This document shows positions 1 to 64,000 of a DNA stretch of 64,000 nucleotides, piece after piece. This DNA comes from Parcubacteria group bacterium. GTDB taxonomy: Bacteria > Patescibacteriota > Minisyncoccia > JACPHC01. The DNA is taken from the NCBI GenBank assembly GCA_016188775.1, contig JACPHC010000007.1, positions 28,097 to 92,096 of the forward strand, in the 5' to 3' direction. The number at the start of each line of letters is the position of its first letter. The stretch's first letter is position 1. A program made the position numbers and the translations under genes. The notes under the pieces were generated by a model. It had not been told where the DNA came from. It saw only the letters and a list, made by a program, of their open reading frames with translations, and did no database searches.

Positions 1-1
1 T

Positions 2-622
2 TCGCGAATTTTTTGGCGGGCTCTGTTTTTCTACGATGGGAATTTTTCGGTCGAACCTCTCCATTATCCGGTTTCAATGGACGCGCCGCTGGCTGATAAA
101 TTTTATCAAACCGCGGTTAATGTTTATAAACAGCAAAGAAGGTGGGGTTGGGGCGTTGAAAACGCGCCTTATATTATTTTTGGTTTTTTCAAAAATAAAA
201 AAATTCCTTTTTTGACCAAGCTTTATTTCAGTTTTAATCAATTGGAGGGCTTTTGGTCTTGGAGCACCAACGCTCTAATAATTTATTTTTTAGGCTGGCT
301 GCCTTTATTTTTGGGCGGATTAAAATTTAATCAGACGATTTTGGCCAAAAGTTTACCACAAATCACGAAAATTTTAATGACTTTGGCTCTCGTCGGCGCG
401 CTCAGTTCCGCGATTTACAGCACCCGGCTTCTGCCGGAAAAAAAAGATAAAAGTATTTGGCAATATTTTTCAGTTTTTCTTCAATGGATTTTACTGCCCC
501 TGACGATTATGATTTTTGGAGCCATTCCCGGCCTGGAAGCTCAAACCCGATTAATGCTCGGCCGATATATGGGATTTTGGGTCACGCCGAAAATTCGGAA
601 AAATGAAAATTATTCCAAATAA
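2..622 (+). CDS. GT2-type membrane glycosyltransferase, C-terminal part (5' truncated by window)
   Basis: Frame open from position 2; QQRRW (QxxRW) motif followed by TM helices. Confidence 0.7.
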   Translation, partial: SRIFWRALFFYDGNFSVEPLHYPVSMDAPLADKFYQTAVNVYKQQRRWGWGVENAPYIIFGFFKNKKIPFLTKLYFSFNQLEGFWSWSTNALIIYFLGWLPLFLGGLKFNQTILAKSLPQITKILMTLALVGALSSAIYSTRLLPEKKDKSIWQYFSVFLQWILLPLTIMIFGAIPGLEAQTRLMLGRYMGFWVTPKIRKNENYSK

Positions 623-2686
623 TTATTCCAAATGAAGAATTTTTTGGAATCGTTCCGTCCCTTTCTGAAGCAGGGGATAGTTTTTTAAAACGGGATCGGA
701 TTTTAATATTTTTAAGGCCGATTCTCTGGCCATTTTTATCAAATCAATATCTTTTAGCGAAGCCATGGCCAGATCCGGCAGGCCGGATTGGCGAACGCCG
801 GCCAAATCGCCCGGTCCCCGCAAAACTAGATCTCTTTCCGCCAGATCAAAACCGGAGTCAAATTTTTCCAGAGCTTTTAGCCGTTCCATCGAGTTTTTGG
901 CCGGCGATTCGGTCAGTAAAAAACAATAAGACTGGTGAGGGCCTCGGCCGACCCGGCCCCGGAATTGATGAAGCTGGGCCAGGCCGAAATGTTCCGCGCC
1001 TTCGATCATCATTATTGAAGCGTTCGGGATGTCAATACCGACTTCAACCACTGAAGTGGAAACCAAAATTTGAATTTCGCCTCGAGTAAATTTTTTCATA
1101 ATGGCCTCTTTTTCTTTTGATTTTAATTGGCCGTGGAGCATTGCTATTTTTAAATCCGGAAAAATTTCGCCTGATAATTTTTTGTATTCATTTTTGACCG
1201 CTTTAACCTCGGACATTAAAAGATCATCCCAAGAAGCCTGCCTCGGCATAAAATCTTCAAAATTTTCTTTTATTTTTTCTTCTATCCGCGGACAGATGAC
1301 GAAAACCTGCCGGTTCGCTTCAATTTCTTTTCGGATAAAATCGTAGGCGGCTTTTCTTTTTTCCGGCGGCACGATTTTGGTAATGATTTTTTTTCTGGCT
1401 TTGGGCATTTCTTTAATAAGTGAAATATCCAGATCGCCCCAGACGGCCAAAGCCACGGTGCGGGGAATCGGGGTGGCGCTCATTGAAAGAAAATGAGGGA
1501 CGAGTTTTTGGCTTTTGATCAGAGCGTGCCGTTGCGAGACGCCAAAGCGATGCTGTTCGTCAATAATGACCAGTCCGATATTTTTTAAATTAACGCTTTG
1601 GCTGATTAAGGCGTGAGTGCCGATTAAAAGTTCGGCGTCAAGATTTTCTTTTTTGGAAGAGGTAGCAATGCCGACGCTGTATTTTTTTTCTTGTCTGGCC
1701 ATTATTTCTTTGGCGGTTTTGAAATGCTGTTGGGCCAGTATTTCCGTCGGGCTCATTAAAACCGCCCGATAATTTTGATTCAGGACGGCCATAGCCGCGG
1801 CCAAAGCCACGATAGTTTTGCCGGAGCCGACATCGCCTTGAAGCAGCCGGTTCATCGGATAGGGCTTGTTTAAATCTTGAATGATTTCCCAGAGACTGTT
1901 TTTCTGATCCGGGGTCAGTTCAAAAGGCAGAGTTTTTAAAAATTTTTTTATTAGTTCAATATTAATTGGGATTTGGGGCGATTTTTCTTGGGCCAGTTTG
2001 TGTTTATTTTTTAAAAAAGCCAGCTGAATAAAAAATAATTCTTCAAAAGCGAATCGGCGTTTGGCAATTTCGGCCTCTTGGAAATTTTTCGGGAAGTGGA
2101 TTTGATTTAAAGCCCGCGGCAAATCAATGATTTTTGTCTTTTGTTTTAATTCGTTGGGCAAGGGATCGGGAATGGATTTTATCATTGGAAGCAAGGAACG
2201 AATATAAGTTCTTAGCCATCGGGAAGAGAGTCCCTGCGTTTCCGGGTAGATCGGCGCCAGCCGGGCCGTGTGTGTATTATTCAAGGCGTTTTCATAGGCC
2301 GGATTGGAAAGATAAAGCTCTTCGTCGCGGAAAGCGGTTTTTCCGGAGAGGCTTAAAATCAAGCCGGGTAAAAATGTTTTGGCCAGGTAGGGCTGGTTAA
2401 ACCAGATGGCTTTGATTTGTCCGGTTTGGTCTTCCAGTAAAGCCTCGGTTAGAATCATTCGTTTTTTCCAAGTTCTGACGGTGTTAATTTGTATTATTTT
2501 CGCTTTAATCGAAGCCGTCTCGCCTAAAACTAAATCAGCGATGTTTTTTTGATTGGAAAAATCTTCGTAGCGGTGAGGAAAATGCCACAAAAGATCGCGG
2601 ATAGTTTTAATTCCCAAGCGGTTAAGCCGTTTTTCAACAGCCGGCCCAATCTTGGTTAAAGTTTTGATGGAAGATTCAAGATTCAT
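623..2686 (-). CDS. recG: ATP-dependent DNA helicase RecG
   Basis: OB wedge domain, QGDVGSGKT, DEQH, SAT, QFRGRVGR, RGPG motifs. Confidence 0.97.
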   Translation of the reverse strand: MNLESSIKTLTKIGPAVEKRLNRLGIKTIRDLLWHFPHRYEDFSNQKNIADLVLGETASIKAKIIQINTVRTWKKRMILTEALLEDQTGQIKAIWFNQPYLAKTFLPGLILSLSGKTAFRDEELYLSNPAYENALNNTHTARLAPIYPETQGLSSRWLRTYIRSLLPMIKSIPDPLPNELKQKTKIIDLPRALNQIHFPKNFQEAEIAKRRFAFEELFFIQLAFLKNKHKLAQEKSPQIPINIELIKKFLKTLPFELTPDQKNSLWEIIQDLNKPYPMNRLLQGDVGSGKTIVALAAAMAVLNQNYRAVLMSPTEILAQQHFKTAKEIMARQEKKYSVGIATSSKKENLDAELLIGTHALISQSVNLKNIGLVIIDEQHRFGVSQRHALIKSQKLVPHFLSMSATPIPRTVALAVWGDLDISLIKEMPKARKKIITKIVPPEKRKAAYDFIRKEIEANRQVFVICPRIEEKIKENFEDFMPRQASWDDLLMSEVKAVKNEYKKLSGEIFPDLKIAMLHGQLKSKEKEAIMKKFTRGEIQILVSTSVVEVGIDIPNASIMMIEGAEHFGLAQLHQFRGRVGRGPHQSYCFLLTESPAKNSMERLKALEKFDSGFDLAERDLVLRGPGDLAGVRQSGLPDLAMASLKDIDLIKMARESALKILKSDPVLKNYPLLQKGTERFQKILHLE

Positions 2687-2757
2687 TTATCCTGAAACTA
2701 ACAAAAAATAGCTGGAAAATCCAGCTATTTTGTTTCAATTTATTTCTTTTAATTTAT

Positions 2758-2793
2758 TTTAGCACTTAATTGCTATCGCTTATAAATGCTAAA
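2758..2793. repeat. 36-bp palindromic repeat, copy 1
   Basis: TTTAGCACTTA-N14-TAAATGCTAAA; near-identical copies at 31722 and 36522. Confidence 0.85.
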
Positions 2794-2818
2794 TAAATTA
2801 TTGGAAATTATACATATA

Positions 2819-2890
2819 TGCCCCTGCGAGGAATCGGACCTCGATCTCGGGCTCCGCAAACCCACACTCTATCCATTGAGCTACAGGGGC
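2819..2890 (-). tRNA. tRNA-Arg(GCG)
   Basis: Cloverleaf GCCCCTG...CAGGGGCA; anticodon loop TTGCGGA; T-loop TCCGATT. Confidence 0.9.
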
Positions 2891-2894
2891 AAAA

Positions 2895-3410
2895 TTAAAG
2901 TTTTAATTTTTTAACGATAATATCAGTTAAACCTTCTTCCTGCTCTTTTTCCAACAGAAATTTTAAAAGGAATTCCCGAACTTGAAGCGGTTCTTGGTTC
3001 CCTAGCGGAATTTTAATATAAGGAGTTAACGTGTTTTTGCTTTCCAGGCTTAAAGTCGGCGGTTCGTTAAAAATCCAAAAAGACTCCAACTCGTTAAATT
3101 TGTAATGCCGGCTGCCTATCGCAATGCCGTTTGGGGATATTTGGAAATTATAAATTTTTGGCTGTTTTTTATTTTCAAAATAAAAAATCGCGGTAAAAAG
3201 AAAAAAAACCAGAGCGCCCAAATAATTTTTGAAAATAATGGAAATAATAATTAAAGTGGCCGCGCTAATGCCGGCGATCCAATACCAATTTTTCCCCCGC
3301 TCTTTTTTTTCAAAATCCGGGCCTTGCCATTCAAACATTTGATCCGACGAGGCGGCAATTTCAGTTGCTATCTCGGGGGTAGATTGATTTTTCTCAGTTT
3401 CAATATCCAT
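2895..3410 (-). CDS. Conserved two-TM membrane protein with C-terminal PH-like domain
   Basis: WY..TM..TM followed by YKFNELESFWI-type region. Confidence 0.6.
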   Translation of the reverse strand: MDIETEKNQSTPEIATEIAASSDQMFEWQGPDFEKKERGKNWYWIAGISAATLIIISIIFKNYLGALVFFLFTAIFYFENKKQPKIYNFQISPNGIAIGSRHYKFNELESFWIFNEPPTLSLESKNTLTPYIKIPLGNQEPLQVREFLLKFLLEKEQEEGLTDIIVKKLKL

Positions 3411-3478
3411 AATGCTAATTTATCACGAGAGGTCTAAAAAATCAATTTTAAAGACCCTACGAGGCATAGGGTCTTATT

Positions 3479-4654
3479 TTATTTAACATAAATTGGATTG
3501 GAAATTATCCAGGGATACCAAGAGCCGGCGATTTGCCGTTCCACTTCAACACGGTAAACGCCCGGCATTCCAATATGGGTTGTCAACGAAGCTGTTATGT
3601 TTTCGTCAATCACTTGGCCGTTTCGGAAGAAACGAATTTTCCCTTTTTGGGTAAGCCGAGTTTCAAAACGTATCATAAAGGCCGTGTCTTCGAGATTCGC
3701 CGTGCCTCCCATCATAAATATTTTGTCCTCTCCCTTTTTAGAAAGAAATTCCGCGTAGAAATTTAACTCATTAAAATTTCCGCCATTAACAATATCGAAT
3801 GAAATATAAGTTCGGCCATTTTTCAGAGCTTCCAGCACCGCGGCTTCTCTTAATTCCGGAGCCTGAACATGAACGCTGACCATATTGAAACTTAACCAAT
3901 ACGGATCCAGTTGCTTTCCCCAAATTTTTACATTTTGATGAGTGTCGTTTCCGGCAATGGCCGTGACGTGGCGGTTTTTTAGATTTTCATCCCATTTTTT
4001 TAAGGCGTTATCAGGCCGATCAAGGATTTGAAGAAAAATTTCTTTTTGATAATTTTTCCAGCAACATAAAATTCTGAAAATATGCCCGGGCCATTTCCAA
4101 AAAGGTTCGGTTAGCGCGTCATCAAAAATGTCGTAAATCTCAATAGCATCATAATCGGCAATTTCAAAATTTTTGTAAAGATAATCCGGATGGGCGATAG
4201 CGATTAAAGAATTTTGACCGCGAAGCTCTTCGGTTATTTCTTCCCAAGTCAATTTGCTTTTATCTATAAATTTTTTGGGCGCGATGGCGAGGATATCGGT
4301 TTTATCTTTGATAATTTCCGTCCCACGAATGAAAAGAATTCCGTCAATCAGTCCTTGAGGCTGGTCTCGAAATATTTTTTGATCGTTGTGATCGTTTAAA
4401 ATGACAAAATCCAAATTATTTTGATGAGCCGCGGCGATTATTTCATCAATTTTCCCTTCGCTGTCATGAGAAATGGAAGTATGGACATGAATAACGCCTT
4501 TATAATCATTGAGTTTAATAGGGTATAATGATCTATTCCTTATGCTAAAATTTTCTAAATCTTTTTTAATCGCTTCTAAATTTCCAGCGCAACCAAAAAT
4601 CAAAAATATGTTAATCAGGCTTAAAGCCGAAATGATAAATTTTTTAAAGAACAT
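3479..4654 (-). CDS. PHP-family metallohydrolase lipoprotein
   Basis: Lipobox IFGC; HVHT, NDH, AHP, GNDTH motifs; AAGGAGG SD upstream. Confidence 0.8.
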   Translation of the reverse strand: MFFKKFIISALSLINIFLIFGCAGNLEAIKKDLENFSIRNRSLYPIKLNDYKGVIHVHTSISHDSEGKIDEIIAAAHQNNLDFVILNDHNDQKIFRDQPQGLIDGILFIRGTEIIKDKTDILAIAPKKFIDKSKLTWEEITEELRGQNSLIAIAHPDYLYKNFEIADYDAIEIYDIFDDALTEPFWKWPGHIFRILCCWKNYQKEIFLQILDRPDNALKKWDENLKNRHVTAIAGNDTHQNVKIWGKQLDPYWLSFNMVSVHVQAPELREAAVLEALKNGRTYISFDIVNGGNFNELNFYAEFLSKKGEDKIFMMGGTANLEDTAFMIRFETRLTQKGKIRFFRNGQVIDENITASLTTHIGMPGVYRVEVERQIAGSWYPWIISNPIYVK

Positions 4655-4687
4655 TCATTCCTCCTTGCCCTTCCGTAGTGAGGGCTT

Positions 4688-5074
4688 TTATTTCGCTTCG
4701 TTATAATATTTAATAACTTTTTCAATTATCGTGTCAATTCTGGCGTTGGCTTTGATTAAAAAATCCGCTATTCCCAGAGCTTTAATTTTATCCACGTCGG
4801 CCATTTGGCTTAAATTAGAAATAACGATCACAGGGACGCTTTTCCAGCTTTCAATTTTTTTTATTTCCGAAAGTATTTCAAACCCGGACGCTCCGGGAAG
4901 CATCAAATCAAGGATAATCACGGTCGGCGGATTGCTTTTCGGGTCTTTTATGTAATTAAGCGCTTCTTTGCCGTTAATCAAAGGTTTTACCATCGCGTTT
5001 TGCTTGGCAAATTTAAGTTGGTAAGCCCTTTGGACCGATTGGTCGTCTTCAATTATGAGAATGTATTTTTCCAT
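4688..5074 (-). CDS. Stand-alone CheY-like response regulator
   Basis: IEDD, LDLMLP, SN, K motifs; no output domain. Confidence 0.92.
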   Translation of the reverse strand: MEKYILIIEDDQSVQRAYQLKFAKQNAMVKPLINGKEALNYIKDPKSNPPTVIILDLMLPGASGFEILSEIKKIESWKSVPVIVISNLSQMADVDKIKALGIADFLIKANARIDTIIEKVIKYYNEAK

Positions 5075-5460
5075 TACGCTTTTCCTTTATCCATTAACAT
5101 TGAAACTTCATTTATAAGGTTATCAAGTTTCCATTCGCTTTTGACAAAATATTCCAGGACCGAGAGTTTTTTAACTTCGTCTTTGGTGTCAAAGGTGCCG
5201 GAGACCGAGACAACCACCACTTTTTTGTCTTTTAATTCCGGTTCCCCCCTTAATTTTTTCAAAAAATCAAAGCCGGACATTTTGGGCAGCCGTAAATCAA
5301 GCCAAATAAGATCGATTTTTTCCGTTTTAAGCGAATTCATCGCTTCTTCGGCGGTGAAAGCGGAAAATGTTTTAAAGCCTTTTTCTTTAAGTCTTTCCAC
5401 GATAATTGAATTTAAGGCTTTTTCATCTTCAACAACAAGAATTGTTTTCACGTTTTCCAT
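5074..5460 (-). CDS. Stand-alone CheY-like response regulator
   Basis: VEDE, LDLRLPKMSG motifs; no output domain. Confidence 0.92.
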   Translation of the reverse strand: MENVKTILVVEDEKALNSIIVERLKEKGFKTFSAFTAEEAMNSLKTEKIDLIWLDLRLPKMSGFDFLKKLRGEPELKDKKVVVVSVSGTFDTKDEVKKLSVLEYFVKSEWKLDNLINEVSMLMDKGKA

Positions 5461-5488
5461 AAAAATTTATTTTTTTCGTTTTATTAAA

Positions 5489-7342
5489 TCAAGCTAAAGA
5501 GATAGTAAAATAAAAAGTCGCGCCTTTGCCTTCTTCGGATTCAAACCAAATTTTTCCTTCCCATAATTCCACCAATTTTTTGATCAAAGCCAGACCCAAG
5601 CCGTTGCCTTCGGGTATTTCAGTTACGGCGTTGTCGGCTCTGAAAAATTTTTCAAAAATATTTTTTTGCTGTTCTTTCGGTATTCCGATCCCGTTATCTT
5701 TAACCGAATAAATCAAAGTGTTTTCCGTTGCCGGGTCTTTTTCTATTTTTATTTCTATCGCGCCGTCTGTCCGCGTGTAATTTATCGCGTTTGAAAGAAG
5801 ATTAGTTATGACTTGCTCAAGCATAGTCAGGTCGGCCAGGGCATTTGCCAATTCTTTCGGGGGTTCGATAAAATTAACTTTGTGGTTTTTATTTTTAATA
5901 AGAGGGGAAAGATTTTTGACGATGTTATTCGTAACGTCCGAGAGATTAAGGCTAGTCATTTCATTTTTAATTCTGCCGCCTTCTATTCGCGCCAGAGACA
6001 AAAGCATATTAATGGTTTCGTTAAGCTTTAAAATTCCGGCATAAATTTGGCCAACGAAGTTTTTTTGGTCTTCATTAAGGGGCCCGGCATCTTCGCTTTC
6101 TATCATTTCGGTGTACCACCTCATGGTTGTCAGAGGAGTGCGCAACTGGTGGGAAGCGACGGAAATAAAACTGCTTTTCGTTTCGTCAATCTTTTTTTCT
6201 TCTTCGTTGTCCCTGAAAACGATTATGGCTCCGGTTATTCGCCCGGCCTCGTCTTTAAACGGAGCGGCTGTCAGAACAACGGGGAGTCTTTTTCCGGCCT
6301 TAGTTTCAAAATAATAATCGTCTTTTAACGATATTTCCATCGGTTTTCCGGTTTTTAACACGATTGCCGCGGGTCTTTTTTCTTCTTCTATTTTTTTTGA
6401 TCCCTGATAAACAAAAAAAACATCGCTGATTTTTTTTTCAACCGCGTCCGCTGTTTTAATTTCAAGAAGTTTTTCGCCTTTTTGATTGATGAGCGCGATT
6501 TTGAAAGACGAATCAATCAAAAGAACGCCGTCATCCATTGAAGAAATTAAAGTTTTAAACCGTTCGTATTCGTTTCTTATGTTTAACAGAGAGGTTTTTA
6601 GCTTAAGGCGCATATTGTCAAAATCGCCGATAAATTTTCCAAGCTCGTCATTTGATTTGTACGCGATTTTAAAATCAAAATTCTCTTTGCCGATGGCTTC
6701 GGAGCCTTTTTCAAGGATTTTTATCGGATTTTTAATGAATATTTGGAAAATAATGAAAATAGCGATAAAAATAAAAGCCCCGCCGATTCCAAGCGCTAAA
6801 ATAATGTTGTTAATTTGCGTCGTTATCGGGTTTAAAACGGCGTCAAGGACATCGTGAATTTCCACAACGCCCATAATTTGGCCGTTAATATTTATCGGGA
6901 TATAAATATCGAGAAAATCTCCGATTTCTGTTTCTTTAGGCTCGTTTTCATCTTCTTTTTTTTCTTCAAAAAACGATTTTTTTTCTTCCAGCGCGCGGCT
7001 GACATCCCGATGTTTCGGAAAATTTAGTCCGATCAAAGACTTGATGCTGGAAAATAATATTTTTTTATCGGCGCTCCAAATAGAAAAGCGGACTGTCCCC
7101 GGCGTCTTGATGTCTTCGCTGAAAATTTTGAATTTTTCCCGACTGGCCAGATCTTCCGGGTTAGAAAAATTTTCAGACAGAAGTTTTTCTTTTACCTTTT
7201 TATTTACCGTTTCGTTAATTCTTAAAAATTCCTCCTTGATAAATGAATTTTTTAATTGCTGGCGGATAAAAAAACCGATAATGGCAATAATGAAAATTAA
7301 AATTGCGATAACCGGTATCGTTATTTTATAGATAAGTTTCAT
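5489..7342 (-). CDS. Sensor histidine kinase (TM-Cache-like-TM-HAMP-PAS-HisKA-HATPase)
   Basis: SHQLRTP H-box, NLLSNA, DNGIG, GNGLGL boxes. Confidence 0.95.
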   Translation of the reverse strand: MKLIYKITIPVIAILIFIIAIIGFFIRQQLKNSFIKEEFLRINETVNKKVKEKLLSENFSNPEDLASREKFKIFSEDIKTPGTVRFSIWSADKKILFSSIKSLIGLNFPKHRDVSRALEEKKSFFEEKKEDENEPKETEIGDFLDIYIPININGQIMGVVEIHDVLDAVLNPITTQINNIILALGIGGAFIFIAIFIIFQIFIKNPIKILEKGSEAIGKENFDFKIAYKSNDELGKFIGDFDNMRLKLKTSLLNIRNEYERFKTLISSMDDGVLLIDSSFKIALINQKGEKLLEIKTADAVEKKISDVFFVYQGSKKIEEEKRPAAIVLKTGKPMEISLKDDYYFETKAGKRLPVVLTAAPFKDEAGRITGAIIVFRDNEEEKKIDETKSSFISVASHQLRTPLTTMRWYTEMIESEDAGPLNEDQKNFVGQIYAGILKLNETINMLLSLARIEGGRIKNEMTSLNLSDVTNNIVKNLSPLIKNKNHKVNFIEPPKELANALADLTMLEQVITNLLSNAINYTRTDGAIEIKIEKDPATENTLIYSVKDNGIGIPKEQQKNIFEKFFRADNAVTEIPEGNGLGLALIKKLVELWEGKIWFESEEGKGATFYFTISLA

Positions 7343-7354
7343 CCAAAAAATTTA

Positions 7355-7975
7355 TTAAATTTTTTTGAGAATCATTTTAATTACTAAAATCGAAACGATA
7401 AATCCGGCGGCGAGTTCAACAATGATTTTAGCGCCATTTTTAATGAAAGCGTTATTGATGTCTTTTTTTGTTTGGTTAAATGTTTGATAAATTTCCATAA
7501 CGCCCAAAACATTTTTCTGGCTATCAAGAATTGGGACGTAAGTTTCGGTAAATTCCGTATATTGTCGTTCGCTGGTTCTTTCAGCTTTAGAAAGCGATTT
7601 AAATTCAAACGCCGTTTCTCCGTCCAGGGCCTCTTTTACTTCATCGTTATCCGCGGCTTTCTCGCCGATAATTTCCGTAAGATTTGACCAGATTATTTTT
7701 GGTTCGCGGTCGTAAATTTTTATCCGAAAAAGCCTTGACGATTGGATTTTATCGAAGAAATTTTCAAAGACTCGCGCTTGCTCCTGCGTGGTTTTTTGCC
7801 AGACGGATTGGTCAATTAAAACGCTGGCTTGTTCTTGAATGAATTTTTCATTATCTTCTTTTAGATCGTCAATCGCTTCGTTTTTTATATTGTTGTAGCT
7901 TTTATAAAGCCAAAATCCGCCGCCTAAAATTGTTATAGCGGCTAAAATTAAAATAATTTTTAAATACTTGCTCAT
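7355..7975 (-). CDS. Two-TM sensor-only protein similar to the kinase extracellular domain
   Basis: RIKIYD..KIIWS..IIG / YVPI..LGVMEIY parallels RFSIWS..KILFS..LIG / YIPI..MGVVEIH of the kinase. Confidence 0.65.
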   Translation of the reverse strand: MSKYLKIILILAAITILGGGFWLYKSYNNIKNEAIDDLKEDNEKFIQEQASVLIDQSVWQKTTQEQARVFENFFDKIQSSRLFRIKIYDREPKIIWSNLTEIIGEKAADNDEVKEALDGETAFEFKSLSKAERTSERQYTEFTETYVPILDSQKNVLGVMEIYQTFNQTKKDINNAFIKNGAKIIVELAAGFIVSILVIKMILKKI

Positions 7976-8057
7976 ATTTATTTGAATTAATTATATGTAA
8001 ATTTTTATCGACCCCATAGTCATCTATAATAATAGCGAATATTTTTTATCGTATCAA

Positions 8058-8447
8058 TCAATCCTTCGCTTCGTTATAGTATTTAATAACAAGCTCGATC
8101 ATTTCGTCAATTCTAGTGTCGGCTTTGATTAAAAATTTTTTAATGCCCAGCGCTTTGACTTTTTCAATATCAGCGGCCTGGCTTAGATTGGAGAGCACCA
8201 GAACTGTCGCGTCTTTCCAGCCGTCTCGTTTTTTAATTTCCGAAAGAATTTGGAAACCCGAAGCGCGAGGCAACATCAAGTCAAGTATAATCACGGCCGG
8301 CGGTTCGTTTTTTAGGTTTTTGACGAAATCAATCGCTTCTTGTCCGTCCAAAACGGCTTTAAACGGCAAATTGTTTTTAGCGAATTTTAATTGATAGGCT
8401 TTTTGAATGACCGGATCGTCTTCAATTATGAAAATGTATTTATTCAT
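8058..8447 (-). CDS. Stand-alone CheY-like response regulator, paralog of 4688..5074 (start revised to ATG 8447)
   Basis: MNKYIFIIEDD...IKYYNEAK matches the paralog end to end; the longer ORF-track extension overlaps a tRNA. Confidence 0.9.
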   Translation of the reverse strand: MNKYIFIIEDDPVIQKAYQLKFAKNNLPFKAVLDGQEAIDFVKNLKNEPPAVIILDLMLPRASGFQILSEIKKRDGWKDATVLVLSNLSQAADIEKVKALGIKKFLIKADTRIDEMIELVIKYYNEAKD

Positions 8448-8537
8448 TGGCGGAGGGTGCAGGATTTGAACCTGCGAGGAGCTTTCGCCCCAACTGGTTT
8501 TCAAGACCAGCGCCATAAACCGCTCGGCCAACCCTCC
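8448..8537 (-). tRNA. tRNA-Ser(TGA)
   Basis: GGAGGGT...ACCCTCCGCCA, long variable arm, loop CTTGAAA. Confidence 0.95.
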
Positions 8538-8629
8538 GTTTAAACCACTTCCGCCCAAGACGAACCAGCCTTGGGCTGACAGGCGCGTCTCCGTAATTTT
8601 AAAATTATCATTTATCATCGTTTTAATCA

Positions 8630-8688
8630 AATAAAGCATCCGCGCCACCCTACGGGTGGCGCGGTATTGCAATAATGCTTTGTTATGA
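8630..8688 (+). mobile_element. Partial copy of AATAAA-core miniature element
   Basis: AATAAAGCATCCGCG-hairpin-ATTGCAATAATGCTTTGTTATGA matches the left end of the 19512 copy. Confidence 0.75.
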
Positions 8689-8731
8689 GCGGCTTGATTT
8701 TATCGCGCCGCTGATAGTTTAAACCTATTAC

Positions 8732-9382
8732 TTATTTTTTTTCCAATTTTCCGTTGTTTAAATAATAAAGCGTGTCGCCGAGGTTTTTGGCGTCAGTCGG
8801 GTCGTGAGTGATAATAATGGCTGGCAGACGCAATTTTTTGATGAGCGCTCTAAGCTCTCGGCCCACCGATTCTTTTGTTTCAATATCAATCGCGGAAAGC
8901 GGCTCGTCAAGAAGAAATAATTTGGGCTGTATGGCCAGCGCTCTGGCCAGAGCCACGCGCTGTTTCTCTCCGCCGGAAATTTTTTCAACGTTTCGTTGGC
9001 CAAGTTCGTCGGGCAGTTCCGCGATTTTCAAAAGTTCTCTCACTTTTTTTTTTCGCGCCTCGGCGTCTTGTCCGCGGACGGCTAAACCAAAGCCGATGTT
9101 GTCTTGGACGGAAAGATGCGGAAAGAGTCCGTAATCTTGCGGGACATAGGCGATCTGTTTTTTTTCTATGGGCAAGGAAATTATATTTTGACCGTCAAAG
9201 GAAATTTCTCCCGCTTCAGGAACAATAAACCCCAAAATGCATAAAAGAAGCGTAGTTTTTCCAGAACCGGATTTGCCCATAACCGCGACAATTTCATTTT
9301 CATTGACCGCAAGATTAAGCCCGTCAAGAATTTTTTTATCATTATAGGATTTTGTCAGATTTTTTATTGTCAGCATTGGCAT
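8732..9382 (-). CDS. ABC transporter ATPase (ModC/CysA/PotA-like)
   Basis: GKSGSGKT, ISGGEKQR, LLDEP, ITHD. Confidence 0.9.
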   Translation of the reverse strand: MPMLTIKNLTKSYNDKKILDGLNLAVNENEIVAVMGKSGSGKTTLLLCILGFIVPEAGEISFDGQNIISLPIEKKQIAYVPQDYGLFPHLSVQDNIGFGLAVRGQDAEARKKKVRELLKIAELPDELGQRNVEKISGGEKQRVALARALAIQPKLFLLDEPLSAIDIETKESVGRELRALIKKLRLPAIIITHDPTDAKNLGDTLYYLNNGKLEKK

Positions 9383-9391
9383 AAAAATAAT

Positions 9392-10171
9392 TTATTCCAC
9401 TTTACGTTTAAAAAGGGAACGGACAATAATAATAGTGAAAAGAGCGAATATCGTTAACAGAGCTGTCGCGGCAAGGGCGAGGAACGGATTCGCGTCTACA
9501 ACTCGGCTGGCGTATGTCGGCAGAATTTCTGTTTTGTAGGAGATCACTCCGGCAAAAATAAGCGAGCCGCCGAATTCTCCCATGGCTCTAGCCCACGAAA
9601 GAGTAAGGCCGGCTGTAATATCGCGGCGAGCTAGGGGGATAAGAACGCGAAAAAGGACATCGCGCGCGCCCGCGCCCAAAGAGCGCGCGACTAAATCCAA
9701 TTTGGAATTTTTTATTTCCCGAAATTTTCTCAAGGTGTATCCGATCGTGAACGGAGCGGAAACCAAGAGTTTGGCAATGACTACCGCGGTGAAAGTGAAC
9801 GCGATATTGATTGGCGAAGACGGCCCCAGCATAAAAAGGTAAATGACGCCGACTGCCACCGGCGGAAAAGTTTGGGGGATATCGATCAAGAGCGCTTCCA
9901 CGAAATTATTATAGCGAAAAGAGCTATAGGTGAGAAAATAGGCTACCGGTATGGCAAAAAAAGCGGTCAGCAACACCACGACAACGGCGGAAGAAAAACT
10001 GATGAGGAAAGCGGACCAAAACCTTCCATCTTGAAGAACGGCCGATGCCGCGTCAAACTTTACAAAAAAAACGACAAAAAGAAATAAATACGGGATAATA
10101 AACCAGGCAATCCAGCTCCATGACGATATTTTAATAAAGAAATTGGTTTTGTCTTTTTCAGTTCTGTTCAT
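9392..10171 (-). CDS. Molybdate/sulfate-type ABC permease (ModB-like)
   Basis: PPVAVG, ARSLGA EAA-like loop, ARAMGEFG. Confidence 0.85.
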   Translation of the reverse strand: MNRTEKDKTNFFIKISSWSWIAWFIIPYLFLFVVFFVKFDAASAVLQDGRFWSAFLISFSSAVVVVLLTAFFAIPVAYFLTYSSFRYNNFVEALLIDIPQTFPPVAVGVIYLFMLGPSSPINIAFTFTAVVIAKLLVSAPFTIGYTLRKFREIKNSKLDLVARSLGAGARDVLFRVLIPLARRDITAGLTLSWARAMGEFGGSLIFAGVISYKTEILPTYASRVVDANPFLALAATALLTIFALFTIIIVRSLFKRKVE

Positions 10172-10379
10172 AAAAAATTATTTCAGACGCTTTTTTCACT
10201 CTGTATAAATAAAATTGATAAAATTTTTGAAATCATTAATTTAATAATTATTGTTTATTTTCAATAAAAATTGGCGGCGTCTGTTTGAAAATATCTCCGC
10301 CAGAGGCGGACAGGCGAACGGAACTGGCTGGGCCCCGCCTGCGTTGAAACTTCGGCGGGCAGGTTGGCGAATTCCTGAA

Positions 10380-11963
10380 CTATCTTTTATAAACGGTTGG
10401 AGAATTGAAAATTAAATTTTCGCTACAGCTTATTTCCTGATGTTCTATTTTTAAAGTTTGATTGTTTTGCAACTGCATCAATATTCTTCCGGAAATCGGC
10501 TTGGCGGAGCTTACTTGTTGGTGACTGCCGCTTTGATAGCAATATATTTGGCCGTCGGCTTTGACTTCGCTCGGTTCACGATTTACAAGTCCTTTGTATT
10601 GCGGCGTGAAATCAATCGAGCCATGATTCGCGATAACTCCCGCCACTCCAATTACGCCGATAGAAGGGTCGGTGTTGTTATGCACGATACCCATAAGGAT
10701 AAGATCATTCAATGAATCCGGCTGGCCTTGAGCTTTCCAGTTGCCCTGAATAGTGCCGGCTTTGTCCTGCATCACCTCGCCGCAGCGCGGCGGAACCTCG
10801 CGGTCAAATTTTTCGTAGAGCTGTTCTTTGAGAGGTGAAGGAAAGTAATCAATCGGGCATGTTGTGTACTGGAGCCGATTATCAAACTGTTCGCCCAGAA
10901 ATCCAAGCTTGGGTATGCGAAAATCATAGACACCCCAGTCTAAGGTCGCCCCGGGGTAGTCGGGTCCGCCGGCAGTGCCAATGATTTCTCCGGGCTTTGT
11001 TATATAATCTATACGATAACTCTTTAGAACGGTTTCTTGATTTCCCTCCATGTCGCTTGCCACAAGCTCTGTGTTTTTGGCATTTTGGACGGCTTGCTTC
11101 AGGGCATCGGAAATGGTCCCCATAGCTTCGAAGTAAAAAAGAACTTCCTTGCAGGGCGTGAACCCTATTGAGTAGTATTTGTCGTCAACAATTACGCCGT
11201 TTACTTTTTTGATAGTTTGACGTACGCCAATGATATGAACTGCGCCCGGCGCTTTGATGTCGGTTAAGATGGGACGCCCCGCGCCCTCGCCCATTTGTGG
11301 CAATAGGTACTCCATGTGATCCATAGGTATCGCATGATGCGGCGTTCCAATATGGCCTAAAGGAATAAGACGGTTTACCATAGAAACATCGATTGGAGAA
11401 TCGGTGAGAAGAATATTCCCGACGCAGGACGAAAGTTTTTCCGTAACGGGTTGATTATAAGTAAAGTCATTGCCTTTTGTGCCTTGGGTCGCGGGACAAT
11501 TTGCCATTATCCAATCTTGTTCGTCTTTAGCAAGCGGCCTTGAAATCCCATTTGTAATGGCCAAGGTCTGGAGACCCTCACGCATTCGTATTTCATCGGG
11601 ACAAGAGAAAGATTTAGACGAGGCTGCGTTCATTTGCTTTGGTGACGACACATTTGATTCGTTGAGTCGAGCTCTCGTTTTCGGGCCGACAACGCCAATT
11701 TGCTCGATCCCATATTTTGCTTGTAATTTTTTTACTGCTTTTTCGGTTAACGCGCCGAAATAACCGCTCACCAGCCCTTCTGGATAAATTTCAGGCATCG
11801 TTTTTAAAACCTGCTGGAGGCGTGCGACTTCATTGCCGGAAGATCCACGCTTTAAATATGATTGGAAAACTGAACTTTCAGCGTAAACTAGCGGGATTGC
11901 CGAAAAGAATAAGAGCAGCAATAAAGTTATGCAAATGAATTTCACGCGCGTTTTATTTCTCAT
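10380..11963 (-). CDS. Secreted protein with N-terminal peptidoglycan-binding (PG_binding_1) domain
   Basis: Signal peptide; LKRGSSGNEVARLQQVL...GYFGALT...VGPKTRA. Confidence 0.7.
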   Translation of the reverse strand: MRNKTRVKFICITLLLLLFFSAIPLVYAESSVFQSYLKRGSSGNEVARLQQVLKTMPEIYPEGLVSGYFGALTEKAVKKLQAKYGIEQIGVVGPKTRARLNESNVSSPKQMNAASSKSFSCPDEIRMREGLQTLAITNGISRPLAKDEQDWIMANCPATQGTKGNDFTYNQPVTEKLSSCVGNILLTDSPIDVSMVNRLIPLGHIGTPHHAIPMDHMEYLLPQMGEGAGRPILTDIKAPGAVHIIGVRQTIKKVNGVIVDDKYYSIGFTPCKEVLFYFEAMGTISDALKQAVQNAKNTELVASDMEGNQETVLKSYRIDYITKPGEIIGTAGGPDYPGATLDWGVYDFRIPKLGFLGEQFDNRLQYTTCPIDYFPSPLKEQLYEKFDREVPPRCGEVMQDKAGTIQGNWKAQGQPDSLNDLILMGIVHNNTDPSIGVIGVAGVIANHGSIDFTPQYKGLVNREPSEVKADGQIYCYQSGSHQQVSSAKPISGRILMQLQNNQTLKIEHQEISCSENLIFNSPTVYKR

Positions 11964-12156
11964 AAAATTATTTTACTAACTCTTTTATTGAAACGCTCAA
12001 TGCTTTGACAATATTATCGAGCCAATGACTTCGTTTTCCAACTGGCGGGACATTCGGGCTAAGTACCCGTGATATACAAGCAGTATAAGGCTTTTTTGAG
12101 CTCTTTTCCAAAACGTGATTTGATGGGGTTCAGTCGTGGTCGAAAACGAAAACTGC

Positions 12157-13665
12157 TTACGGAACTTTAACGAATTGAGGAAGCGTAGCATTGTCTGAAA
12201 TTTTTAAATTTTCTCCGGTAAGCGGATCTAACATCCAAAGCTGGGGAAAAGATGGATCGAGTTTTTCTCCCTTCACGAAATCGCGAGGCGCTACGCGGTA
12301 ATAGAACTTACCGCCATAACTTGAGGCAATCCCCCAAATAAACTGTTCCTCAAGAGGAATTTTAAGACCGCCAATTTTATATTCTTGCAATGTTCTCTTT
12401 GAAGTATCAATTACTGTCAGCCAACTTTGTTGTTTTTCATGTTGTACGTCCTTAATTCTATGAATAGCAAGAAAGCGGCCGTCCTTTGACCAGACAAACT
12501 CGCCAAATAAGCCGGAATATATACCACCCTTAACTTCAAAAAGGAAATTGCCGTCATCATCAAAAAACAATGCTTTCGGGGTTATATAATTTTCGCTTGC
12601 CAAACAACAGCCGCCGTTTACCACAAGTTTTTTGCCATCCGGAGACCACGCTGAAGCAGAAAAGTATTCCGCGCCATTGGCGAGCGACATGGTAAGAATA
12701 GTTTTTACTTGAGTTCCATCCATGCTTGCAAGCCTCACCGCGGCGTTCGCCGTGTACGCAAATTGCTTGCCATCGGGCGAGAAAATTGGCGGGGGCATTA
12801 ATCCCTTCGGAATCCGAGAGAAATCTCCATACGAATCAAATTTCTTAATAGTGTTTTTAACAATATCGAGCTCCCAGAAGAGAATAGTTTGTGTACGCAT
12901 TTGAGAATCTTCGGTCAGCGTACGCAGCAGCGCCTTTTTACCGTCCGGGTACCACGCTTCAAAATCAGCCTTCTCAAAACCCTCGGGAGTTTTTAATTTA
13001 AATAGAGCGGTGCCGTCGGTTTTGACAATATAGAGAGCGGTGGCAATGTCGGTCACCTGCGCTCTCAAGACAGGATCGTATCCTAGCGGTTTTTCTTTCT
13101 CGATGTTTTCAAAAACGATATATTCTCCATCAGGAGAAATGCTATAAATACCCGTAGCTTTCGCTCTGCTGGTTATTTTTTCCTGGGGCCTGAAGGCAAG
13201 ATCTCCCCTCCAGATCTCCCCTTCATTAATGTAGAAAACGCTTGTCGCATTATCTAGAACAGCGAAATCCGCGCTTAGAATGGCCGGCTCCGGAACATTT
13301 AAACGTTTTTTCCGAACCTCATCAAAATAAATGAGGGATTGCCCAGCATTCACGTCTCTGATTCCCACGCCGTAGTAGAAAAGCGGGAATTTTGTTTCGG
13401 AAGGATATTCTTCGAGGAAGGTCAAAGTTGTTGCGGCGCCTGTTTCTCTCTTGAGTTCGCTTCGCTCAATCACTCCCTCGAAGGATCGCCCGGGGGCGCT
13501 AGATTGCCACGTCAACCTCGGCAGTATGAGAAACTTTATCATCATAAAAAGAAGAAATAAAATCGCGGCAATGACGAGCATTGCGACGAGTAATCCGATC
13601 AACCATCTCTTTTTACGACGTTTCCGGTCGTCCCCCTTTTGATTGGGAAACTCGTTTTTCTGCAT
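12157..13665 (-). CDS. Membrane-anchored TolB-like beta-propeller protein
   Basis: N-terminal TM; repeats SPDGE, WYPDGK, FSPDGK, WSPDGK, WSKDGR. Confidence 0.75.
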   Translation of the reverse strand: MQKNEFPNQKGDDRKRRKKRWLIGLLVAMLVIAAILFLLFMMIKFLILPRLTWQSSAPGRSFEGVIERSELKRETGAATTLTFLEEYPSETKFPLFYYGVGIRDVNAGQSLIYFDEVRKKRLNVPEPAILSADFAVLDNATSVFYINEGEIWRGDLAFRPQEKITSRAKATGIYSISPDGEYIVFENIEKEKPLGYDPVLRAQVTDIATALYIVKTDGTALFKLKTPEGFEKADFEAWYPDGKKALLRTLTEDSQMRTQTILFWELDIVKNTIKKFDSYGDFSRIPKGLMPPPIFSPDGKQFAYTANAAVRLASMDGTQVKTILTMSLANGAEYFSASAWSPDGKKLVVNGGCCLASENYITPKALFFDDDGNFLFEVKGGIYSGLFGEFVWSKDGRFLAIHRIKDVQHEKQQSWLTVIDTSKRTLQEYKIGGLKIPLEEQFIWGIASSYGGKFYYRVAPRDFVKGEKLDPSFPQLWMLDPLTGENLKISDNATLPQFVKVP

Positions 13666-13692
13666 ATGTTAAATAATATCTCGAATCGAAAA

Positions 13693-13850
13693 AGTCAGAC
13701 ACCCCCGCCAAAGGCGGTGGCTTGATGAGTAGAATCGTCTCAAAGACGATCGGCCACGCTTGACGCTAGTGGTTAATGTTTAGAAGGAACCCTCACGGCT
13801 CTCCTCTTGATTTTCAATATACTCCCGAACCTGTTCGACTTCAAATTCGG
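13693..13850 (-). mobile_element. IS200/IS605 right-end relic with TnpA C-terminal fragment
   Basis: Minus strand encodes EFEVEQVREYIENQEESREGSF* (YIxNQ catalytic Tyr helix), then hairpin AAGCCACCGCCTTTGGCGGGGGTG and TGAC end. Confidence 0.7.
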
Positions 13851-13860
13851 AACGACTTCG

Positions 13861-14208
13861 CGCTACCTATGCTATGGCTGCGCGCGAAGCAAAAACCTGC
13901 ACTGTAAGAATGGCTATATAAGGGAAGAGGAATTGATAGACTAACTGGTCAAAGTAATGGATAAAATCGATATCAATGAAATAGGCATGCGGCGCAAATT
14001 CGAAGAAGAAGTATCACGGTTCATGAAATTCCAAAAGAGCTTTTTCACGGGCGCGAAGAAGTTGAAGCCGGAGAAGAATATAGACTTGCGGAGCTACGCG
14101 AAGTACCTGTTACGAGAAGGCAGTGTGATCGAGAAACGCGAATTGCTATCGTGCATCAAAAATAAACTCATCCTAACGCAGAAAGCTCTGACGATAGAGA
14201 AAAAGTAG
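13861..14208 (+). pseudogene. Large serine recombinase C-terminal relic
   Basis: YGCARSKNLHCKNGYIREEEL zinc-ribbon end, in-frame TAA at 13942, coiled-coil tail; adjacent to a tRNA 3' end. Confidence 0.65.
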
Positions 14209-14315
14209 AAAAAAATAATACAGCAGAAAAATCTGCTGTATTATTTTGTTTTCGCGTTGAGCGTTCCGGTCTCACTAACGCCATCAGCGAGTCGGTTCTC
14301 GATAGCGAAAATCGT

Positions 14316-14407
14316 TGGCGGTGGGCAGAGGATTCGAACCTCTGTGGGATTTTTTAGATCCCGACGGTTTAGCAAACCGTTGCCTTAAGCCACTCGGCCA
14401 GCCCACC
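14316..14407 (-). tRNA. tRNA-Ser(GCT)
   Basis: GGTGGGC...GCCCACCGCCA, loop TTGCTAA, long variable arm. Confidence 0.95.
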
Positions 14408-14464
14408 TTTATTTACCCATCATGTTTCAATTTACCCGATTTTTTATTTTTTGGCAATCGTAAA

Positions 14465-14498
14465 ATCTATGGGAGTTCAACTCCCATAGATTTTTTTT
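14465..14498. terminator. Intrinsic terminator after comF
   Basis: AAAATCTATGGGAG-ttcaa-CTCCCATAGATTTT hairpin. Confidence 0.65.
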
Positions 14499-15207
14499 AT
14501 CGGGCAACAACGATTGCCCAGATTTGTTTGGCTCCGGCGGCTTTTAAAATAATAGCGCATTCTTCCAAAGTCGCGCCGATGGTGGAAATATCATCAACCA
14601 AAATTACGATTTTATTTTTGATTATCTCCGGTTTTTTGACAACAAAGGCGTTTTTGATATTTTCTTTTCGTTCTTCAATATTTTTGATTTCCGCTTGCGG
14701 GATGGTATTTTTAAAACGGATTAAAACTTCCGTCTCTAAAGGCAGACGAAAATTATGGGCGATAATTTTTGCCAAGAGCTCGCTTTGATTAAATCCGCGC
14801 CAGCTGTATCTTTGTTTTGAAAGAGGGACGGGGATAATTAAAAATTTTTCCGGCTCTAAATTTTTTGGAAAATAGTTTTTCAGAAAATTTACAAGAAGAT
14901 TGCCAAGCGGTTCGGATAAATCCTTAATAAAATTATATTTAAATTTTCGGATCGCTTTTTTGATAAATTCGTTTTCATAATGATAGCCGGCGAAAAATCT
15001 TCTTATTTTTGTTTTTCGCGAGCAATTTCGGCAGATTTTTCCCTCCGGCGATCTTTTTTGACAGACAAAACAATTAGGAGCGTTGGTCGGAATTTTGGCC
15101 GCGCAGTTTAAACAAAAATAGTTTCCCTCTCGGCCGCAAAAAATACAGGCTGCCGGGAAAAGCAGGTCAAGAATAAATTGATATGTGGATAAAATAGTTT
15201 CGCGCAC
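14497..15207 (-). CDS. comF: ComF family competence protein
   Basis: Double zinc ribbon, RGFNQ, LVDDISTIGAT PRTase motif. Confidence 0.92.
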   Translation of the reverse strand: MRETILSTYQFILDLLFPAACIFCGREGNYFCLNCAAKIPTNAPNCFVCQKRSPEGKICRNCSRKTKIRRFFAGYHYENEFIKKAIRKFKYNFIKDLSEPLGNLLVNFLKNYFPKNLEPEKFLIIPVPLSKQRYSWRGFNQSELLAKIIAHNFRLPLETEVLIRFKNTIPQAEIKNIEERKENIKNAFVVKKPEIIKNKIVILVDDISTIGATLEECAIILKAAGAKQIWAIVVAR

Positions 15208-15273
15208 TTTTTATTTATGGTATAATTAAAATAAGCGTTTCGCGCATTTTAAAAAAACGCTGTTTTAAAGTCA

Positions 15274-16347
15274 ATGTTTTTATTCGGCGGAAAAAAAAGT
15301 TTTTTAGGCATTGATATTGGCACGACTTCCATCAAGATGGTAGAATTGGAAAAAGATCGAGTTGCCCGTCTCGTTACTTATGGCGAATTGGTTTTCAGGG
15401 AAAGCGATTCGATCAAATTGCTTGAGTCGGAAATGGCCGATTTTGTCAGGAAAATTTTGAAAGAATCCGGAGCGGCCAGCAAATCAGCCGTGATGTCTAT
15501 TCCTCTTTTTTCGAGTTTTTTAACAGTCGTTGAATTGCCGGCCATGAGCCAAGCCGAATTGGTTAAAGCCATTCCTTTTGAAGCCAAGGAATTTATTCCT
15601 GTCCCGATTGACGATGTCGTTTTGGATTGGCAGATAATCAGGGAGAAATTTTTGCCCAATCCCCGCGGTCCAAAATTCGAGCCGGTTAAAAAAATCGATG
15701 TTCTTTTAATAGTCGTGCCCAAAGAAACTATTTCTCGATATACTCGGATTGCCGAAGAAGCCGGCCTTTCATTGCTGGCATTGGAAGTCGAGCCGTTAAG
15801 TTTGGGCCGTTTGATTAAATTGATTCGGGCCGATGAAAAAGATCCGGGACTGTCTCTTGTTTTGGATATGGGCGAGCGGTATACTAATATCAGTATCATT
15901 GATAAAGGATTGCCGGTTTTGACTCACAGTATCGAGATCGCCGGCAGGGAGCTGACTAAAGCCTTGGTTCAGTCGGTTGGCATTAGCTGGGAAAGAGCGG
16001 AAGAAATCAAGCGCGAGCAGGGCTTGTCCGGCCAAGGAGGGGAGGCGCCGCTTTCCGATCTTTTAATTACGATTACGGATCGTTTAATTGCCGAACTGGA
16101 GCGCGTTATTTCCGATTTTAAACAAAAAAATGAAAAGAAAATCGATAAAATATTTGTTGCCGGCGGATCAGCCGCTCTTCCCGGCTTATCGGATTATTTG
16201 AATAAAAAATTTTCCCTGGCAGTCGTCGCTTTAAATCCTTTTTCAAAAATTGACCACCCAACGGTTTTGGATTCGGCGCTTGATAAATACGGATCGACTT
16301 TAAGCATTGCCTCGGGCCTGGCTTTAAGGCAAATCATCGAATCTTAA
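15274..16347 (+). CDS. pilM: Type IV pilus assembly protein PilM
   Basis: GIDIGTTSIK, LDMG, AGGSA actin-like fold. Confidence 0.92.
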   Translation: MFLFGGKKSFLGIDIGTTSIKMVELEKDRVARLVTYGELVFRESDSIKLLESEMADFVRKILKESGAASKSAVMSIPLFSSFLTVVELPAMSQAELVKAIPFEAKEFIPVPIDDVVLDWQIIREKFLPNPRGPKFEPVKKIDVLLIVVPKETISRYTRIAEEAGLSLLALEVEPLSLGRLIKLIRADEKDPGLSLVLDMGERYTNISIIDKGLPVLTHSIEIAGRELTKALVQSVGISWERAEEIKREQGLSGQGGEAPLSDLLITITDRLIAELERVISDFKQKNEKKIDKIFVAGGSAALPGLSDYLNKKFSLAVVALNPFSKIDHPTVLDSALDKYGSTLSIASGLALRQIIES

Positions 16348-16370
16348 TTATTTTCATTTTTTTTTGAAAT

Positions 16371-16913
16371 ATGGCTATAGATTTATTAAAAAAAACAGAA
16401 GAAGGGTCGGGAGTTTTGCGTTTACGCAGGGTTCCGTCGACTTTGTCCACTTTTTTAGTCAGTCTCGTGACTTTAGTTATTATCAGCTTCGTCGGTCTTT
16501 TAGGTTTTAATTTTATTTTTGATCTTAAAGTTAAAAGTCTTGAGAAGGATATCAGCGAGACTCAAGTTCCGCTAACGGAGGTGGAGAGAATCAATGAGGT
16601 GAAAAATCGTTTGGCCAGTCTTGATTTTTTAATTTCCAATCATCGCCATCCGACTAAATTTTTTAAGTTTATTCAAAAGAATGCCGAGCCTAAAATCAGA
16701 TTTATCACTGTTAACGTTTCCGAGAACGCGTTGATTCTTTCCGGCGAGGCGGAAAATTATTCAGCGCTGGCCAAACAACTTGTTGTTTTTGAAAATAGGG
16801 AAATAAGTCAAGGAGTAAAATCGGTCGAACTCATAAGCCAAGGCTTAGGCGCTCAAGGAAGAATCAATTTCAATTTCCGCCTGGAATTGGAAAAAATTTT
16901 TTTTATTGAATAA
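16371..16913 (+). CDS. pilN: PilN-like protein
   Basis: TM, coiled coil, LSGEA ferredoxin-like fold; synteny. Confidence 0.7.
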   Translation: MAIDLLKKTEEGSGVLRLRRVPSTLSTFLVSLVTLVIISFVGLLGFNFIFDLKVKSLEKDISETQVPLTEVERINEVKNRLASLDFLISNHRHPTKFFKFIQKNAEPKIRFITVNVSENALILSGEAENYSALAKQLVVFENREISQGVKSVELISQGLGAQGRINFNFRLELEKIFFIE

Positions 16914-16918
16914 AAATT

Positions 16919-17467
16919 ATGTTTTTAAGAAATTTTATCATTACGATTTTGAGTCTGGCTATTATCATTGGCGGTCCGGTTTTTTTATTGAAACCGCAAT
17001 CGGAAAAAGCTTATGAGCTTTGGGTTAGAAATCGGGTTTCGACCGAAGAGTTGAAATTGAAAAGACAAATACAAAATCAAAGCCAGGAATTATCCGGAGC
17101 GCTGGATCAGCACAAAGATGAAATAGAAAACCGGCTTAAAATCGCGATTCCGAAAACTCTTGATAAAGCGAGTTTATTGCCTCAATTTGAAACTTTGGCC
17201 GCCAGTAACGGTTTAAATCTCGGATCAGTCGGTTTTGGCAAAGAAGAAACGATTAACGCTTCAATGGGCCTTAAAGCAACGAGTATTGATTTGACAGTAT
17301 CGGGCAATTTGCCTTCTTTTAGGAAATTCTTGGAAAGCCTTGAACAAAATCTTCGGATTTTTGATGTTAATAATTTCAGTTTTACCGCGCCGGCCAAAAC
17401 CGAAGATTTAATGTCGTTCAATTTAAAAATGTCGGTTTATTTTCAAGGCCGTCCATTAATAAAATAA
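16919..17467 (+). CDS. pilO: PilO-like protein
   Basis: TM, coiled coil, VSG..F.KFL..LE..LR motif. Confidence 0.8.
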   Translation: MFLRNFIITILSLAIIIGGPVFLLKPQSEKAYELWVRNRVSTEELKLKRQIQNQSQELSGALDQHKDEIENRLKIAIPKTLDKASLLPQFETLAASNGLNLGSVGFGKEETINASMGLKATSIDLTVSGNLPSFRKFLESLEQNLRIFDVNNFSFTAPAKTEDLMSFNLKMSVYFQGRPLIK

Positions 17468-17469
17468 AA

Positions 17470-17769
17470 ATGGCTATCATTCCCACAACTTTAAAACAGC
17501 CTTTGATTAAAAGAGAACAATTATTATTCGTTCTTTTGGGCCTTTTTATCGGCGCCGGCGTTTTGGCTCTTTACATTGGCATTTCAATTTCTAAAAAAGG
17601 CGGCGAATTTCTCCGTTTCAGAACCGAAATTCCCCTTGAGGAATTAAAAATTGATTTTTTAATTCTTGAAAATAAAAAATTTAAAGATTTGAAACTTCCG
17701 ATTAATCTCCCGATAAAACCGGAAGGAGGAGGAAGAACGAATCTAGACGATCCATTTTTACCATTTTAA
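17470..17769 (+). CDS. Small TM protein in the PilP position
   Basis: TM and C-terminal GR..DPF motif; synteny. Confidence 0.5.
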   Translation: MAIIPTTLKQPLIKREQLLFVLLGLFIGAGVLALYIGISISKKGGEFLRFRTEIPLEELKIDFLILENKKFKDLKLPINLPIKPEGGGRTNLDDPFLPF

Positions 17770-17770
17770 A

Positions 17771-19516
17771 TTGGCAAAAGAAAAAACATTTTTTGATATT
17801 TTAGAGTCCAAAGGTCTTTTAAAAAGAACCGAGATTGATTTTATCGCCAAAGAAGCGAAAGATAAAAATATTGACCCGGAAGAACTGCTGATTGATAAAT
17901 ATCGTTTTTCAGCCATTGAAATCGCTAAAGCCAAAAGCGAGCTTACCGGCGCTCCCTTTAAAGTCATTCGAGCCGAAATTCCATTTGATGTTTTGCAATT
18001 GATTTCGGAAGAAGCGGCTCGGCGTTATCGTTTTATCCCTTTGGCGAAAACGGATAATATTCTTGAAGTCGGCATGATTAATCCCGAAGACGTCAAAGCC
18101 CAAGAAGCGCTCAAATTTATAATTTTAAGAAGCGGTTTGACCCCCAAAATTTATATTGTCAGCCGTTCCGATTTTGAAGATGTTTTGAAACAATATCGCG
18201 GTTTAAAAGGCGAGGTCAAAAAAGCCCTGAAAGAATACACCAAAGAAGCGGCCGAGGAAGAAATAATTTTGCCAAAATCTCCCTTGATTGAGAATTTAGA
18301 AAGAATGGCGGTTGAGGCGCCGATAACGAAAATAGTCTCGGTTATTTTAAGGCACGCGGTTGAAGGCAACGCTTCCGATGTTCACGTTGAGCCGACCGAT
18401 AAACAGCTTCGGGTGCGTTTTCGGGTGGACGGCATTCTTTATACCAGTCTTTTGCTGCCGGTGGAAATTCATTCGGCCGTTGTTTCCCGCATCAAAATTC
18501 TTTCTAATCTTCAGATAGACGAGACGCGCAAACCTCAAGACGGCCGTTTTCACACCGTTGTTGAAGATAAAGAGGTTGATTTTCGGGTTTCCACTTTTCC
18601 CACCAGTTTCGGCGAAAAAGTGGCGATGAGAATTTTGGATCCAACCGTCGGTCTTAAGAGTTTCAGCGACCTCGGCCTTCTCGGACGCAATGCCGAGGTT
18701 TTGTTTGAAGGATTGAAGCGGCCGTTCGGCTTGATTCTTTTGACCGGGCCGACCGGTTCGGGAAAATCCACCACCCTTTACGCGATTTTACAGTTTTTAA
18801 ACAAAGAGACGGTTAACATTGTCAGTCTTGAAGATCCGATTGAGTATTTTTTGGCCGGAGTCAATCAATCTCAAATTAAACCCGAGATCGGCTACGATTT
18901 CGCCACCGGGTTAAGGCATATTTTAAGAGGCGATCCGGATGTTATAATGGTGGGGGAAATCCGCGATCGGGAAACGGCCGCTTTGGCGGTTCACGCCGCC
19001 TTGACCGGCCATCTCGTTCTTTCCACTCTTCACACCAATGACGCTTTCGGCGTCATTCCCCGGCTGATTGATTTGGGCGTTGAGCCTTTTTTAATACCCT
19101 CGACATTAACCATTGCCATGGCTCAAAGATTGATTCGACGGCTTTGTCCGGAGTCAAGGCAGGAGACTGAGGTTGACCCGGAAAAATCCTTGATGATTGA
19201 AAAAACTTTAGCCGATTTACCCAAAGAAATTAAAGAGAGCGTTAAAATTAAAAAAGGCGCCAAAGTTTATCGGCCATTGGTTTCGCCAACGTGCCCGAAA
19301 GGCACGAGAGGCCGAATTGGCATTTACGAGGTTTTGCGAATGACGCCGGGGTTGGAAAAAATTATTTTGGAAGAACCGTCGGAAGCTCGGCTGAAAGAAG
19401 AAGCTAAAAAACAAGGGATGGTTTCAATGTACGCCGACGGCCTTTTAAAAGCGCTGGAGGGCGTTATCAGTTTTGAAGAACTGCAACAGACTGCCCAAAC
19501 GCCGGATGCCGAATAA
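17771..19516 (+). CDS. pilB: Type IV pilus extension ATPase PilB
   Basis: ASDVHVEP, PQDGR, GPTGSGKST, GEIRD, LHTN. Confidence 0.93.
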   Translation: MAKEKTFFDILESKGLLKRTEIDFIAKEAKDKNIDPEELLIDKYRFSAIEIAKAKSELTGAPFKVIRAEIPFDVLQLISEEAARRYRFIPLAKTDNILEVGMINPEDVKAQEALKFIILRSGLTPKIYIVSRSDFEDVLKQYRGLKGEVKKALKEYTKEAAEEEIILPKSPLIENLERMAVEAPITKIVSVILRHAVEGNASDVHVEPTDKQLRVRFRVDGILYTSLLLPVEIHSAVVSRIKILSNLQIDETRKPQDGRFHTVVEDKEVDFRVSTFPTSFGEKVAMRILDPTVGLKSFSDLGLLGRNAEVLFEGLKRPFGLILLTGPTGSGKSTTLYAILQFLNKETVNIVSLEDPIEYFLAGVNQSQIKPEIGYDFATGLRHILRGDPDVIMVGEIRDRETAALAVHAALTGHLVLSTLHTNDAFGVIPRLIDLGVEPFLIPSTLTIAMAQRLIRRLCPESRQETEVDPEKSLMIEKTLADLPKEIKESVKIKKGAKVYRPLVSPTCPKGTRGRIGIYEVLRMTPGLEKIILEEPSEARLKEEAKKQGMVSMYADGLLKALEGVISFEELQQTAQTPDAE

Positions 19517-19695
19517 AGCATCCGCGCCGCAAGCGGCGCGGAATTGTGATAATGCTTTGTTATGAAAAGTTCTCGCTCGGCCCTGCCTGCCGGCAAGGCA
19601 GGCCGACCAACTCGCCTCGCTCGATTTAAACTCGTTTCGCTCGTTGCCTTCATCCCCGCGACAAGTCGCGTGGTATTCGGCGAATACATAATAAA
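19512..19695 (+). mobile_element. AATAAA-core miniature element, full copy with nested CCTGCCTGCCGGCAAGGCAGG repeat
   Basis: AATAAA at both ends; colinear with the reverse copy at 57917-58083. Confidence 0.85.
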
Positions 19696-19742
19696 CGCGA
19701 TAACGATCATGTTTCTTTTAAAAAAACAAAATAAAGGGTTTA

Positions 19743-19885
19743 CCCCGTAAGACAACTTTGAATGCTGTCATTAAATTTTTTGATTAATGACAGTTTCAGG
19801 GCAAGATTATATAAATATGTTTGAATCTTTTAAAAAATCATCAATAATGACAGTAAAAAATTTTTTTCAAAGTTGCTCTACGGGG
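19743..19885. mobile_element. CCCCGT..ACGGGG TIR miniature element in a prepilin leader
   Basis: About 20-bp imperfect TIR CCCCGTAAGACAACTTTGAA / TTCAAAGTTGCTCTACGGGG; TTTA duplicated. Confidence 0.85.
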
Positions 19886-20293
19886 TTTACTTTGATTGAA
19901 CTTTTGGTGGTAATCGCCATTATCGCTCTTTTAGCCGGCACGGTCCTTTATCTTTTGAGCCAATATCGAGCGCGCTTGCGCGATTCCCAGAGAATCGCCG
20001 CGGTTCGCGATATGGAAAAAGCTCTGGCTATTTATTATAATGGTAATTCTCTTTACCCGGCCGGCGGCTCTTGCGACACTACCGGTTGCGTTGTTGAACC
20101 TGGTAATATTATACTGGAAGGAACATTGGTGAGCCAATTTTTACTTTCCAGATTACCTAAAGACCCGTTCAACGCGACTCCTTATCAACTGATTTATTTT
20201 TCCAGCAGCAACGGCGCCAATTATGTTTTAAATTATTATCTTGAAACCACGTCAGGGGCAGGCAACGCGGGCTTAAACAGCATTCATCCGTAA
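19787..20293 (+). CDS. Type IV pilin / GspG-like pseudopilin (current leader derived from the element; original start 19709)
   Basis: GFTLIELLVVIAII, RD..R, YP, LPKDP motifs; exact start uncertain. Confidence 0.9.
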   Translation: MTVSGQDYINMFESFKKSSIMTVKNFFQSCSTGFTLIELLVVIAIIALLAGTVLYLLSQYRARLRDSQRIAAVRDMEKALAIYYNGNSLYPAGGSCDTTGCVVEPGNIILEGTLVSQFLLSRLPKDPFNATPYQLIYFSSSNGANYVLNYYLETTSGAGNAGLNSIHP

Positions 20294-20326
20294 ATTTTAA
20301 ATTTATTAAAAATTTCACTACCGAGT

Positions 20327-20728
20327 ATGCCAAAAGAAAAAAAATTATTTGTTTTAATAATAGACGATGATCCGTTTCTTTCCGAAATGTATTCCACTCG
20401 TTTTAAGCAAGATAAATTTGAAGCTGATGTCGCGGTCAACGGAGAAGAAGGATTTCAAAAAGCCAAGGAAAAAAAGCCGGATTTGATTTTGCTCGACGTG
20501 GTAATGCCGAAAATGGACGGTTTTGAAACCCTCAAAGCTCTGAAAGATAACATTGAAACAAAAGGCATTCCCGTTATTTTATTAACTAATTTGGGCCAGC
20601 GCGAAGATGTTGAAAAGGGATTGAAATTAGGCGCGGACGATTATGTTATCAAAGCCCATTTCACTCCGACTGAAGTTTTAAAAAGGGCGGAAAAGGTGTT
20701 AGAATCAAGAAAAAGTAAAAGTAAATAA
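20327..20728 (+). CDS. Stand-alone response regulator in the pil locus (PilH-like)
   Basis: DDD, LDVVMPKMDG, GADDYVIK. Confidence 0.9.
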   Translation: MPKEKKLFVLIIDDDPFLSEMYSTRFKQDKFEADVAVNGEEGFQKAKEKKPDLILLDVVMPKMDGFETLKALKDNIETKGIPVILLTNLGQREDVEKGLKLGADDYVIKAHFTPTEVLKRAEKVLESRKSKSK

Positions 20729-20732
20729 TAAA

Positions 20733-21800
20733 ATGAGTTATTTTGAAGAACTGGAAAAACTTTTAGAAGCGGTGGTTATTCAAAACGGTTCCGATATTCA
20801 TATTAGCGTCGGCCGTCATCCCACGCTTCGGGTGGACGGGGCTTTGATCCCTTTGATTAAAAAACCGATTTTAAACGGCGAAGACGCGTTGGGTTTAATT
20901 CAGGCTCTTCTTAACGAGGAGCAGTTTAATCGTTTTTTAAAAGAAAAAGAACTGGATTTTTCTTACAGTTTTCGCGACCGGGCGCGTTTTCGGGCTAATG
21001 TGTTTTTCCAGCGCGGCTTTGCCGGCGCGGCTTTGCGTTTGATACCGGCTAAAATTAAAACCATTGAAGAGCTTAATCTTCCGCCGGTTTTGCGCGAATT
21101 CGCCCGTTACAGTCAGGGATTTTTTTTGGTGGTCGGGCCGACCGGGCACGGCAAAACCACGACCTTGGCTGCCCTAGTCGACGAGATTAATCATCAAAGA
21201 GACGAACACATCATTACCATTGAAGATCCGATTGAATATCTTTTTTCCCAATCCCGTTCGATTATTAACCAGAGGGAAGTGGGCATTGACACTGCCAATT
21301 TTCATAAAGCTCTTCGTTCGATGTTTCGGGAAGATATTGACGTGGCCATGATAGGAGAGATGCGCGATCCGGAAACGATGTCCGCCGCGGTCACGGCGGC
21401 CGAGACCGGCCATTTGGTTTTTTCCACTTTACACACCAACAGCGCCACCCAGACTATTGATCGGATTATTGATTCTTTTCCGTCCTCCCAGCAATCGCAA
21501 ATTCGCATTCAGCTGGCTTCGTCTTTAATCGGCATTGTTTCCCAGCGTTTGATTCCCCGAATTTCCGGCGGCTTGATTCCGGCCGTGGAGGTGATGATCG
21601 CCAATTCCGCCATCAGAAATTTAATTCGGGAAAATAAAACTCATCAATTAGATTTGGTGATTGACACGTCTTTTCAGGAAGGAATGGTATCTCTTAATCG
21701 ATCTTTGGCTGATTTGACGCGCCGGAAAGAAATCTCCTTAGAAAACGCGATGATTTATTCCACCAATCCGTCGGAATTAAGATTGCTTTTGAAAAAATAA
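20733..21800 (+). CDS. pilT: Pilus retraction ATPase PilT
   Basis: GPTGHGKTT, GEMRD, AIRNLIRE. Confidence 0.96.
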   Translation: MSYFEELEKLLEAVVIQNGSDIHISVGRHPTLRVDGALIPLIKKPILNGEDALGLIQALLNEEQFNRFLKEKELDFSYSFRDRARFRANVFFQRGFAGAALRLIPAKIKTIEELNLPPVLREFARYSQGFFLVVGPTGHGKTTTLAALVDEINHQRDEHIITIEDPIEYLFSQSRSIINQREVGIDTANFHKALRSMFREDIDVAMIGEMRDPETMSAAVTAAETGHLVFSTLHTNSATQTIDRIIDSFPSSQQSQIRIQLASSLIGIVSQRLIPRISGGLIPAVEVMIANSAIRNLIRENKTHQLDLVIDTSFQEGMVSLNRSLADLTRRKEISLENAMIYSTNPSELRLLLKK

Positions 21801-21805
21801 GTAAA

Positions 21806-23008
21806 ATGCTTTTTCATTACGAAGTTTTAACCAAGGAAGGAAAAAGAGAAGAGGGCGAAATTGAAGCGGCCAATCAAGACGTGGCGGTTGACCTTCTCCA
21901 TCAGCGGGGTTTTGTCATCGCCTCAATAAGCTCAAAGCAAGTTCCTTTTTATCTCCAGCGGCTTAAAATTTTTGAACGCATTTCCCAGAAAGAAGTAATG
22001 ATTTTTTCCAGGCAGCTGGCCACTCTTTTTGAAGCCAAAGTGCCTTTGGTTCAATCTCTTCATGCTTTGGCCGATCAGACGACTAATTTTTATTTTCGGG
22101 AAAGAATTCAAAAAATCGTTTCCGACATTGAAGGCGGGACGACTTTTTCCGAATCTCTTTCTCGCCATCCGGATATTTTCGGCCCTTTGTATTACAATAT
22201 GATTAAATCCGGCGAGGTGGCCGGCAAACTTCAAGAAGTTCTTTTATATTTAGCCGACAATATTGAGCGCGAATTCGATCTTAAGCGCAAGGTAATCTCC
22301 TCGTTAATTTATCCCGCTTTTGTTTTGACCGGTTTTTTCATCGTGGCCGCGATTATGATTGTCGTTATTGTTCCCAAAATCACCGGCGTGCTTTTGGAAT
22401 CCGGACAAGAGCTACCTTTCTCCACTTCTTTAATTTTGGGCGTTTCCACTTTTTTACGCTACGCCGGCCTTCCGCTTTTGATTCTTTTGATCGGCGGCGT
22501 TATTCTGCTTGTCAATTTGATTCAAGTTCCGCGTTTTAGAAAAATTTTTGACGCTTTTTTGATTGATGTTCCGATTTTGGGCGATCTTTTCAGAAAAATT
22601 TATTTAGCCCGTTTTGCCAACAGTCTTGGCACTTTAATGACCGGCGGTTTGCCAATTATTCAAGCGATGCAGATTTCGGCGGACGTGGTTGGCAATTCCG
22701 TTTACAAAGAAATAATTTTATCGGCAGGGGAAGCGGTCAGGGGAGGCCGGTTTATCAGCGCGGTTTTTGACGTCAGCCCGGAAATCCCGCCGTTGGTGAC
22801 TCAAATGATCGCGGTGGGAGAAAAAACCGGAAAACTTGATCAAATTTTAACCAGTTTGGCAAAATTTTACCGCCGGGAAGTTGACGCCGCCCTGGACGTT
22901 TTAGTCAGCTTGATCGAGCCGGTTTTGATTGTCATTTTGGGCATTGGCGTCGGTTTTCTGGTTGCGGCGGTTTTAGTTCCGGTGTATAATTTAGCTGGGG
23001 TTTTTTAA
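21806..23008 (+). CDS. pilC: Platform protein PilC/GspF
   Basis: FSRQLATL, GE..GKL twice, LIEP. Confidence 0.95.
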   Translation: MLFHYEVLTKEGKREEGEIEAANQDVAVDLLHQRGFVIASISSKQVPFYLQRLKIFERISQKEVMIFSRQLATLFEAKVPLVQSLHALADQTTNFYFRERIQKIVSDIEGGTTFSESLSRHPDIFGPLYYNMIKSGEVAGKLQEVLLYLADNIEREFDLKRKVISSLIYPAFVLTGFFIVAAIMIVVIVPKITGVLLESGQELPFSTSLILGVSTFLRYAGLPLLILLIGGVILLVNLIQVPRFRKIFDAFLIDVPILGDLFRKIYLARFANSLGTLMTGGLPIIQAMQISADVVGNSVYKEIILSAGEAVRGGRFISAVFDVSPEIPPLVTQMIAVGEKTGKLDQILTSLAKFYRREVDAALDVLVSLIEPVLIVILGIGVGFLVAAVLVPVYNLAGVF

Positions 23009-23079
23009 GTCTGTGGATAATTTAATAATTTTTGATTTCGGTAAAAAAGGTCGAGACATAAATTTATATTTGCTTTAAA

Positions 23080-23565
23080 ATGATAAAGAAAAATAAAGGT
23101 TTTACTTTAATTGAACTTTTGGTGGTAATCGCCATTATCGGTATTTTAGCCGGCATTGTTTTGGTTTCTCTGTCCACTGTCCGATCTCGAGGGCGGGATG
23201 CCAGACGGCAAGGAGACTTGGAATCGGTCAGGACCGCTTTGGAATTATATTTGGACGCCAATAACACGTATCCGGCTGGAAGCGGCACTACGCTCGCTGA
23301 CACCGCTAACGCGCTTCCCTCCGCTTTATCGCCGACTTATCTTGGCAAAATTCCGGGAAATCCTACGCCCTCCGGTACTCCTATATCCGCCTATCAATAT
23401 TTTGCGGGAACAGCTACTCCTCTTTCCACTTATCTGCTTAGGGTTAGCTTAGAAAATGGAAATTCTGCCGGTATTAATTCACTTCCTACTGGTTTTACTG
23501 CTGGCGGAACAGTAACTTGCGGTGATGGCTCATCAACAGATACAGTGCTTTGTTTCATTCCTTAA
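23080..23565 (+). CDS. Type IV pilin, probable major pilin
   Basis: KGFTLIELLVVIAIIGILA; C-terminal Cys pair; followed by a terminator. Confidence 0.9.
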   Translation: MIKKNKGFTLIELLVVIAIIGILAGIVLVSLSTVRSRGRDARRQGDLESVRTALELYLDANNTYPAGSGTTLADTANALPSALSPTYLGKIPGNPTPSGTPISAYQYFAGTATPLSTYLLRVSLENGNSAGINSLPTGFTAGGTVTCGDGSSTDTVLCFIP

Positions 23566-23593
23566 ACTGATAAAAATTAGACTGCTAGAAAAT

Positions 23594-23911
23594 GTCATTG
23601 CGAGCGACCGAAGAAAGCGAAGCAATCTAGCTTTCATAAACGAGATTGCCACGGCGTCTTCGACGTCTCGCGATGACAAAAAATAAGTTTTCGGATAGTT
23701 TCTGAAAATTTTAAAATTAAAATCCCCTTGATTAACATCAAAGGGATTTTAATTTTAAATCGTTTGAAAATTTAATTAACTGTCATTGCGAGGAGCGAAG
23801 CGACGAAGCAATCTCAATAATATTAGCTAAAATACGAGATTGCCACGCTCCTTTCAGTCTCTCGCAATGACGCATGGGATTGCTTCGGCGATTTTATCGC
23901 CTCGCAATGAC
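23594..23911. repeat. Cluster of GTCATTGCGAG...CTCGCAATGAC palindromic REP-like repeats
   Basis: Units at 23594-23677 and 23782-23911; same family as 52589-52998. Confidence 0.85.
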
Positions 23912-23980
23912 GATTGGCTTGCGGATTTTAGCCTAAGATATGATATTTTAATTTTAAACTCGTTAAGGTATAATAGAAAT

Positions 23981-24778
23981 ATGATTTTTTTTCTTTTTTT
24001 TATATTTGGTTTGGCAATCGGCAGTTTTTTAAACGTGGTGATCGCGCGTTTGGATACGAATCAGAGCATTGTGGGAGATCGGTCGCGATGCCCTCATTGC
24101 GATAAAATTCTTCGATGGTACGAATTGGCGCCTTTGATTAGTTTCATTGTCCAGAAAGGCCGGTGTCGAAATTGTCAAAAATCAATTTCATGTCATTATC
24201 CCGTAGTTGAAATATCCACGGGGTCGCTGTTTCTTTTAATTTTCAATCAATTTTCAATTTCTAATTTTTCAATTATTAATTTATTTTCTTTAATTTATTG
24301 GCTGTTTATTGCAAGTATTTTAATAATTATTTTTGTCTACGATTTTAAATATTACATTATTCCGGACAAAATTATCTGGCCCGCGATTTTGATAAGTTCG
24401 GGATTTAACGCCTTAAATTTGTTTTTGGTCCCGGATCCAAAATTTCAAATTTTTCATTTGATTTGGCACATTATTTTTTCTCAAATCGGCGCGATTTTCT
24501 TTTTGATTTTAATAATTATTTCCAAAGGAGAATGGATGGGTTTGGGTGATGTCAAATTGGCCGTTTTAATGGGGCTTATTTTGGGCTGGCCGAAAATTTT
24601 AGCCGCTTTATTTTTCAGTTTTATGATCGGTTCTTTTGTCAGCGTCATTTTAATGATTTTTAAAAGAAAAAACATAAAAGATCGGATTCCCTTCGGCCCG
24701 TTTTTAATTTTAGGGACGTTCATCGCCCTGTTTTTAGGGGATCAAGTTTTGAATTGGTATCTAAAATTCATTTTTTAG
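23981..24778 (+). CDS. pilD: Prepilin peptidase (start revised to ATG 23981)
   Basis: GSFLNV, CxxC pairs, D..Y.IIPD, MGLGDVKL, IPFGPF. Confidence 0.95.
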   Translation: MIFFLFFIFGLAIGSFLNVVIARLDTNQSIVGDRSRCPHCDKILRWYELAPLISFIVQKGRCRNCQKSISCHYPVVEISTGSLFLLIFNQFSISNFSIINLFSLIYWLFIASILIIIFVYDFKYYIIPDKIIWPAILISSGFNALNLFLVPDPKFQIFHLIWHIIFSQIGAIFFLILIIISKGEWMGLGDVKLAVLMGLILGWPKILAALFFSFMIGSFVSVILMIFKRKNIKDRIPFGPFLILGTFIALFLGDQVLNWYLKFIF

Positions 24779-24921
24779 ATATTTAAATAATAAATTTAAA
24801 TTTTTTACTAAACTTATTCTACGGCCGTTAAATAAGTTTAGTATCAATGATTTTTCCATCACGCTGTTAATTTTATCAAGAGATTTTAATCATTGTTGAA
24901 TCATTATTTTTTTTGTTATAA

Positions 24922-25515
24922 TTGGCTATGCTTTTTTTTGAGAAAAATGCCTGGTTTGTCCAGCGTTTTATAGAGAAAAAAGAAAGCGCGGGGTTTAGTC
25001 TTTTGGAACTTTTAATGTCAGCCGCGATTATTATGATTATTTCCGGCCTTGTGCTGGTTAATTTTAGAGTTGGTTTTGGAGAGCAAGCTCTGAATCGAGC
25101 AACGCAAAAATTAGTTTTGGATTTAAGAAAAACGCAAAATATGGCTCTGGCCGGAACAGAGATCTCCGGAACCACGCCTTGCGGTTTTGGCTTGGCAATT
25201 CCGGTTTCCGCGTCATTTCCGATTTCGGATTATCAGCTTTTTGCTTATTGGCCGGCTGTTTGTCCCGGTAATAGCCAAAAAAGCGCCGGAGATTCAACGA
25301 TTGAAAATTTGAAAATTTCGGAATCAGCCATTGAAATATCTTCTGCCGATTTTTCGAACGTGATTTTTTTTCCTCCGGAACCTAGAACAGCAATCAGAAA
25401 TTTGAGCGACACCGCCACTTTGTCTTCGGCTACTATTACCTTGCGGATAAAAAATAATCCTTCCAAAACTAAAATTATATTTATCAATGAAGCCGGTCAA
25501 ATTAGCATCCAATAA
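24922..25515 (+). CDS. Minor pilin (FimT/GspH-like)
   Basis: GFSLLELL; C-terminal INEAGQI. Confidence 0.8.
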   Translation: MAMLFFEKNAWFVQRFIEKKESAGFSLLELLMSAAIIMIISGLVLVNFRVGFGEQALNRATQKLVLDLRKTQNMALAGTEISGTTPCGFGLAIPVSASFPISDYQLFAYWPAVCPGNSQKSAGDSTIENLKISESAIEISSADFSNVIFFPPEPRTAIRNLSDTATLSSATITLRIKNNPSKTKIIFINEAGQISIQ

Positions 25516-26032
25516 GGGACTTGCCCGTCTAAATTTTTCTAAAAACTTAGACGGGTTCACGTTGCTTGAAACCATTGTCGCTCTCGGTGTTTTTACCATT
25601 GCGATTTCCGCAGCTTTGACCTTGGCTAATCAAAGCATTGAATCTTCCCGGGTGGCTAAAGCGCGGTTTATCGCTTCTTCTTTAGCTGAAGAAGGCATTG
25701 AAGGCGTGAGAAACAAACGCGACACGAATTGGTTGGCAAGCCTGACAGGGCCGGATATTGATTGGCGGACCGGCCTATCCGATGGCTCTTACGAACTTAA
25801 TGTTTCGGAGACTGGAATTAGTTTTGCCTCAAACGCCAATCGATTTTTAAAATTTGATTCCGCCACAGGTTTGTACAATTACGCCGGCTCTGGTTCAACC
25901 GCCTATCAGAGAAAAATTGACATTTCAACGGTTAGCGCGGATGAAATGAAAGTCATTTCCACTATCACTTGGCGGTTAAAATCAAAAAATTACAGTTTTG
26001 TTGTTGAAGAACATTTATTTAATTGGAAGTAA
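25487..26032 (+). CDS. Minor pilin (PilV-like)
   Basis: GFTLLETIVA; LAEEGIE. Confidence 0.8.
   Translation: MKPVKLASNKGLARLNFSKNLDGFTLLETIVALGVFTIAISAALTLANQSIESSRVAKARFIASSLAEEGIEGVRNKRDTNWLASLTGPDIDWRTGLSDGSYELNVSETGISFASNANRFLKFDSATGLYNYAGSGSTAYQRKIDISTVSADEMKVISTITWRLKSKNYSFVVEEHLFNWK
25524..25555. mobile_element. 32-bp CCCGT..ACGGG mini element in a prepilin leader
   Basis: CCCGTCTAA..TTAGACGGG; in-frame 36-bp insert between NKG and FTLLE. Confidence 0.6.
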
Positions 26033-26129
26033 TTTATGATTTTTTTTGAATAAGCGAAGGAAAGCGGATTTTTAAAATAAGCAATATGCTAAGCAGTCTT
26101 TATTCAGTTGATGCATAAAAAAATAAATT

Positions 26130-26681
26130 ATGATTGACAATTTAAAATTTAAAAATAAAGAATCAGGATTTTCTTTGATGGAAATGATTGTCGCTATCGG
26201 CGTTTTTCTGATCATTTTTTCAATAATTATCGGCATTTTTATTTCCGCGAGCCGCGTTCAGCGCAAGACTTTGGGCTTAATAAGTATTATTAACGATTCG
26301 CGTTTTGTTTTCGAGCGAATGGGCAAAGAAATGAGGACCGGAAAAACTTTTCAGTTTCCGACCGGCGCTTTAAACGGCTCAAACAAAATTTGTTTCACTA
26401 ACGACAAAGGCATTCAAGTTGTTTATCAATTAAACGCGACTTCGATTGCTCGATACGAAGGAGTTTGCGATAGCGTTTTGCCGGCCAATTCGAAAATTAC
26501 CAGCCAGAACGTTGAAATAACATATTTAAAGTTTTATCTTTCAGGCGAAACTGCCCCGCCGGATACCAATCAGCCTCGGATAACCATAACCGCGGGATTA
26601 AAGTCATCTGGCATTCCCGCAACCGAAAGCAGTACTATCAATATTGAAAAAACGATTTCTCCCATTCCATTAAACGCTTAA
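26130..26681 (+). CDS. Minor pilin (PilW-like)
   Basis: GFSLMEMIVA; QPRITI. Confidence 0.8.
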   Translation: MIDNLKFKNKESGFSLMEMIVAIGVFLIIFSIIIGIFISASRVQRKTLGLISIINDSRFVFERMGKEMRTGKTFQFPTGALNGSNKICFTNDKGIQVVYQLNATSIARYEGVCDSVLPANSKITSQNVEITYLKFYLSGETAPPDTNQPRITITAGLKSSGIPATESSTINIEKTISPIPLNA

Positions 26682-26682
26682 A

Positions 26683-29168
<2,486 letters not shown>

Positions 29169-29300
29169 TTAAAGTAGCGAAGTCCCGTGCCAAGCTTTAC
29201 TTTGGCGCGTGGATGAAAAAGCCAAGCGGCTTAATGTCAAAATAATCAGAGAAAAAGAATTGCTGAATTTATTAAAAAATTAAATCGTATAAAAAAATTT

Positions 29301-29594
29301 ATGTTTTATGTCAGTCGTGTCGCGAAATTAGTCCGGATCGGATTTTCAAAAGAAGAAGAAAAGCGATTTTCCAAAGAATTGGAAGCGATTTTGGAATTTG
29401 TCAGTCAACTTCAGAAAGTTAACACCGATAACATTGAACCGATCAGTCACATTACCGGTTTAGTTAATGTGACGCGCGAAGATTGGCCGAAAGAAAAAGA
29501 ATTCAGAGAGGAAGACGCGAAAAGAGCGGATAAAATGTTGAAAATAGCGCCGGAAACAAAAAATAATTATGTTAAAGTAAAAGCGATTTTATAA
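29301..29594 (+). CDS. gatC: Asp/Glu-tRNA amidotransferase subunit C
   Basis: VAKL.RI, VNTDNIEP, RED, VKAIL. Confidence 0.9.
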   Translation: MFYVSRVAKLVRIGFSKEEEKRFSKELEAILEFVSQLQKVNTDNIEPISHITGLVNVTREDWPKEKEFREEDAKRADKMLKIAPETKNNYVKVKAIL

Positions 29595-29619
29595 TTTTTT
29601 AAGAAAACTAATTTTGTTC

Positions 29620-29697
29620 TATGGCTGGCGGAGGAGGTTTTTGCCACCTCACTGCTCCGCATGAGGATTCCGTCAAAAACCTCCTCCGCCAGCCATA
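29620..29697. repeat. 24-bp perfect inverted repeat (MITE-like hairpin)
   Basis: TATGGCTGGCGGAGGAGGTTTTTG ... CAAAAACCTCCTCCGCCAGCCATA. Confidence 0.85.
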
Positions 29698-29722
29698 AAT
29701 GGAATGAATTTTGGATTTTTTT

Positions 29723-31129
29723 ATGGAATTTGATCAATTCACAATTAAGCAATTACATGAAGGACTGGTTAAAAAAGAATTTTCTTCCACTGAATTAACC
29801 AGCGATTTTTTAAATCGCATTCGTGAAAAGGACAAGGCAATTCACGCGTTTTTAAGTTTGAATTCCGAAGAAGCGATTGGGCAGGCGGAGAAAGTTGATG
29901 AAATGATCTCTCAAGGAGAAAAAATTGACGTTTTATCCGGCATTCCTTGCGCGGTCAAAGACAATATTTTAGTCGAGAATTTGCCGGCCACAGCCGGATC
30001 AAAAATTTTGGAAAATTACATAGCGCCTTACGATGCCACGGCGATTAAAAAATTAAAAGAAAAAAAATCGATATTTTTGGGAAAAACGAATTTGGACGAA
30101 TTTGCCATGGGTTCTTCCACGGAAAATTCCGCTTTTGGGCCTACGAAAAATCCGGTTGATTTGAATCGGGTCCCGGGCGGATCTTCCGGCGGTTCAGCCG
30201 CGGCCGTTAAGGCCGGAATGTGCGCGTTTGCTTTGGGGTCGGATACCGGCGGTTCAATCCGCCAGCCGGCTTCGTTTTGCGGCGTAGTGGGGCTTAAGCC
30301 GACTTACGGCGCGGTTTCCCGTTACGGTCTTATGGCTATGGCTTCTTCTTTAGATCAAATTGGGCCGATTACCAAAACCGTTGAAGACGCGGAAATAGTT
30401 TTTGACGCCATGGCCGGTTATGATCTTCTAGATTCCACCAGCGTTAAATTTCCAATTCCAGATTTAAGGTTTAAGATTCAAGGACTGCGAATCGGCATTC
30501 CCAAAGAATATTTTCAAAAAGGATTAGATCCGAAAGTGGACGAGGCCATTAAAAAAGCCATTAAACAATTTGAAGATTTAGGAGCCAGTATCGAAGAAAT
30601 AAGTTTGCCGCATACGTCCGACGCTCTCGCGTCTTATTATTTAATTATGCCCTCCGAAGTTTCAGCTAATCTTGCCAGGTACGACGGCATTAAATACGGC
30701 CTTTCAAAAGAAGGCGATGATTTGATATCGGTTTATTTAAATACCAGAAAAGAAGGTCTTGGCCAAGAAGTCAGAAGGAGAGTGATGTTGGGCGCTTACG
30801 CTTTATCGGCCGGCTATTACGACGCTTTTTATCTTAAAGCCCAAAAAGTTCGCGCGCTGATCAAACAAGATTTTGAAAAAGCTTTTTCCAAGGTTGATCT
30901 TTTACTGACGCCGACCAGTCCTCAAACCGCTTTTAAATTCGGCGAAAAAACAGCTGATCCGCTGGCAATGTATCTGGCCGATATTTACACCGTGCCGGTT
31001 AATTTGGCGGGTCTGCCGGCCATTTCAATTCCAGTTGAGCCGGTTGGCGGTTTACCAATCGGCCTTCAAATCATCGGCCGCTGGTTCGAAGAAAAATTAA
31101 TTTTAAAAGCGGCTCAAGAGTTAAAATAA
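29723..31129 (+). CDS. gatA: Asp/Glu-tRNA amidotransferase subunit A
   Basis: KDN, GGSSGGS, GSDTGGSIRQP amidase signature. Confidence 0.97.
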   Translation: MEFDQFTIKQLHEGLVKKEFSSTELTSDFLNRIREKDKAIHAFLSLNSEEAIGQAEKVDEMISQGEKIDVLSGIPCAVKDNILVENLPATAGSKILENYIAPYDATAIKKLKEKKSIFLGKTNLDEFAMGSSTENSAFGPTKNPVDLNRVPGGSSGGSAAAVKAGMCAFALGSDTGGSIRQPASFCGVVGLKPTYGAVSRYGLMAMASSLDQIGPITKTVEDAEIVFDAMAGYDLLDSTSVKFPIPDLRFKIQGLRIGIPKEYFQKGLDPKVDEAIKKAIKQFEDLGASIEEISLPHTSDALASYYLIMPSEVSANLARYDGIKYGLSKEGDDLISVYLNTRKEGLGQEVRRRVMLGAYALSAGYYDAFYLKAQKVRALIKQDFEKAFSKVDLLLTPTSPQTAFKFGEKTADPLAMYLADIYTVPVNLAGLPAISIPVEPVGGLPIGLQIIGRWFEEKLILKAAQELK

Positions 31130-31130
31130 T

Positions 31131-31694
31131 ATGTCTCCGTTTCAAGCGCAAATGAGCAACGTTGCCTTAGACCTTTTTTTGCAAGTTTGGGACGATTTTT
31201 TGTTTTATTTATCGTCTTCGTTGGGAGATCAAATTTTATTTGCTTTTAAACTTATCGCCCTGATTATTTCTTTATTGCTTGGCGCGGCCATAGCTTATTT
31301 ATTAATTCAGATAAATCCGGTTGGCAAAAAAATTTCCGACCTGAAAGAAATTTTGCGAAGATCGTCTTTGGAAAAAGGCCGGGTTATCAAGGGCTGGAAA
31401 AAGATAATGGAAAGAATGAGTCAGCCGAACGAAGCGGATTATAAATTGGCGATCATAGAAGCGGACAAACTTTTTGACAATTTGCTTTTGGAAATCGGAT
31501 ACAAAGGAGAGACAATGGCGGAGAAACTGAAAAAAATAAACAAGGCCCAGCTTGCTTCGCTGGACGATCTTTGGCGGGCGCATAAGATAAGAAACGAGCT
31601 TGTCCATAATCCGGATTTTAAATTGGCGCGGCTTGAGGCCGAGGAGGCGATTAATATCTACAAAAAAGCCTTGGAGGAATTTGAAATTTTGTAA
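31131..31694 (+). CDS. Conserved hypothetical membrane protein
   Basis: TM; AIIEADKL..L..G..GET; AH.IRN.LVH motif. Confidence 0.6.
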   Translation: MSPFQAQMSNVALDLFLQVWDDFLFYLSSSLGDQILFAFKLIALIISLLLGAAIAYLLIQINPVGKKISDLKEILRRSSLEKGRVIKGWKKIMERMSQPNEADYKLAIIEADKLFDNLLLEIGYKGETMAEKLKKINKAQLASLDDLWRAHKIRNELVHNPDFKLARLEAEEAINIYKKALEEFEIL

Positions 31695-31721
31695 TAATTT
31701 AATACTTGTATAATATATTTA

Positions 31722-31757
31722 TTTAGCACTTACTTGCTATCGCTTATAAGTGCTATA
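31722..31757. repeat. 36-bp palindromic repeat, copy 2
   Basis: TTTAGCACTTACTTGCTATCGCTTATAAGTGCTATA. Confidence 0.85.
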
Positions 31758-31872
31758 TCTGTTTCTATCTCGTAAAATTATCAATGATTCGATCCATTGG
31801 TAAAAAATAAAATTGGACTAACTGAACTAACAAAAAATTTGCAAATTATCAAATTTTAAATTATAATTTTTT

Positions 31873-31943
31873 CGCGGGATAGAGAAGCAGTATCTCGGGA
31901 GGCTCATAACCTCCAGACCCCGGTGCAAGTCCGGGTCCCGCAA
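31873..31943 (+). tRNA. Initiator tRNA-fMet(CAT)
   Basis: C1:A72 mismatch, loop CTCATAA, stem GGAGG/CCTCC. Confidence 0.88.
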
Positions 31944-32016
31944 CATTACGATCCTTTCAGCTTGAATTTTTCAGTGACCACGGTGTCATCCCTTCGGGAG
32001 ATCGCCCGCAGGGCGA

Positions 32017-32036
32017 CAAGTCCGGGTCCCGCAACA
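32017..32036 (+). repeat. Direct repeat of the tRNA-fMet 3' end
   Basis: CAAGTCCGGGTCCCGCAACA identical to 31926-31945. Confidence 0.9.
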
Positions 32037-32101
32037 AATTTTTATCCAGTAAAATTTACAAGGTCGACACAGTGAAATTAATTTTAATTAAATTATAAAA
32101 T

Positions 32102-32569
32102 ATGTTTTTACTTTTACTTATTGGCCGAATTATTTTAGGCGGTTATTTTATAATGAACGGCGTTACGCATTTGTCCGGATTTAAAATGATCAAGCAATAC
32201 GCCGAGTATAAAAAACTCCCGATGCCGGGATTTGGCGTTGTTATTTCCGGCTTGGCTTGGCTTATCGGCGGACTGGCTATTTTGCTTGGCGTTTATATTC
32301 AGTTGGGCATTTGGCTTTTGATTATTTTTCTTCTTGGAGCCGCTTTTAAATTCCACGATTTCTGGAACGAGGCTGATTTTAACGTAAAAATGGCTCAACA
32401 GGCGCATTTTGCCAAAAATATCGCTTTGGCCGCCAGTCTTTTGGTTATTCTGGGACTATTGAAAATCAGCGGAGATAATTTGGCTATTCGCGGTTCAGGT
32501 TTAGTTTGTAAAGTTCGGCCGGGCCTTTGCCAGCCTGTTCCGACCGGTTGGAGAAAGTTTATTTACTAA
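32102..32569 (+). CDS. DoxX family membrane protein
   Basis: GRIILG..F..G..H, HDFW, F.KNIAL. Confidence 0.85.
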   Translation: MFLLLLIGRIILGGYFIMNGVTHLSGFKMIKQYAEYKKLPMPGFGVVISGLAWLIGGLAILLGVYIQLGIWLLIIFLLGAAFKFHDFWNEADFNVKMAQQAHFAKNIALAASLLVILGLLKISGDNLAIRGSGLVCKVRPGLCQPVPTGWRKFIY

Positions 32570-33883
32570 CTTTTTGAATTTTTCTCCTCGGATTCTGGAA
32601 TTCAAAAACATATCCAAACTCGCTGAAGCGGGCGAAAAAAGAACAATTTCGTCCGTTTTGGCTTTATTTTGAGCTATAAAAACGGCTTTTTCCAAAGTGG
32701 CTGTTTTTTCTATATTAATATTTTTTTTGGTTCTTGAAGCCGCTTGGGCGATTAAGGAACCAGTTTGGCCAATAGTAATTAAAAATTTGACTTTTTGAGC
32801 TATTTTTTGGCCTAATTTTTTAAAATTGAGATTTTTACTGGCTCCGCCGGCAATTAATATAATCGGCTGTTGAAAAGAATTTAGGGCCGCGATAGTTGAA
32901 ACGGGTGTTGTTGAGGCCGAGTCGTTAAAAAATTTAACGCCGTTTATTTCCCTGACAAATTCAATCCGATGTTCAACGCCGGGGAAATTTTTTATAGTTT
33001 TTTTGATTATAGATTTTGGAATTTTTAGAATTTTCGCGGCTTTAATAACGGCTAAAATATTTTCAAGACTGTGATCGCCGCGAAGAGTTATCGGGATGTT
33101 TAAGCTTTTTAAAATTTTTCTCTCCTTTTTTAAATTAAAAAATATTCTTCGCGCTTTAATTTTTTTTGCGACTTCTAAGCTTTTAAAATTACTTTCGTTG
33201 ATAACGGCGAAATCTTTTTTTGTCTGATTTTGAAAAATTATTTTTTTGGCTTGAATATAATGTCGCAAATTCGGATACCGATCCAAATGGTCTTCGTAGA
33301 TATTGGTCAGGACCGCGATAAAAGGCTTGAAGTTTTTATTGTTTTTTAAAAGTTCGAGCTGGAAACTGGAAAGCTCCAGCAGGACATAAGTTCGCGAATC
33401 AATTTTTTTCAAATCAGAAAGAAGGGATTTTCCCAGATTGCCGCCCAAGATGAATTTTTTATTCGCTGTTTTTAGAAGGCGAGCGATGAGCGAGACAGTG
33501 GTAGTTTTGCCTTTGGCGCCGGTAACTGCGATGATTTTGTTTGTTTTCGGGCTAGTTAGATTTATAAAAATTCCAATTTCGCTCTGGATTTTGGTTCCAT
33601 GTTTTTGAGCGATTTTTAAATAAGGCGAGTTTAACGAAATAGCCGGACTGGCCACGACGATTTCATTTTCTCTGAAAATATTTTTCGGATGTTTGCCCAG
33701 ATAATATTTAATCGGAAGATTTTTTAATTTTTTCAAACTAGGCTCCAATTCCTTTTTTGTCCGCAAATCGGTTATTGTAATTTTAGCTCTTTGTTTTGCC
33801 AAAAATTTGGCGACTGCCATTCCGCCATTCTGAAGCCCCAACCCCATAATCAGTATTTTTTTGTTTTTAAATTCGTTTCGCAT
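32501..33883 (-). CDS. murD: UDP-N-acetylmuramoylalanine--D-glutamate ligase
   Basis: GLG..G, TGAKGKTT, ELSSFQL, DHLDR, HRIE, NDS, SPA.AS. Confidence 0.95.
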   Translation of the reverse strand: MRNEFKNKKILIMGLGLQNGGMAVAKFLAKQRAKITITDLRTKKELEPSLKKLKNLPIKYYLGKHPKNIFRENEIVVASPAISLNSPYLKIAQKHGTKIQSEIGIFINLTSPKTNKIIAVTGAKGKTTTVSLIARLLKTANKKFILGGNLGKSLLSDLKKIDSRTYVLLELSSFQLELLKNNKNFKPFIAVLTNIYEDHLDRYPNLRHYIQAKKIIFQNQTKKDFAVINESNFKSLEVAKKIKARRIFFNLKKERKILKSLNIPITLRGDHSLENILAVIKAAKILKIPKSIIKKTIKNFPGVEHRIEFVREINGVKFFNDSASTTPVSTIAALNSFQQPIILIAGGASKNLNFKKLGQKIAQKVKFLITIGQTGSLIAQAASRTKKNINIEKTATLEKAVFIAQNKAKTDEIVLFSPASASLDMFLNSRIRGEKFKKLVNKLSPTGRNRLAKARPNFTN

Positions 33884-33934
33884 AAGTTTTATCATAGCAT
33901 TGAAAATTTGATTTTTGAATGCTAAATTATTATT

Positions 33935-34097
33935 GACCTTTTGCGAAATAATTTTTCGTAATGAAATTTGAAGATTTTGAGCGAAAATTGTGAAGAGTGA
34001 GGAAGCCGTATTTGGTTAAAAATACGGATACGAGCTCTGAACAATTTGCAGCCAAAATATTAAAATTGAAATAGAAAAGATTATTTCGCAAGAGGTC
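33935..34097 (+). mobile_element. About 160-bp MITE with GACCTTTTGCG TIRs, copy 1
   Basis: TIR GACCTTTTGCGAAATAAT / ATTATTTCGCAAGAGGTC; internally similar to 38585-38743. Confidence 0.8.
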
Positions 34098-34104
34098 TAT
34101 ATTC

Positions 34105-34176
34105 GCCGGCGTAGCTCAGTGGCAGAGCGAGGCTTTCATAAGGCCGAGGTCAGAGGTTCGAATCCTCTCGCCGGCA
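34105..34176 (+). tRNA. tRNA with CAT anticodon (probably elongator Met; Ile2 not excluded)
   Basis: GCCGGCG..CGCCGGCA, loop TTCATAA, TTCGAAT. Confidence 0.9.
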
Positions 34177-34214
34177 CAAATTGCGTTTTTTGTTTATTTA
34201 ATTAAAATAATAAT

Positions 34215-35060
34215 ATGGAAGAAAACACAGAACATAAATACCATCATATAATGCCTCATCCGCCAAAGGTGATGATTTATTTCGTCAGTTTGTTTTTAAT
34301 AGTTATTTCGTTCAACTATTTTTTAGATTCTATTAAGATTTTAAAATCAATTAGAGCCGAGAAAAAAACTATCTCCGTCTCGGCCGAAGGCAAGCTTAGC
34401 GCGGTTCCGGATATCGCCTCTTTGACCTTATCGGTTATTATCGAAGATAAAGATCCAAAAAAAGTTGAATCGGAAAATTCTAAAAAAGCCAATGGAATTA
34501 TTGATTTTGTAAAATCGCTTGGAGTCAAAAGCGAAGACATAAAAACTTCCAATTATTCTTTAACGCCAAAGTATTATTATCCCTACGATTACCCGAGAAT
34601 TCCTTGTCCGCTTGAATCGGAAGTGATTTCGCCCAAGCCTTTTCTCTGTCCGCCGAAATTTTCTTTGATTATCGGCTATGAGTTGAATCAATCCATTAGT
34701 TTAAAAATCAGAGATTTTAAAATAATCGGCAGTGTTATTTCCGGTTCAATTGAAGCTGGCGCGAATCAAATTAGCGGCGTCAGTTTTTCCATTGAAGATC
34801 CGGATAAATTAAAAAATGAAGCCAAGAAATTAGCCATTGAATCGGCTAAAGAAAAAGCTAAAGAATTGGCTAAGTCCGCTGGCGTCAGATTGGGCCGAGT
34901 GGTTTCTTTTTCCGAAGGAGAAATTTTTTCCCCCCAACCCAGATTCTTAGAAGCCGGAACTGTCGGCGCGTTTAAATCCGAAAGCGCGGTTTTGCCCCAG
35001 ATTGAGCCGGGCTCGGAAGAAGTCAGAGCAACAATGAGCGTTATTTTTGAAATAAAATAA
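34215..35060 (+). CDS. SIMPL domain (DUF541) protein
   Basis: ISVSAEG...PDIA, GAN.I..V.F, AKEKA..LA..AGV.LG. Confidence 0.9.
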   Translation: MEENTEHKYHHIMPHPPKVMIYFVSLFLIVISFNYFLDSIKILKSIRAEKKTISVSAEGKLSAVPDIASLTLSVIIEDKDPKKVESENSKKANGIIDFVKSLGVKSEDIKTSNYSLTPKYYYPYDYPRIPCPLESEVISPKPFLCPPKFSLIIGYELNQSISLKIRDFKIIGSVISGSIEAGANQISGVSFSIEDPDKLKNEAKKLAIESAKEKAKELAKSAGVRLGRVVSFSEGEIFSPQPRFLEAGTVGAFKSESAVLPQIEPGSEEVRATMSVIFEIK

Positions 35061-35192
35061 ATTTTACCCCTTCTATGTTTTTTAAAAAAACGACTTCGTG
35101 AAAACGAAGTCGTTTTGACTTTTTAGATCAATTAATGTATTTTTAGATTAGATTTTTTGAAAATTAATATTTAACAGAAAAAAGGAGAAAAA

Positions 35193-36377
35193 ATGAAAAA
35201 ATTTCTGTTTATTCTTGTTTTAGCTGTTTTGATTTTTCCAATGGTTTCTTACGCTTATTATGATTTAGGCGTAAATTATTCGTTAAAAGAGAATTATCTT
35301 CAAGGAGAAAAATTAGGGGCCAGTTCAGCGTTGTCTGATTATCTGGTAATGTGGGAAAAAGGCCAGCCGGTTATTTATATTAGTTATTCAATTTCGGAAA
35401 ACTCCGAAGAGAGTAAAAATAATCTTTCGTTAATTAAAAATCGATTTGATTTTGGCGCTTCGATGACGCTTGCTGAAAACTTGAAATTCAAATTCGCCGG
35501 CTCCAATCTTTTAGAAGAAAACACGGATAAATTTTCCGCTTACGGAATGTATTTAATCTGGCGGCCGAACCAATTTTTGAAAAAGATGGAATTGGGAGCG
35601 GAAATGGATACGGAATTAAAAACGTTTTATTTCGCGGCCAGCCGTTTTAATTTTTTTCACAAAGATGACTTCGATTATAATTGGCTGCTTGGATTTTCCA
35701 GTGAAAATACTTCTGATTCTGTTTCACAAAGATTTGGTTTCGGAAGCAATATGGGTCTTGGGGGTTATTCCGCGGTTATTGCTTTGACTCAAAATTTAGA
35801 CGATGGCGGACAGACGAGACTTTATGGCCTTGCGAAAAATAACAGTTTCATCGCGGTTTTTCGCGATAAGCCTGAAAGCGATTACTGGCTAGGCATCCTG
35901 ACTTTAAAGGGGCAAGCGTTAAATCTTAGAGCTAATCAAGAAATTTTTGACGCGTTCTTTGCCGGTTCTTTGTCTGGCACAAGAGTCGTTGCTAATCGGA
36001 ATTTTGATAAAATAGGCCTTTCACCGGCCTATCAAATTCAGGATTATGGAAAATTAGTTTTGAGCGTCAGCGTGTCCAAAATTGATATTGACGGCGCCAA
36101 TCTTTTAAATGACGCTCAAGAAATTGATTGGACTTTGGGCGATGCTTGGAAGATAAAATCTTTTTATCTTTCCGGCGGCCGAGTGGGGGAGACTAATCTT
36201 TTTTATAATTCCTTAAAAATGGGACTGGCCGAAGATTATCAAACAAGTTTGAGTCTCGGTTTTGGCGGCAAGGTTTCAATGTTTGACGTTCCGACGCGCT
36301 TCAGTATTACCAATTTTTACAGCTTAAATCAGTCTAATTGGGCTGGAGTTTCAACCCAGCTGATTTTCTCTTTTTAG
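35193..36377 (+). CDS. Secreted beta-strand-rich hypothetical protein
   Basis: Signal peptide, alternating amphipathic strands, C-terminal Phe; AAGGAG SD. Confidence 0.6.
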   Translation: MKKFLFILVLAVLIFPMVSYAYYDLGVNYSLKENYLQGEKLGASSALSDYLVMWEKGQPVIYISYSISENSEESKNNLSLIKNRFDFGASMTLAENLKFKFAGSNLLEENTDKFSAYGMYLIWRPNQFLKKMELGAEMDTELKTFYFAASRFNFFHKDDFDYNWLLGFSSENTSDSVSQRFGFGSNMGLGGYSAVIALTQNLDDGGQTRLYGLAKNNSFIAVFRDKPESDYWLGILTLKGQALNLRANQEIFDAFFAGSLSGTRVVANRNFDKIGLSPAYQIQDYGKLVLSVSVSKIDIDGANLLNDAQEIDWTLGDAWKIKSFYLSGGRVGETNLFYNSLKMGLAEDYQTSLSLGFGGKVSMFDVPTRFSITNFYSLNQSNWAGVSTQLIFSF

Positions 36378-36521
36378 AAGCGTAAATTTAAAAGCAGACA
36401 GAAATGCCTGCTTTTGTTTTTTAATAAAGTCTATATTCTAAGATAACTTGGGCGCTCTCAAAAAAACCAGTAAAAATTTCAAACAACCCTCATTTATATT
36501 ATTTATTTTTTTAGTATTTTA

Positions 36522-36557
36522 TTTAGCACTTATAAGCGATAGCAAATAAGTGCTAAA
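36522..36557. repeat. 36-bp palindromic repeat, copy 3 (inverted)
   Basis: TTTAGCACTTATAAGCGATAGCAAATAAGTGCTAAA. Confidence 0.85.
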
Positions 36558-36701
36558 ATTAAAAGTAAATTTAAATAAGTTAAATAAGTTAAGTAAGTTA
36601 ATTAGTTTATCAAATCTAAATATAAAGTTTGCTTCGTATGAGATTTGCGTGTTCAAATAAAATTTGGTAGATTATTATGCCTTAATAATTTTTTAAATTT
36701 T

Positions 36702-36777
36702 GCAGCCGTGGTGTAGTCTGGTCTAACATGCCTCCCTGTCACGGAGGAGATCGCCGGTTCAAATCCGGTCGGCTGCG
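36702..36777 (+). tRNA. tRNA-Asp(GTC)
   Basis: GCAGCCG..CGGCTGCG, loop CTGTCAC, TTCAAAT. Confidence 0.95.
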
Positions 36778-36784
36778 CAAAATT

Positions 36785-36947
36785 TAACGCGAACCGTAAA
36801 ACGATATCGCCGGTTTGGCCCGGGAAAGGGGTCGGGAAAACGAGAGTTTTCCCGTGGCGGAAGCAGCGAACGAAGTGAGCGTTGAAACCGCAAGGTTTCA
36901 ACGCGCAGCGAAGCGAGCAGTGAAAATCCGGTCGGCTGCGCAAAATT
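36785..36947 (+). repeat. Structured insert ending in a duplicate of the tRNA-Asp 3' end
   Basis: AAATCCGGTCGGCTGCGCAAAATT at 36761-36784 and 36924-36947; internal GC hairpins. Confidence 0.85.
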
Positions 36948-37024
36948 AAAAATGCCCGAAAGGGTATTTTTTTGATGGATTTTAAGTTTGCTTTTTATTA
37001 TTTTTTTGCTAAAATAAAGATATG

Positions 37025-37163
37025 CCCAGTAGAAGAATTTCGATAGATTTCTTTTTTTATCATCAGATTATTACTTTTTATCTGGGTATATAATTTATTA
37101 TTAACAATTTCGACTTTCTATCCCAAGAAATCTTAATGATAGAATCGAAATTTCTCTACTGGG
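37025..37163. mobile_element. CCCAGTAG..CTACTGGG TIR miniature element on a start codon
   Basis: About 20-bp TIR; TATG duplicated at 37021 and 37164. Confidence 0.85.
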
Positions 37164-37164
37164 T

Positions 37165-37560
37165 ATGTCAGGTCGACGTTATTTCTGGTTTTTTAGCGTT
37201 ATTCTTATTTTATCCGGGATTAGTTTAGCGGGAATTTTTTATATAACCAATCCCAGGGAAGCGGGACTGATTTTGAAATTATTGATTTACGCGAATATTT
37301 TTTTCTTATTTTTCTCTTTTTTTTCGGTTCTATTTCTTAAATTAAGAAGATTTTTTAAACCCGACGGATTGATTTTTGAAGAGGTCAGCGTTTCTTTAAG
37401 GCAAGCCGGCCTTTTAGCTTTATTTTTGGCCATTCTCGCGTTTTTTTCTTCCCGAAAATTATTAAAATTTTATTTCATAATTCCTTTAGGTTCTATTTTT
37501 TTAATTCCGGAAATATATTTTTACTATAAAATAGTTAAAAGGAAAATATTTGGCGATTAA
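37165..37560 (+). CDS. Four-TM hypothetical membrane protein
   Basis: TM helices; SLRQA motif. Confidence 0.6.
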   Translation: MSGRRYFWFFSVILILSGISLAGIFYITNPREAGLILKLLIYANIFFLFFSFFSVLFLKLRRFFKPDGLIFEEVSVSLRQAGLLALFLAILAFFSSRKLLKFYFIIPLGSIFLIPEIYFYYKIVKRKIFGD

Positions 37561-37561
37561 A

Positions 37562-38557
37562 ATGGAAAAAGTTAATCTCAAAAATTTAAAGTTAAAAGCC
37601 GAAGAAGAGATTAAAAAAATATCATCGCTCAAAGAGCTCGATGATTTATATCGTTTTTATCTCGGCCGGAAAGGCGAATTAAATAAAATTTTTGACTCGC
37701 TGAAAATTTTGCCGTTGATTCAAAGAAAAAAAATAGCGGCTGACGCCAACGATTTTAAAAATAATTTAAATAAACTTTTTAAGGAGTATAAAGATCTGAT
37801 AAAAAAGGAAGTGGAAAAAACCGTTTTTAAAATGGAGCGGATCGATGTTTCCAGGCCCGGCCGGGAAGTTAAGATTGGCCATTGGCATCCGATTATCAAA
37901 ATACAGCGCGAGATTGAAGGCATATTTGAAAGTTTGGGCTTTGAAGTTGTTTTCGGTCCGGAAATTGAAACCGAATACTATAATTTTACGGCTCTAAACG
38001 TCGGGCCGGATCATCCGGCGCGCGATATGCAATCAAGTTTTTGGATTGACGAGAAAAAGGGATTGCTTTTAAGGACTCAAACTTCGCCGCTCCAGATTCG
38101 CTATATGGAAAAAAATTTTCCTCCCTTTCGAATGATCGCGCCCGGCCGGGTTTTTCGCTATGAAGCCACGGACGCCACTCACGATATTCAGTTTTATCAA
38201 GCGGAAGGCCTGATGATTGATAAAGATATTTCCGTGGCGAATTTTAAATCCGTGATTCATGATTTTTTCCGCCGGCTTTTTCATCCGAAAATAGAAATTC
38301 GGCTGGTTCCCAGTTATTTTCCTTTTGTCGAACCCGGTTTTGAGATTTATATTCGAGATAAAAACGGCAAATGGCTGGAGGTGATGGGCGCGGGAATGGT
38401 TCACTCGGATGTTTTAAAAAGAGTCGGCATCAATTCTGGGGAGTGGCAAGGTTTCGCTTTTGGCTTGGGGCCGGACAGGCTGGCGATGATTAAATACGGC
38501 ATCAATGATATTCGGCTATTTCATTCAAGCGATTTGAGATTTCTTCATCAATTCTAA
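37562..38557 (+). CDS. pheS: Phenylalanyl-tRNA synthetase alpha subunit
   Basis: HPARDMQ, LRTQTS, YFPFVEP, GFAFG. Confidence 0.97.
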   Translation: MEKVNLKNLKLKAEEEIKKISSLKELDDLYRFYLGRKGELNKIFDSLKILPLIQRKKIAADANDFKNNLNKLFKEYKDLIKKEVEKTVFKMERIDVSRPGREVKIGHWHPIIKIQREIEGIFESLGFEVVFGPEIETEYYNFTALNVGPDHPARDMQSSFWIDEKKGLLLRTQTSPLQIRYMEKNFPPFRMIAPGRVFRYEATDATHDIQFYQAEGLMIDKDISVANFKSVIHDFFRRLFHPKIEIRLVPSYFPFVEPGFEIYIRDKNGKWLEVMGAGMVHSDVLKRVGINSGEWQGFAFGLGPDRLAMIKYGINDIRLFHSSDLRFLHQF

Positions 38558-38584
38558 CAAGGCGGTTTTAAATCGAGATCTGTA

Positions 38585-38743
38585 GATCCCTTACACGATA
38601 ATCTTTTCTACTACAATTATGCCTTTTCGGCTGCAAACAATTCATCGCTCGTCAATGAATATTCTGTATTCATCTCCTCGCGCTTCATTGTTTTCGCTCG
38701 AAAAAGAAGAATTTCGTGACGAAAAATTATTACGCAAAAGGTC
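38585..38743 (-). mobile_element. About 160-bp MITE with GACCTTTTGCG TIRs, copy 2
   Basis: Reverse complement aligns with 33935-34097. Confidence 0.75.
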
Positions 38744-38745
38744 TT

Positions 38746-40842
38746 ATGAAGTTTTCATTTAATTGGTTAAAAGATTTTGTTGATATCAAAATAAGGCCGG
38801 AAAAACTGGCCGAGTTTTTGAATTTGCGTTTGGCCGAAACTTTGGCGGAAAAACACGGAAAAGATTATATTTTTGACATTTCTATTTTGCCCAACAGAGC
38901 CCATGACGCGCTTTCGCATATTGGCATGGCCAGAGAAATCAGCGCTATCATCAATTCCCAATTTCAAATTCCCAATTCTAAATTCCAGGAAGATAAAAAA
39001 TTAAAAACAAAAGATTATTTGGATTTAAAAATTGAAAACGCGAAATTTTGTCCTCGTTATATCGGTCGGGTTATTGACAACGTTAAAGTCGGTCCGTCGC
39101 CAAAATGGCTTAAAGGAAGAATTGAAGCGGTCGGCTTAAGATCTATTAATAACATTGTTGACGCGACTAATTATGTGATGCTTGAAACCGGCCAACCTCT
39201 TCATGTTTTTGATTTTGATAAACTTGAAAAGAATAAAGGACGAGTCGTGATTTTCGTTCGTAATGCCAAAAAAGGAGAAAAAATAACAACTCTTGACAAA
39301 GAAAAGTATGAATTGGACGAAAGTGTTTTAATGATTGCCGACGCCCAAGAACCGATCGCCATTGCCGGCATCAAAGGCGGGAAAAAAGCCGAGATAGACG
39401 TCAAGACTCGCAGAGTGGTTTTGGAGGCGGCAAATTTTGATCCGGTTTCCATTCGAAGATCGTCAAAGAAATTAAATCTTGGCACTGACGCCTCTTTGCG
39501 TTTTGGGCAGGGGATTTCTCCGGAATTGGTTAAAATAGCCGAGGAGCGGGCTTCGGCCTTGATTCAAGAGATTGGCGGCGGGAAGATATTTAAGGGCGTT
39601 AAAGATTTTTATCCCAAAAAACAAGCGAAAGTTTTCGTCGGCTTGGAGTTGGATTGGCTGGAAAAATTTTTGGGAGTTAAAATTCCGGAGAGCGACGTAA
39701 AGAAAATTTTAAAATCGCTGGGCTTTAAATTAAAGCCTTTGAATAAAAATAAAATTTTGGTTGAAGCGCCGTTTTGGAGAGTTTTTGACACTAAAGAGCC
39801 GCCGGATTTGGCCGAAGAAATCGGTCGCGTTTGGGGTTATGAAAAAATTCCGGAAACACCGGCCCGAGCCGCTTTAACTTTGCCTAAAACTAACGAATTT
39901 AGAGATTTAGAAAATAGGATTGAAAAAAATCTTTTAGGAATGGGTTTTAGCCAGGTCTTGACTTATTCATTTCATGTTTTTTCAGCGGATAAATTAAGAG
40001 AGTTGGGAGAAAATCTTGCCGATCATTTAGCGGTTCAAAATCCGACCAGTCCGGAGAGAACTTGGCTTCGCGATAGTCTTATTTTAAATATAGTCGAGGC
40101 GGCTTCCCGGAATTTAAAAAATTTCGATGAAGTTCGTCTTTTTGAAATTGGGAAAATTTATAAATCCAACGGCGAAAAAACCATGCTGACCGGCATTTTA
40201 GCTTCTAAAAAAACATCAATCCAAAACAATGAATTTTTTGAGCTCAAAGGCGTTGCTAGCGGCTTGATGGAAAGTTTGGGAGCGGAAGATGTTTGGTATG
40301 ACGACTCAAGTCCGACGCCCTATGATTCTAATGCCTCGCTTTGGCATCCTTATCGAATGGCTGAAATCAAGATTGGGCCGGCCGATAAAAAATCCGAAAA
40401 AATTCGCGAGCATAAGGAAGAGGTCGGATTTTTGGGCGAGATTAATCCTCGGATTCTGGAAAAATTAGACATCAAAGAACGCGTGGCTGTTTTTGACATT
40501 GATCTGGAAAAGCTGGGAAAATTGATCCAAAAAGAATTTTATTTTGAGCCGTTTTCCAAATACCCGGCCGTGCGGCGCGATTTGTCAGTTTTGACGCCGA
40601 ACAATACCCGATTGGAAGACGTCCTTTATATTATTGAGACGGCTGGCGGCAGTCTTTTATTCGATCTTGATGTTTTTGATATTTATGAAGGCCCGGAACT
40701 GCCGGAAGGCAAAATCAATTTCGCTTTTCGTTTAGTTTTCCAATCTTTTGAAAAAACACTGACCGCCGATGAAATTGATGAGAAGATGAAAATAATTATC
40801 AAGGCTCTAGAAAAAAATCCCGAATGGGAAGTGAGAAAGTAA
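38746..40842 (+). CDS. pheT: Phenylalanyl-tRNA synthetase beta subunit
   Basis: MKFS.NWL, PNR.D.LS..G.ARE, DLAEE, RRDLS FDX-ACB. Confidence 0.96.
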   Translation: MKFSFNWLKDFVDIKIRPEKLAEFLNLRLAETLAEKHGKDYIFDISILPNRAHDALSHIGMAREISAIINSQFQIPNSKFQEDKKLKTKDYLDLKIENAKFCPRYIGRVIDNVKVGPSPKWLKGRIEAVGLRSINNIVDATNYVMLETGQPLHVFDFDKLEKNKGRVVIFVRNAKKGEKITTLDKEKYELDESVLMIADAQEPIAIAGIKGGKKAEIDVKTRRVVLEAANFDPVSIRRSSKKLNLGTDASLRFGQGISPELVKIAEERASALIQEIGGGKIFKGVKDFYPKKQAKVFVGLELDWLEKFLGVKIPESDVKKILKSLGFKLKPLNKNKILVEAPFWRVFDTKEPPDLAEEIGRVWGYEKIPETPARAALTLPKTNEFRDLENRIEKNLLGMGFSQVLTYSFHVFSADKLRELGENLADHLAVQNPTSPERTWLRDSLILNIVEAASRNLKNFDEVRLFEIGKIYKSNGEKTMLTGILASKKTSIQNNEFFELKGVASGLMESLGAEDVWYDDSSPTPYDSNASLWHPYRMAEIKIGPADKKSEKIREHKEEVGFLGEINPRILEKLDIKERVAVFDIDLEKLGKLIQKEFYFEPFSKYPAVRRDLSVLTPNNTRLEDVLYIIETAGGSLLFDLDVFDIYEGPELPEGKINFAFRLVFQSFEKTLTADEIDEKMKIIIKALEKNPEWEVRK

Positions 40843-42795
<1,953 letters not shown>

Positions 42796-42854
42796 AAAAA
42801 TATTTTAACGCAAATAAAAACCGCGTCTTTAAATTTAGACGCGGTCTTTTTTGT

Positions 42855-42922
42855 TTTATTATGTGTTCGTCTAGCATTATCACAATGCCGCGTCATCCTG
42901 CGGGTGACGCGGATGCTTTATT
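42855..42922 (-). mobile_element. Internally deleted AATAAA-core miniature element
   Basis: Both ends present (TTTATT-ATGT.. and ..GGATGC-TTTATT); sits at the stop codon of the M23 gene. Confidence 0.75.
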
Positions 42923-44483
42923 TAAACATTTCTATCAATTTGACAGGGTCAGTAAGGGCCGTATTGATTCTGACTGCCAGATGTAAATGAGGAGCGTTGG
43001 AATTGCCGGTTGAGCCAACTTTACCGACGATGTCTCCTTTTTTGACAAAATCGCCGATTTTTACCGAAAATTCGGATTGATGGAGATAAAAAGAAAATAT
43101 TCCGGCGCCGTGATCAATTACCGTGATATTGCCTTCAAGAAAATAATCATAGCCGAGATGGACTATGTGTCCGGCGGCAATGGCTTTAATCGGATAACCC
43201 GCCGGAGCCCGAAAGTCAGTTCCGTGATGAAGTCGAGATTTTTTATTTTTTGGATTGACTCTTTGCTGGCCGAATGGGCTTGTAATTTGACCGATATCCG
43301 CTTGTTTTTCAACCGGCCAATCAAATCCGTCGAGCCAATAATTTTCAGGGCTTTGATTTTGATAAGCTAATATTAATTCTCTATGCTCTTTTTCAATTCT
43401 CGCGTTTTCTTCGTCTGTCCAGTTCCTTCGATTCCATTGCTGACTGACGCTTTTTTTGAATTTACCCTTTTTGACGTTGATGATTTTTTCTTCAATGGGC
43501 CCGTCATTGCCTTTCTGATAAATCGCGAGCGGATAATCGCCCGGCGCCAAATAAAGATCAATGCCAACAAGGGCGTATGTTTTACTGTCTTTTTTAAAAA
43601 AGACAAGATTATATTTTTTCTCTTGAACCGTCAGAAATCCCTCCAGATCGTTCGGATCAACCTCGCTTTTTAAAGGAATTATTACAGGATCGCCTTGGAA
43701 AGCCGAACCGGAGTGGATATTGTTTGAATTCGCGGAAACATCAATGACTATCCTCTGTTTTTCTTTTAGCCAAAGTATATTTTCATTTTCGGAACATTTC
43801 GGATTAATAAATTCGCAAAGTTTTTTCGCGTCTTCTTTAAATAAGCGAATACAGCCGTGCGAGGCCGGATAGCCGGGAAGGTCGCCGCTATGAAGCCAGT
43901 AAGCGATGCCTTGCTCGTCAATGAAAAACATTGATGCGTAGGGCATCGGAATCGCGTTTTCCTCCGCGTCTTTGTAGACAGAGGAAAAATGGTCGCGATG
44001 AAAAGCCAGTGTTTCAAATAAACCAGTCGGAGTTTCACAGTTTTTTATTTTTTTAGTTTTTTCGTCTTGGCAACTTAATCGTCCTGAACTGATGGGAGCG
44101 GAAAAAATTAGTTTTCCTTTTTCGTAAGCTCCCAGCCATTGCTCTTCCAAATTGACTAAAATGGATTTTTCCAATTTTTTTCTTTCTTCAATCCTTTCCT
44201 TAATAAAAGGCGGCATTGGCTCGTAATTTTTAGCCTCCTCTATGTTTTTGGGCGCTTTAATTCTGTCCCCGGAGATTAAATGATTTTTGTCCATCCTGTT
44301 GAAGCGCGCCACCCAAGGCCATTCATTTTTAAATAACTTATAAAATGAATCCCCGGGCCCAACTCGATAATAGCTCCAAGCAATATTATTTTGCGAAGGA
44401 TAAATTGGCAATTCTCGAGCTGAAACTGCGTTTCCATTTAGCCACAAACCGATTAAAAATCCAACGGCGATTTTAAAAAACAT
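42918..44483 (-). CDS. Secreted LysM-like + L,D-transpeptidase (YkuD) + M23 peptidase fusion
   Basis: LH.G.LPGYPASHGCIRL; HHGTDF and PHLH. Confidence 0.85.
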   Translation of the reverse strand: MFFKIAVGFLIGLWLNGNAVSARELPIYPSQNNIAWSYYRVGPGDSFYKLFKNEWPWVARFNRMDKNHLISGDRIKAPKNIEEAKNYEPMPPFIKERIEERKKLEKSILVNLEEQWLGAYEKGKLIFSAPISSGRLSCQDEKTKKIKNCETPTGLFETLAFHRDHFSSVYKDAEENAIPMPYASMFFIDEQGIAYWLHSGDLPGYPASHGCIRLFKEDAKKLCEFINPKCSENENILWLKEKQRIVIDVSANSNNIHSGSAFQGDPVIIPLKSEVDPNDLEGFLTVQEKKYNLVFFKKDSKTYALVGIDLYLAPGDYPLAIYQKGNDGPIEEKIINVKKGKFKKSVSQQWNRRNWTDEENARIEKEHRELILAYQNQSPENYWLDGFDWPVEKQADIGQITSPFGQQRVNPKNKKSRLHHGTDFRAPAGYPIKAIAAGHIVHLGYDYFLEGNITVIDHGAGIFSFYLHQSEFSVKIGDFVKKGDIVGKVGSTGNSNAPHLHLAVRINTALTDPVKLIEMFK

Positions 44484-44578
44484 TTTTAAGCCCTCCTTGT
44501 AAAGAACTGTAAATAAGATTATTATATGATTAGTTTTTTCGCAAGCCTACTTATTGGTTCTTTAAAAAGGAGATAAAA

Positions 44579-45439
44579 GTGATTAAAAGAATCGCGTTTT
44601 TATTGATTATTTTTTTATTTTTCGGCCTAAAAGAATCTTTTTCTTTGCCGAATTTGCCCGAGGAAATATTTTTTGCCGGCCAAAAAATTGATCTTGAAAA
44701 AACCCGATATTTAAAAGAAAGAGTGGAAGCCGAATTTTATGATTATTTACAAGACAAAGAGAGCGTTTTAACAGCTAAAAGAGCCGGCCGATATTTTCCA
44801 ATTTTTGAAAAAGCTCTAGCCGAAGCCGGTCTTGACGAAGATTGGAAATATTTAGCCATAACCGAGAGCAATTTGAAGCCAATGGCCGGGTCCATGGCCA
44901 ATGCCAGCGGTCTTTGGCAATTTATTCCTTCAACAGGAAAACGTTTTGGTTTAAAAATCAACGCGATTATTGATGAACGTTATGATCCGGTTTTGGCGAG
45001 CGAGGCCGCGGTAAAATATATCAAAGAACTTCTTTCCCTATTTAATAATGATATTTTTTTGGCTATGGCTGGCTATAACGCCGGTGAAAATAATATTACC
45101 AACGCTTTAAAACAGCAGGGGATAAAAGATTTTTGGTCGCTTTATTATAGAAATAAAAATTATCCACACAATGAAACGTTGCGATACGTTCCCAGAGTTA
45201 TTGCGGCAAAAATAATTTTTTCCGATATCGATCGTTATTTCGGCTTATCCGAAAGTGAGCTTTACAAGCCATTTGAATTTAACGAAATATCCGTGGAAGT
45301 TAAGGAAAAATTAAAATCTTTGGTTGAAATAGCTAAAGAGCATAGCAGCGCTTTATTGGATTTAAAAACTTTAAATCCTCAAATAAAAACCGATTATCTT
45401 CCTCGCGGAAAATATAAAATAAAATTTCCCGTGAAATAA
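44579..45439 (+). CDS. Lytic transglycosylase (MltD/SLT-like)
   Basis: LAITES, GLWQF, YNAGE, ET.RYVP. Confidence 0.9.
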   Translation: MIKRIAFLLIIFLFFGLKESFSLPNLPEEIFFAGQKIDLEKTRYLKERVEAEFYDYLQDKESVLTAKRAGRYFPIFEKALAEAGLDEDWKYLAITESNLKPMAGSMANASGLWQFIPSTGKRFGLKINAIIDERYDPVLASEAAVKYIKELLSLFNNDIFLAMAGYNAGENNITNALKQQGIKDFWSLYYRNKNYPHNETLRYVPRVIAAKIIFSDIDRYFGLSESELYKPFEFNEISVEVKEKLKSLVEIAKEHSSALLDLKTLNPQIKTDYLPRGKYKIKFPVK

Positions 45440-45513
45440 ACCCGTTCTATTTTTAGGACGGGTTTTGTGTTAGAATAAAGAAAAAGAATATTATTGTCTT
45501 TAAAGTCAAAAAA

Positions 45514-45912
45514 ATGGAAAAAATAATAATCCAAACAAAAAAATTTAAAGAGATCGTTGATTTAACCGATTTAATCAATAAAAAGATTCAAGAAGATAAA
45601 TTTGAAGAGGGGCTTTGTCATTTGTTTTTGCTTCACACAACCGCGGCTTTAACTTGCGCGGATTTGGATCCGGGAACGGATTTGGATATGTTTGACGCTT
45701 TTGAAGCAATAATGCCGAAATTAAAATATCGCCATTCGCATAATCCGGCTCACACGCCCGATCACATTCTTTCGGCCATGATTGGAGTTTCGCTTTTCGT
45801 TCCCGTTAGAGACGGAAATTTAGAGCTTGGCGAATGGCAAAGAGCGGTCTTGATAGAGCTTGACGGGCCGCGCGAAAGAGAAGTTGCCATCTCTTACGTT
45901 AAAACATTTTAA
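45514..45912 (+). CDS. yjbQ: YjbQ family protein
   Basis: HTTA, Y.H, H, LGEWQ, ELDGPR. Confidence 0.9.
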   Translation: MEKIIIQTKKFKEIVDLTDLINKKIQEDKFEEGLCHLFLLHTTAALTCADLDPGTDLDMFDAFEAIMPKLKYRHSHNPAHTPDHILSAMIGVSLFVPVRDGNLELGEWQRAVLIELDGPREREVAISYVKTF

Positions 45913-45920
45913 TATATTAA

Positions 45921-46017
45921 CCCCGTTAGAAATTATAATGCTGATTTCGCGGAGAGAGATATTAAATATCGAGTTAAAAAAATATGGAAATACAAAAGCA
46001 AAAAATTTCTAATGGGG
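45921..46017. mobile_element. CCCCGTTAGAAAT..ATTTCTAATGGGG TIR element at the gdh start
   Basis: 13-bp TIR; flanks TTAA / TGAA. Confidence 0.75.
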
Positions 46018-47282
46018 TGAAAGAAATTATTTCCGAATTTGAATCTCCGATGCACAAAATCGCCAAAGAGCAGTTCGAAGAAGCGGCTGAAATTTTAAAC
46101 TTGGATCCGAATTTAAGAGACCGGCTAAAAAAGCCCGCTCGGGCTTTGGTGGTTTCTGTTCCCATTAAAATGGATAACGGCCGAGTGGAAGTTTTTCAGG
46201 GTTATCGGGTTCAGCATGATAGTGTTCTGGGGCCGACCAAGGGCGGAATTCGGTATCACCCCGATGTTAATTTAGGCGAAGTGGCGGCTTTGGCGATGTG
46301 GATGACTTGGAAGTGCGCTTTAGTCGGGCTTCCTTATGGCGGAGCCAAAGGAGGTATTCGGGTTGATCCTAATAAATTATCCATAAACGAACTGGAACGG
46401 CTGACCAGAAGGTTTACCGCTGAAATTTTTCCGTTGATCGGTCCGACTCAAGATATTCCGGCTCCGGACGTCGGCACTAACGATCAAATAATGGCTTGGA
46501 TGATGGATACTTATTCCCAGCAAATCGGTTATTCCGTGCCCGGCGTTGTCACCGGCAAGCCGATTTCCATCGGCGGCACTTACGGCCGGCCTGAAGCCAC
46601 GGGTCAGGGTTTGGTTTATGTGATTTTGGAAACTTTGAAAAATATGAAAATTTCGCCCAAAAATTCAACGGCCGTTATTCAGGGATTTGGCAATGTTGGA
46701 GAAAATGTAGCTCGGCTTTTGAGCGAACAAGGCGTTAAAATAATAGCCGTCTCGGACATCCAAGGCGGTATTTATAATAAAAGAGGGCTTAATATTAGCG
46801 AGGTTATAAAATATAAAGAAAAAAATAAAATTTTGCGAGGTTTTCCCAACGCTCAAAATATCACCAACGATGAATTATTGGAACTTTCAGCGACTATTCT
46901 TTGTCCGGCCGCCCTTTCCGGAGTCATTACTGAAAAAAACGCCGATAAAATTAAAGCAAAAGTATTAGTCGAAGGAGCCAATGGTCCGACAACCCCTGGG
47001 GCGGATAAAATTTTAAATAAAAAGAATATATTTATTATTCCGGACATTCTTGCCAATTCCGGCGGCGTGATTGTTTCTTATTTTGAATGGGTGCAGGACA
47101 TCGAGTCGTATTTTTGGGATATAGAGGAAATTAACAAGAAATTGTTTAAAATTATTACCTCGGCGTTTTATCGGGTTTGGGATTTTTCTAAAAAGAAAAA
47201 AGTTTCAATGCGCCAAGCCGCGTTAATGTCTGGCATAAATAAAATCGCCGAAGCGCATAAATTAAGAGGGCTTTATCCCTAA
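45984..47282 (+). CDS. gdhA: Glu/Leu/Phe/Val dehydrogenase (start may be GTG 46017)
   Basis: GPTKGGIR, GGAKGG, PAPDVGT, GFGNVG, EGANGP. Confidence 0.95.
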   Translation: MEIQKQKISNGVKEIISEFESPMHKIAKEQFEEAAEILNLDPNLRDRLKKPARALVVSVPIKMDNGRVEVFQGYRVQHDSVLGPTKGGIRYHPDVNLGEVAALAMWMTWKCALVGLPYGGAKGGIRVDPNKLSINELERLTRRFTAEIFPLIGPTQDIPAPDVGTNDQIMAWMMDTYSQQIGYSVPGVVTGKPISIGGTYGRPEATGQGLVYVILETLKNMKISPKNSTAVIQGFGNVGENVARLLSEQGVKIIAVSDIQGGIYNKRGLNISEVIKYKEKNKILRGFPNAQNITNDELLELSATILCPAALSGVITEKNADKIKAKVLVEGANGPTTPGADKILNKKNIFIIPDILANSGGVIVSYFEWVQDIESYFWDIEEINKKLFKIITSAFYRVWDFSKKKKVSMRQAALMSGINKIAEAHKLRGLYP

Positions 47283-47320
47283 AAATCAAAAACTCCGCAA
47301 AAGCGGAGTTTTTGATTTTT
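47281..47320. terminator. Bidirectional intrinsic terminator
   Basis: AAAATCAAAAACTCCGC-aaaa-GCGGAGTTTTTGATTTT between convergent genes. Confidence 0.8.
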
Positions 47321-47334
47321 ACTTTTTCTATCTG

Positions 47335-47760
47335 TTAATTGGCTTTTACGTCATCTCCAGCGCTGTCAGCTTTGCCGGTGGCAGGAGGCTTACAGGCGCC
47401 ATTATCTGTTTTGAAAGTATTCCAAGCTGATTTTCTAGAAACGCTTAATATTTGAGTGGCGCTCTTTCTTGAATCTCTCCATTTTTTCCAGGCGTCTTTG
47501 CGAGCGGTTTTTACTTCGCCCACGGTTGATTTACCCCAGGCGGCCACTAAATCAGTCTTAAGAGTGGTGCGAGCTGTTTTTACGGCCGCGGTCCAAACGT
47601 CATAACTAGTCATGAGCGCGTCCTCGCGCTTGGTAACCGCGGTTTGCATGCAAGTTTGCTGATCCGTTGTTAAGGTATCCGTGTCTGAAACCGCTAAAGC
47701 GGGAATGACTCCGGTAAACATCCAAATTAAGGCAGTTAATGATGCGATTATTTTTTTCAT
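47335..47760 (-). CDS. Secreted helical protein with a Cys pair
   Basis: Signal peptide; CMQTAV.KRE; AW repeats. Confidence 0.6.
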   Translation of the reverse strand: MKKIIASLTALIWMFTGVIPALAVSDTDTLTTDQQTCMQTAVTKREDALMTSYDVWTAAVKTARTTLKTDLVAAWGKSTVGEVKTARKDAWKKWRDSRKSATQILSVSRKSAWNTFKTDNGACKPPATGKADSAGDDVKAN

Positions 47761-47817
47761 GGTTTTAAATTAATATTAAATCAATAATTCGACCTTTTAA
47801 ACTAATCATATTATATT

Positions 47818-48531
47818 TTAAAGCATATTACCTTTTTCCGCAATTTCTTGAAAGAGTTTATAAACTTCTTTTAGCTGGGTTTTTAATGAATCTATGGCTA
47901 TTTTTATTTCTGGCAATTTTTTATTTGAAAGATTTTTTTCAGCGTCACTATTTTCAATTGAGTTTTTCAATGCAATCACCTGATTTTTGATGGAAGCGAT
48001 TTTAGTGTTCGCGCTATTAAGAATTATTTCCAAGCTCGTTACGTCTTTTCCGTTATTTTTAAGCTCCGAGATTTTATTTTTAATTTTTTCGTTTCTAGTT
48101 TCAGCGTTATCGATAATGTTTTTTTCAAATTTTTCAATTAAAGGAAGCAATTGCGATTTTCTTGTTTGTGGAATATTTTTCCGATACTTTTTTAATTCTC
48201 CGGATATTTTTTTTAGATCTTCTTCTGATTTAACCGATTCGATTTTAATAGCGAGCGGCCTTGCGAGTATCTCATTAATTTGATTAAGCTGCTCTTTTCG
48301 ATTTTCAAAGATTTGTTTTTCAATATCTGGCAATTTTTTTATGGAGTTTTTTTCTTTTTCTTGTTTTAGCCTGCTGAAATTTTTTCTTTTTTCACGAAAT
48401 TTATCAAAAACGTCTTGAAAAAAGAGCCGCGCTTTAATTTCTGGTTTTTTAGCTGACGCGGAAACGGTGGATATTCCGATTATTATTAAAATCAAGACCG
48501 TAATTATTATGAATTTTTTTAAATTTTTCAT
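47818..48531 (-). CDS. Secreted coiled-coil protein
   Basis: Signal peptide; Lys/Glu-rich helices; GKDV..L motif. Confidence 0.55.
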   Translation of the reverse strand: MKNLKKFIIITVLILIIIGISTVSASAKKPEIKARLFFQDVFDKFREKRKNFSRLKQEKEKNSIKKLPDIEKQIFENRKEQLNQINEILARPLAIKIESVKSEEDLKKISGELKKYRKNIPQTRKSQLLPLIEKFEKNIIDNAETRNEKIKNKISELKNNGKDVTSLEIILNSANTKIASIKNQVIALKNSIENSDAEKNLSNKKLPEIKIAIDSLKTQLKEVYKLFQEIAEKGNML

Positions 48532-48554
48532 AATTTTTTACTTATTTATCAAAA

Positions 48555-49079
48555 TTAAAATTCTGATAATGCTAGATCAATTTCTTGCATAGCCGCTTCT
48601 TTTGAGAAAAAATCGTCTAAATCTGAATCAAAATTGTTTATTTTTTTTGATTCCGATTGAATCATGGCAAGTTCAAAAACATCCGTTTTTTGAGTCCTGA
48701 AATTAAAAACTGTCAAAGCCAAAAGAATTATAAGCGCGATTCCGGTTGGAAAAAAAATTAGTCGATTGGAGAGGATAGATCTAAATGATTTTGAAAATTT
48801 TTGAAGAGAGAACTTAAAAAGATAACGAATATCTTTTTTGTTTGTGACATTTTCTGATGATAAAGAGATGGAGGCGAGGATTTCGGATAAAAGTTGTTTC
48901 GGCGGAGCGATGTTATCTCTTTGTTTTTTAATCAGCCGCACAATTTCAAAATTTTCTTTGAGATAATCTTTGTCGTCCGGGAAAATTCTCAAAATTTCCG
49001 GAATGGTTTTCCCTTTTTCAATCAATCCAAAAGCTTTATTTAATATTTTTTCTTTTTTTTCTTGTTCGAATTGATTCAT
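48555..49079 (-). CDS. Putative anti-sigma factor
   Basis: Overlaps the ECF sigma stop; single TM. Confidence 0.55.
   Translation of the reverse strand: MNQFEQEKKEKILNKAFGLIEKGKTIPEILRIFPDDKDYLKENFEIVRLIKKQRDNIAPPKQLLSEILASISLSSENVTNKKDIRYLFKFSLQKFSKSFRSILSNRLIFFPTGIALIILLALTVFNFRTQKTDVFELAMIQSESKKINNFDSDLDDFFSKEAAMQEIDLALSEF
48822..48849 (-). promoter_or_regulatory. Putative ECF promoter inside the anti-sigma gene
   Basis: TGTCAC-N16-CGTTAT. Confidence 0.55.
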
Positions 49080-49645
49080 ATTAATTTTTTATTTTTCAAA
49101 TATTGGCGAATTGTTTTAAGCGCCCGGCATTGAATTTGCCTGACTGTTTCTTCTTTTTTCCCCAAAATTCCGGCGATTTCTTTATTAGTCAAATCATTAA
49201 TGAATTTTAAAATAATAACCGTTTGCTGTTCTTCTTTCAAAAATTGGATTGCCTGATAAATTATTTTTTGGTCCTCTTTTTCTTTTAATGATTCTTCTAA
49301 TGTCTGACGAGGCGTTTGAAGTATGTCTTGGTTGTTCGTGAGGATTTCTTTTTTCTTTCGCCAATAATCTATTAAAGTGTTTCTTGCTACCGTAAAAAAA
49401 TAGGCAAGCGGCGTTTTATTTTTTTCTTGGAATCTACCGATGGATTTATAAACTTTTATAAAAACATCCTGCGTTAAATCTTCAGTCACGGTTTTATTTT
49501 TTAATCTGAAATAGATATAGCGAAAAACCGGCGTGAAATAGAGACGATATAGATTATCGAAAGCCGTTTTATCGCCTATTTTCGCCATCATCATTAAATT
49601 TTTCGGATCCTCGGTAATTTCTTCTTTAAAAAAACTAATTTTCAT
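49076..49645 (-). CDS. ECF RNA polymerase sigma factor
   Basis: EDLTQDVF, ARN.LID, EIA.ILG region 4. Confidence 0.93.
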   Translation of the reverse strand: MKISFFKEEITEDPKNLMMMAKIGDKTAFDNLYRLYFTPVFRYIYFRLKNKTVTEDLTQDVFIKVYKSIGRFQEKNKTPLAYFFTVARNTLIDYWRKKKEILTNNQDILQTPRQTLEESLKEKEDQKIIYQAIQFLKEEQQTVIILKFINDLTNKEIAGILGKKEETVRQIQCRALKTIRQYLKNKKLI

Positions 49646-49651
49646 GGAAAT

Positions 49652-49679
49652 ATAACGAATAAAGTTTCAATACGTGACA
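49652..49679 (-). promoter_or_regulatory. Putative autoregulatory ECF promoter
   Basis: TGTCAC-N16-CGTTAT, 6 nt before the sigma ATG. Confidence 0.6.
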
Positions 49680-49689
49680 GCTAAATCGG

Positions 49690-51300
49690 CTAATTGGATT
49701 CGGATTTTTTCATTATTTTATAAACCGCGAAAAGAATTAAAGAAGCGATAATGACAGCGCCGGCGCCCAAAAGCGTTTTTAAATTTTCTTTTTGAATTAT
49801 TCCAGAGATACTTGCCGCGATTTGAGACTGAATGGGACTGTTTATTTCTGATTTTAAATCGGCAAGATTTATCGGCGCCGGAGATGATTTTTGAATTTGT
49901 TTTTCTAAAATTACCTTATTAACCGGCATTTTAACGCTGTTTTTATTTTCCGGTTCTTCGGCTGAATTAAAAATATTTTTCCCGCCGGGCGTCGAATTTT
50001 CCGTCCAGCTGAAAGTCCCGTCGGTTTTTCGTCCGGCTGAAAATCCTTCCAGGGCTTTGTCGTAGGCGATTTTATCGGCTATTTCGCCATTGGGATAAAT
50101 AAGATCAATTTCGCCGCCTTTATTATTTAGGGCTAATTTAGTCGTTGGTCGGGATAAAATAAGATAGCCTTTGCCTGAAATAAAAGTTTCTTCGTGAAAA
50201 ATAAAAGCTTTTGAACCGTCCGGCCCGTCGTCTAATTTCCATTGGCTTAAATTTATCAGCCGATTGTTATCATTAAAAATTTCTATCCATTCGGCCTCAA
50301 TGTCTTTGCCGATAGGCGATGGCATAAATTCGTTAATAAAAATGCCCGTTGGCAATATTTGGACGTTTAGCTGATCGGTTTTTGCGGCAACGCCGTCCGA
50401 GATGATTAAAGCGGCAATATAATCGCCTTCATATTTATAATTATGCTCGATTTTTATGCCTTCGCCGGTTTGGCCGTCTCCAAAATTCCATTTATAAGTC
50501 AGTTGAGAATTATTTGGATTTGAGGAATTTGAACCGTCAAAAATAACCGTTTGGCCGGCTTTAGCTTGAACATCTTTTCCGGCATCAGCGGTAAAAGATT
50601 CGGGCGAATTAATCGATTGCGTCTCGGGTGTTGGCAAAGAAGTTTGATTTGAAGAAGAAGTTTGAGTCGTTGTTGCATTGATTGAATTATCAGTTTGAAT
50701 TGTTTGAATCGTTAAAATAGAATTTTGCGATCTGGGAGTGCCGATAATTGGATTTCCAAGCGCGTCTTTTCCGTTAATGGTTATCTGATTATTTGTTTGC
50801 CACGATCCATCAGTTGCTTTTTCCATTGAAGCTTTTAAATCATTCTTTCCGGCTGGCCAGACGGACAAAGCGTCGATTTCATCAATAATATTTCCAGCGG
50901 CGTCTTTTAAAACAAGACGTTCTCCGGCATTGGCCAGCCCGTTTCCGTCGCCAAATGATCCAGAAACATCGGCCTTAATATCGGAAATCGTGCTGTCATC
51001 GGTGCGTTCAATTAAATAATAATTATTAGGAGAAATATTTCCGACCAAAGAAATAATTTTTGTATCTCCGCCGGCCTCGTAAAGAACCCAACCTTCTAAA
51101 TTTATCGTCTCGGAAGTCTTATTGAAAAGTTCAATCCATTCGTCCGAAAAGCTCGCCTTTGTTCCCATCCAGGCGACTTCATTTATAATGACGTCGCCGG
51201 TCGCGGTTCCGTAAGAAATTTTTGGGAAAAAAATAAAATAAAAAGAGATAAAAAATAAACCGGCGCCAGATAGTATAATTTTTAGCGATTTTCTTTTCAT
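49690..51300 (-). CDS. Lamin-tail-domain x2 + PKD surface protein (start revised to ATG 51300)
   Basis: INEV..EWIEL.N twice, GTP, YKWNFGDG, C-terminal TM. Confidence 0.8.
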   Translation of the reverse strand: MKRKSLKIILSGAGLFFISFYFIFFPKISYGTATGDVIINEVAWMGTKASFSDEWIELFNKTSETINLEGWVLYEAGGDTKIISLVGNISPNNYYLIERTDDSTISDIKADVSGSFGDGNGLANAGERLVLKDAAGNIIDEIDALSVWPAGKNDLKASMEKATDGSWQTNNQITINGKDALGNPIIGTPRSQNSILTIQTIQTDNSINATTTQTSSSNQTSLPTPETQSINSPESFTADAGKDVQAKAGQTVIFDGSNSSNPNNSQLTYKWNFGDGQTGEGIKIEHNYKYEGDYIAALIISDGVAAKTDQLNVQILPTGIFINEFMPSPIGKDIEAEWIEIFNDNNRLINLSQWKLDDGPDGSKAFIFHEETFISGKGYLILSRPTTKLALNNKGGEIDLIYPNGEIADKIAYDKALEGFSAGRKTDGTFSWTENSTPGGKNIFNSAEEPENKNSVKMPVNKVILEKQIQKSSPAPINLADLKSEINSPIQSQIAASISGIIQKENLKTLLGAGAVIIASLILFAVYKIMKKSESN

Positions 51301-51399
51301 ACGCGTCAATATAAATATCAAACTAAATTTAGTCAAGACAAATTTAACAAACAGAAAATAAAGCGTTAGATTAATTTTCATTATTCATCGGAAGGTTTC

Positions 51400-51463
51400 A
51401 AAATCAATTATAGCATTTTCTTTCATACTACGTAGTATGAAAGAAAATGCTATAATTGATTTT
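51400..51463. promoter_or_regulatory. 64-bp perfect palindrome with divergent extended -10 boxes
   Basis: 32-bp arms, no spacer, centre TACTAC|GTAGTA; TGCTATAAT on both strands. Confidence 0.75.
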
Positions 51464-51582
51464 TTTATCTTCTTAAAAGATTTTCTAATTATTTAAAGAG
51501 TTGATTTTTTTCTCATGCTTTTTTAAAAATAGCCTAGTTTGTTGACTTATTGATTTATATATTTATACTGAATTTTAATGAA

Positions 51583-51700
51583 TCCCGCACGGAGCCGCGA
51601 TCGCTTCTTCTTGGGATACGCATAAATATTATAAATTAGAAATTATAAAAATTAATACAAGCGGATTGCGTCTTTTGATCGCGATTTGCTTCGTACGGGA
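51583..51700. mobile_element. TCCCG..CGGGA TIR element on a start codon
   Basis: TIR TCCCGCACGGAGC / GCTTCGTACGGGA; TGAA duplicated. Confidence 0.8.
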
Positions 51701-52320
51701 TGAACCAGTTTTCCGAAAAAAATCTTAAATTAGCTATTGCTCTCCATCGTTTAACGACCTTTTTCCCCGAAGAAGAGATTCTGAAAAACCAGCTTCAAGA
51801 AAAAGCCAATGAAATATTTACTAATTCTTATTTGTTGGAAGAAGATGGCTTGAATCTGCCTGACGATAAGAGAATTGATGTTAAATATAATTTATTGGCC
51901 AGCCTTCGTTTAATGAACGGTTTTTTGCTTTTAGCCAAAAATTTGGATTTCCCCAAAAAAGAAAGCCTGGAAATATTGGAAAATGAATATCAGAAAATTT
52001 TCGAACAATTAAAGTATAAATTTGAAGAAAAAATTAACCATTTTGAAAGAGAAATTGATAGCGTTGAAAAAGAAAAGGAGCCGATTTTATCCCAGCTTTC
52101 TTCCCGACAATTAAGAATTATCAAAGAGATTAAGAAAAACAAAGAAATGCGAGTGGGGGATTTGGCCCATACTTTTGGAAACCGGTTTTCTCCCAAAACA
52201 TTTCAGCGGGAACTTCAAGAATTAATGGCTAGAGGATTAATTGAAAGAACCGGAGATTATAAAAACACTTATTATGTTTTATCCCGAGGGCTTGAAAAAG
52301 TTATAAACCCCGTTCATTAA
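51700..52320 (+). CDS. Helical-bundle + C-terminal DeoR-like winged HTH protein
   Basis: LSSRQ.RII...SPKTFQRELQELM..GLI...G...T.Y. Confidence 0.7.
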   Translation: MNQFSEKNLKLAIALHRLTTFFPEEEILKNQLQEKANEIFTNSYLLEEDGLNLPDDKRIDVKYNLLASLRLMNGFLLLAKNLDFPKKESLEILENEYQKIFEQLKYKFEEKINHFEREIDSVEKEKEPILSQLSSRQLRIIKEIKKNKEMRVGDLAHTFGNRFSPKTFQRELQELMARGLIERTGDYKNTYYVLSRGLEKVINPVH

Positions 52321-52332
52321 TCAGTAATTTTA

Positions 52333-52503
52333 CGGGACAATTCGGGACATTAATCGGACAATTTATCGGACAAAATATTGTGAAAGAAAATATTTATATT
52401 TGTCCGATAAAATTTATCGCTTTACTCAGATTTTAATTCAAAAATTTTTCAATTTTGTATATTAACAATTTATCAGACAATTTAAGACATTTGTCTGATA
52501 AAT
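52333..52503. repeat. Array of (TTTATC)GGACA direct and inverted repeats
   Basis: About 8 GGACA/AGACA/TGTCC/TGTCT units. Confidence 0.7.
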
Positions 52504-52588
52504 CGAGTTAAACTTTAATAATATACTTCATTACTCCTAAGCAAAACATTTTACTTGTCGTTGCGAGAAGGTATAAACCGACCCATTT

Positions 52589-52864
52589 GTCATCGCGAGG
52601 CGATAAAATCGCCGAAGCAATCTTTCAATGGTTATGAACTAAAAGCATTATTATATATACAATATACATACACATTAAAATATAACATTATAAAACTCGT
52701 TTATTACGAAACTTTTGACAGTCCGGAGGTAGCTATTCAAAGAAAAAAACAAACTAAAGGCGGTTCCCGTAAAAAGAAAATATATTTAATAAAAAGCATC
52801 AACCCTGAATTTAAAGATTTGAGTGATTCTCTTTGAGATTGCTTCGCCTTCGGCTCGCAATGAC
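52589..52864 (+). pseudogene. Truncated GIY-YIG nuclease flanked by GTCATYGCGAG REP-like arms
   Basis: KYNI.KLVYYE.F....AI.R.KQ.KGGSR.KK..LI...NPE.KDL; N-terminal GIY-YIG motifs absent. Confidence 0.8.
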
Positions 52865-52930
52865 AAATTAAAGTAAGATAATGTTCGCTTATCGGAAAAA
52901 TAACATTACAATTAAATGATATTTTCTGTC

Positions 52931-52998
52931 GTCATTGCGAGGCGATGAAATCGCCGAAGCAATCTCTCAATGACAAAGCAAATTCGGCTCGCAATGAC
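52931..52998. repeat. GTCATTGCGAG...CTCGCAATGAC repeat
   Basis: Same family as 23594-23911. Confidence 0.8.
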
Positions 52999-53586
52999 AA
53001 GGAGTGGCAGAATTGACATTTTTTGAATTTTAAAATAGAGTGTTTTTCGATTATTGTTTGTTCATTGTTTGACATTGAAAAATTTGTTATTATTAGTTTA
53101 TCAGGCTTTAAAAAAAGTTATCCACAGTTGTAGGCTTGCAGTGAAAAATAGAAGTCGCTATAATAATAAAGAAATGAATTTTAGTCGGCATTTTCTACGA
53201 TGATTAAGCCTTTTTGGCTTATTTTGACATTATAAATTTGAAAGCTTTGCCGGATATTGTTAAAATAAAATTAGCTTGCAATTCGCGAGTTATAATTTAT
53301 AAATTGTAATCCGCGAATTGCAAGTCCGGATCCTTGAAAATTAAATATGAAACAGTATGGTTGAGAGATAAAAGTATTATTAGTATTCTTAAATTTTTTT
53401 CTGTTTGTTAGCTTCGTGGTCGATGAAATTGGAAATCAAAAAAAGTCGAATTTTTTTGATTCAATAATTTCAGCTCTCTCTAAAAATTTGACATTATAAA
53501 TTAGAAAAATAAAATTGACAGGCTTAAGAAGATTGTCGGTTTTCTTAGCCTTGAAAAATTAATTAAAATTAAATCAAAATTAAATT

Positions 53587-56500
53587 ATGGAAAGTATATT
53601 AAGTTCCAGAATGAAAAAAGGGATTTCAAAAATCTCTTCAATCGTTCTGACTTTGACTACTACCATTTGGCTGTCGGGCCTTGCTGCCTTGATGCCAGTG
53701 GCCGTAGTTCACGCGGTTCATACTCCCGCCACCGAAAGTTTCACCTTCAAGAAAACGCTTAAATTCGGTTCGCGGGGCACTGATGTAACCGAACTCCAGC
53801 AAATCCTGATTGACGAAGGATTTCTGGATATAGACGAGCCAACTGGATATTATGGAAGTTTAACAAGAACGGCAGTTATGGATTTACAGGAAGAAAATGA
53901 TTTGCCGAGAGTTGGCGTAGTTGGTCCGTTAACTCGCGCGATATTAAATGATGTTCTTGAAGGAGGAACGGCCACTCCGGCTCCGGCTCCAACTCCGACT
54001 CCGACTCCGACCGCGACAGTTCTCGGAGTAAAAGTAGCTTCAGACACTCCGGCAGCCGGACCGGTGGCTAAAAACTCGCAAGATGTTTCAATGACAAAAT
54101 TAGATTTCACCGCGGGTGATTCAGATGTCACTATTTCATCTTTGAAGGTGACTCGAAGCGGTCTTTCCGCCGACTCAGATGTTTCTAACGTCAAATTATG
54201 GTGGAAAGGCGTTCAAATTGGTTCAACTCAAGCTCTTTCAACCACTACTCACACAGCGACCTTTACCGGTCTTAATGTGGTAGTCGCGAAAAACACGACT
54301 GAATCAATTTTGATCAGCGCTACTATAGCGGCTAGCCCGACCGTTGGCGACACTATTGTTCTTGGTATTGCCGCTCAAGGCGATATCACTTCAACGGTAG
54401 CGTTTTCAGGCACTTATCCTTTAAATGGTAATGCTAAAACAACTGCCGGCATTTCCGTCGGTCAGCTCGATGTTGATAAACAAACAACTCCGGCCGCGGC
54501 CACTATTCTTTCCGGCGCTACCGATCAGTCTATTGCGGCTTGGAAATTCGCGGCCAATGCCACTGAAGGATTTAAGGTTCAGAAAGTCAAAATTACCAAT
54601 ACCGGTTCAGCGGTTCCTGCTGATGTTTCTAATTTGAAACTGAAAATCGGCGCTGACGTGGTCAGTCCGACCGTTACCGCTTTAGGAGCGGATCAGACAG
54701 TCACCTTTGATCTTTCCGCCAGTCCGATTGCTATTACCGCCGGCACCAATAAGATTATCACCGCTTACGCTGATGTCGCGGCTGGAATCAATTCCGCCCG
54801 GACCATTATTTTTGAGATTACCAATGTCCAAGATGTGATGGCCACTGGCGATAATTCCGGCGGAGGCGTCACTATTACTCAATCAAGCGGCACCGCTTAT
54901 GTTAAACAGACCGGCGCTACTATGACTATTGGCCAGGGCACTTTAACTGTTGCTTTGGATACGGCGGTTAATCCGTCAAATAAGACTTATGTTAAGGGGA
55001 CCCCGGGCCGTCTTTTTTCCGCCTTTAAATTCTCAGCTGGTTCTACTGAAGGCGCTCGGATAACGGAAATTACCTTGACTCGGGTCGGCTCCGGCACAGC
55101 CACTGACCTTTCTAATATCACTTTGGTCAATAACGCCACTAACGCGGTTATTGCCACTGGCGGCAGTATTACCGGCAGCACGGTTAAATTCGGTCTTAAC
55201 ACTATTGGCTATGACGCCACTGGTTTGTTTGATGTGCCTGTTTCCGGCAATGTGACAGTTTTAGTTAAAGCTGACATTGCTTCAGGCGCGACTGCCACCG
55301 CGGTTGATAGTTTGGAGATTGCCGCTAATACCGATATTAAAGCTGATGGTCTGACTTCTAAATATGATATTGCCTCAGGCAGTATTACTGATAGCACTGG
55401 TTCGGGCAGTGAGGCCGACCATACCATTGGCGCTAAAGGCGACTTAACCGCCACTTTGTCAGCCAATGCTCCAGCCGCGGCTAATATCGTTAAAGGCGCG
55501 ACTGGTCTTAAATACGCCACCTTTACTCTAACGGCTGGCGATGGCGAAGATGTGGTTGTTTCCGGCTTGACTTTGACTCTTCAGAAATCAACTGGCACAG
55601 CCGCGGGTTCAGGCGACTTTACTAATGTTAAAGTTGTTAGAAGCGATAATAACGTTCAATACGGTTCAACTGTGGCTTCTCCGACCAGTTCCGCTTCATT
55701 CTCCGGTAATTTAGTGATTCCGGCCGGCACAGCCATTGATCTTCAAGTCTACTCCGATGTCCCGACTGGTTCCGCTTCTACCACCAGCCGCGTCACTATA
55801 AACGCCGCGGGCGATTTGACCTTGACCGGTTCTTCATCCAGCGCTTCAATTACCGCTGGCGGCACATACGCGATTAACGCTAACACAATGACTGTTGCTT
55901 CTGGCACGATTGTTCACGCTATGTTGGCTACTCCTCCGGCTTCCAGTTACGTAATCAATGCCGCCGGAGTAACTCTGGCTAAATTATCCTTGACTGCTGG
56001 CACGGCCGAAGATGTTAAAGTGACTACTATCAAGCTGACGGCCGCGACTTCCGGCGATACCGGATTTGTCGGCGCCAGTACTGCTCAGACTGATTTTGCC
56101 GATCTTAAGCTGGTTGACGATTCAGCCGGTACTAATATCTCTATCAGTCCGTCTGTCTTTACCGACGGCACTCCCGACACTATTACTTACACCGGTCTTG
56201 AATACACAGTGCCTAAAGGCATTCAGAAGATTATTCGAGTCGTTGGCACTGTTAAAGCCTCAACCGGAGTCTATATTATCGGTGTTAAAGCGAATGGCGA
56301 TGTTGTTGGTTCAGGTCTAACTTCCGGCGCTTCTATCAGCTCAACCGGCGGCACAGTTGCTTCTAAGAATATTACTATGACAACTGCCGGCTCTCTGGCT
56401 GTGGCTGATGGCGGCTCTCCGGTTAAAACTATTGTCGCTGTTGGAACTAGCGGCAAAACAGGCGTTGACTTTGCCAGAGTTAAGCTGACCGCCACTAATG

Positions 56501-57399
56501 AGGATATTAAGATTTCCAAGATTGTTATTACCAGATCTGGCGGCGCTAATGGAGATTTCTCCGCTGTTAAACTCTATGACACCACTACCAGTTCTACGGG
56601 TACGCAGATTGGTTCAACTATAAATTTTGTCGGCACTGCCACTACTGTTGATTTTAACTTCAATCCCGGATCTGAATTCGTTGTTACTAAAGACACGGAT
56701 AAATATATTACCGTCAGAGCCGATCTTAACGGCACTTCTACCGGTGCGGCTTCCAATGATCAGCCAATCTTGTCGCTTGCCGCTACCACTGACATCACTG
56801 CCACTGGTGTTGCTTCCGGATCGTCTTCAATCACTATTACCGGCACAGTCACCGGCAACGCTCAAGCCTTAGTCAAGGCTAAGCCGATTATTGAAAAAGT
56901 GGCCTTGTCAACTCTTGATATTACTCCGGGCGTTATGACTGTGTTTAAGCTCAAGATTACGGCTGATGGTGGCGATGTTAAATTCTTAAGTTCGACTGCT
57001 TCCAATAATATGAAATTTACCATCGCGCAGGCTGGAGGCACGACAACAACGAGAAATATCAAGATTGTCTTATCAACCGCTCCGGGCACTGTTTATGATC
57101 AAAACGCTAACAGCGCTACAACTGGAGCGGGCAACATTGATTTCACAACCGCTGGCACGGCCAACTTCGGATTTGAAGAAAATGAATTGACTGTTTTCTC
57201 CGGTACGCCGGTTACTCTTGATGTTCAGGCTGACTTGACCGATTACGCCACAGCCGGTGAATCATTCAGGCTTGATATAAATAATGCCAACACTGATCTT
57301 AGTTACAATGACGGAAGCGCGACAACCTCTGATATCAATTTGACAAGTTTCCTTGGTTATGGATTGCCAATTACCGGCGATACTGTGACTAAGAAATAA
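53587..57399 (+). CDS. Large S-layer-like surface protein (PG-binding domain + tandem Ig-like beta repeats)
   Basis: Signal region, GSRG.DV.ELQ..L..GY.G.LT PG-binding domain, PT linker, Thr/Gly/Ala-rich repeats. Confidence 0.75.
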   Translation: MESILSSRMKKGISKISSIVLTLTTTIWLSGLAALMPVAVVHAVHTPATESFTFKKTLKFGSRGTDVTELQQILIDEGFLDIDEPTGYYGSLTRTAVMDLQEENDLPRVGVVGPLTRAILNDVLEGGTATPAPAPTPTPTPTATVLGVKVASDTPAAGPVAKNSQDVSMTKLDFTAGDSDVTISSLKVTRSGLSADSDVSNVKLWWKGVQIGSTQALSTTTHTATFTGLNVVVAKNTTESILISATIAASPTVGDTIVLGIAAQGDITSTVAFSGTYPLNGNAKTTAGISVGQLDVDKQTTPAAATILSGATDQSIAAWKFAANATEGFKVQKVKITNTGSAVPADVSNLKLKIGADVVSPTVTALGADQTVTFDLSASPIAITAGTNKIITAYADVAAGINSARTIIFEITNVQDVMATGDNSGGGVTITQSSGTAYVKQTGATMTIGQGTLTVALDTAVNPSNKTYVKGTPGRLFSAFKFSAGSTEGARITEITLTRVGSGTATDLSNITLVNNATNAVIATGGSITGSTVKFGLNTIGYDATGLFDVPVSGNVTVLVKADIASGATATAVDSLEIAANTDIKADGLTSKYDIASGSITDSTGSGSEADHTIGAKGDLTATLSANAPAAANIVKGATGLKYATFTLTAGDGEDVVVSGLTLTLQKSTGTAAGSGDFTNVKVVRSDNNVQYGSTVASPTSSASFSGNLVIPAGTAIDLQVYSDVPTGSASTTSRVTINAAGDLTLTGSSSSASITAGGTYAINANTMTVASGTIVHAMLATPPASSYVINAAGVTLAKLSLTAGTAEDVKVTTIKLTAATSGDTGFVGASTAQTDFADLKLVDDSAGTNISISPSVFTDGTPDTITYTGLEYTVPKGIQKIIRVVGTVKASTGVYIIGVKANGDVVGSGLTSGASISSTGGTVASKNITMTTAGSLAVADGGSPVKTIVAVGTSGKTGVDFARVKLTATNEDIKISKIVITRSGGANGDFSAVKLYDTTTSSTGTQIGSTINFVGTATTVDFNFNPGSEFVVTKDTDKYITVRADLNGTSTGAASNDQPILSLAATTDITATGVASGSSSITITGTVTGNAQALVKAKPIIEKVALSTLDITPGVMTVFKLKITADGGDVKFLSSTASNNMKFTIAQAGGTTTTRNIKIVLSTAPGTVYDQNANSATTGAGNIDFTTAGTANFGFEENELTVFSGTPVTLDVQADLTDYATAGESFRLDINNANTDLSYNDGSATTSDINLTSFLGYGLPITGDTVTKK

Positions 57400-57479
57400 C
57401 TTGCTTGACTTAAAAATCTAGTTTCTTTGCCTAGTTTTTAAGCCTGATTTCTTCCCTTGATGGTTTAAACCTCAAGGGA

Positions 57480-57523
57480 GGATAATCAAAAGCCCTTGTT
57501 TTAACAAGGGCTTTTGATTATCC
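57480..57523 (+). terminator. Intrinsic terminator after the surface protein gene
   Basis: GGATAATCAAAAGCCCTTG..CAAGGGCTTTTGATTATCC. Confidence 0.7.
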
Positions 57524-57645
57524 AGATTTAAATTATTTTAAATTTTAATTCTAAATTCACGCTTCTACGGACGATCGTCGCTAAATGTGTAAATTTTTTA
57601 GAGTTTATTGACTTTAAACTTTCTACTTTGCTACAATTAATTTAA

Positions 57646-57864
57646 ATGAAAAAAACATCTTTAACTAACATAGTTTGGAAAGAAGGTAAATATTATGTTG
57701 CCCAATGTCTTAACGTTGACGTGTCAAGTTTTGGCAGAACAAAAGCCGAAGCTTTAAAAAATCTTGAAGAAGCGCTTGAACTTTATTTTGAAGATTTTTC
57801 CATTTCTAAAATTATTCGCGTAGAAAAGCCGGTTTTTGTTGAATTGTCTTTTTCAAATGCCTAA
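57646..57864 (+). CDS. hicB: HicB family antitoxin
   Basis: YVA.C....SS.G.T..EAL.NL.EAL.LY.E. Confidence 0.85.
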   Translation: MKKTSLTNIVWKEGKYYVAQCLNVDVSSFGRTKAEALKNLEEALELYFEDFSISKIIRVEKPVFVELSFSNA

Positions 57865-58095
57865 GTTTTATTCTTCTCGATACATCATTAAAGTCCTGGA
57901 AAAACAGGGCTTTATTTTTATTATGTATCCGCCGAATACCCCATCTCCCATAAGGAGACGGGATTGAGGCGGCGAGCGAAGCGAGTCTGAATCGAGCGAG
58001 GCAAGTTGGTCGAGCCGAGCGAGAACTTTTCATAACAAAGCATTATCACAATGCCGCGCCGCAAGCGGCGCGGATGCTTTATTTCTCAAACATGA
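57857..58095 (+). pseudogene. hicA: HicA toxin pseudogene (interrupted and truncated)
   Basis: MPKFYSSRYIIKVLEKQGFIFI-[element]-SQT*; GSH motif lost. Confidence 0.75.
57917..58083 (-). mobile_element. AATAAA-core miniature element, full copy
   Basis: TTTATT at both ends; reverse complement colinear with 19512-19695. Confidence 0.85.
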
Positions 58096-60257
58096 TAAAA
58101 AAAAATATATTAAAGAAAATTATTCGCTTGGGCGTGTATTTAATAATTTTTACCCCTCTTTTAGTTTTTTCTGCCACTATTTATCCTGCTTTGACCGGAA
58201 AAGTTGTTATTTTCCGTATTTTAATTGAAATTTTATTTATTTTTTGGCTTTTCTTGATTTTTTTTTATAAAGAATATCGGCCCAATTTAAAATCTCCGCT
58301 TTTTTTGTCAATTTTTATATTTATATCAGTTTCTTTTATCTCCGCTTTTTTAGGAATTAATCCTTGGCAAAGTTTTTTCAGCACTGCCGACCGTTTAATG
58401 GGTATTTTCACTTGGCTGCATTTTTTTGGTCTTTTTTTGATAATTTCAATTTTCTCTAAAGAGGAGCGGGAAAAATTTTTAAAACTTACCTTATTCGTCA
58501 GTTTTCTCGTTAGCCTTTCCGCGATTTATCAAAGAATTAATCCCGATTTTCTTTCTTTTGGCAGCAGCGAACGTCTGGCCGGCACTATTGAAAACCCGGG
58601 TTTTTTTGCCAGTTATTTAATTCCGCATATTTTTTTGGCCCTGTATTTTGTTTTTCAGAATTATTCCGCATCCAATATCTCAAATTTTATATTTTACATT
58701 TTTTATTCCCAATATTTTTGGCTTCTTCTTCTGGAATCTTTGATGTTGTTTTTTACCGGCACTCGGGGCGCGATTTTAGCTTTTGGATTTACTTTGATTT
58801 TATTAGTTTTTCTTTTTAGTTTTACGAGGCTAAGCCTCGTAAAAAGCGATTTTAAAAATTCGTTTCCGAAGTTTTTTAGACGTCCGGCATCTTTAATTTT
58901 GGCAGTTTTAATATTAATTTTTGCTCTAGGTTTTCTTTTTCGCCATCAACCGTTTTTTTATCAGATTCCATTTTTGAAACGTTTCGCCGGACTTTCTTTT
59001 AACGATCCGACAATTCAGACGAGATTTTTAACTTGGAAAATAGCTTTTAAGGGATGGCAAGAACGGCCATTTTTTGGCTGGGGTCCGGAAAATTTTAATA
59101 TTCCATTTAATAAATATTATGATCCGTCTTTTTTGAAATACGGTTTTCAAGAAACATGGTTTGACCGGGCGCATAATATCATTTTTGATAATTTAATAGC
59201 CGCCGGTCTTTTAGGTCTTATTAGTTATTTGGCTATTTTTTTCAGCGCTTTTTATTTGATTTTTAAATCAAAGGAATTTATAACTCAAAAATTAGTTTTA
59301 ATCGCCGGACTTCTCGCCTATTTTATTCAAAATCTTTTTATTTTTGATACCTTTGTCGGTTTATTGCCTTTATTTTTAGTTTTTGGTTTTATCAATACTC
59401 AATCCGTTTCCCGGCCTTTATTGGAATTATCCGGCAAAACCGGAAAAATTTTAAAATTATTTATTTTTTTTGTCGTCGGAGCATTAATTTTTACAGCCTT
59501 AGTTGTAAATTTTTCCACTTTTAAAAACGCTGTTAGTTTAAGAAACGCCATTTTAGCTGAATTGAAGAATAATTTTAATCTTTCCAGAAATATAACTAAA
59601 AAAAATTTAAGTTCTTTTTATCCTTATAAAGAAGAAACTGGCTTGCAATTTATGGCATTTATAAAACAATCTTTTGATAAAGGGTTAGATAGAGGAGAAG
59701 CGATTCAAGATATAAAATTAGCGGAAGATTTTTTTTCTTTAATCTCCTCCCGCCACAAAAAAAATTCGTTTTTATATTTCCAATATGGCAATTTTTTAAA
59801 TTCAGCCGCTAATTACGATAAAGCTTATCTCGCTAAAACCGATGAAGTGTTTAATAAAGCTTTGGAATTAAGCCCTCGGCGTCAGCAAATTCATCATTCT
59901 CTTGGAGTTAATAAAATAATGGAAGGAGAATATGAAGAGGCGATTTGGATATTTAAAAAATCCGCTTCTTTTTATAACGCGGCTCCCGATCCCCATTTTT
60001 ATTTAGGTCTTGCTTATTTTGCGATGAAAGACGAGAAAAACGGATTTGTTGAAATTGAGAAAGCCTTGGAATTCGGCTACACTGCGAAAACGCCGGAAGA
60101 AGGATTATATTTAGGGGATATTTATGAAAAAAATATTAATCTTCAAAAAGCCCTTTTTTTCTACGAATCGGCTTTATCGCTGGATCCGCAAAACAAAAAA
60201 ATTCAAGCCAAAGTTGAAACGATTAAAAATCAATTAAATAATGAAACTTCCAACTGA
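58092..60257 (+). CDS. O-antigen ligase/Wzy_C membrane protein with C-terminal TPRs
   Basis: GT.ENP, TGTRGA, R..TW, FGWGPENF, DRAHN. Confidence 0.85.
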   Translation: MIKKNILKKIIRLGVYLIIFTPLLVFSATIYPALTGKVVIFRILIEILFIFWLFLIFFYKEYRPNLKSPLFLSIFIFISVSFISAFLGINPWQSFFSTADRLMGIFTWLHFFGLFLIISIFSKEEREKFLKLTLFVSFLVSLSAIYQRINPDFLSFGSSERLAGTIENPGFFASYLIPHIFLALYFVFQNYSASNISNFIFYIFYSQYFWLLLLESLMLFFTGTRGAILAFGFTLILLVFLFSFTRLSLVKSDFKNSFPKFFRRPASLILAVLILIFALGFLFRHQPFFYQIPFLKRFAGLSFNDPTIQTRFLTWKIAFKGWQERPFFGWGPENFNIPFNKYYDPSFLKYGFQETWFDRAHNIIFDNLIAAGLLGLISYLAIFFSAFYLIFKSKEFITQKLVLIAGLLAYFIQNLFIFDTFVGLLPLFLVFGFINTQSVSRPLLELSGKTGKILKLFIFFVVGALIFTALVVNFSTFKNAVSLRNAILAELKNNFNLSRNITKKNLSSFYPYKEETGLQFMAFIKQSFDKGLDRGEAIQDIKLAEDFFSLISSRHKKNSFLYFQYGNFLNSAANYDKAYLAKTDEVFNKALELSPRRQQIHHSLGVNKIMEGEYEEAIWIFKKSASFYNAAPDPHFYLGLAYFAMKDEKNGFVEIEKALEFGYTAKTPEEGLYLGDIYEKNINLQKALFFYESALSLDPQNKKIQAKVETIKNQLNNETSN

Positions 60258-62427
60258 AAAAAAACTTATTCAAATTTCAGTCATTCTTATTTTTTTATCA
60301 TTATTCTTGCCATCATTTCGTTTTAAAAGTCAGCTTTTTATTCCTTTTAAGTCTTTGCTTTTTCAATTTTTTGTTAGTTTATTATTTTTGATTTATTTTT
60401 ATCTGACGCTTAATAATTCCAAATTTCGTCCTAAATTTTCCTGGTTAAACTTAGCTGTTATTTTATTTTTAATCTCTTCTTTAATTTCTTTATTTTTTGG
60501 GGTTAATCCGGAGAAAAGTTTCTTCGGAACTCTTGAAAGAATGGGGGGATTTCTCTCTCTTTTTTATTATGGCGTTCTCTTTTTTATTTTAAGTCATTTA
60601 TTTAAAGGAGAATACCAAGAAAAATGGCGAAAATTTATAAATTGGAGTTTAATCGCCGGCTTTCTCGCTGCTTTTTGGGGAATAGGACAATGGCTAAAAA
60701 TCTCTTTTTTATTTTTTGAAGGAGAACGGGTAAGCGGGCCGATCGGCAATCCGATTTTTTTCGCTGCTTATCTTCTTTTTATGGTATTTTTTAGTTTATT
60801 ATTTTTTTTGGAATCAAAAACAAAACAAGCAAAAATTTTATACAGCTCTGTTTTGATGATTTCTGTCTTCGCGATCATTCTTTCCGGAAGTCGGGCAGTC
60901 TCCCTCAGTCTTATTTTAGGGTTAATTTTTTTCAGCCTTTTTTACGCTTTTTTAACTCAAAATAAAAAAATAAAAAAAATTTCCGTCGCCGTCGCGATTT
61001 TTATTATTTTGATATTCGGTTCAATTTTATTTTTTAAAAATCAGCCTTTTATTCAAAATAATTTTTATCTTTCTCGATTAGCTCTCGGTTCTTTAAAAGA
61101 TTTTCGGAATCGGTATCTCGCTTGGCAGATCAGTTGGGAAGCTTTTAAAGAGCGGCCCGTTTTTGGCTGGGGCGAGGAAAATTTTAAAATCGCTTTTAAC
61201 AAATATTTTAGTCCAGCCTATTTTGACACGCCAACAGCGGAAGTTTTTTTTGATCGCGCCCATAATGTTATTTTTGATCGCTTAACAAGCATTGGAATCG
61301 TTGGCCTTTTGAGCTATCTTTTTATTTTTCTCGCTATTTATTTGACAGTTTTTCAATTAAAAAAAGGAAAAAAAATAAACGAAGGCCAATTTGTCATTTT
61401 TCTTGTTTTGCCCGCGGCGTATTTTTTGCAGAATTTTTTCGCTTTTGACACCTTCCCGACCTATCTTAAGTTTTTCTTTTTTTTAGCGTATTTAAATTCG
61501 TTTGTTTTAGGTGGCGAGCCCAAAAATAAATTTGAGTTTTTTAAAAAAATAAATTTTCCGTCTCAATATCGTCTTTTTATTTTTATTCCGGTTTCTTTTT
61601 TGATATTTTTCGCGATTTATAAATTTAATATTAAGCCGCTAATTTCAATTTTTTATTATGTTAAGTCTCAAAACGTCCAATTATTGCCAGAAGCGTTGAA
61701 ATACTACAAAAAATCCGTTTCTTTTAATACCTTCGCCAACGCTGACATTCATGATTATTTTTCAAGGCGGTTTTTTCAAAATGTCGCCAATGATTTTATA
61801 AAAACAAAAGAAGAGAAACAAAAATATCTTTTAATGGCCGAGGAGGCGATGCGAAAAGCCGCGATTCTAGACCCCCAAAATTCTGATTTTTGGCTGAAAT
61901 TAGCCGGAATTCAAATAATGCTTGTAGAAAATGACATTAAAGAAGGACTGGAAAGAGCGGAAATTTCTTTAAAAAAAGTTTTGGAATTAAGTCCAAATAA
62001 TTTGCCCGCCCTTCTTGATCTAGCGGAGGTTAAAAGACTTCAGGACCGGCCGGAAATATTTTTAGAGCTGGCAAAAAAGGGCGTAGCATTAAATTCGAAA
62101 TCATCCGTGGCGCATTGGTATTTAGCCGCGGCTTATATCGCGAATAAAAATGAAATTGACGCGCAAAAAGAATTTGATATCGCTTACGGTTCAGGCTACA
62201 AAGAGGATATTCGAGATTTAAGATATCTGGCGGGCATTTATCGAAAATTAAATCAATGGCAGAAAGTCGCGAAATTTTACGAAGAAATTATAAAAAAAGA
62301 TTCAACAAACGCGGATTTTTATCTGCGACTGGCTGAGGCTTATTATAATTTAGGAAAAATCGATCAAGCGGAGAAAATTTTTGAAAAAGCGAAAACGATT
62401 AATCTCGATTTGGAAAAAATAAAATAG
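60241..62427 (+). CDS. O-antigen ligase/Wzy_C membrane protein with C-terminal TPRs (paralog)
   Basis: G.IGNP, SGSRA, FGWGEENF, DRAHN, TPRs. Confidence 0.85.
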   Translation: MKLPTEKKLIQISVILIFLSLFLPSFRFKSQLFIPFKSLLFQFFVSLLFLIYFYLTLNNSKFRPKFSWLNLAVILFLISSLISLFFGVNPEKSFFGTLERMGGFLSLFYYGVLFFILSHLFKGEYQEKWRKFINWSLIAGFLAAFWGIGQWLKISFLFFEGERVSGPIGNPIFFAAYLLFMVFFSLLFFLESKTKQAKILYSSVLMISVFAIILSGSRAVSLSLILGLIFFSLFYAFLTQNKKIKKISVAVAIFIILIFGSILFFKNQPFIQNNFYLSRLALGSLKDFRNRYLAWQISWEAFKERPVFGWGEENFKIAFNKYFSPAYFDTPTAEVFFDRAHNVIFDRLTSIGIVGLLSYLFIFLAIYLTVFQLKKGKKINEGQFVIFLVLPAAYFLQNFFAFDTFPTYLKFFFFLAYLNSFVLGGEPKNKFEFFKKINFPSQYRLFIFIPVSFLIFFAIYKFNIKPLISIFYYVKSQNVQLLPEALKYYKKSVSFNTFANADIHDYFSRRFFQNVANDFIKTKEEKQKYLLMAEEAMRKAAILDPQNSDFWLKLAGIQIMLVENDIKEGLERAEISLKKVLELSPNNLPALLDLAEVKRLQDRPEIFLELAKKGVALNSKSSVAHWYLAAAYIANKNEIDAQKEFDIAYGSGYKEDIRDLRYLAGIYRKLNQWQKVAKFYEEIIKKDSTNADFYLRLAEAYYNLGKIDQAEKIFEKAKTINLDLEKIK

Positions 62428-62585
62428 TTATCCACATTGACACGATTTTTCAATATGAAATAATTAAAATAGAGCAGATGATTATTTACGATCTTTCAAA
62501 AAATAATGAGCGAGTCGTCATCGCTTGTTAAAATTAAAAAGTTTAAAACTTAAATTTAAAAATTTATGTTTTAAACAAAACCTAG

Positions 62586-62624
62586 ATGGCAGCCAAGAAA
62601 AAGGCCAAGAAGAAAAAGAAGTAA
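62586..62624 (+). CDS. Putative 12-aa Lys-rich peptide MAAKKKAKKKKK
   Basis: ATG..TAA with AAG codons, between TTGACA (62437) and a terminator. Confidence 0.5.
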   Translation: MAAKKKAKKKKK

Positions 62625-62631
62625 TTTTATT

Positions 62632-62667
62632 TCAACCTCTCCTAATAATAGGAGAGGTTGATTTTTT
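62632..62667 (+). terminator. Intrinsic terminator
   Basis: TCAACCTCTCCTA-ataa-TAGGAGAGGTTGA-TTTTTT. Confidence 0.8.
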
Positions 62668-62684
62668 ATTCTTTAAATTATAAT

Positions 62685-62730
62685 TTGACAAAAACTTTGA
62701 TACTACTTAGTATTAAAGAAAATGTTAAAA
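62685..62730 (+). promoter_or_regulatory. Promoter/operator of the TrpR-like gene
   Basis: TTGACA followed by the palindrome CTTTGATACTACTTAGTATTAAAG. Confidence 0.65.
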
Positions 62731-62782
62731 AATAAAATATAAATTGTATTAAATTAATTTTTTTTAAATATCCTAAATTTAG

Positions 62783-63313
62783 ATGGCTAAATTTTTAAAA
62801 AGGAATCGTTTAACCAAAGAAGAGCAAGAAAAAGCGGTGCTTACTCTTTGCCAGGCCTTGGTTGTTATTAAAGATTTTAATGAGGCGGCAAGTTTACTTG
62901 TTGATCTTTTTTCACGTCAAGAAATGGAAATGATAGCCAAACGTTTAATGATTGCTAAATTTCTTATTCAAGGGAAAAGTTACGATGATATTCGTCAAAA
63001 TCTAAAAGTGAGTCATGCTACTATCGCGAGGGTTAGCTCTTGGCTAGAACAATCCGGCGCGGGGTATCGTTTAGTGATTGAACGGTCAAAAAATTTAAAA
63101 TTATCAGAATTATCAAAAAGCAAGATTTCCAATTGGAGTCAATTGAGACGACGTTATCCTTTATATTTTTGGCCCCAGATTCTTCTTGAAGAAATAGTTC
63201 GTAAAGCGCAAAAAAGAGATCGAGATAAATTACTTAATACCTTAGATGTATTGAAAAAAGCGGGAGAAAAGAATCAACTTTTTAAACAATTAGAAAATCT
63301 TTTAAGAAGATAA
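62783..63313 (+). CDS. TrpR-related (YerC/YecD-like) transcriptional regulator
   Basis: DL.S.QE..MIAKRL.IA..L..G.SY..I...L.VS.ATIARV. Confidence 0.85.
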   Translation: MAKFLKRNRLTKEEQEKAVLTLCQALVVIKDFNEAASLLVDLFSRQEMEMIAKRLMIAKFLIQGKSYDDIRQNLKVSHATIARVSSWLEQSGAGYRLVIERSKNLKLSELSKSKISNWSQLRRRYPLYFWPQILLEEIVRKAQKRDRDKLLNTLDVLKKAGEKNQLFKQLENLLRR

Positions 63314-63336
63314 AATTTAATTATATTAATTATTAC

Positions 63337-63438
63337 ATTTTCTTTCATACTACGTAGTATGAAAGAAAATTTAATTTTGATTTTGAAACCCCCTGATGAA
63401 AATGAAAATTTCATCTAACGCCTTATTTTCCGTTTGTT
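63337..63438 (+). repeat. 34-bp perfect palindrome plus about 70 bp similar to 51347-51448 (inverted)
   Basis: ATTTTCTTTCATACTAC|GTAGTATGAAAGAAAAT..TGATTTTGAAACC..ATCTAACGC.TTATTTTC.GTTTG. Confidence 0.85.
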
Positions 63439-63588
63439 TTTCAAAACAGATTATCTCCATTACAATTTATGATGACAATTCAGCCGGAGTTATTACCTAT
63501 TAATTTGCCTCAGGAGTCCAAAATTGGGTGGCATTATGCATTGATTTGACATTTTATTATCATTTGTTAGTTTTAAATTTATCAAAAT

Positions 63589-64000
63589 ATGATTAAAAAT
63601 ATATTCACAAAACAAAATTTAAAGCGAGTCGGGATTGTTATTTTAGGTCTTCTCGCTCTTTTTTTTATCATTATCTTAGCCGGGGATAAATATTACAAAT
63701 ATAGCCAAGAAAAAGCTCAAAAGAAACTTGTTGAGGAAATGAACAGGCCTTATTTGGAAGATACTTATGGAGGAAAAACGCCGGAGGAGACTTTCGCGAT
63801 GTTTTTGGACGCGCTTAAAAAAGGAGATATTGAATTGGCGAGTAAGTATTTTGTGATTGGTAATTTTCAAGAAGAGAATAAAAAATATCTAAAAATATTA
63901 GAAGAAAAAAATAATTTATCACAGTCAATTCAACAATGGGAAGACGCATTAATCTCCGGAACCAAATTTGAAGGAGAAAAAAATGATTATTCTATAACCT
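63589..64000 (+). CDS. Membrane-anchored hypothetical protein (3' truncated by window; absent from ORF track)
   Basis: MIKNIF..TM..EDTYGGKTPEETFAMFLDALKKGDIELASKYF. Confidence 0.7.
   Translation, partial: MIKNIFTKQNLKRVGIVILGLLALFFIIILAGDKYYKYSQEKAQKKLVEEMNRPYLEDTYGGKTPEETFAMFLDALKKGDIELASKYFVIGNFQEENKKYLKILEEKNNLSQSIQQWEDALISGTKFEGEKNDYSIT

Follow-up and report, generated by a model that had tools for sequence, protein, structure and literature searches.

A short element in four copies

The window analysed here, that is, the whole 64,000-nt stretch of DNA, contains four copies of a gene-less element of 161-178 bases. A motif scan places the 14-mer AATAAAGCATCCGC exactly at 8630 (+), 19512 (+), 42909-42922 (-) and 58070-58083 (-); allowing up to two mismatches raises this to five matches (shuffled sequence gives 1.25 on average), of which the one at 27317 is chance-like. 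These positions agree with an earlier interpretation of the same DNA made from its letters (the sequence-only reading), which had counted four copies and described the one at 8630 as partial and the one at 42855 as internally deleted. On the transposon (top) strand, the reverse of the orientation used in that reading, a complete 161-bp element occupies 57922..58082 (+). A second complete element, of 178 bp, lies at 19513..19690 (-) beside a TTTAT target at 19691-19695 (-), and a 21-bp mini-palindrome is nested in it (19582..19602, strand not assigned). The internally deleted copy, at 42860..42921 (+) with its TTTAT target at 42855-42859, lacks the left guide and hairpin described below, and at 8631..8688 (-) only a right-end remnant is left, including a junction-complementary 13-mer (8675-8687). 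A comparison of frame lengths showed that a 37-codon frame within the element is not preserved between copies. The window copies are probably old and partly decayed.

Two of these copies supply the stop codon TAA of a host gene, as had been proposed: the stop of a gene for a pilB-like ATPase (PF00437; 17771..19516, +) lies in the end of the 19513 copy, and that of an M23/YkuD gene (42918..44483, -) in the end of the 42860 copy. Next to the 161-bp element lie a 72-aa gene (57646..57864, +), which we take to be hicB-like and whose only Pfam assignment, DUF7387, is below the cut-off, and the 5' fragment (57857..57922, +) of a presumably hicA-like gene that is interrupted by the element, with S-Q alone on the far side. 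In the source genome the element is found at stop codons in 4 of 13 cases, the corresponding share of eligible ATAA sites being 7.6% (p 0.014); elsewhere this is so for 2 of 30, and stop-codon placement is therefore not a property of the family.

The source genome (G000) holds 13 copies of the element end, 8 of them full-length, at 78-96% identity, and relatives occur in five further genomes and in metagenome contigs. BLAST of the element in 60 genomes of the class gave no match, BLAST against plasmids and phages gave no full-length match, and an internal 25-mer used as the first metagenome pattern had no match. A pattern search of the phylum matched 4 of 400 other genomes, and only G410 resembles a genuine right end. 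Longer copies with the same ends and a recombinase ORF, which the sequence-only reading had suggested looking for, did not appear in pattern scans of GTDB (55 stretches, all chance-like) or of viral sequences (chance matches or none); 11 of 39 pattern-scan stretches (L137, 149, 152, 158, 160, 164, 165, 167, 171, 172 and 173) were discarded by eye as chance.

Architecture of the ends and of the insertion site

The top strand presents, from left to right, a target TTAT, a guide AATA and a hairpin, and then, at the other end, a guide, a hairpin and a terminal tetramer, which is the layout of IS200/IS605 ends. In the 161-bp copy, where all features are on the + strand, host DNA to the left ends in the target TTTAT (57917..57921; tetramer TTAT 57918-57921), and the left guide AATA (57935..57938) is predicted to pair with TTAT by the rule described for IS608 (PMC3201880, in excerpt). 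The left subterminal hairpin (57939..57963), bracketed by an outer CGCC/GGCG stem, is followed by AT. An imperfect interior hairpin (57993..58021) is kept in the family formed by G000, G101 and metagenome copies, and other hairpins take its place in G040, G109, G448 and G003. At the right end stand a guide, here AATG (58050..58053), a hairpin (58054..58073) that the sequence-only reading had called the first and that is also followed by AT, and the terminal tetramer TTAT (58079..58082), the predicted right cleavage site, with 58083 being the +1 T of the target. The target is separated from the foot of the left hairpin by 17 nt, and the right hairpin from the terminal tetramer by 5 nt; in IS608 the left spacing is 19 nt and the cleavage site lies 10 nt 3' of the foot (PMC3201880, in excerpt).

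The subterminal hairpins are in direct orientation at the two ends, and there are no terminal inverted repeats. In none of the 8 full copies does an inverted match between the ends exceed 4-6 nt, and these matches are unconserved; the subterminal inverted motif previously pointed out occurs in just two of the copies. It had also been noticed that the hairpins keep their pairing while their sequence changes, and this is borne out: 11 of 35 pairs are changed on both sides, against 0 of 500 shuffles, the rows of the alignment being related. The right-end guides of the source genome count against an IS200 assignment, since only the AATA of 5 of the 13 copies fits at all three positions; the others are AATG (3), CATA (2), CATG, GATA and AATT (1 each).

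The hexamer AATAAA, earlier taken for an invariant recombination core, is neither invariant nor a core. It starts 11 of 13 copies (CATAAA in C2, AATAAC in C4), and the other end has AATAAA in 6 of 8 full copies and AATAAT in two; the flanking hexamers are thus variable, an outcome that the sequence-only reading had itself listed as telling against it. Read on the opposite strand, one hexamer is the target (T)TTAT and the other the (T)TTAT in which the element itself ends. Since target and terminus are identical in this lineage, insertion mimics a 6-bp duplication, and related elements that terminate in TCAT show no repeat. Orthologues of the interrupted gene (L362, L363) have TTTAT in single copy and read F-I-S-Q across one TTTATT, from which it follows that the empty site deduced earlier, by removing the 57917 copy plus one motif, was right. 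Such an excision regains only S-Q before T and a stop, the remainder of the hicA-like gene being absent beyond the element. Both the TCAT-ending relatives and the orthologous empty sites show insertion 3' of a fixed tetra- or pentanucleotide with no target duplication.

Guides and tetramers vary together

The guide and the tetramer it is predicted to recognize differ in step between lineages. In 29 of 45 right ends a guide AATA goes with AT after the hairpin and a terminal TTAT. Among the eight ends that terminate in TCAT (from G040, G109, G448 and G003), the guide is GATA in seven, and six of these seven have AG at the hairpin foot or one base beyond. This change of guide from A to G in step with TTAT to TCAT is what the IS608 pairing rule predicts, and the contrast matches the triplets of IS608, T-A*T in one case and C-G*G in the other. 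Because 23 of the 45 ends were retrieved by patterns that fix an A-type guide, only the contrast between lineages counts as evidence. Of 30 tnpA-coding elements of the class, 20 obey the same guide rule at their right end, with a chance expectation of about 3/64 for each.

TTAT sits to the left of every parsed element and the base before it is free: at 30 left ends, with one REP false match left out, it is T in 23, C in 4, G in 2 and A in 1. The base that follows the right end (n = 45) is T in 37, A in 5, G in 2 and C in 1, against a background of 45% T. IS608 favours at +1 the base that starts its left end (PMC5934647, in excerpt), and the sixth base of the repeated hexamer fits such a preference for the element's first base. 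Both TTTAT and TTCAT are known motifs adjoining IS200/IS605 elements (PMC10055086, in excerpt).

Probable mode of transposition and search for the enzyme

With ends of this kind the element is likely to move as single-stranded DNA with a borrowed enzyme, and not by a recombinase. We consider it very probable that it is a gene-less palindrome-associated transposable element (PATE) of IS200/IS605 type, moving by single-strand "peel-and-paste" transposition and served, presumably in trans, by a Y1 HUH transposase (TnpA). As we infer from the structure of the ends, TnpA would bind both top-strand hairpins and cut on the 3' side of both the target TTAT and the terminal TTAT; the ends of the element would be joined into a single-stranded circle and the donor resealed, and the circle would then be inserted 3' of another TTAT, with T favoured at +1. 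The sequence-only reading was right that the mobility is site-specific, non-autonomous and not of the DDE type, with no terminal inverted repeats; that it is recombinase-type is not supported. On the wrong strand, an IS200/IS605 target together with an identical element end can pass for a recombinase core, a point that corrects the earlier view. Speaking against the IS200 reading, the lagging-strand orientation bias expected of the IS200 family is absent in the source genome, where 7 of 13 copies are on the G-rich strand, and weak elsewhere (12 of 16, several on a shared contig); such a bias is significant in just 25-32% of chromosomes (PMC3971601, in excerpt).

Another point against it is that an IS200-type tnpA was found in none of the six carrier assemblies (G000 and five others, all multi-contig). 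A TnpA profile gave no real match to the six-frame translation of G000 or to the miniature loci, and the search found no tnpA-coding element that shares the end sequences of the G000 family. The cognate TnpA is presumably supplied from outside the G000 assembly. The element thereby adds another gene-less IS200 family to the small genomes of groundwater type in which the enzyme is missing. A literature search that covered few subscription papers found no described non-autonomous IS200 element of Patescibacteria or the candidate phyla radiation. No excised circle or empty allele, the former being a check that had been proposed before, was among the joints listed for four DNA contig sets of one study (contigs only), three of which are possibly the source. 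Profile searches for IS91 Y2 and for IscB RRXRR had no matches, the positive controls likewise giving none. For the five serine-recombinase genes, the three loci read revealed no connection with the ends of the element.

A host RAYT (REP-associated Y1 transposase) acting on IS200-like ends in place of a true TnpA is suggested by the Y1 HUH genes at hand: the only one in G000 is RAYT-like, and G101 and G109 likewise have RAYT-like genes only. However, the RAYT gene of G000 has on its flanks a 23-bp palindrome of its own that does not resemble the element's hairpins, no Y1 gene was found in the miniature carriers G040, G448 and G003, and the tetramer targets and two-ended guide rules agree with those of TnpA elements, so that we regard mobilisation by RAYT as improbable. 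An RNA gene is more improbable still, its place being below that of the tyrosine recombinase discussed in the next section. The element would then be chiefly a structured RNA, such as an omega-RNA for a TnpB or IscB acting in trans. For this speak the covarying stems, a C.A mismatch of the top strand that becomes a conserved U-G wobble on the strand of the sequence-only reading, and TGTGATAAT, a stretch that to us resembles an extended -10 box. No Rfam family reaches its gathering score, however, the best weak match having 26 bits against a 70-bit cut-off; TnpB is not found in G000 (and is above cut-off in just 4 of 301 genomes of the class), and the interior is wholly swapped among relatives while the DNA end signals are retained. 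In favour of an RNA it is also on record that PATEs are able to encode omega-RNAs (PMC10055086, in excerpt), and the functional RNA suggested in the sequence-only reading is a possibility. Least likely of all, and largely refuted, is the IS110/IS1111 miniature of the sequence-only reading, with its AATAAA core and short subterminal inverted repeats: the lack of terminal inverted repeats, the hexamer at both ends of most local copies and the 6-nt inverted match that two of the 8 full copies have would suit it, but the repeats are 4-6 nt and unconserved, where such elements require 11-13 bp lying 7 and 3 nt from the ends (PMC11187229, in excerpt), the core is variable and absent from relatives, and profile searches for PF02371/PF01548, whose controls matched in 6 of 14 genomes, show no IS110 transposase in G000.

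An internal sequence complementary to the predicted end-to-end junction

An internal 13-mer (58031..58043, +) is complementary at 12 of 13 positions to the predicted right-end/left-end junction. Its partners would be the 9 bases that close the right end and the 4 that open the left end; one C.A mismatch, in the terminal tetramer, is fixed. Three sequence types (TATG/CATA, TACC/GGTA and TGCG/CGCA) show the 13-mer changing in step with the left-end tip. The predicted circle folds with a junction-spanning helix in all four elements tested. The 12/13 helix is confined to the G000 family, and none of nine parsed autonomous elements has a junction-complementary 13-mer.

Integron attC and CTX-phage attP are folded single strands recombined by a tyrosine recombinase. 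By analogy the element might be a folded single-stranded cassette whose junction helix is the recombination site, and the pairing and covariation of the 13-mer, the fold of the circle and the one XerC/D-like gene of the genome are in keeping with this. Such a cassette would leave unexplained the covariation of guide, tetramer and triplet and the near-identity with the ends of tnpA elements; the TCAT-ending relatives have no shared core, and the locus that surrounds the Xer-like gene yielded no copy of the element. We therefore give it a slightly smaller chance than RAYT mobilisation.

Within the preferred PATE reading, the 13-mer could tentatively be seen as a built-in ligation splint that has co-evolved with the left-end tip, a role we think possible and rather doubtful. 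Its role would be to bring the two ends into register while the circle forms, or else to keep the junction of the circle closed until the element meets a target. The paired 13-mer would also mask the right cleavage site, which counts against the IS200 reading. If the splint is real, it would be a DNA-encoded control layer upon peel-and-paste transposition, and a functional junction helix would open a short and testable way to study the alignment or protection of single-stranded transposon circles. No description of an internal junction-complementary 13-mer or splint was found in the literature covered, which took in few subscription papers.

Comparison with known systems

Site specificity, lack of terminal inverted repeats and a circular intermediate, which for the element is a predicted one, are common to the element and IS1111/IS110 (PMC11187229, in excerpt); unlike these, it lacks subterminal repeats of 11-13 bp, an invariant core and a DEDD transposase. 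Closer to it are autonomous IS200 elements of the phylum (L331 in G514, L124 in G329, L320 in G758, L114 in G371), which share the TTTAT target, a guide that is AATA or AAAA, an ATGAA following the left hairpin, and right ends of GATA/TCAT or AATA/TTAT, and which differ by carrying tnpA in about 535-550 bp. L331, of 535 bp, has TTTAT, AATA, hairpin and ATGAA on one side and GATA, hairpin and TTCAT on the other side of an IS200 TnpA (NF033573, 152 bits); the right end of L320 reads AATA-hairpin-ATGA-TTTAT, and that of L114 nearly equals that of the G109 miniature. Their end sequences differ from the ones in the G000 family, so that no cognate mobiliser is established among them.

With IS608 of Helicobacter pylori (PMC3201880, PMC5934647, both in excerpt) the element has in common that each hairpin is preceded on its 5' side by a guide tetramer matching the cleavage tetramer and followed on its 3' side by a triplet-forming dinucleotide, that the spacings are similar and that the +1 base is the one with which the element starts; unlike IS608 it has neither tnpA nor tnpB, its tetramers are TTAT/TTAT instead of TTAC/TCAA, and its hairpin tips are very variable.

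The element is very probably a PATE, a further member of an already known kind. PATEs were described in Haloquadratum walsbyi (PMC3119063, in excerpt) and PATE-like ISGst miniatures in PMC10055086 (also in excerpt). Two features set the present element apart: its target is the same as its terminal motif (TTTAT), which mimics a 6-bp duplication, and its internal 13-mer complements the end-to-end junction, a trait not noted in the excerpts of those descriptions. Like those elements it is not long enough to encode a transposase, has near-terminal palindromes and no terminal inverted repeats, makes no true target duplication, has a longer left-end tip, core-deleted copies and nested small repeats, and persists in a genome without an intact tnpA.

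Copies of the element in the genome and beyond

The 767-kb assembly G000 (10 contigs, the window included) holds 13 copies of the start that the sequence-only reading had described, among them the four in the window (8630, 19512, 42855 and 57917), all of which lie where that reading had placed them. Eight of the 13 are full-length elements, with identities of 78-96%. The AATAAA hexamer, which had been called invariant, is kept in 11/13 copies at one end and in 6/8 at the other, and only two of the eight full copies carry the subterminal inverted motif that had been claimed. Three G000 copies have had their left end lost or rebuilt. In the copy at contig C6:23276-23439 the left end has turned into a long perfect palindrome and the guide is gone, which suggests palindrome correction.

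A BLAST search for relatives gave no matches in 60 class genomes. Covariance models did detect relatives: one matched three genomes (G101, G109 and G040) among 150 searched in the class, and another matched two (G448 and G003) among 150 searched in the phylum. A pattern scan of metagenomes returned 39 stretches, of which 28 belong to the family and represent 22 distinct right-end flanks, the remaining 11 being left out as chance matches.

Several copies contain further sequences. A mini-palindrome of ~20 bp (CCTGCC-GGCAGG type) is nested at differing sites within several copies from three genomes (window 19582-19602; the C5 and C7 copies of G000; loci L088 and L341), and other structured inserts lie within the left hairpin of the metagenome copies L145, L150, L144 and L088. 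The interior at window 57970-58021 has three CGAGCG-A-GCGAG-like motifs, which could form top-strand hairpins with tandem G.A pairs and which may resemble plasmid primosome assembly sites; lone copies of the motif also lie close to tRNA-like sequences at G000 C3:62804 and C4:44044. At window 52680-52970 and 51413-51462, contigs of four runs break; variants are numerous there and one joint of 291 bases 'goes back', which suggests another repeat family.

Anatomy of the ends

The element is a newly found palindrome-associated transposable element (PATE) derived from IS200/IS605, PATEs being already known, as defined in passages of PMC3119063, PMC7290912 and PMC10055086. On the transposon strand, opposite to the one first read, it is laid out as TTAT, the element boundary, T, 10-13 nt, AATA, a hairpin and AT(G)A, followed by the interior, a 4-nt guide, a second hairpin, 4-6 nt and a terminal tetramer. 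In IS608, guide base 4 pairs with site base -1. According to passages of PMC3201880, the four bases 5' of each IS608 hairpin select the cleavage sites, base 1 pairing with site base -3 and base 2 with -4, and two bases 3' of the hairpin complete the triplets.

Among 45 distinct right ends, 29 read AATA/AT/TTAT, and of the eight TCAT ends (four genomes) seven have the guide GATA, six of these with AG. Because 23 of the 45 came from patterns in which an A-type guide was fixed, and the parser itself demanded T(C/T)AT, the evidence lies in the contrast between lineages and not in these counts. Perfect right guides are found in only 5 of the 13 G000 copies. As an independent check, elements of the class that encode tnpA follow the guide rule at the right end in 20/30 cases, where chance would give ~3/64; among the exceptions are several with a mis-parsed hairpin or a missing end. 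The 535-bp IS200 element L331 (genome G514) carries TTTAT, AATA and ATGAA at its left end, with GATA, AG and TTCAT at its right; locus L320 ends in AATA-hairpin-ATGA-TTTAT, and the right end of L114 is nearly that of the G109 miniature. Covariation in the hairpins affects 11 of 35 pairs (0/500 shuffles; the rows are related), which is what ends read by their structure by TnpA would give, an RNA not being required; no Rfam family matches the element.

Insertion sites

The empty site obtained by removing the 57917 copy from a gene, presumably hicA-like, was correctly defined, since its orthologues L362 and L363 read F-I-S-Q over a single TTTATT. That reading stands in the orthologues; here only S-Q lies beyond the element, and the remainder of the gene is absent from the window past it. 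Insertion at a stop codon leaves the gene intact, as it does at pilB and the M23 gene, since the opposite-strand form of the target, ATAA, includes a TAA. Such insertions make up 4/13 copies in G000 (p 0.014) but only 2/30 elsewhere, and are thus survival or chance, not targeting. The strand bias is 7/13 copies in G000 and 12/16 in other genomes. Neither an excised circle nor an empty allele was found among the joints listed for four contig sets (119 further joints lie outside that list).

At L091 1501-1730 and in the right flanks of L140, L157 and L168, elements stand in tandem or next to a second family of miniatures, abutting its left end, as would be expected if an old copy's neighbouring TTTAT were used again as target.

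The presumed transposase

Beyond the dispersal, end anatomy, covariation and empty site that we observe, what is known of the family suggests that a TnpA dimer, acting in trans, would bind both top-strand hairpins, excise a single-stranded circle and reseal the donor, and that the circle would insert 3' of TTAT. Counting against this reading, IS200 TnpA is absent from all six carrier assemblies, no tnpA adjoins the G101, G109, G040 or metagenome copies, and the G448 and G003 assemblies gave no NF033573 matches. TnpB is likewise absent from G000 and rare in the class. The missing enzyme has a precedent, since a passage of PMC3119063 describes a strain that has strain-specific insertions although every one of its IS200-type transposase genes is a pseudogene.

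G000 itself offers just a RAYT-like gene (accompanied by a palindrome of its own), one Xer-like gene and five serine recombinases. Copies of the 23-bp palindrome (L002 1253-1297, 1746-1767 and 1926-1949, contig C6) flank the RAYT-like Y1 gene and interrupt it in frame, and L102-L104 show similar arrangements. The XerC/D-like gene is followed directly by four ~39-bp repeats in tandem, together with one inverted partner (L001 1830-2045, contig C9). Serine recombinase genes stand near contig ends at C10:324 (L079), C2:43058 (L080) and C7:100835 (L082); L079 and L080 encode large proteins (522 and 585 aa), and a C-terminal stretch of L080 is duplicated upstream of the gene's start. The gene beside a further one, L081, is presumably terminase-like.

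An internal complement of the joined ends

The interior contains a 13-mer that is complementary, in 12 of its 13 bases, to the sequence made when the right end (final 9 bases) runs directly into the left end (initial 4). The four bases at the start of the 13-mer fit the left-end tip perfectly in 17/21 elements of three sequence types (0/20000 shuffles, the rows amounting to about three lineages), and the match is broken in one subfamily (three elements) and one G000 copy. In predicted circular folds the helix between 13-mer and junction forms in 4/4 elements. None of nine parsed autonomous elements has such a 13-mer, and the related stretch present in G040 and G109 is instead complementary to the target together with the left tip. 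No published description was found in the literature searched, supplements and subscription papers aside. Since the G000 family has the same sequence at target and terminus, the 13-mer could also pair with the left end of an integrated copy, or the complementarity could result from template switching; it therefore does not prove that a circle exists. That the 13-mer aligns or splints the joined ends seems to us rather doubtful.

Structured inserts occur inside the metagenome copies L141, L155, L156, L162 and L163 (~145 bp), and also L166; the ~145-bp nested insert splits the junction-complementary stretch.

Why the ends resemble a recombination core

The IS110/IS1111-like mobility first proposed finds no support, because the subterminal repeats of 11-13 bp required in IS1111, going by passages of PMC11187229, are absent and no IS110 gene was found. 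The G000 family has a terminal pentamer identical to its target pentamer, and the sixth base is T after 37/45 right ends against a background of 45%, T also being the element's first base. The relatives in G040, G109, G448 and G003 end in TTAT and TCAT without any repeat. IS608 has the same link between the +1 base and the first base of the element, but with C, as a passage of PMC5934647 describes.
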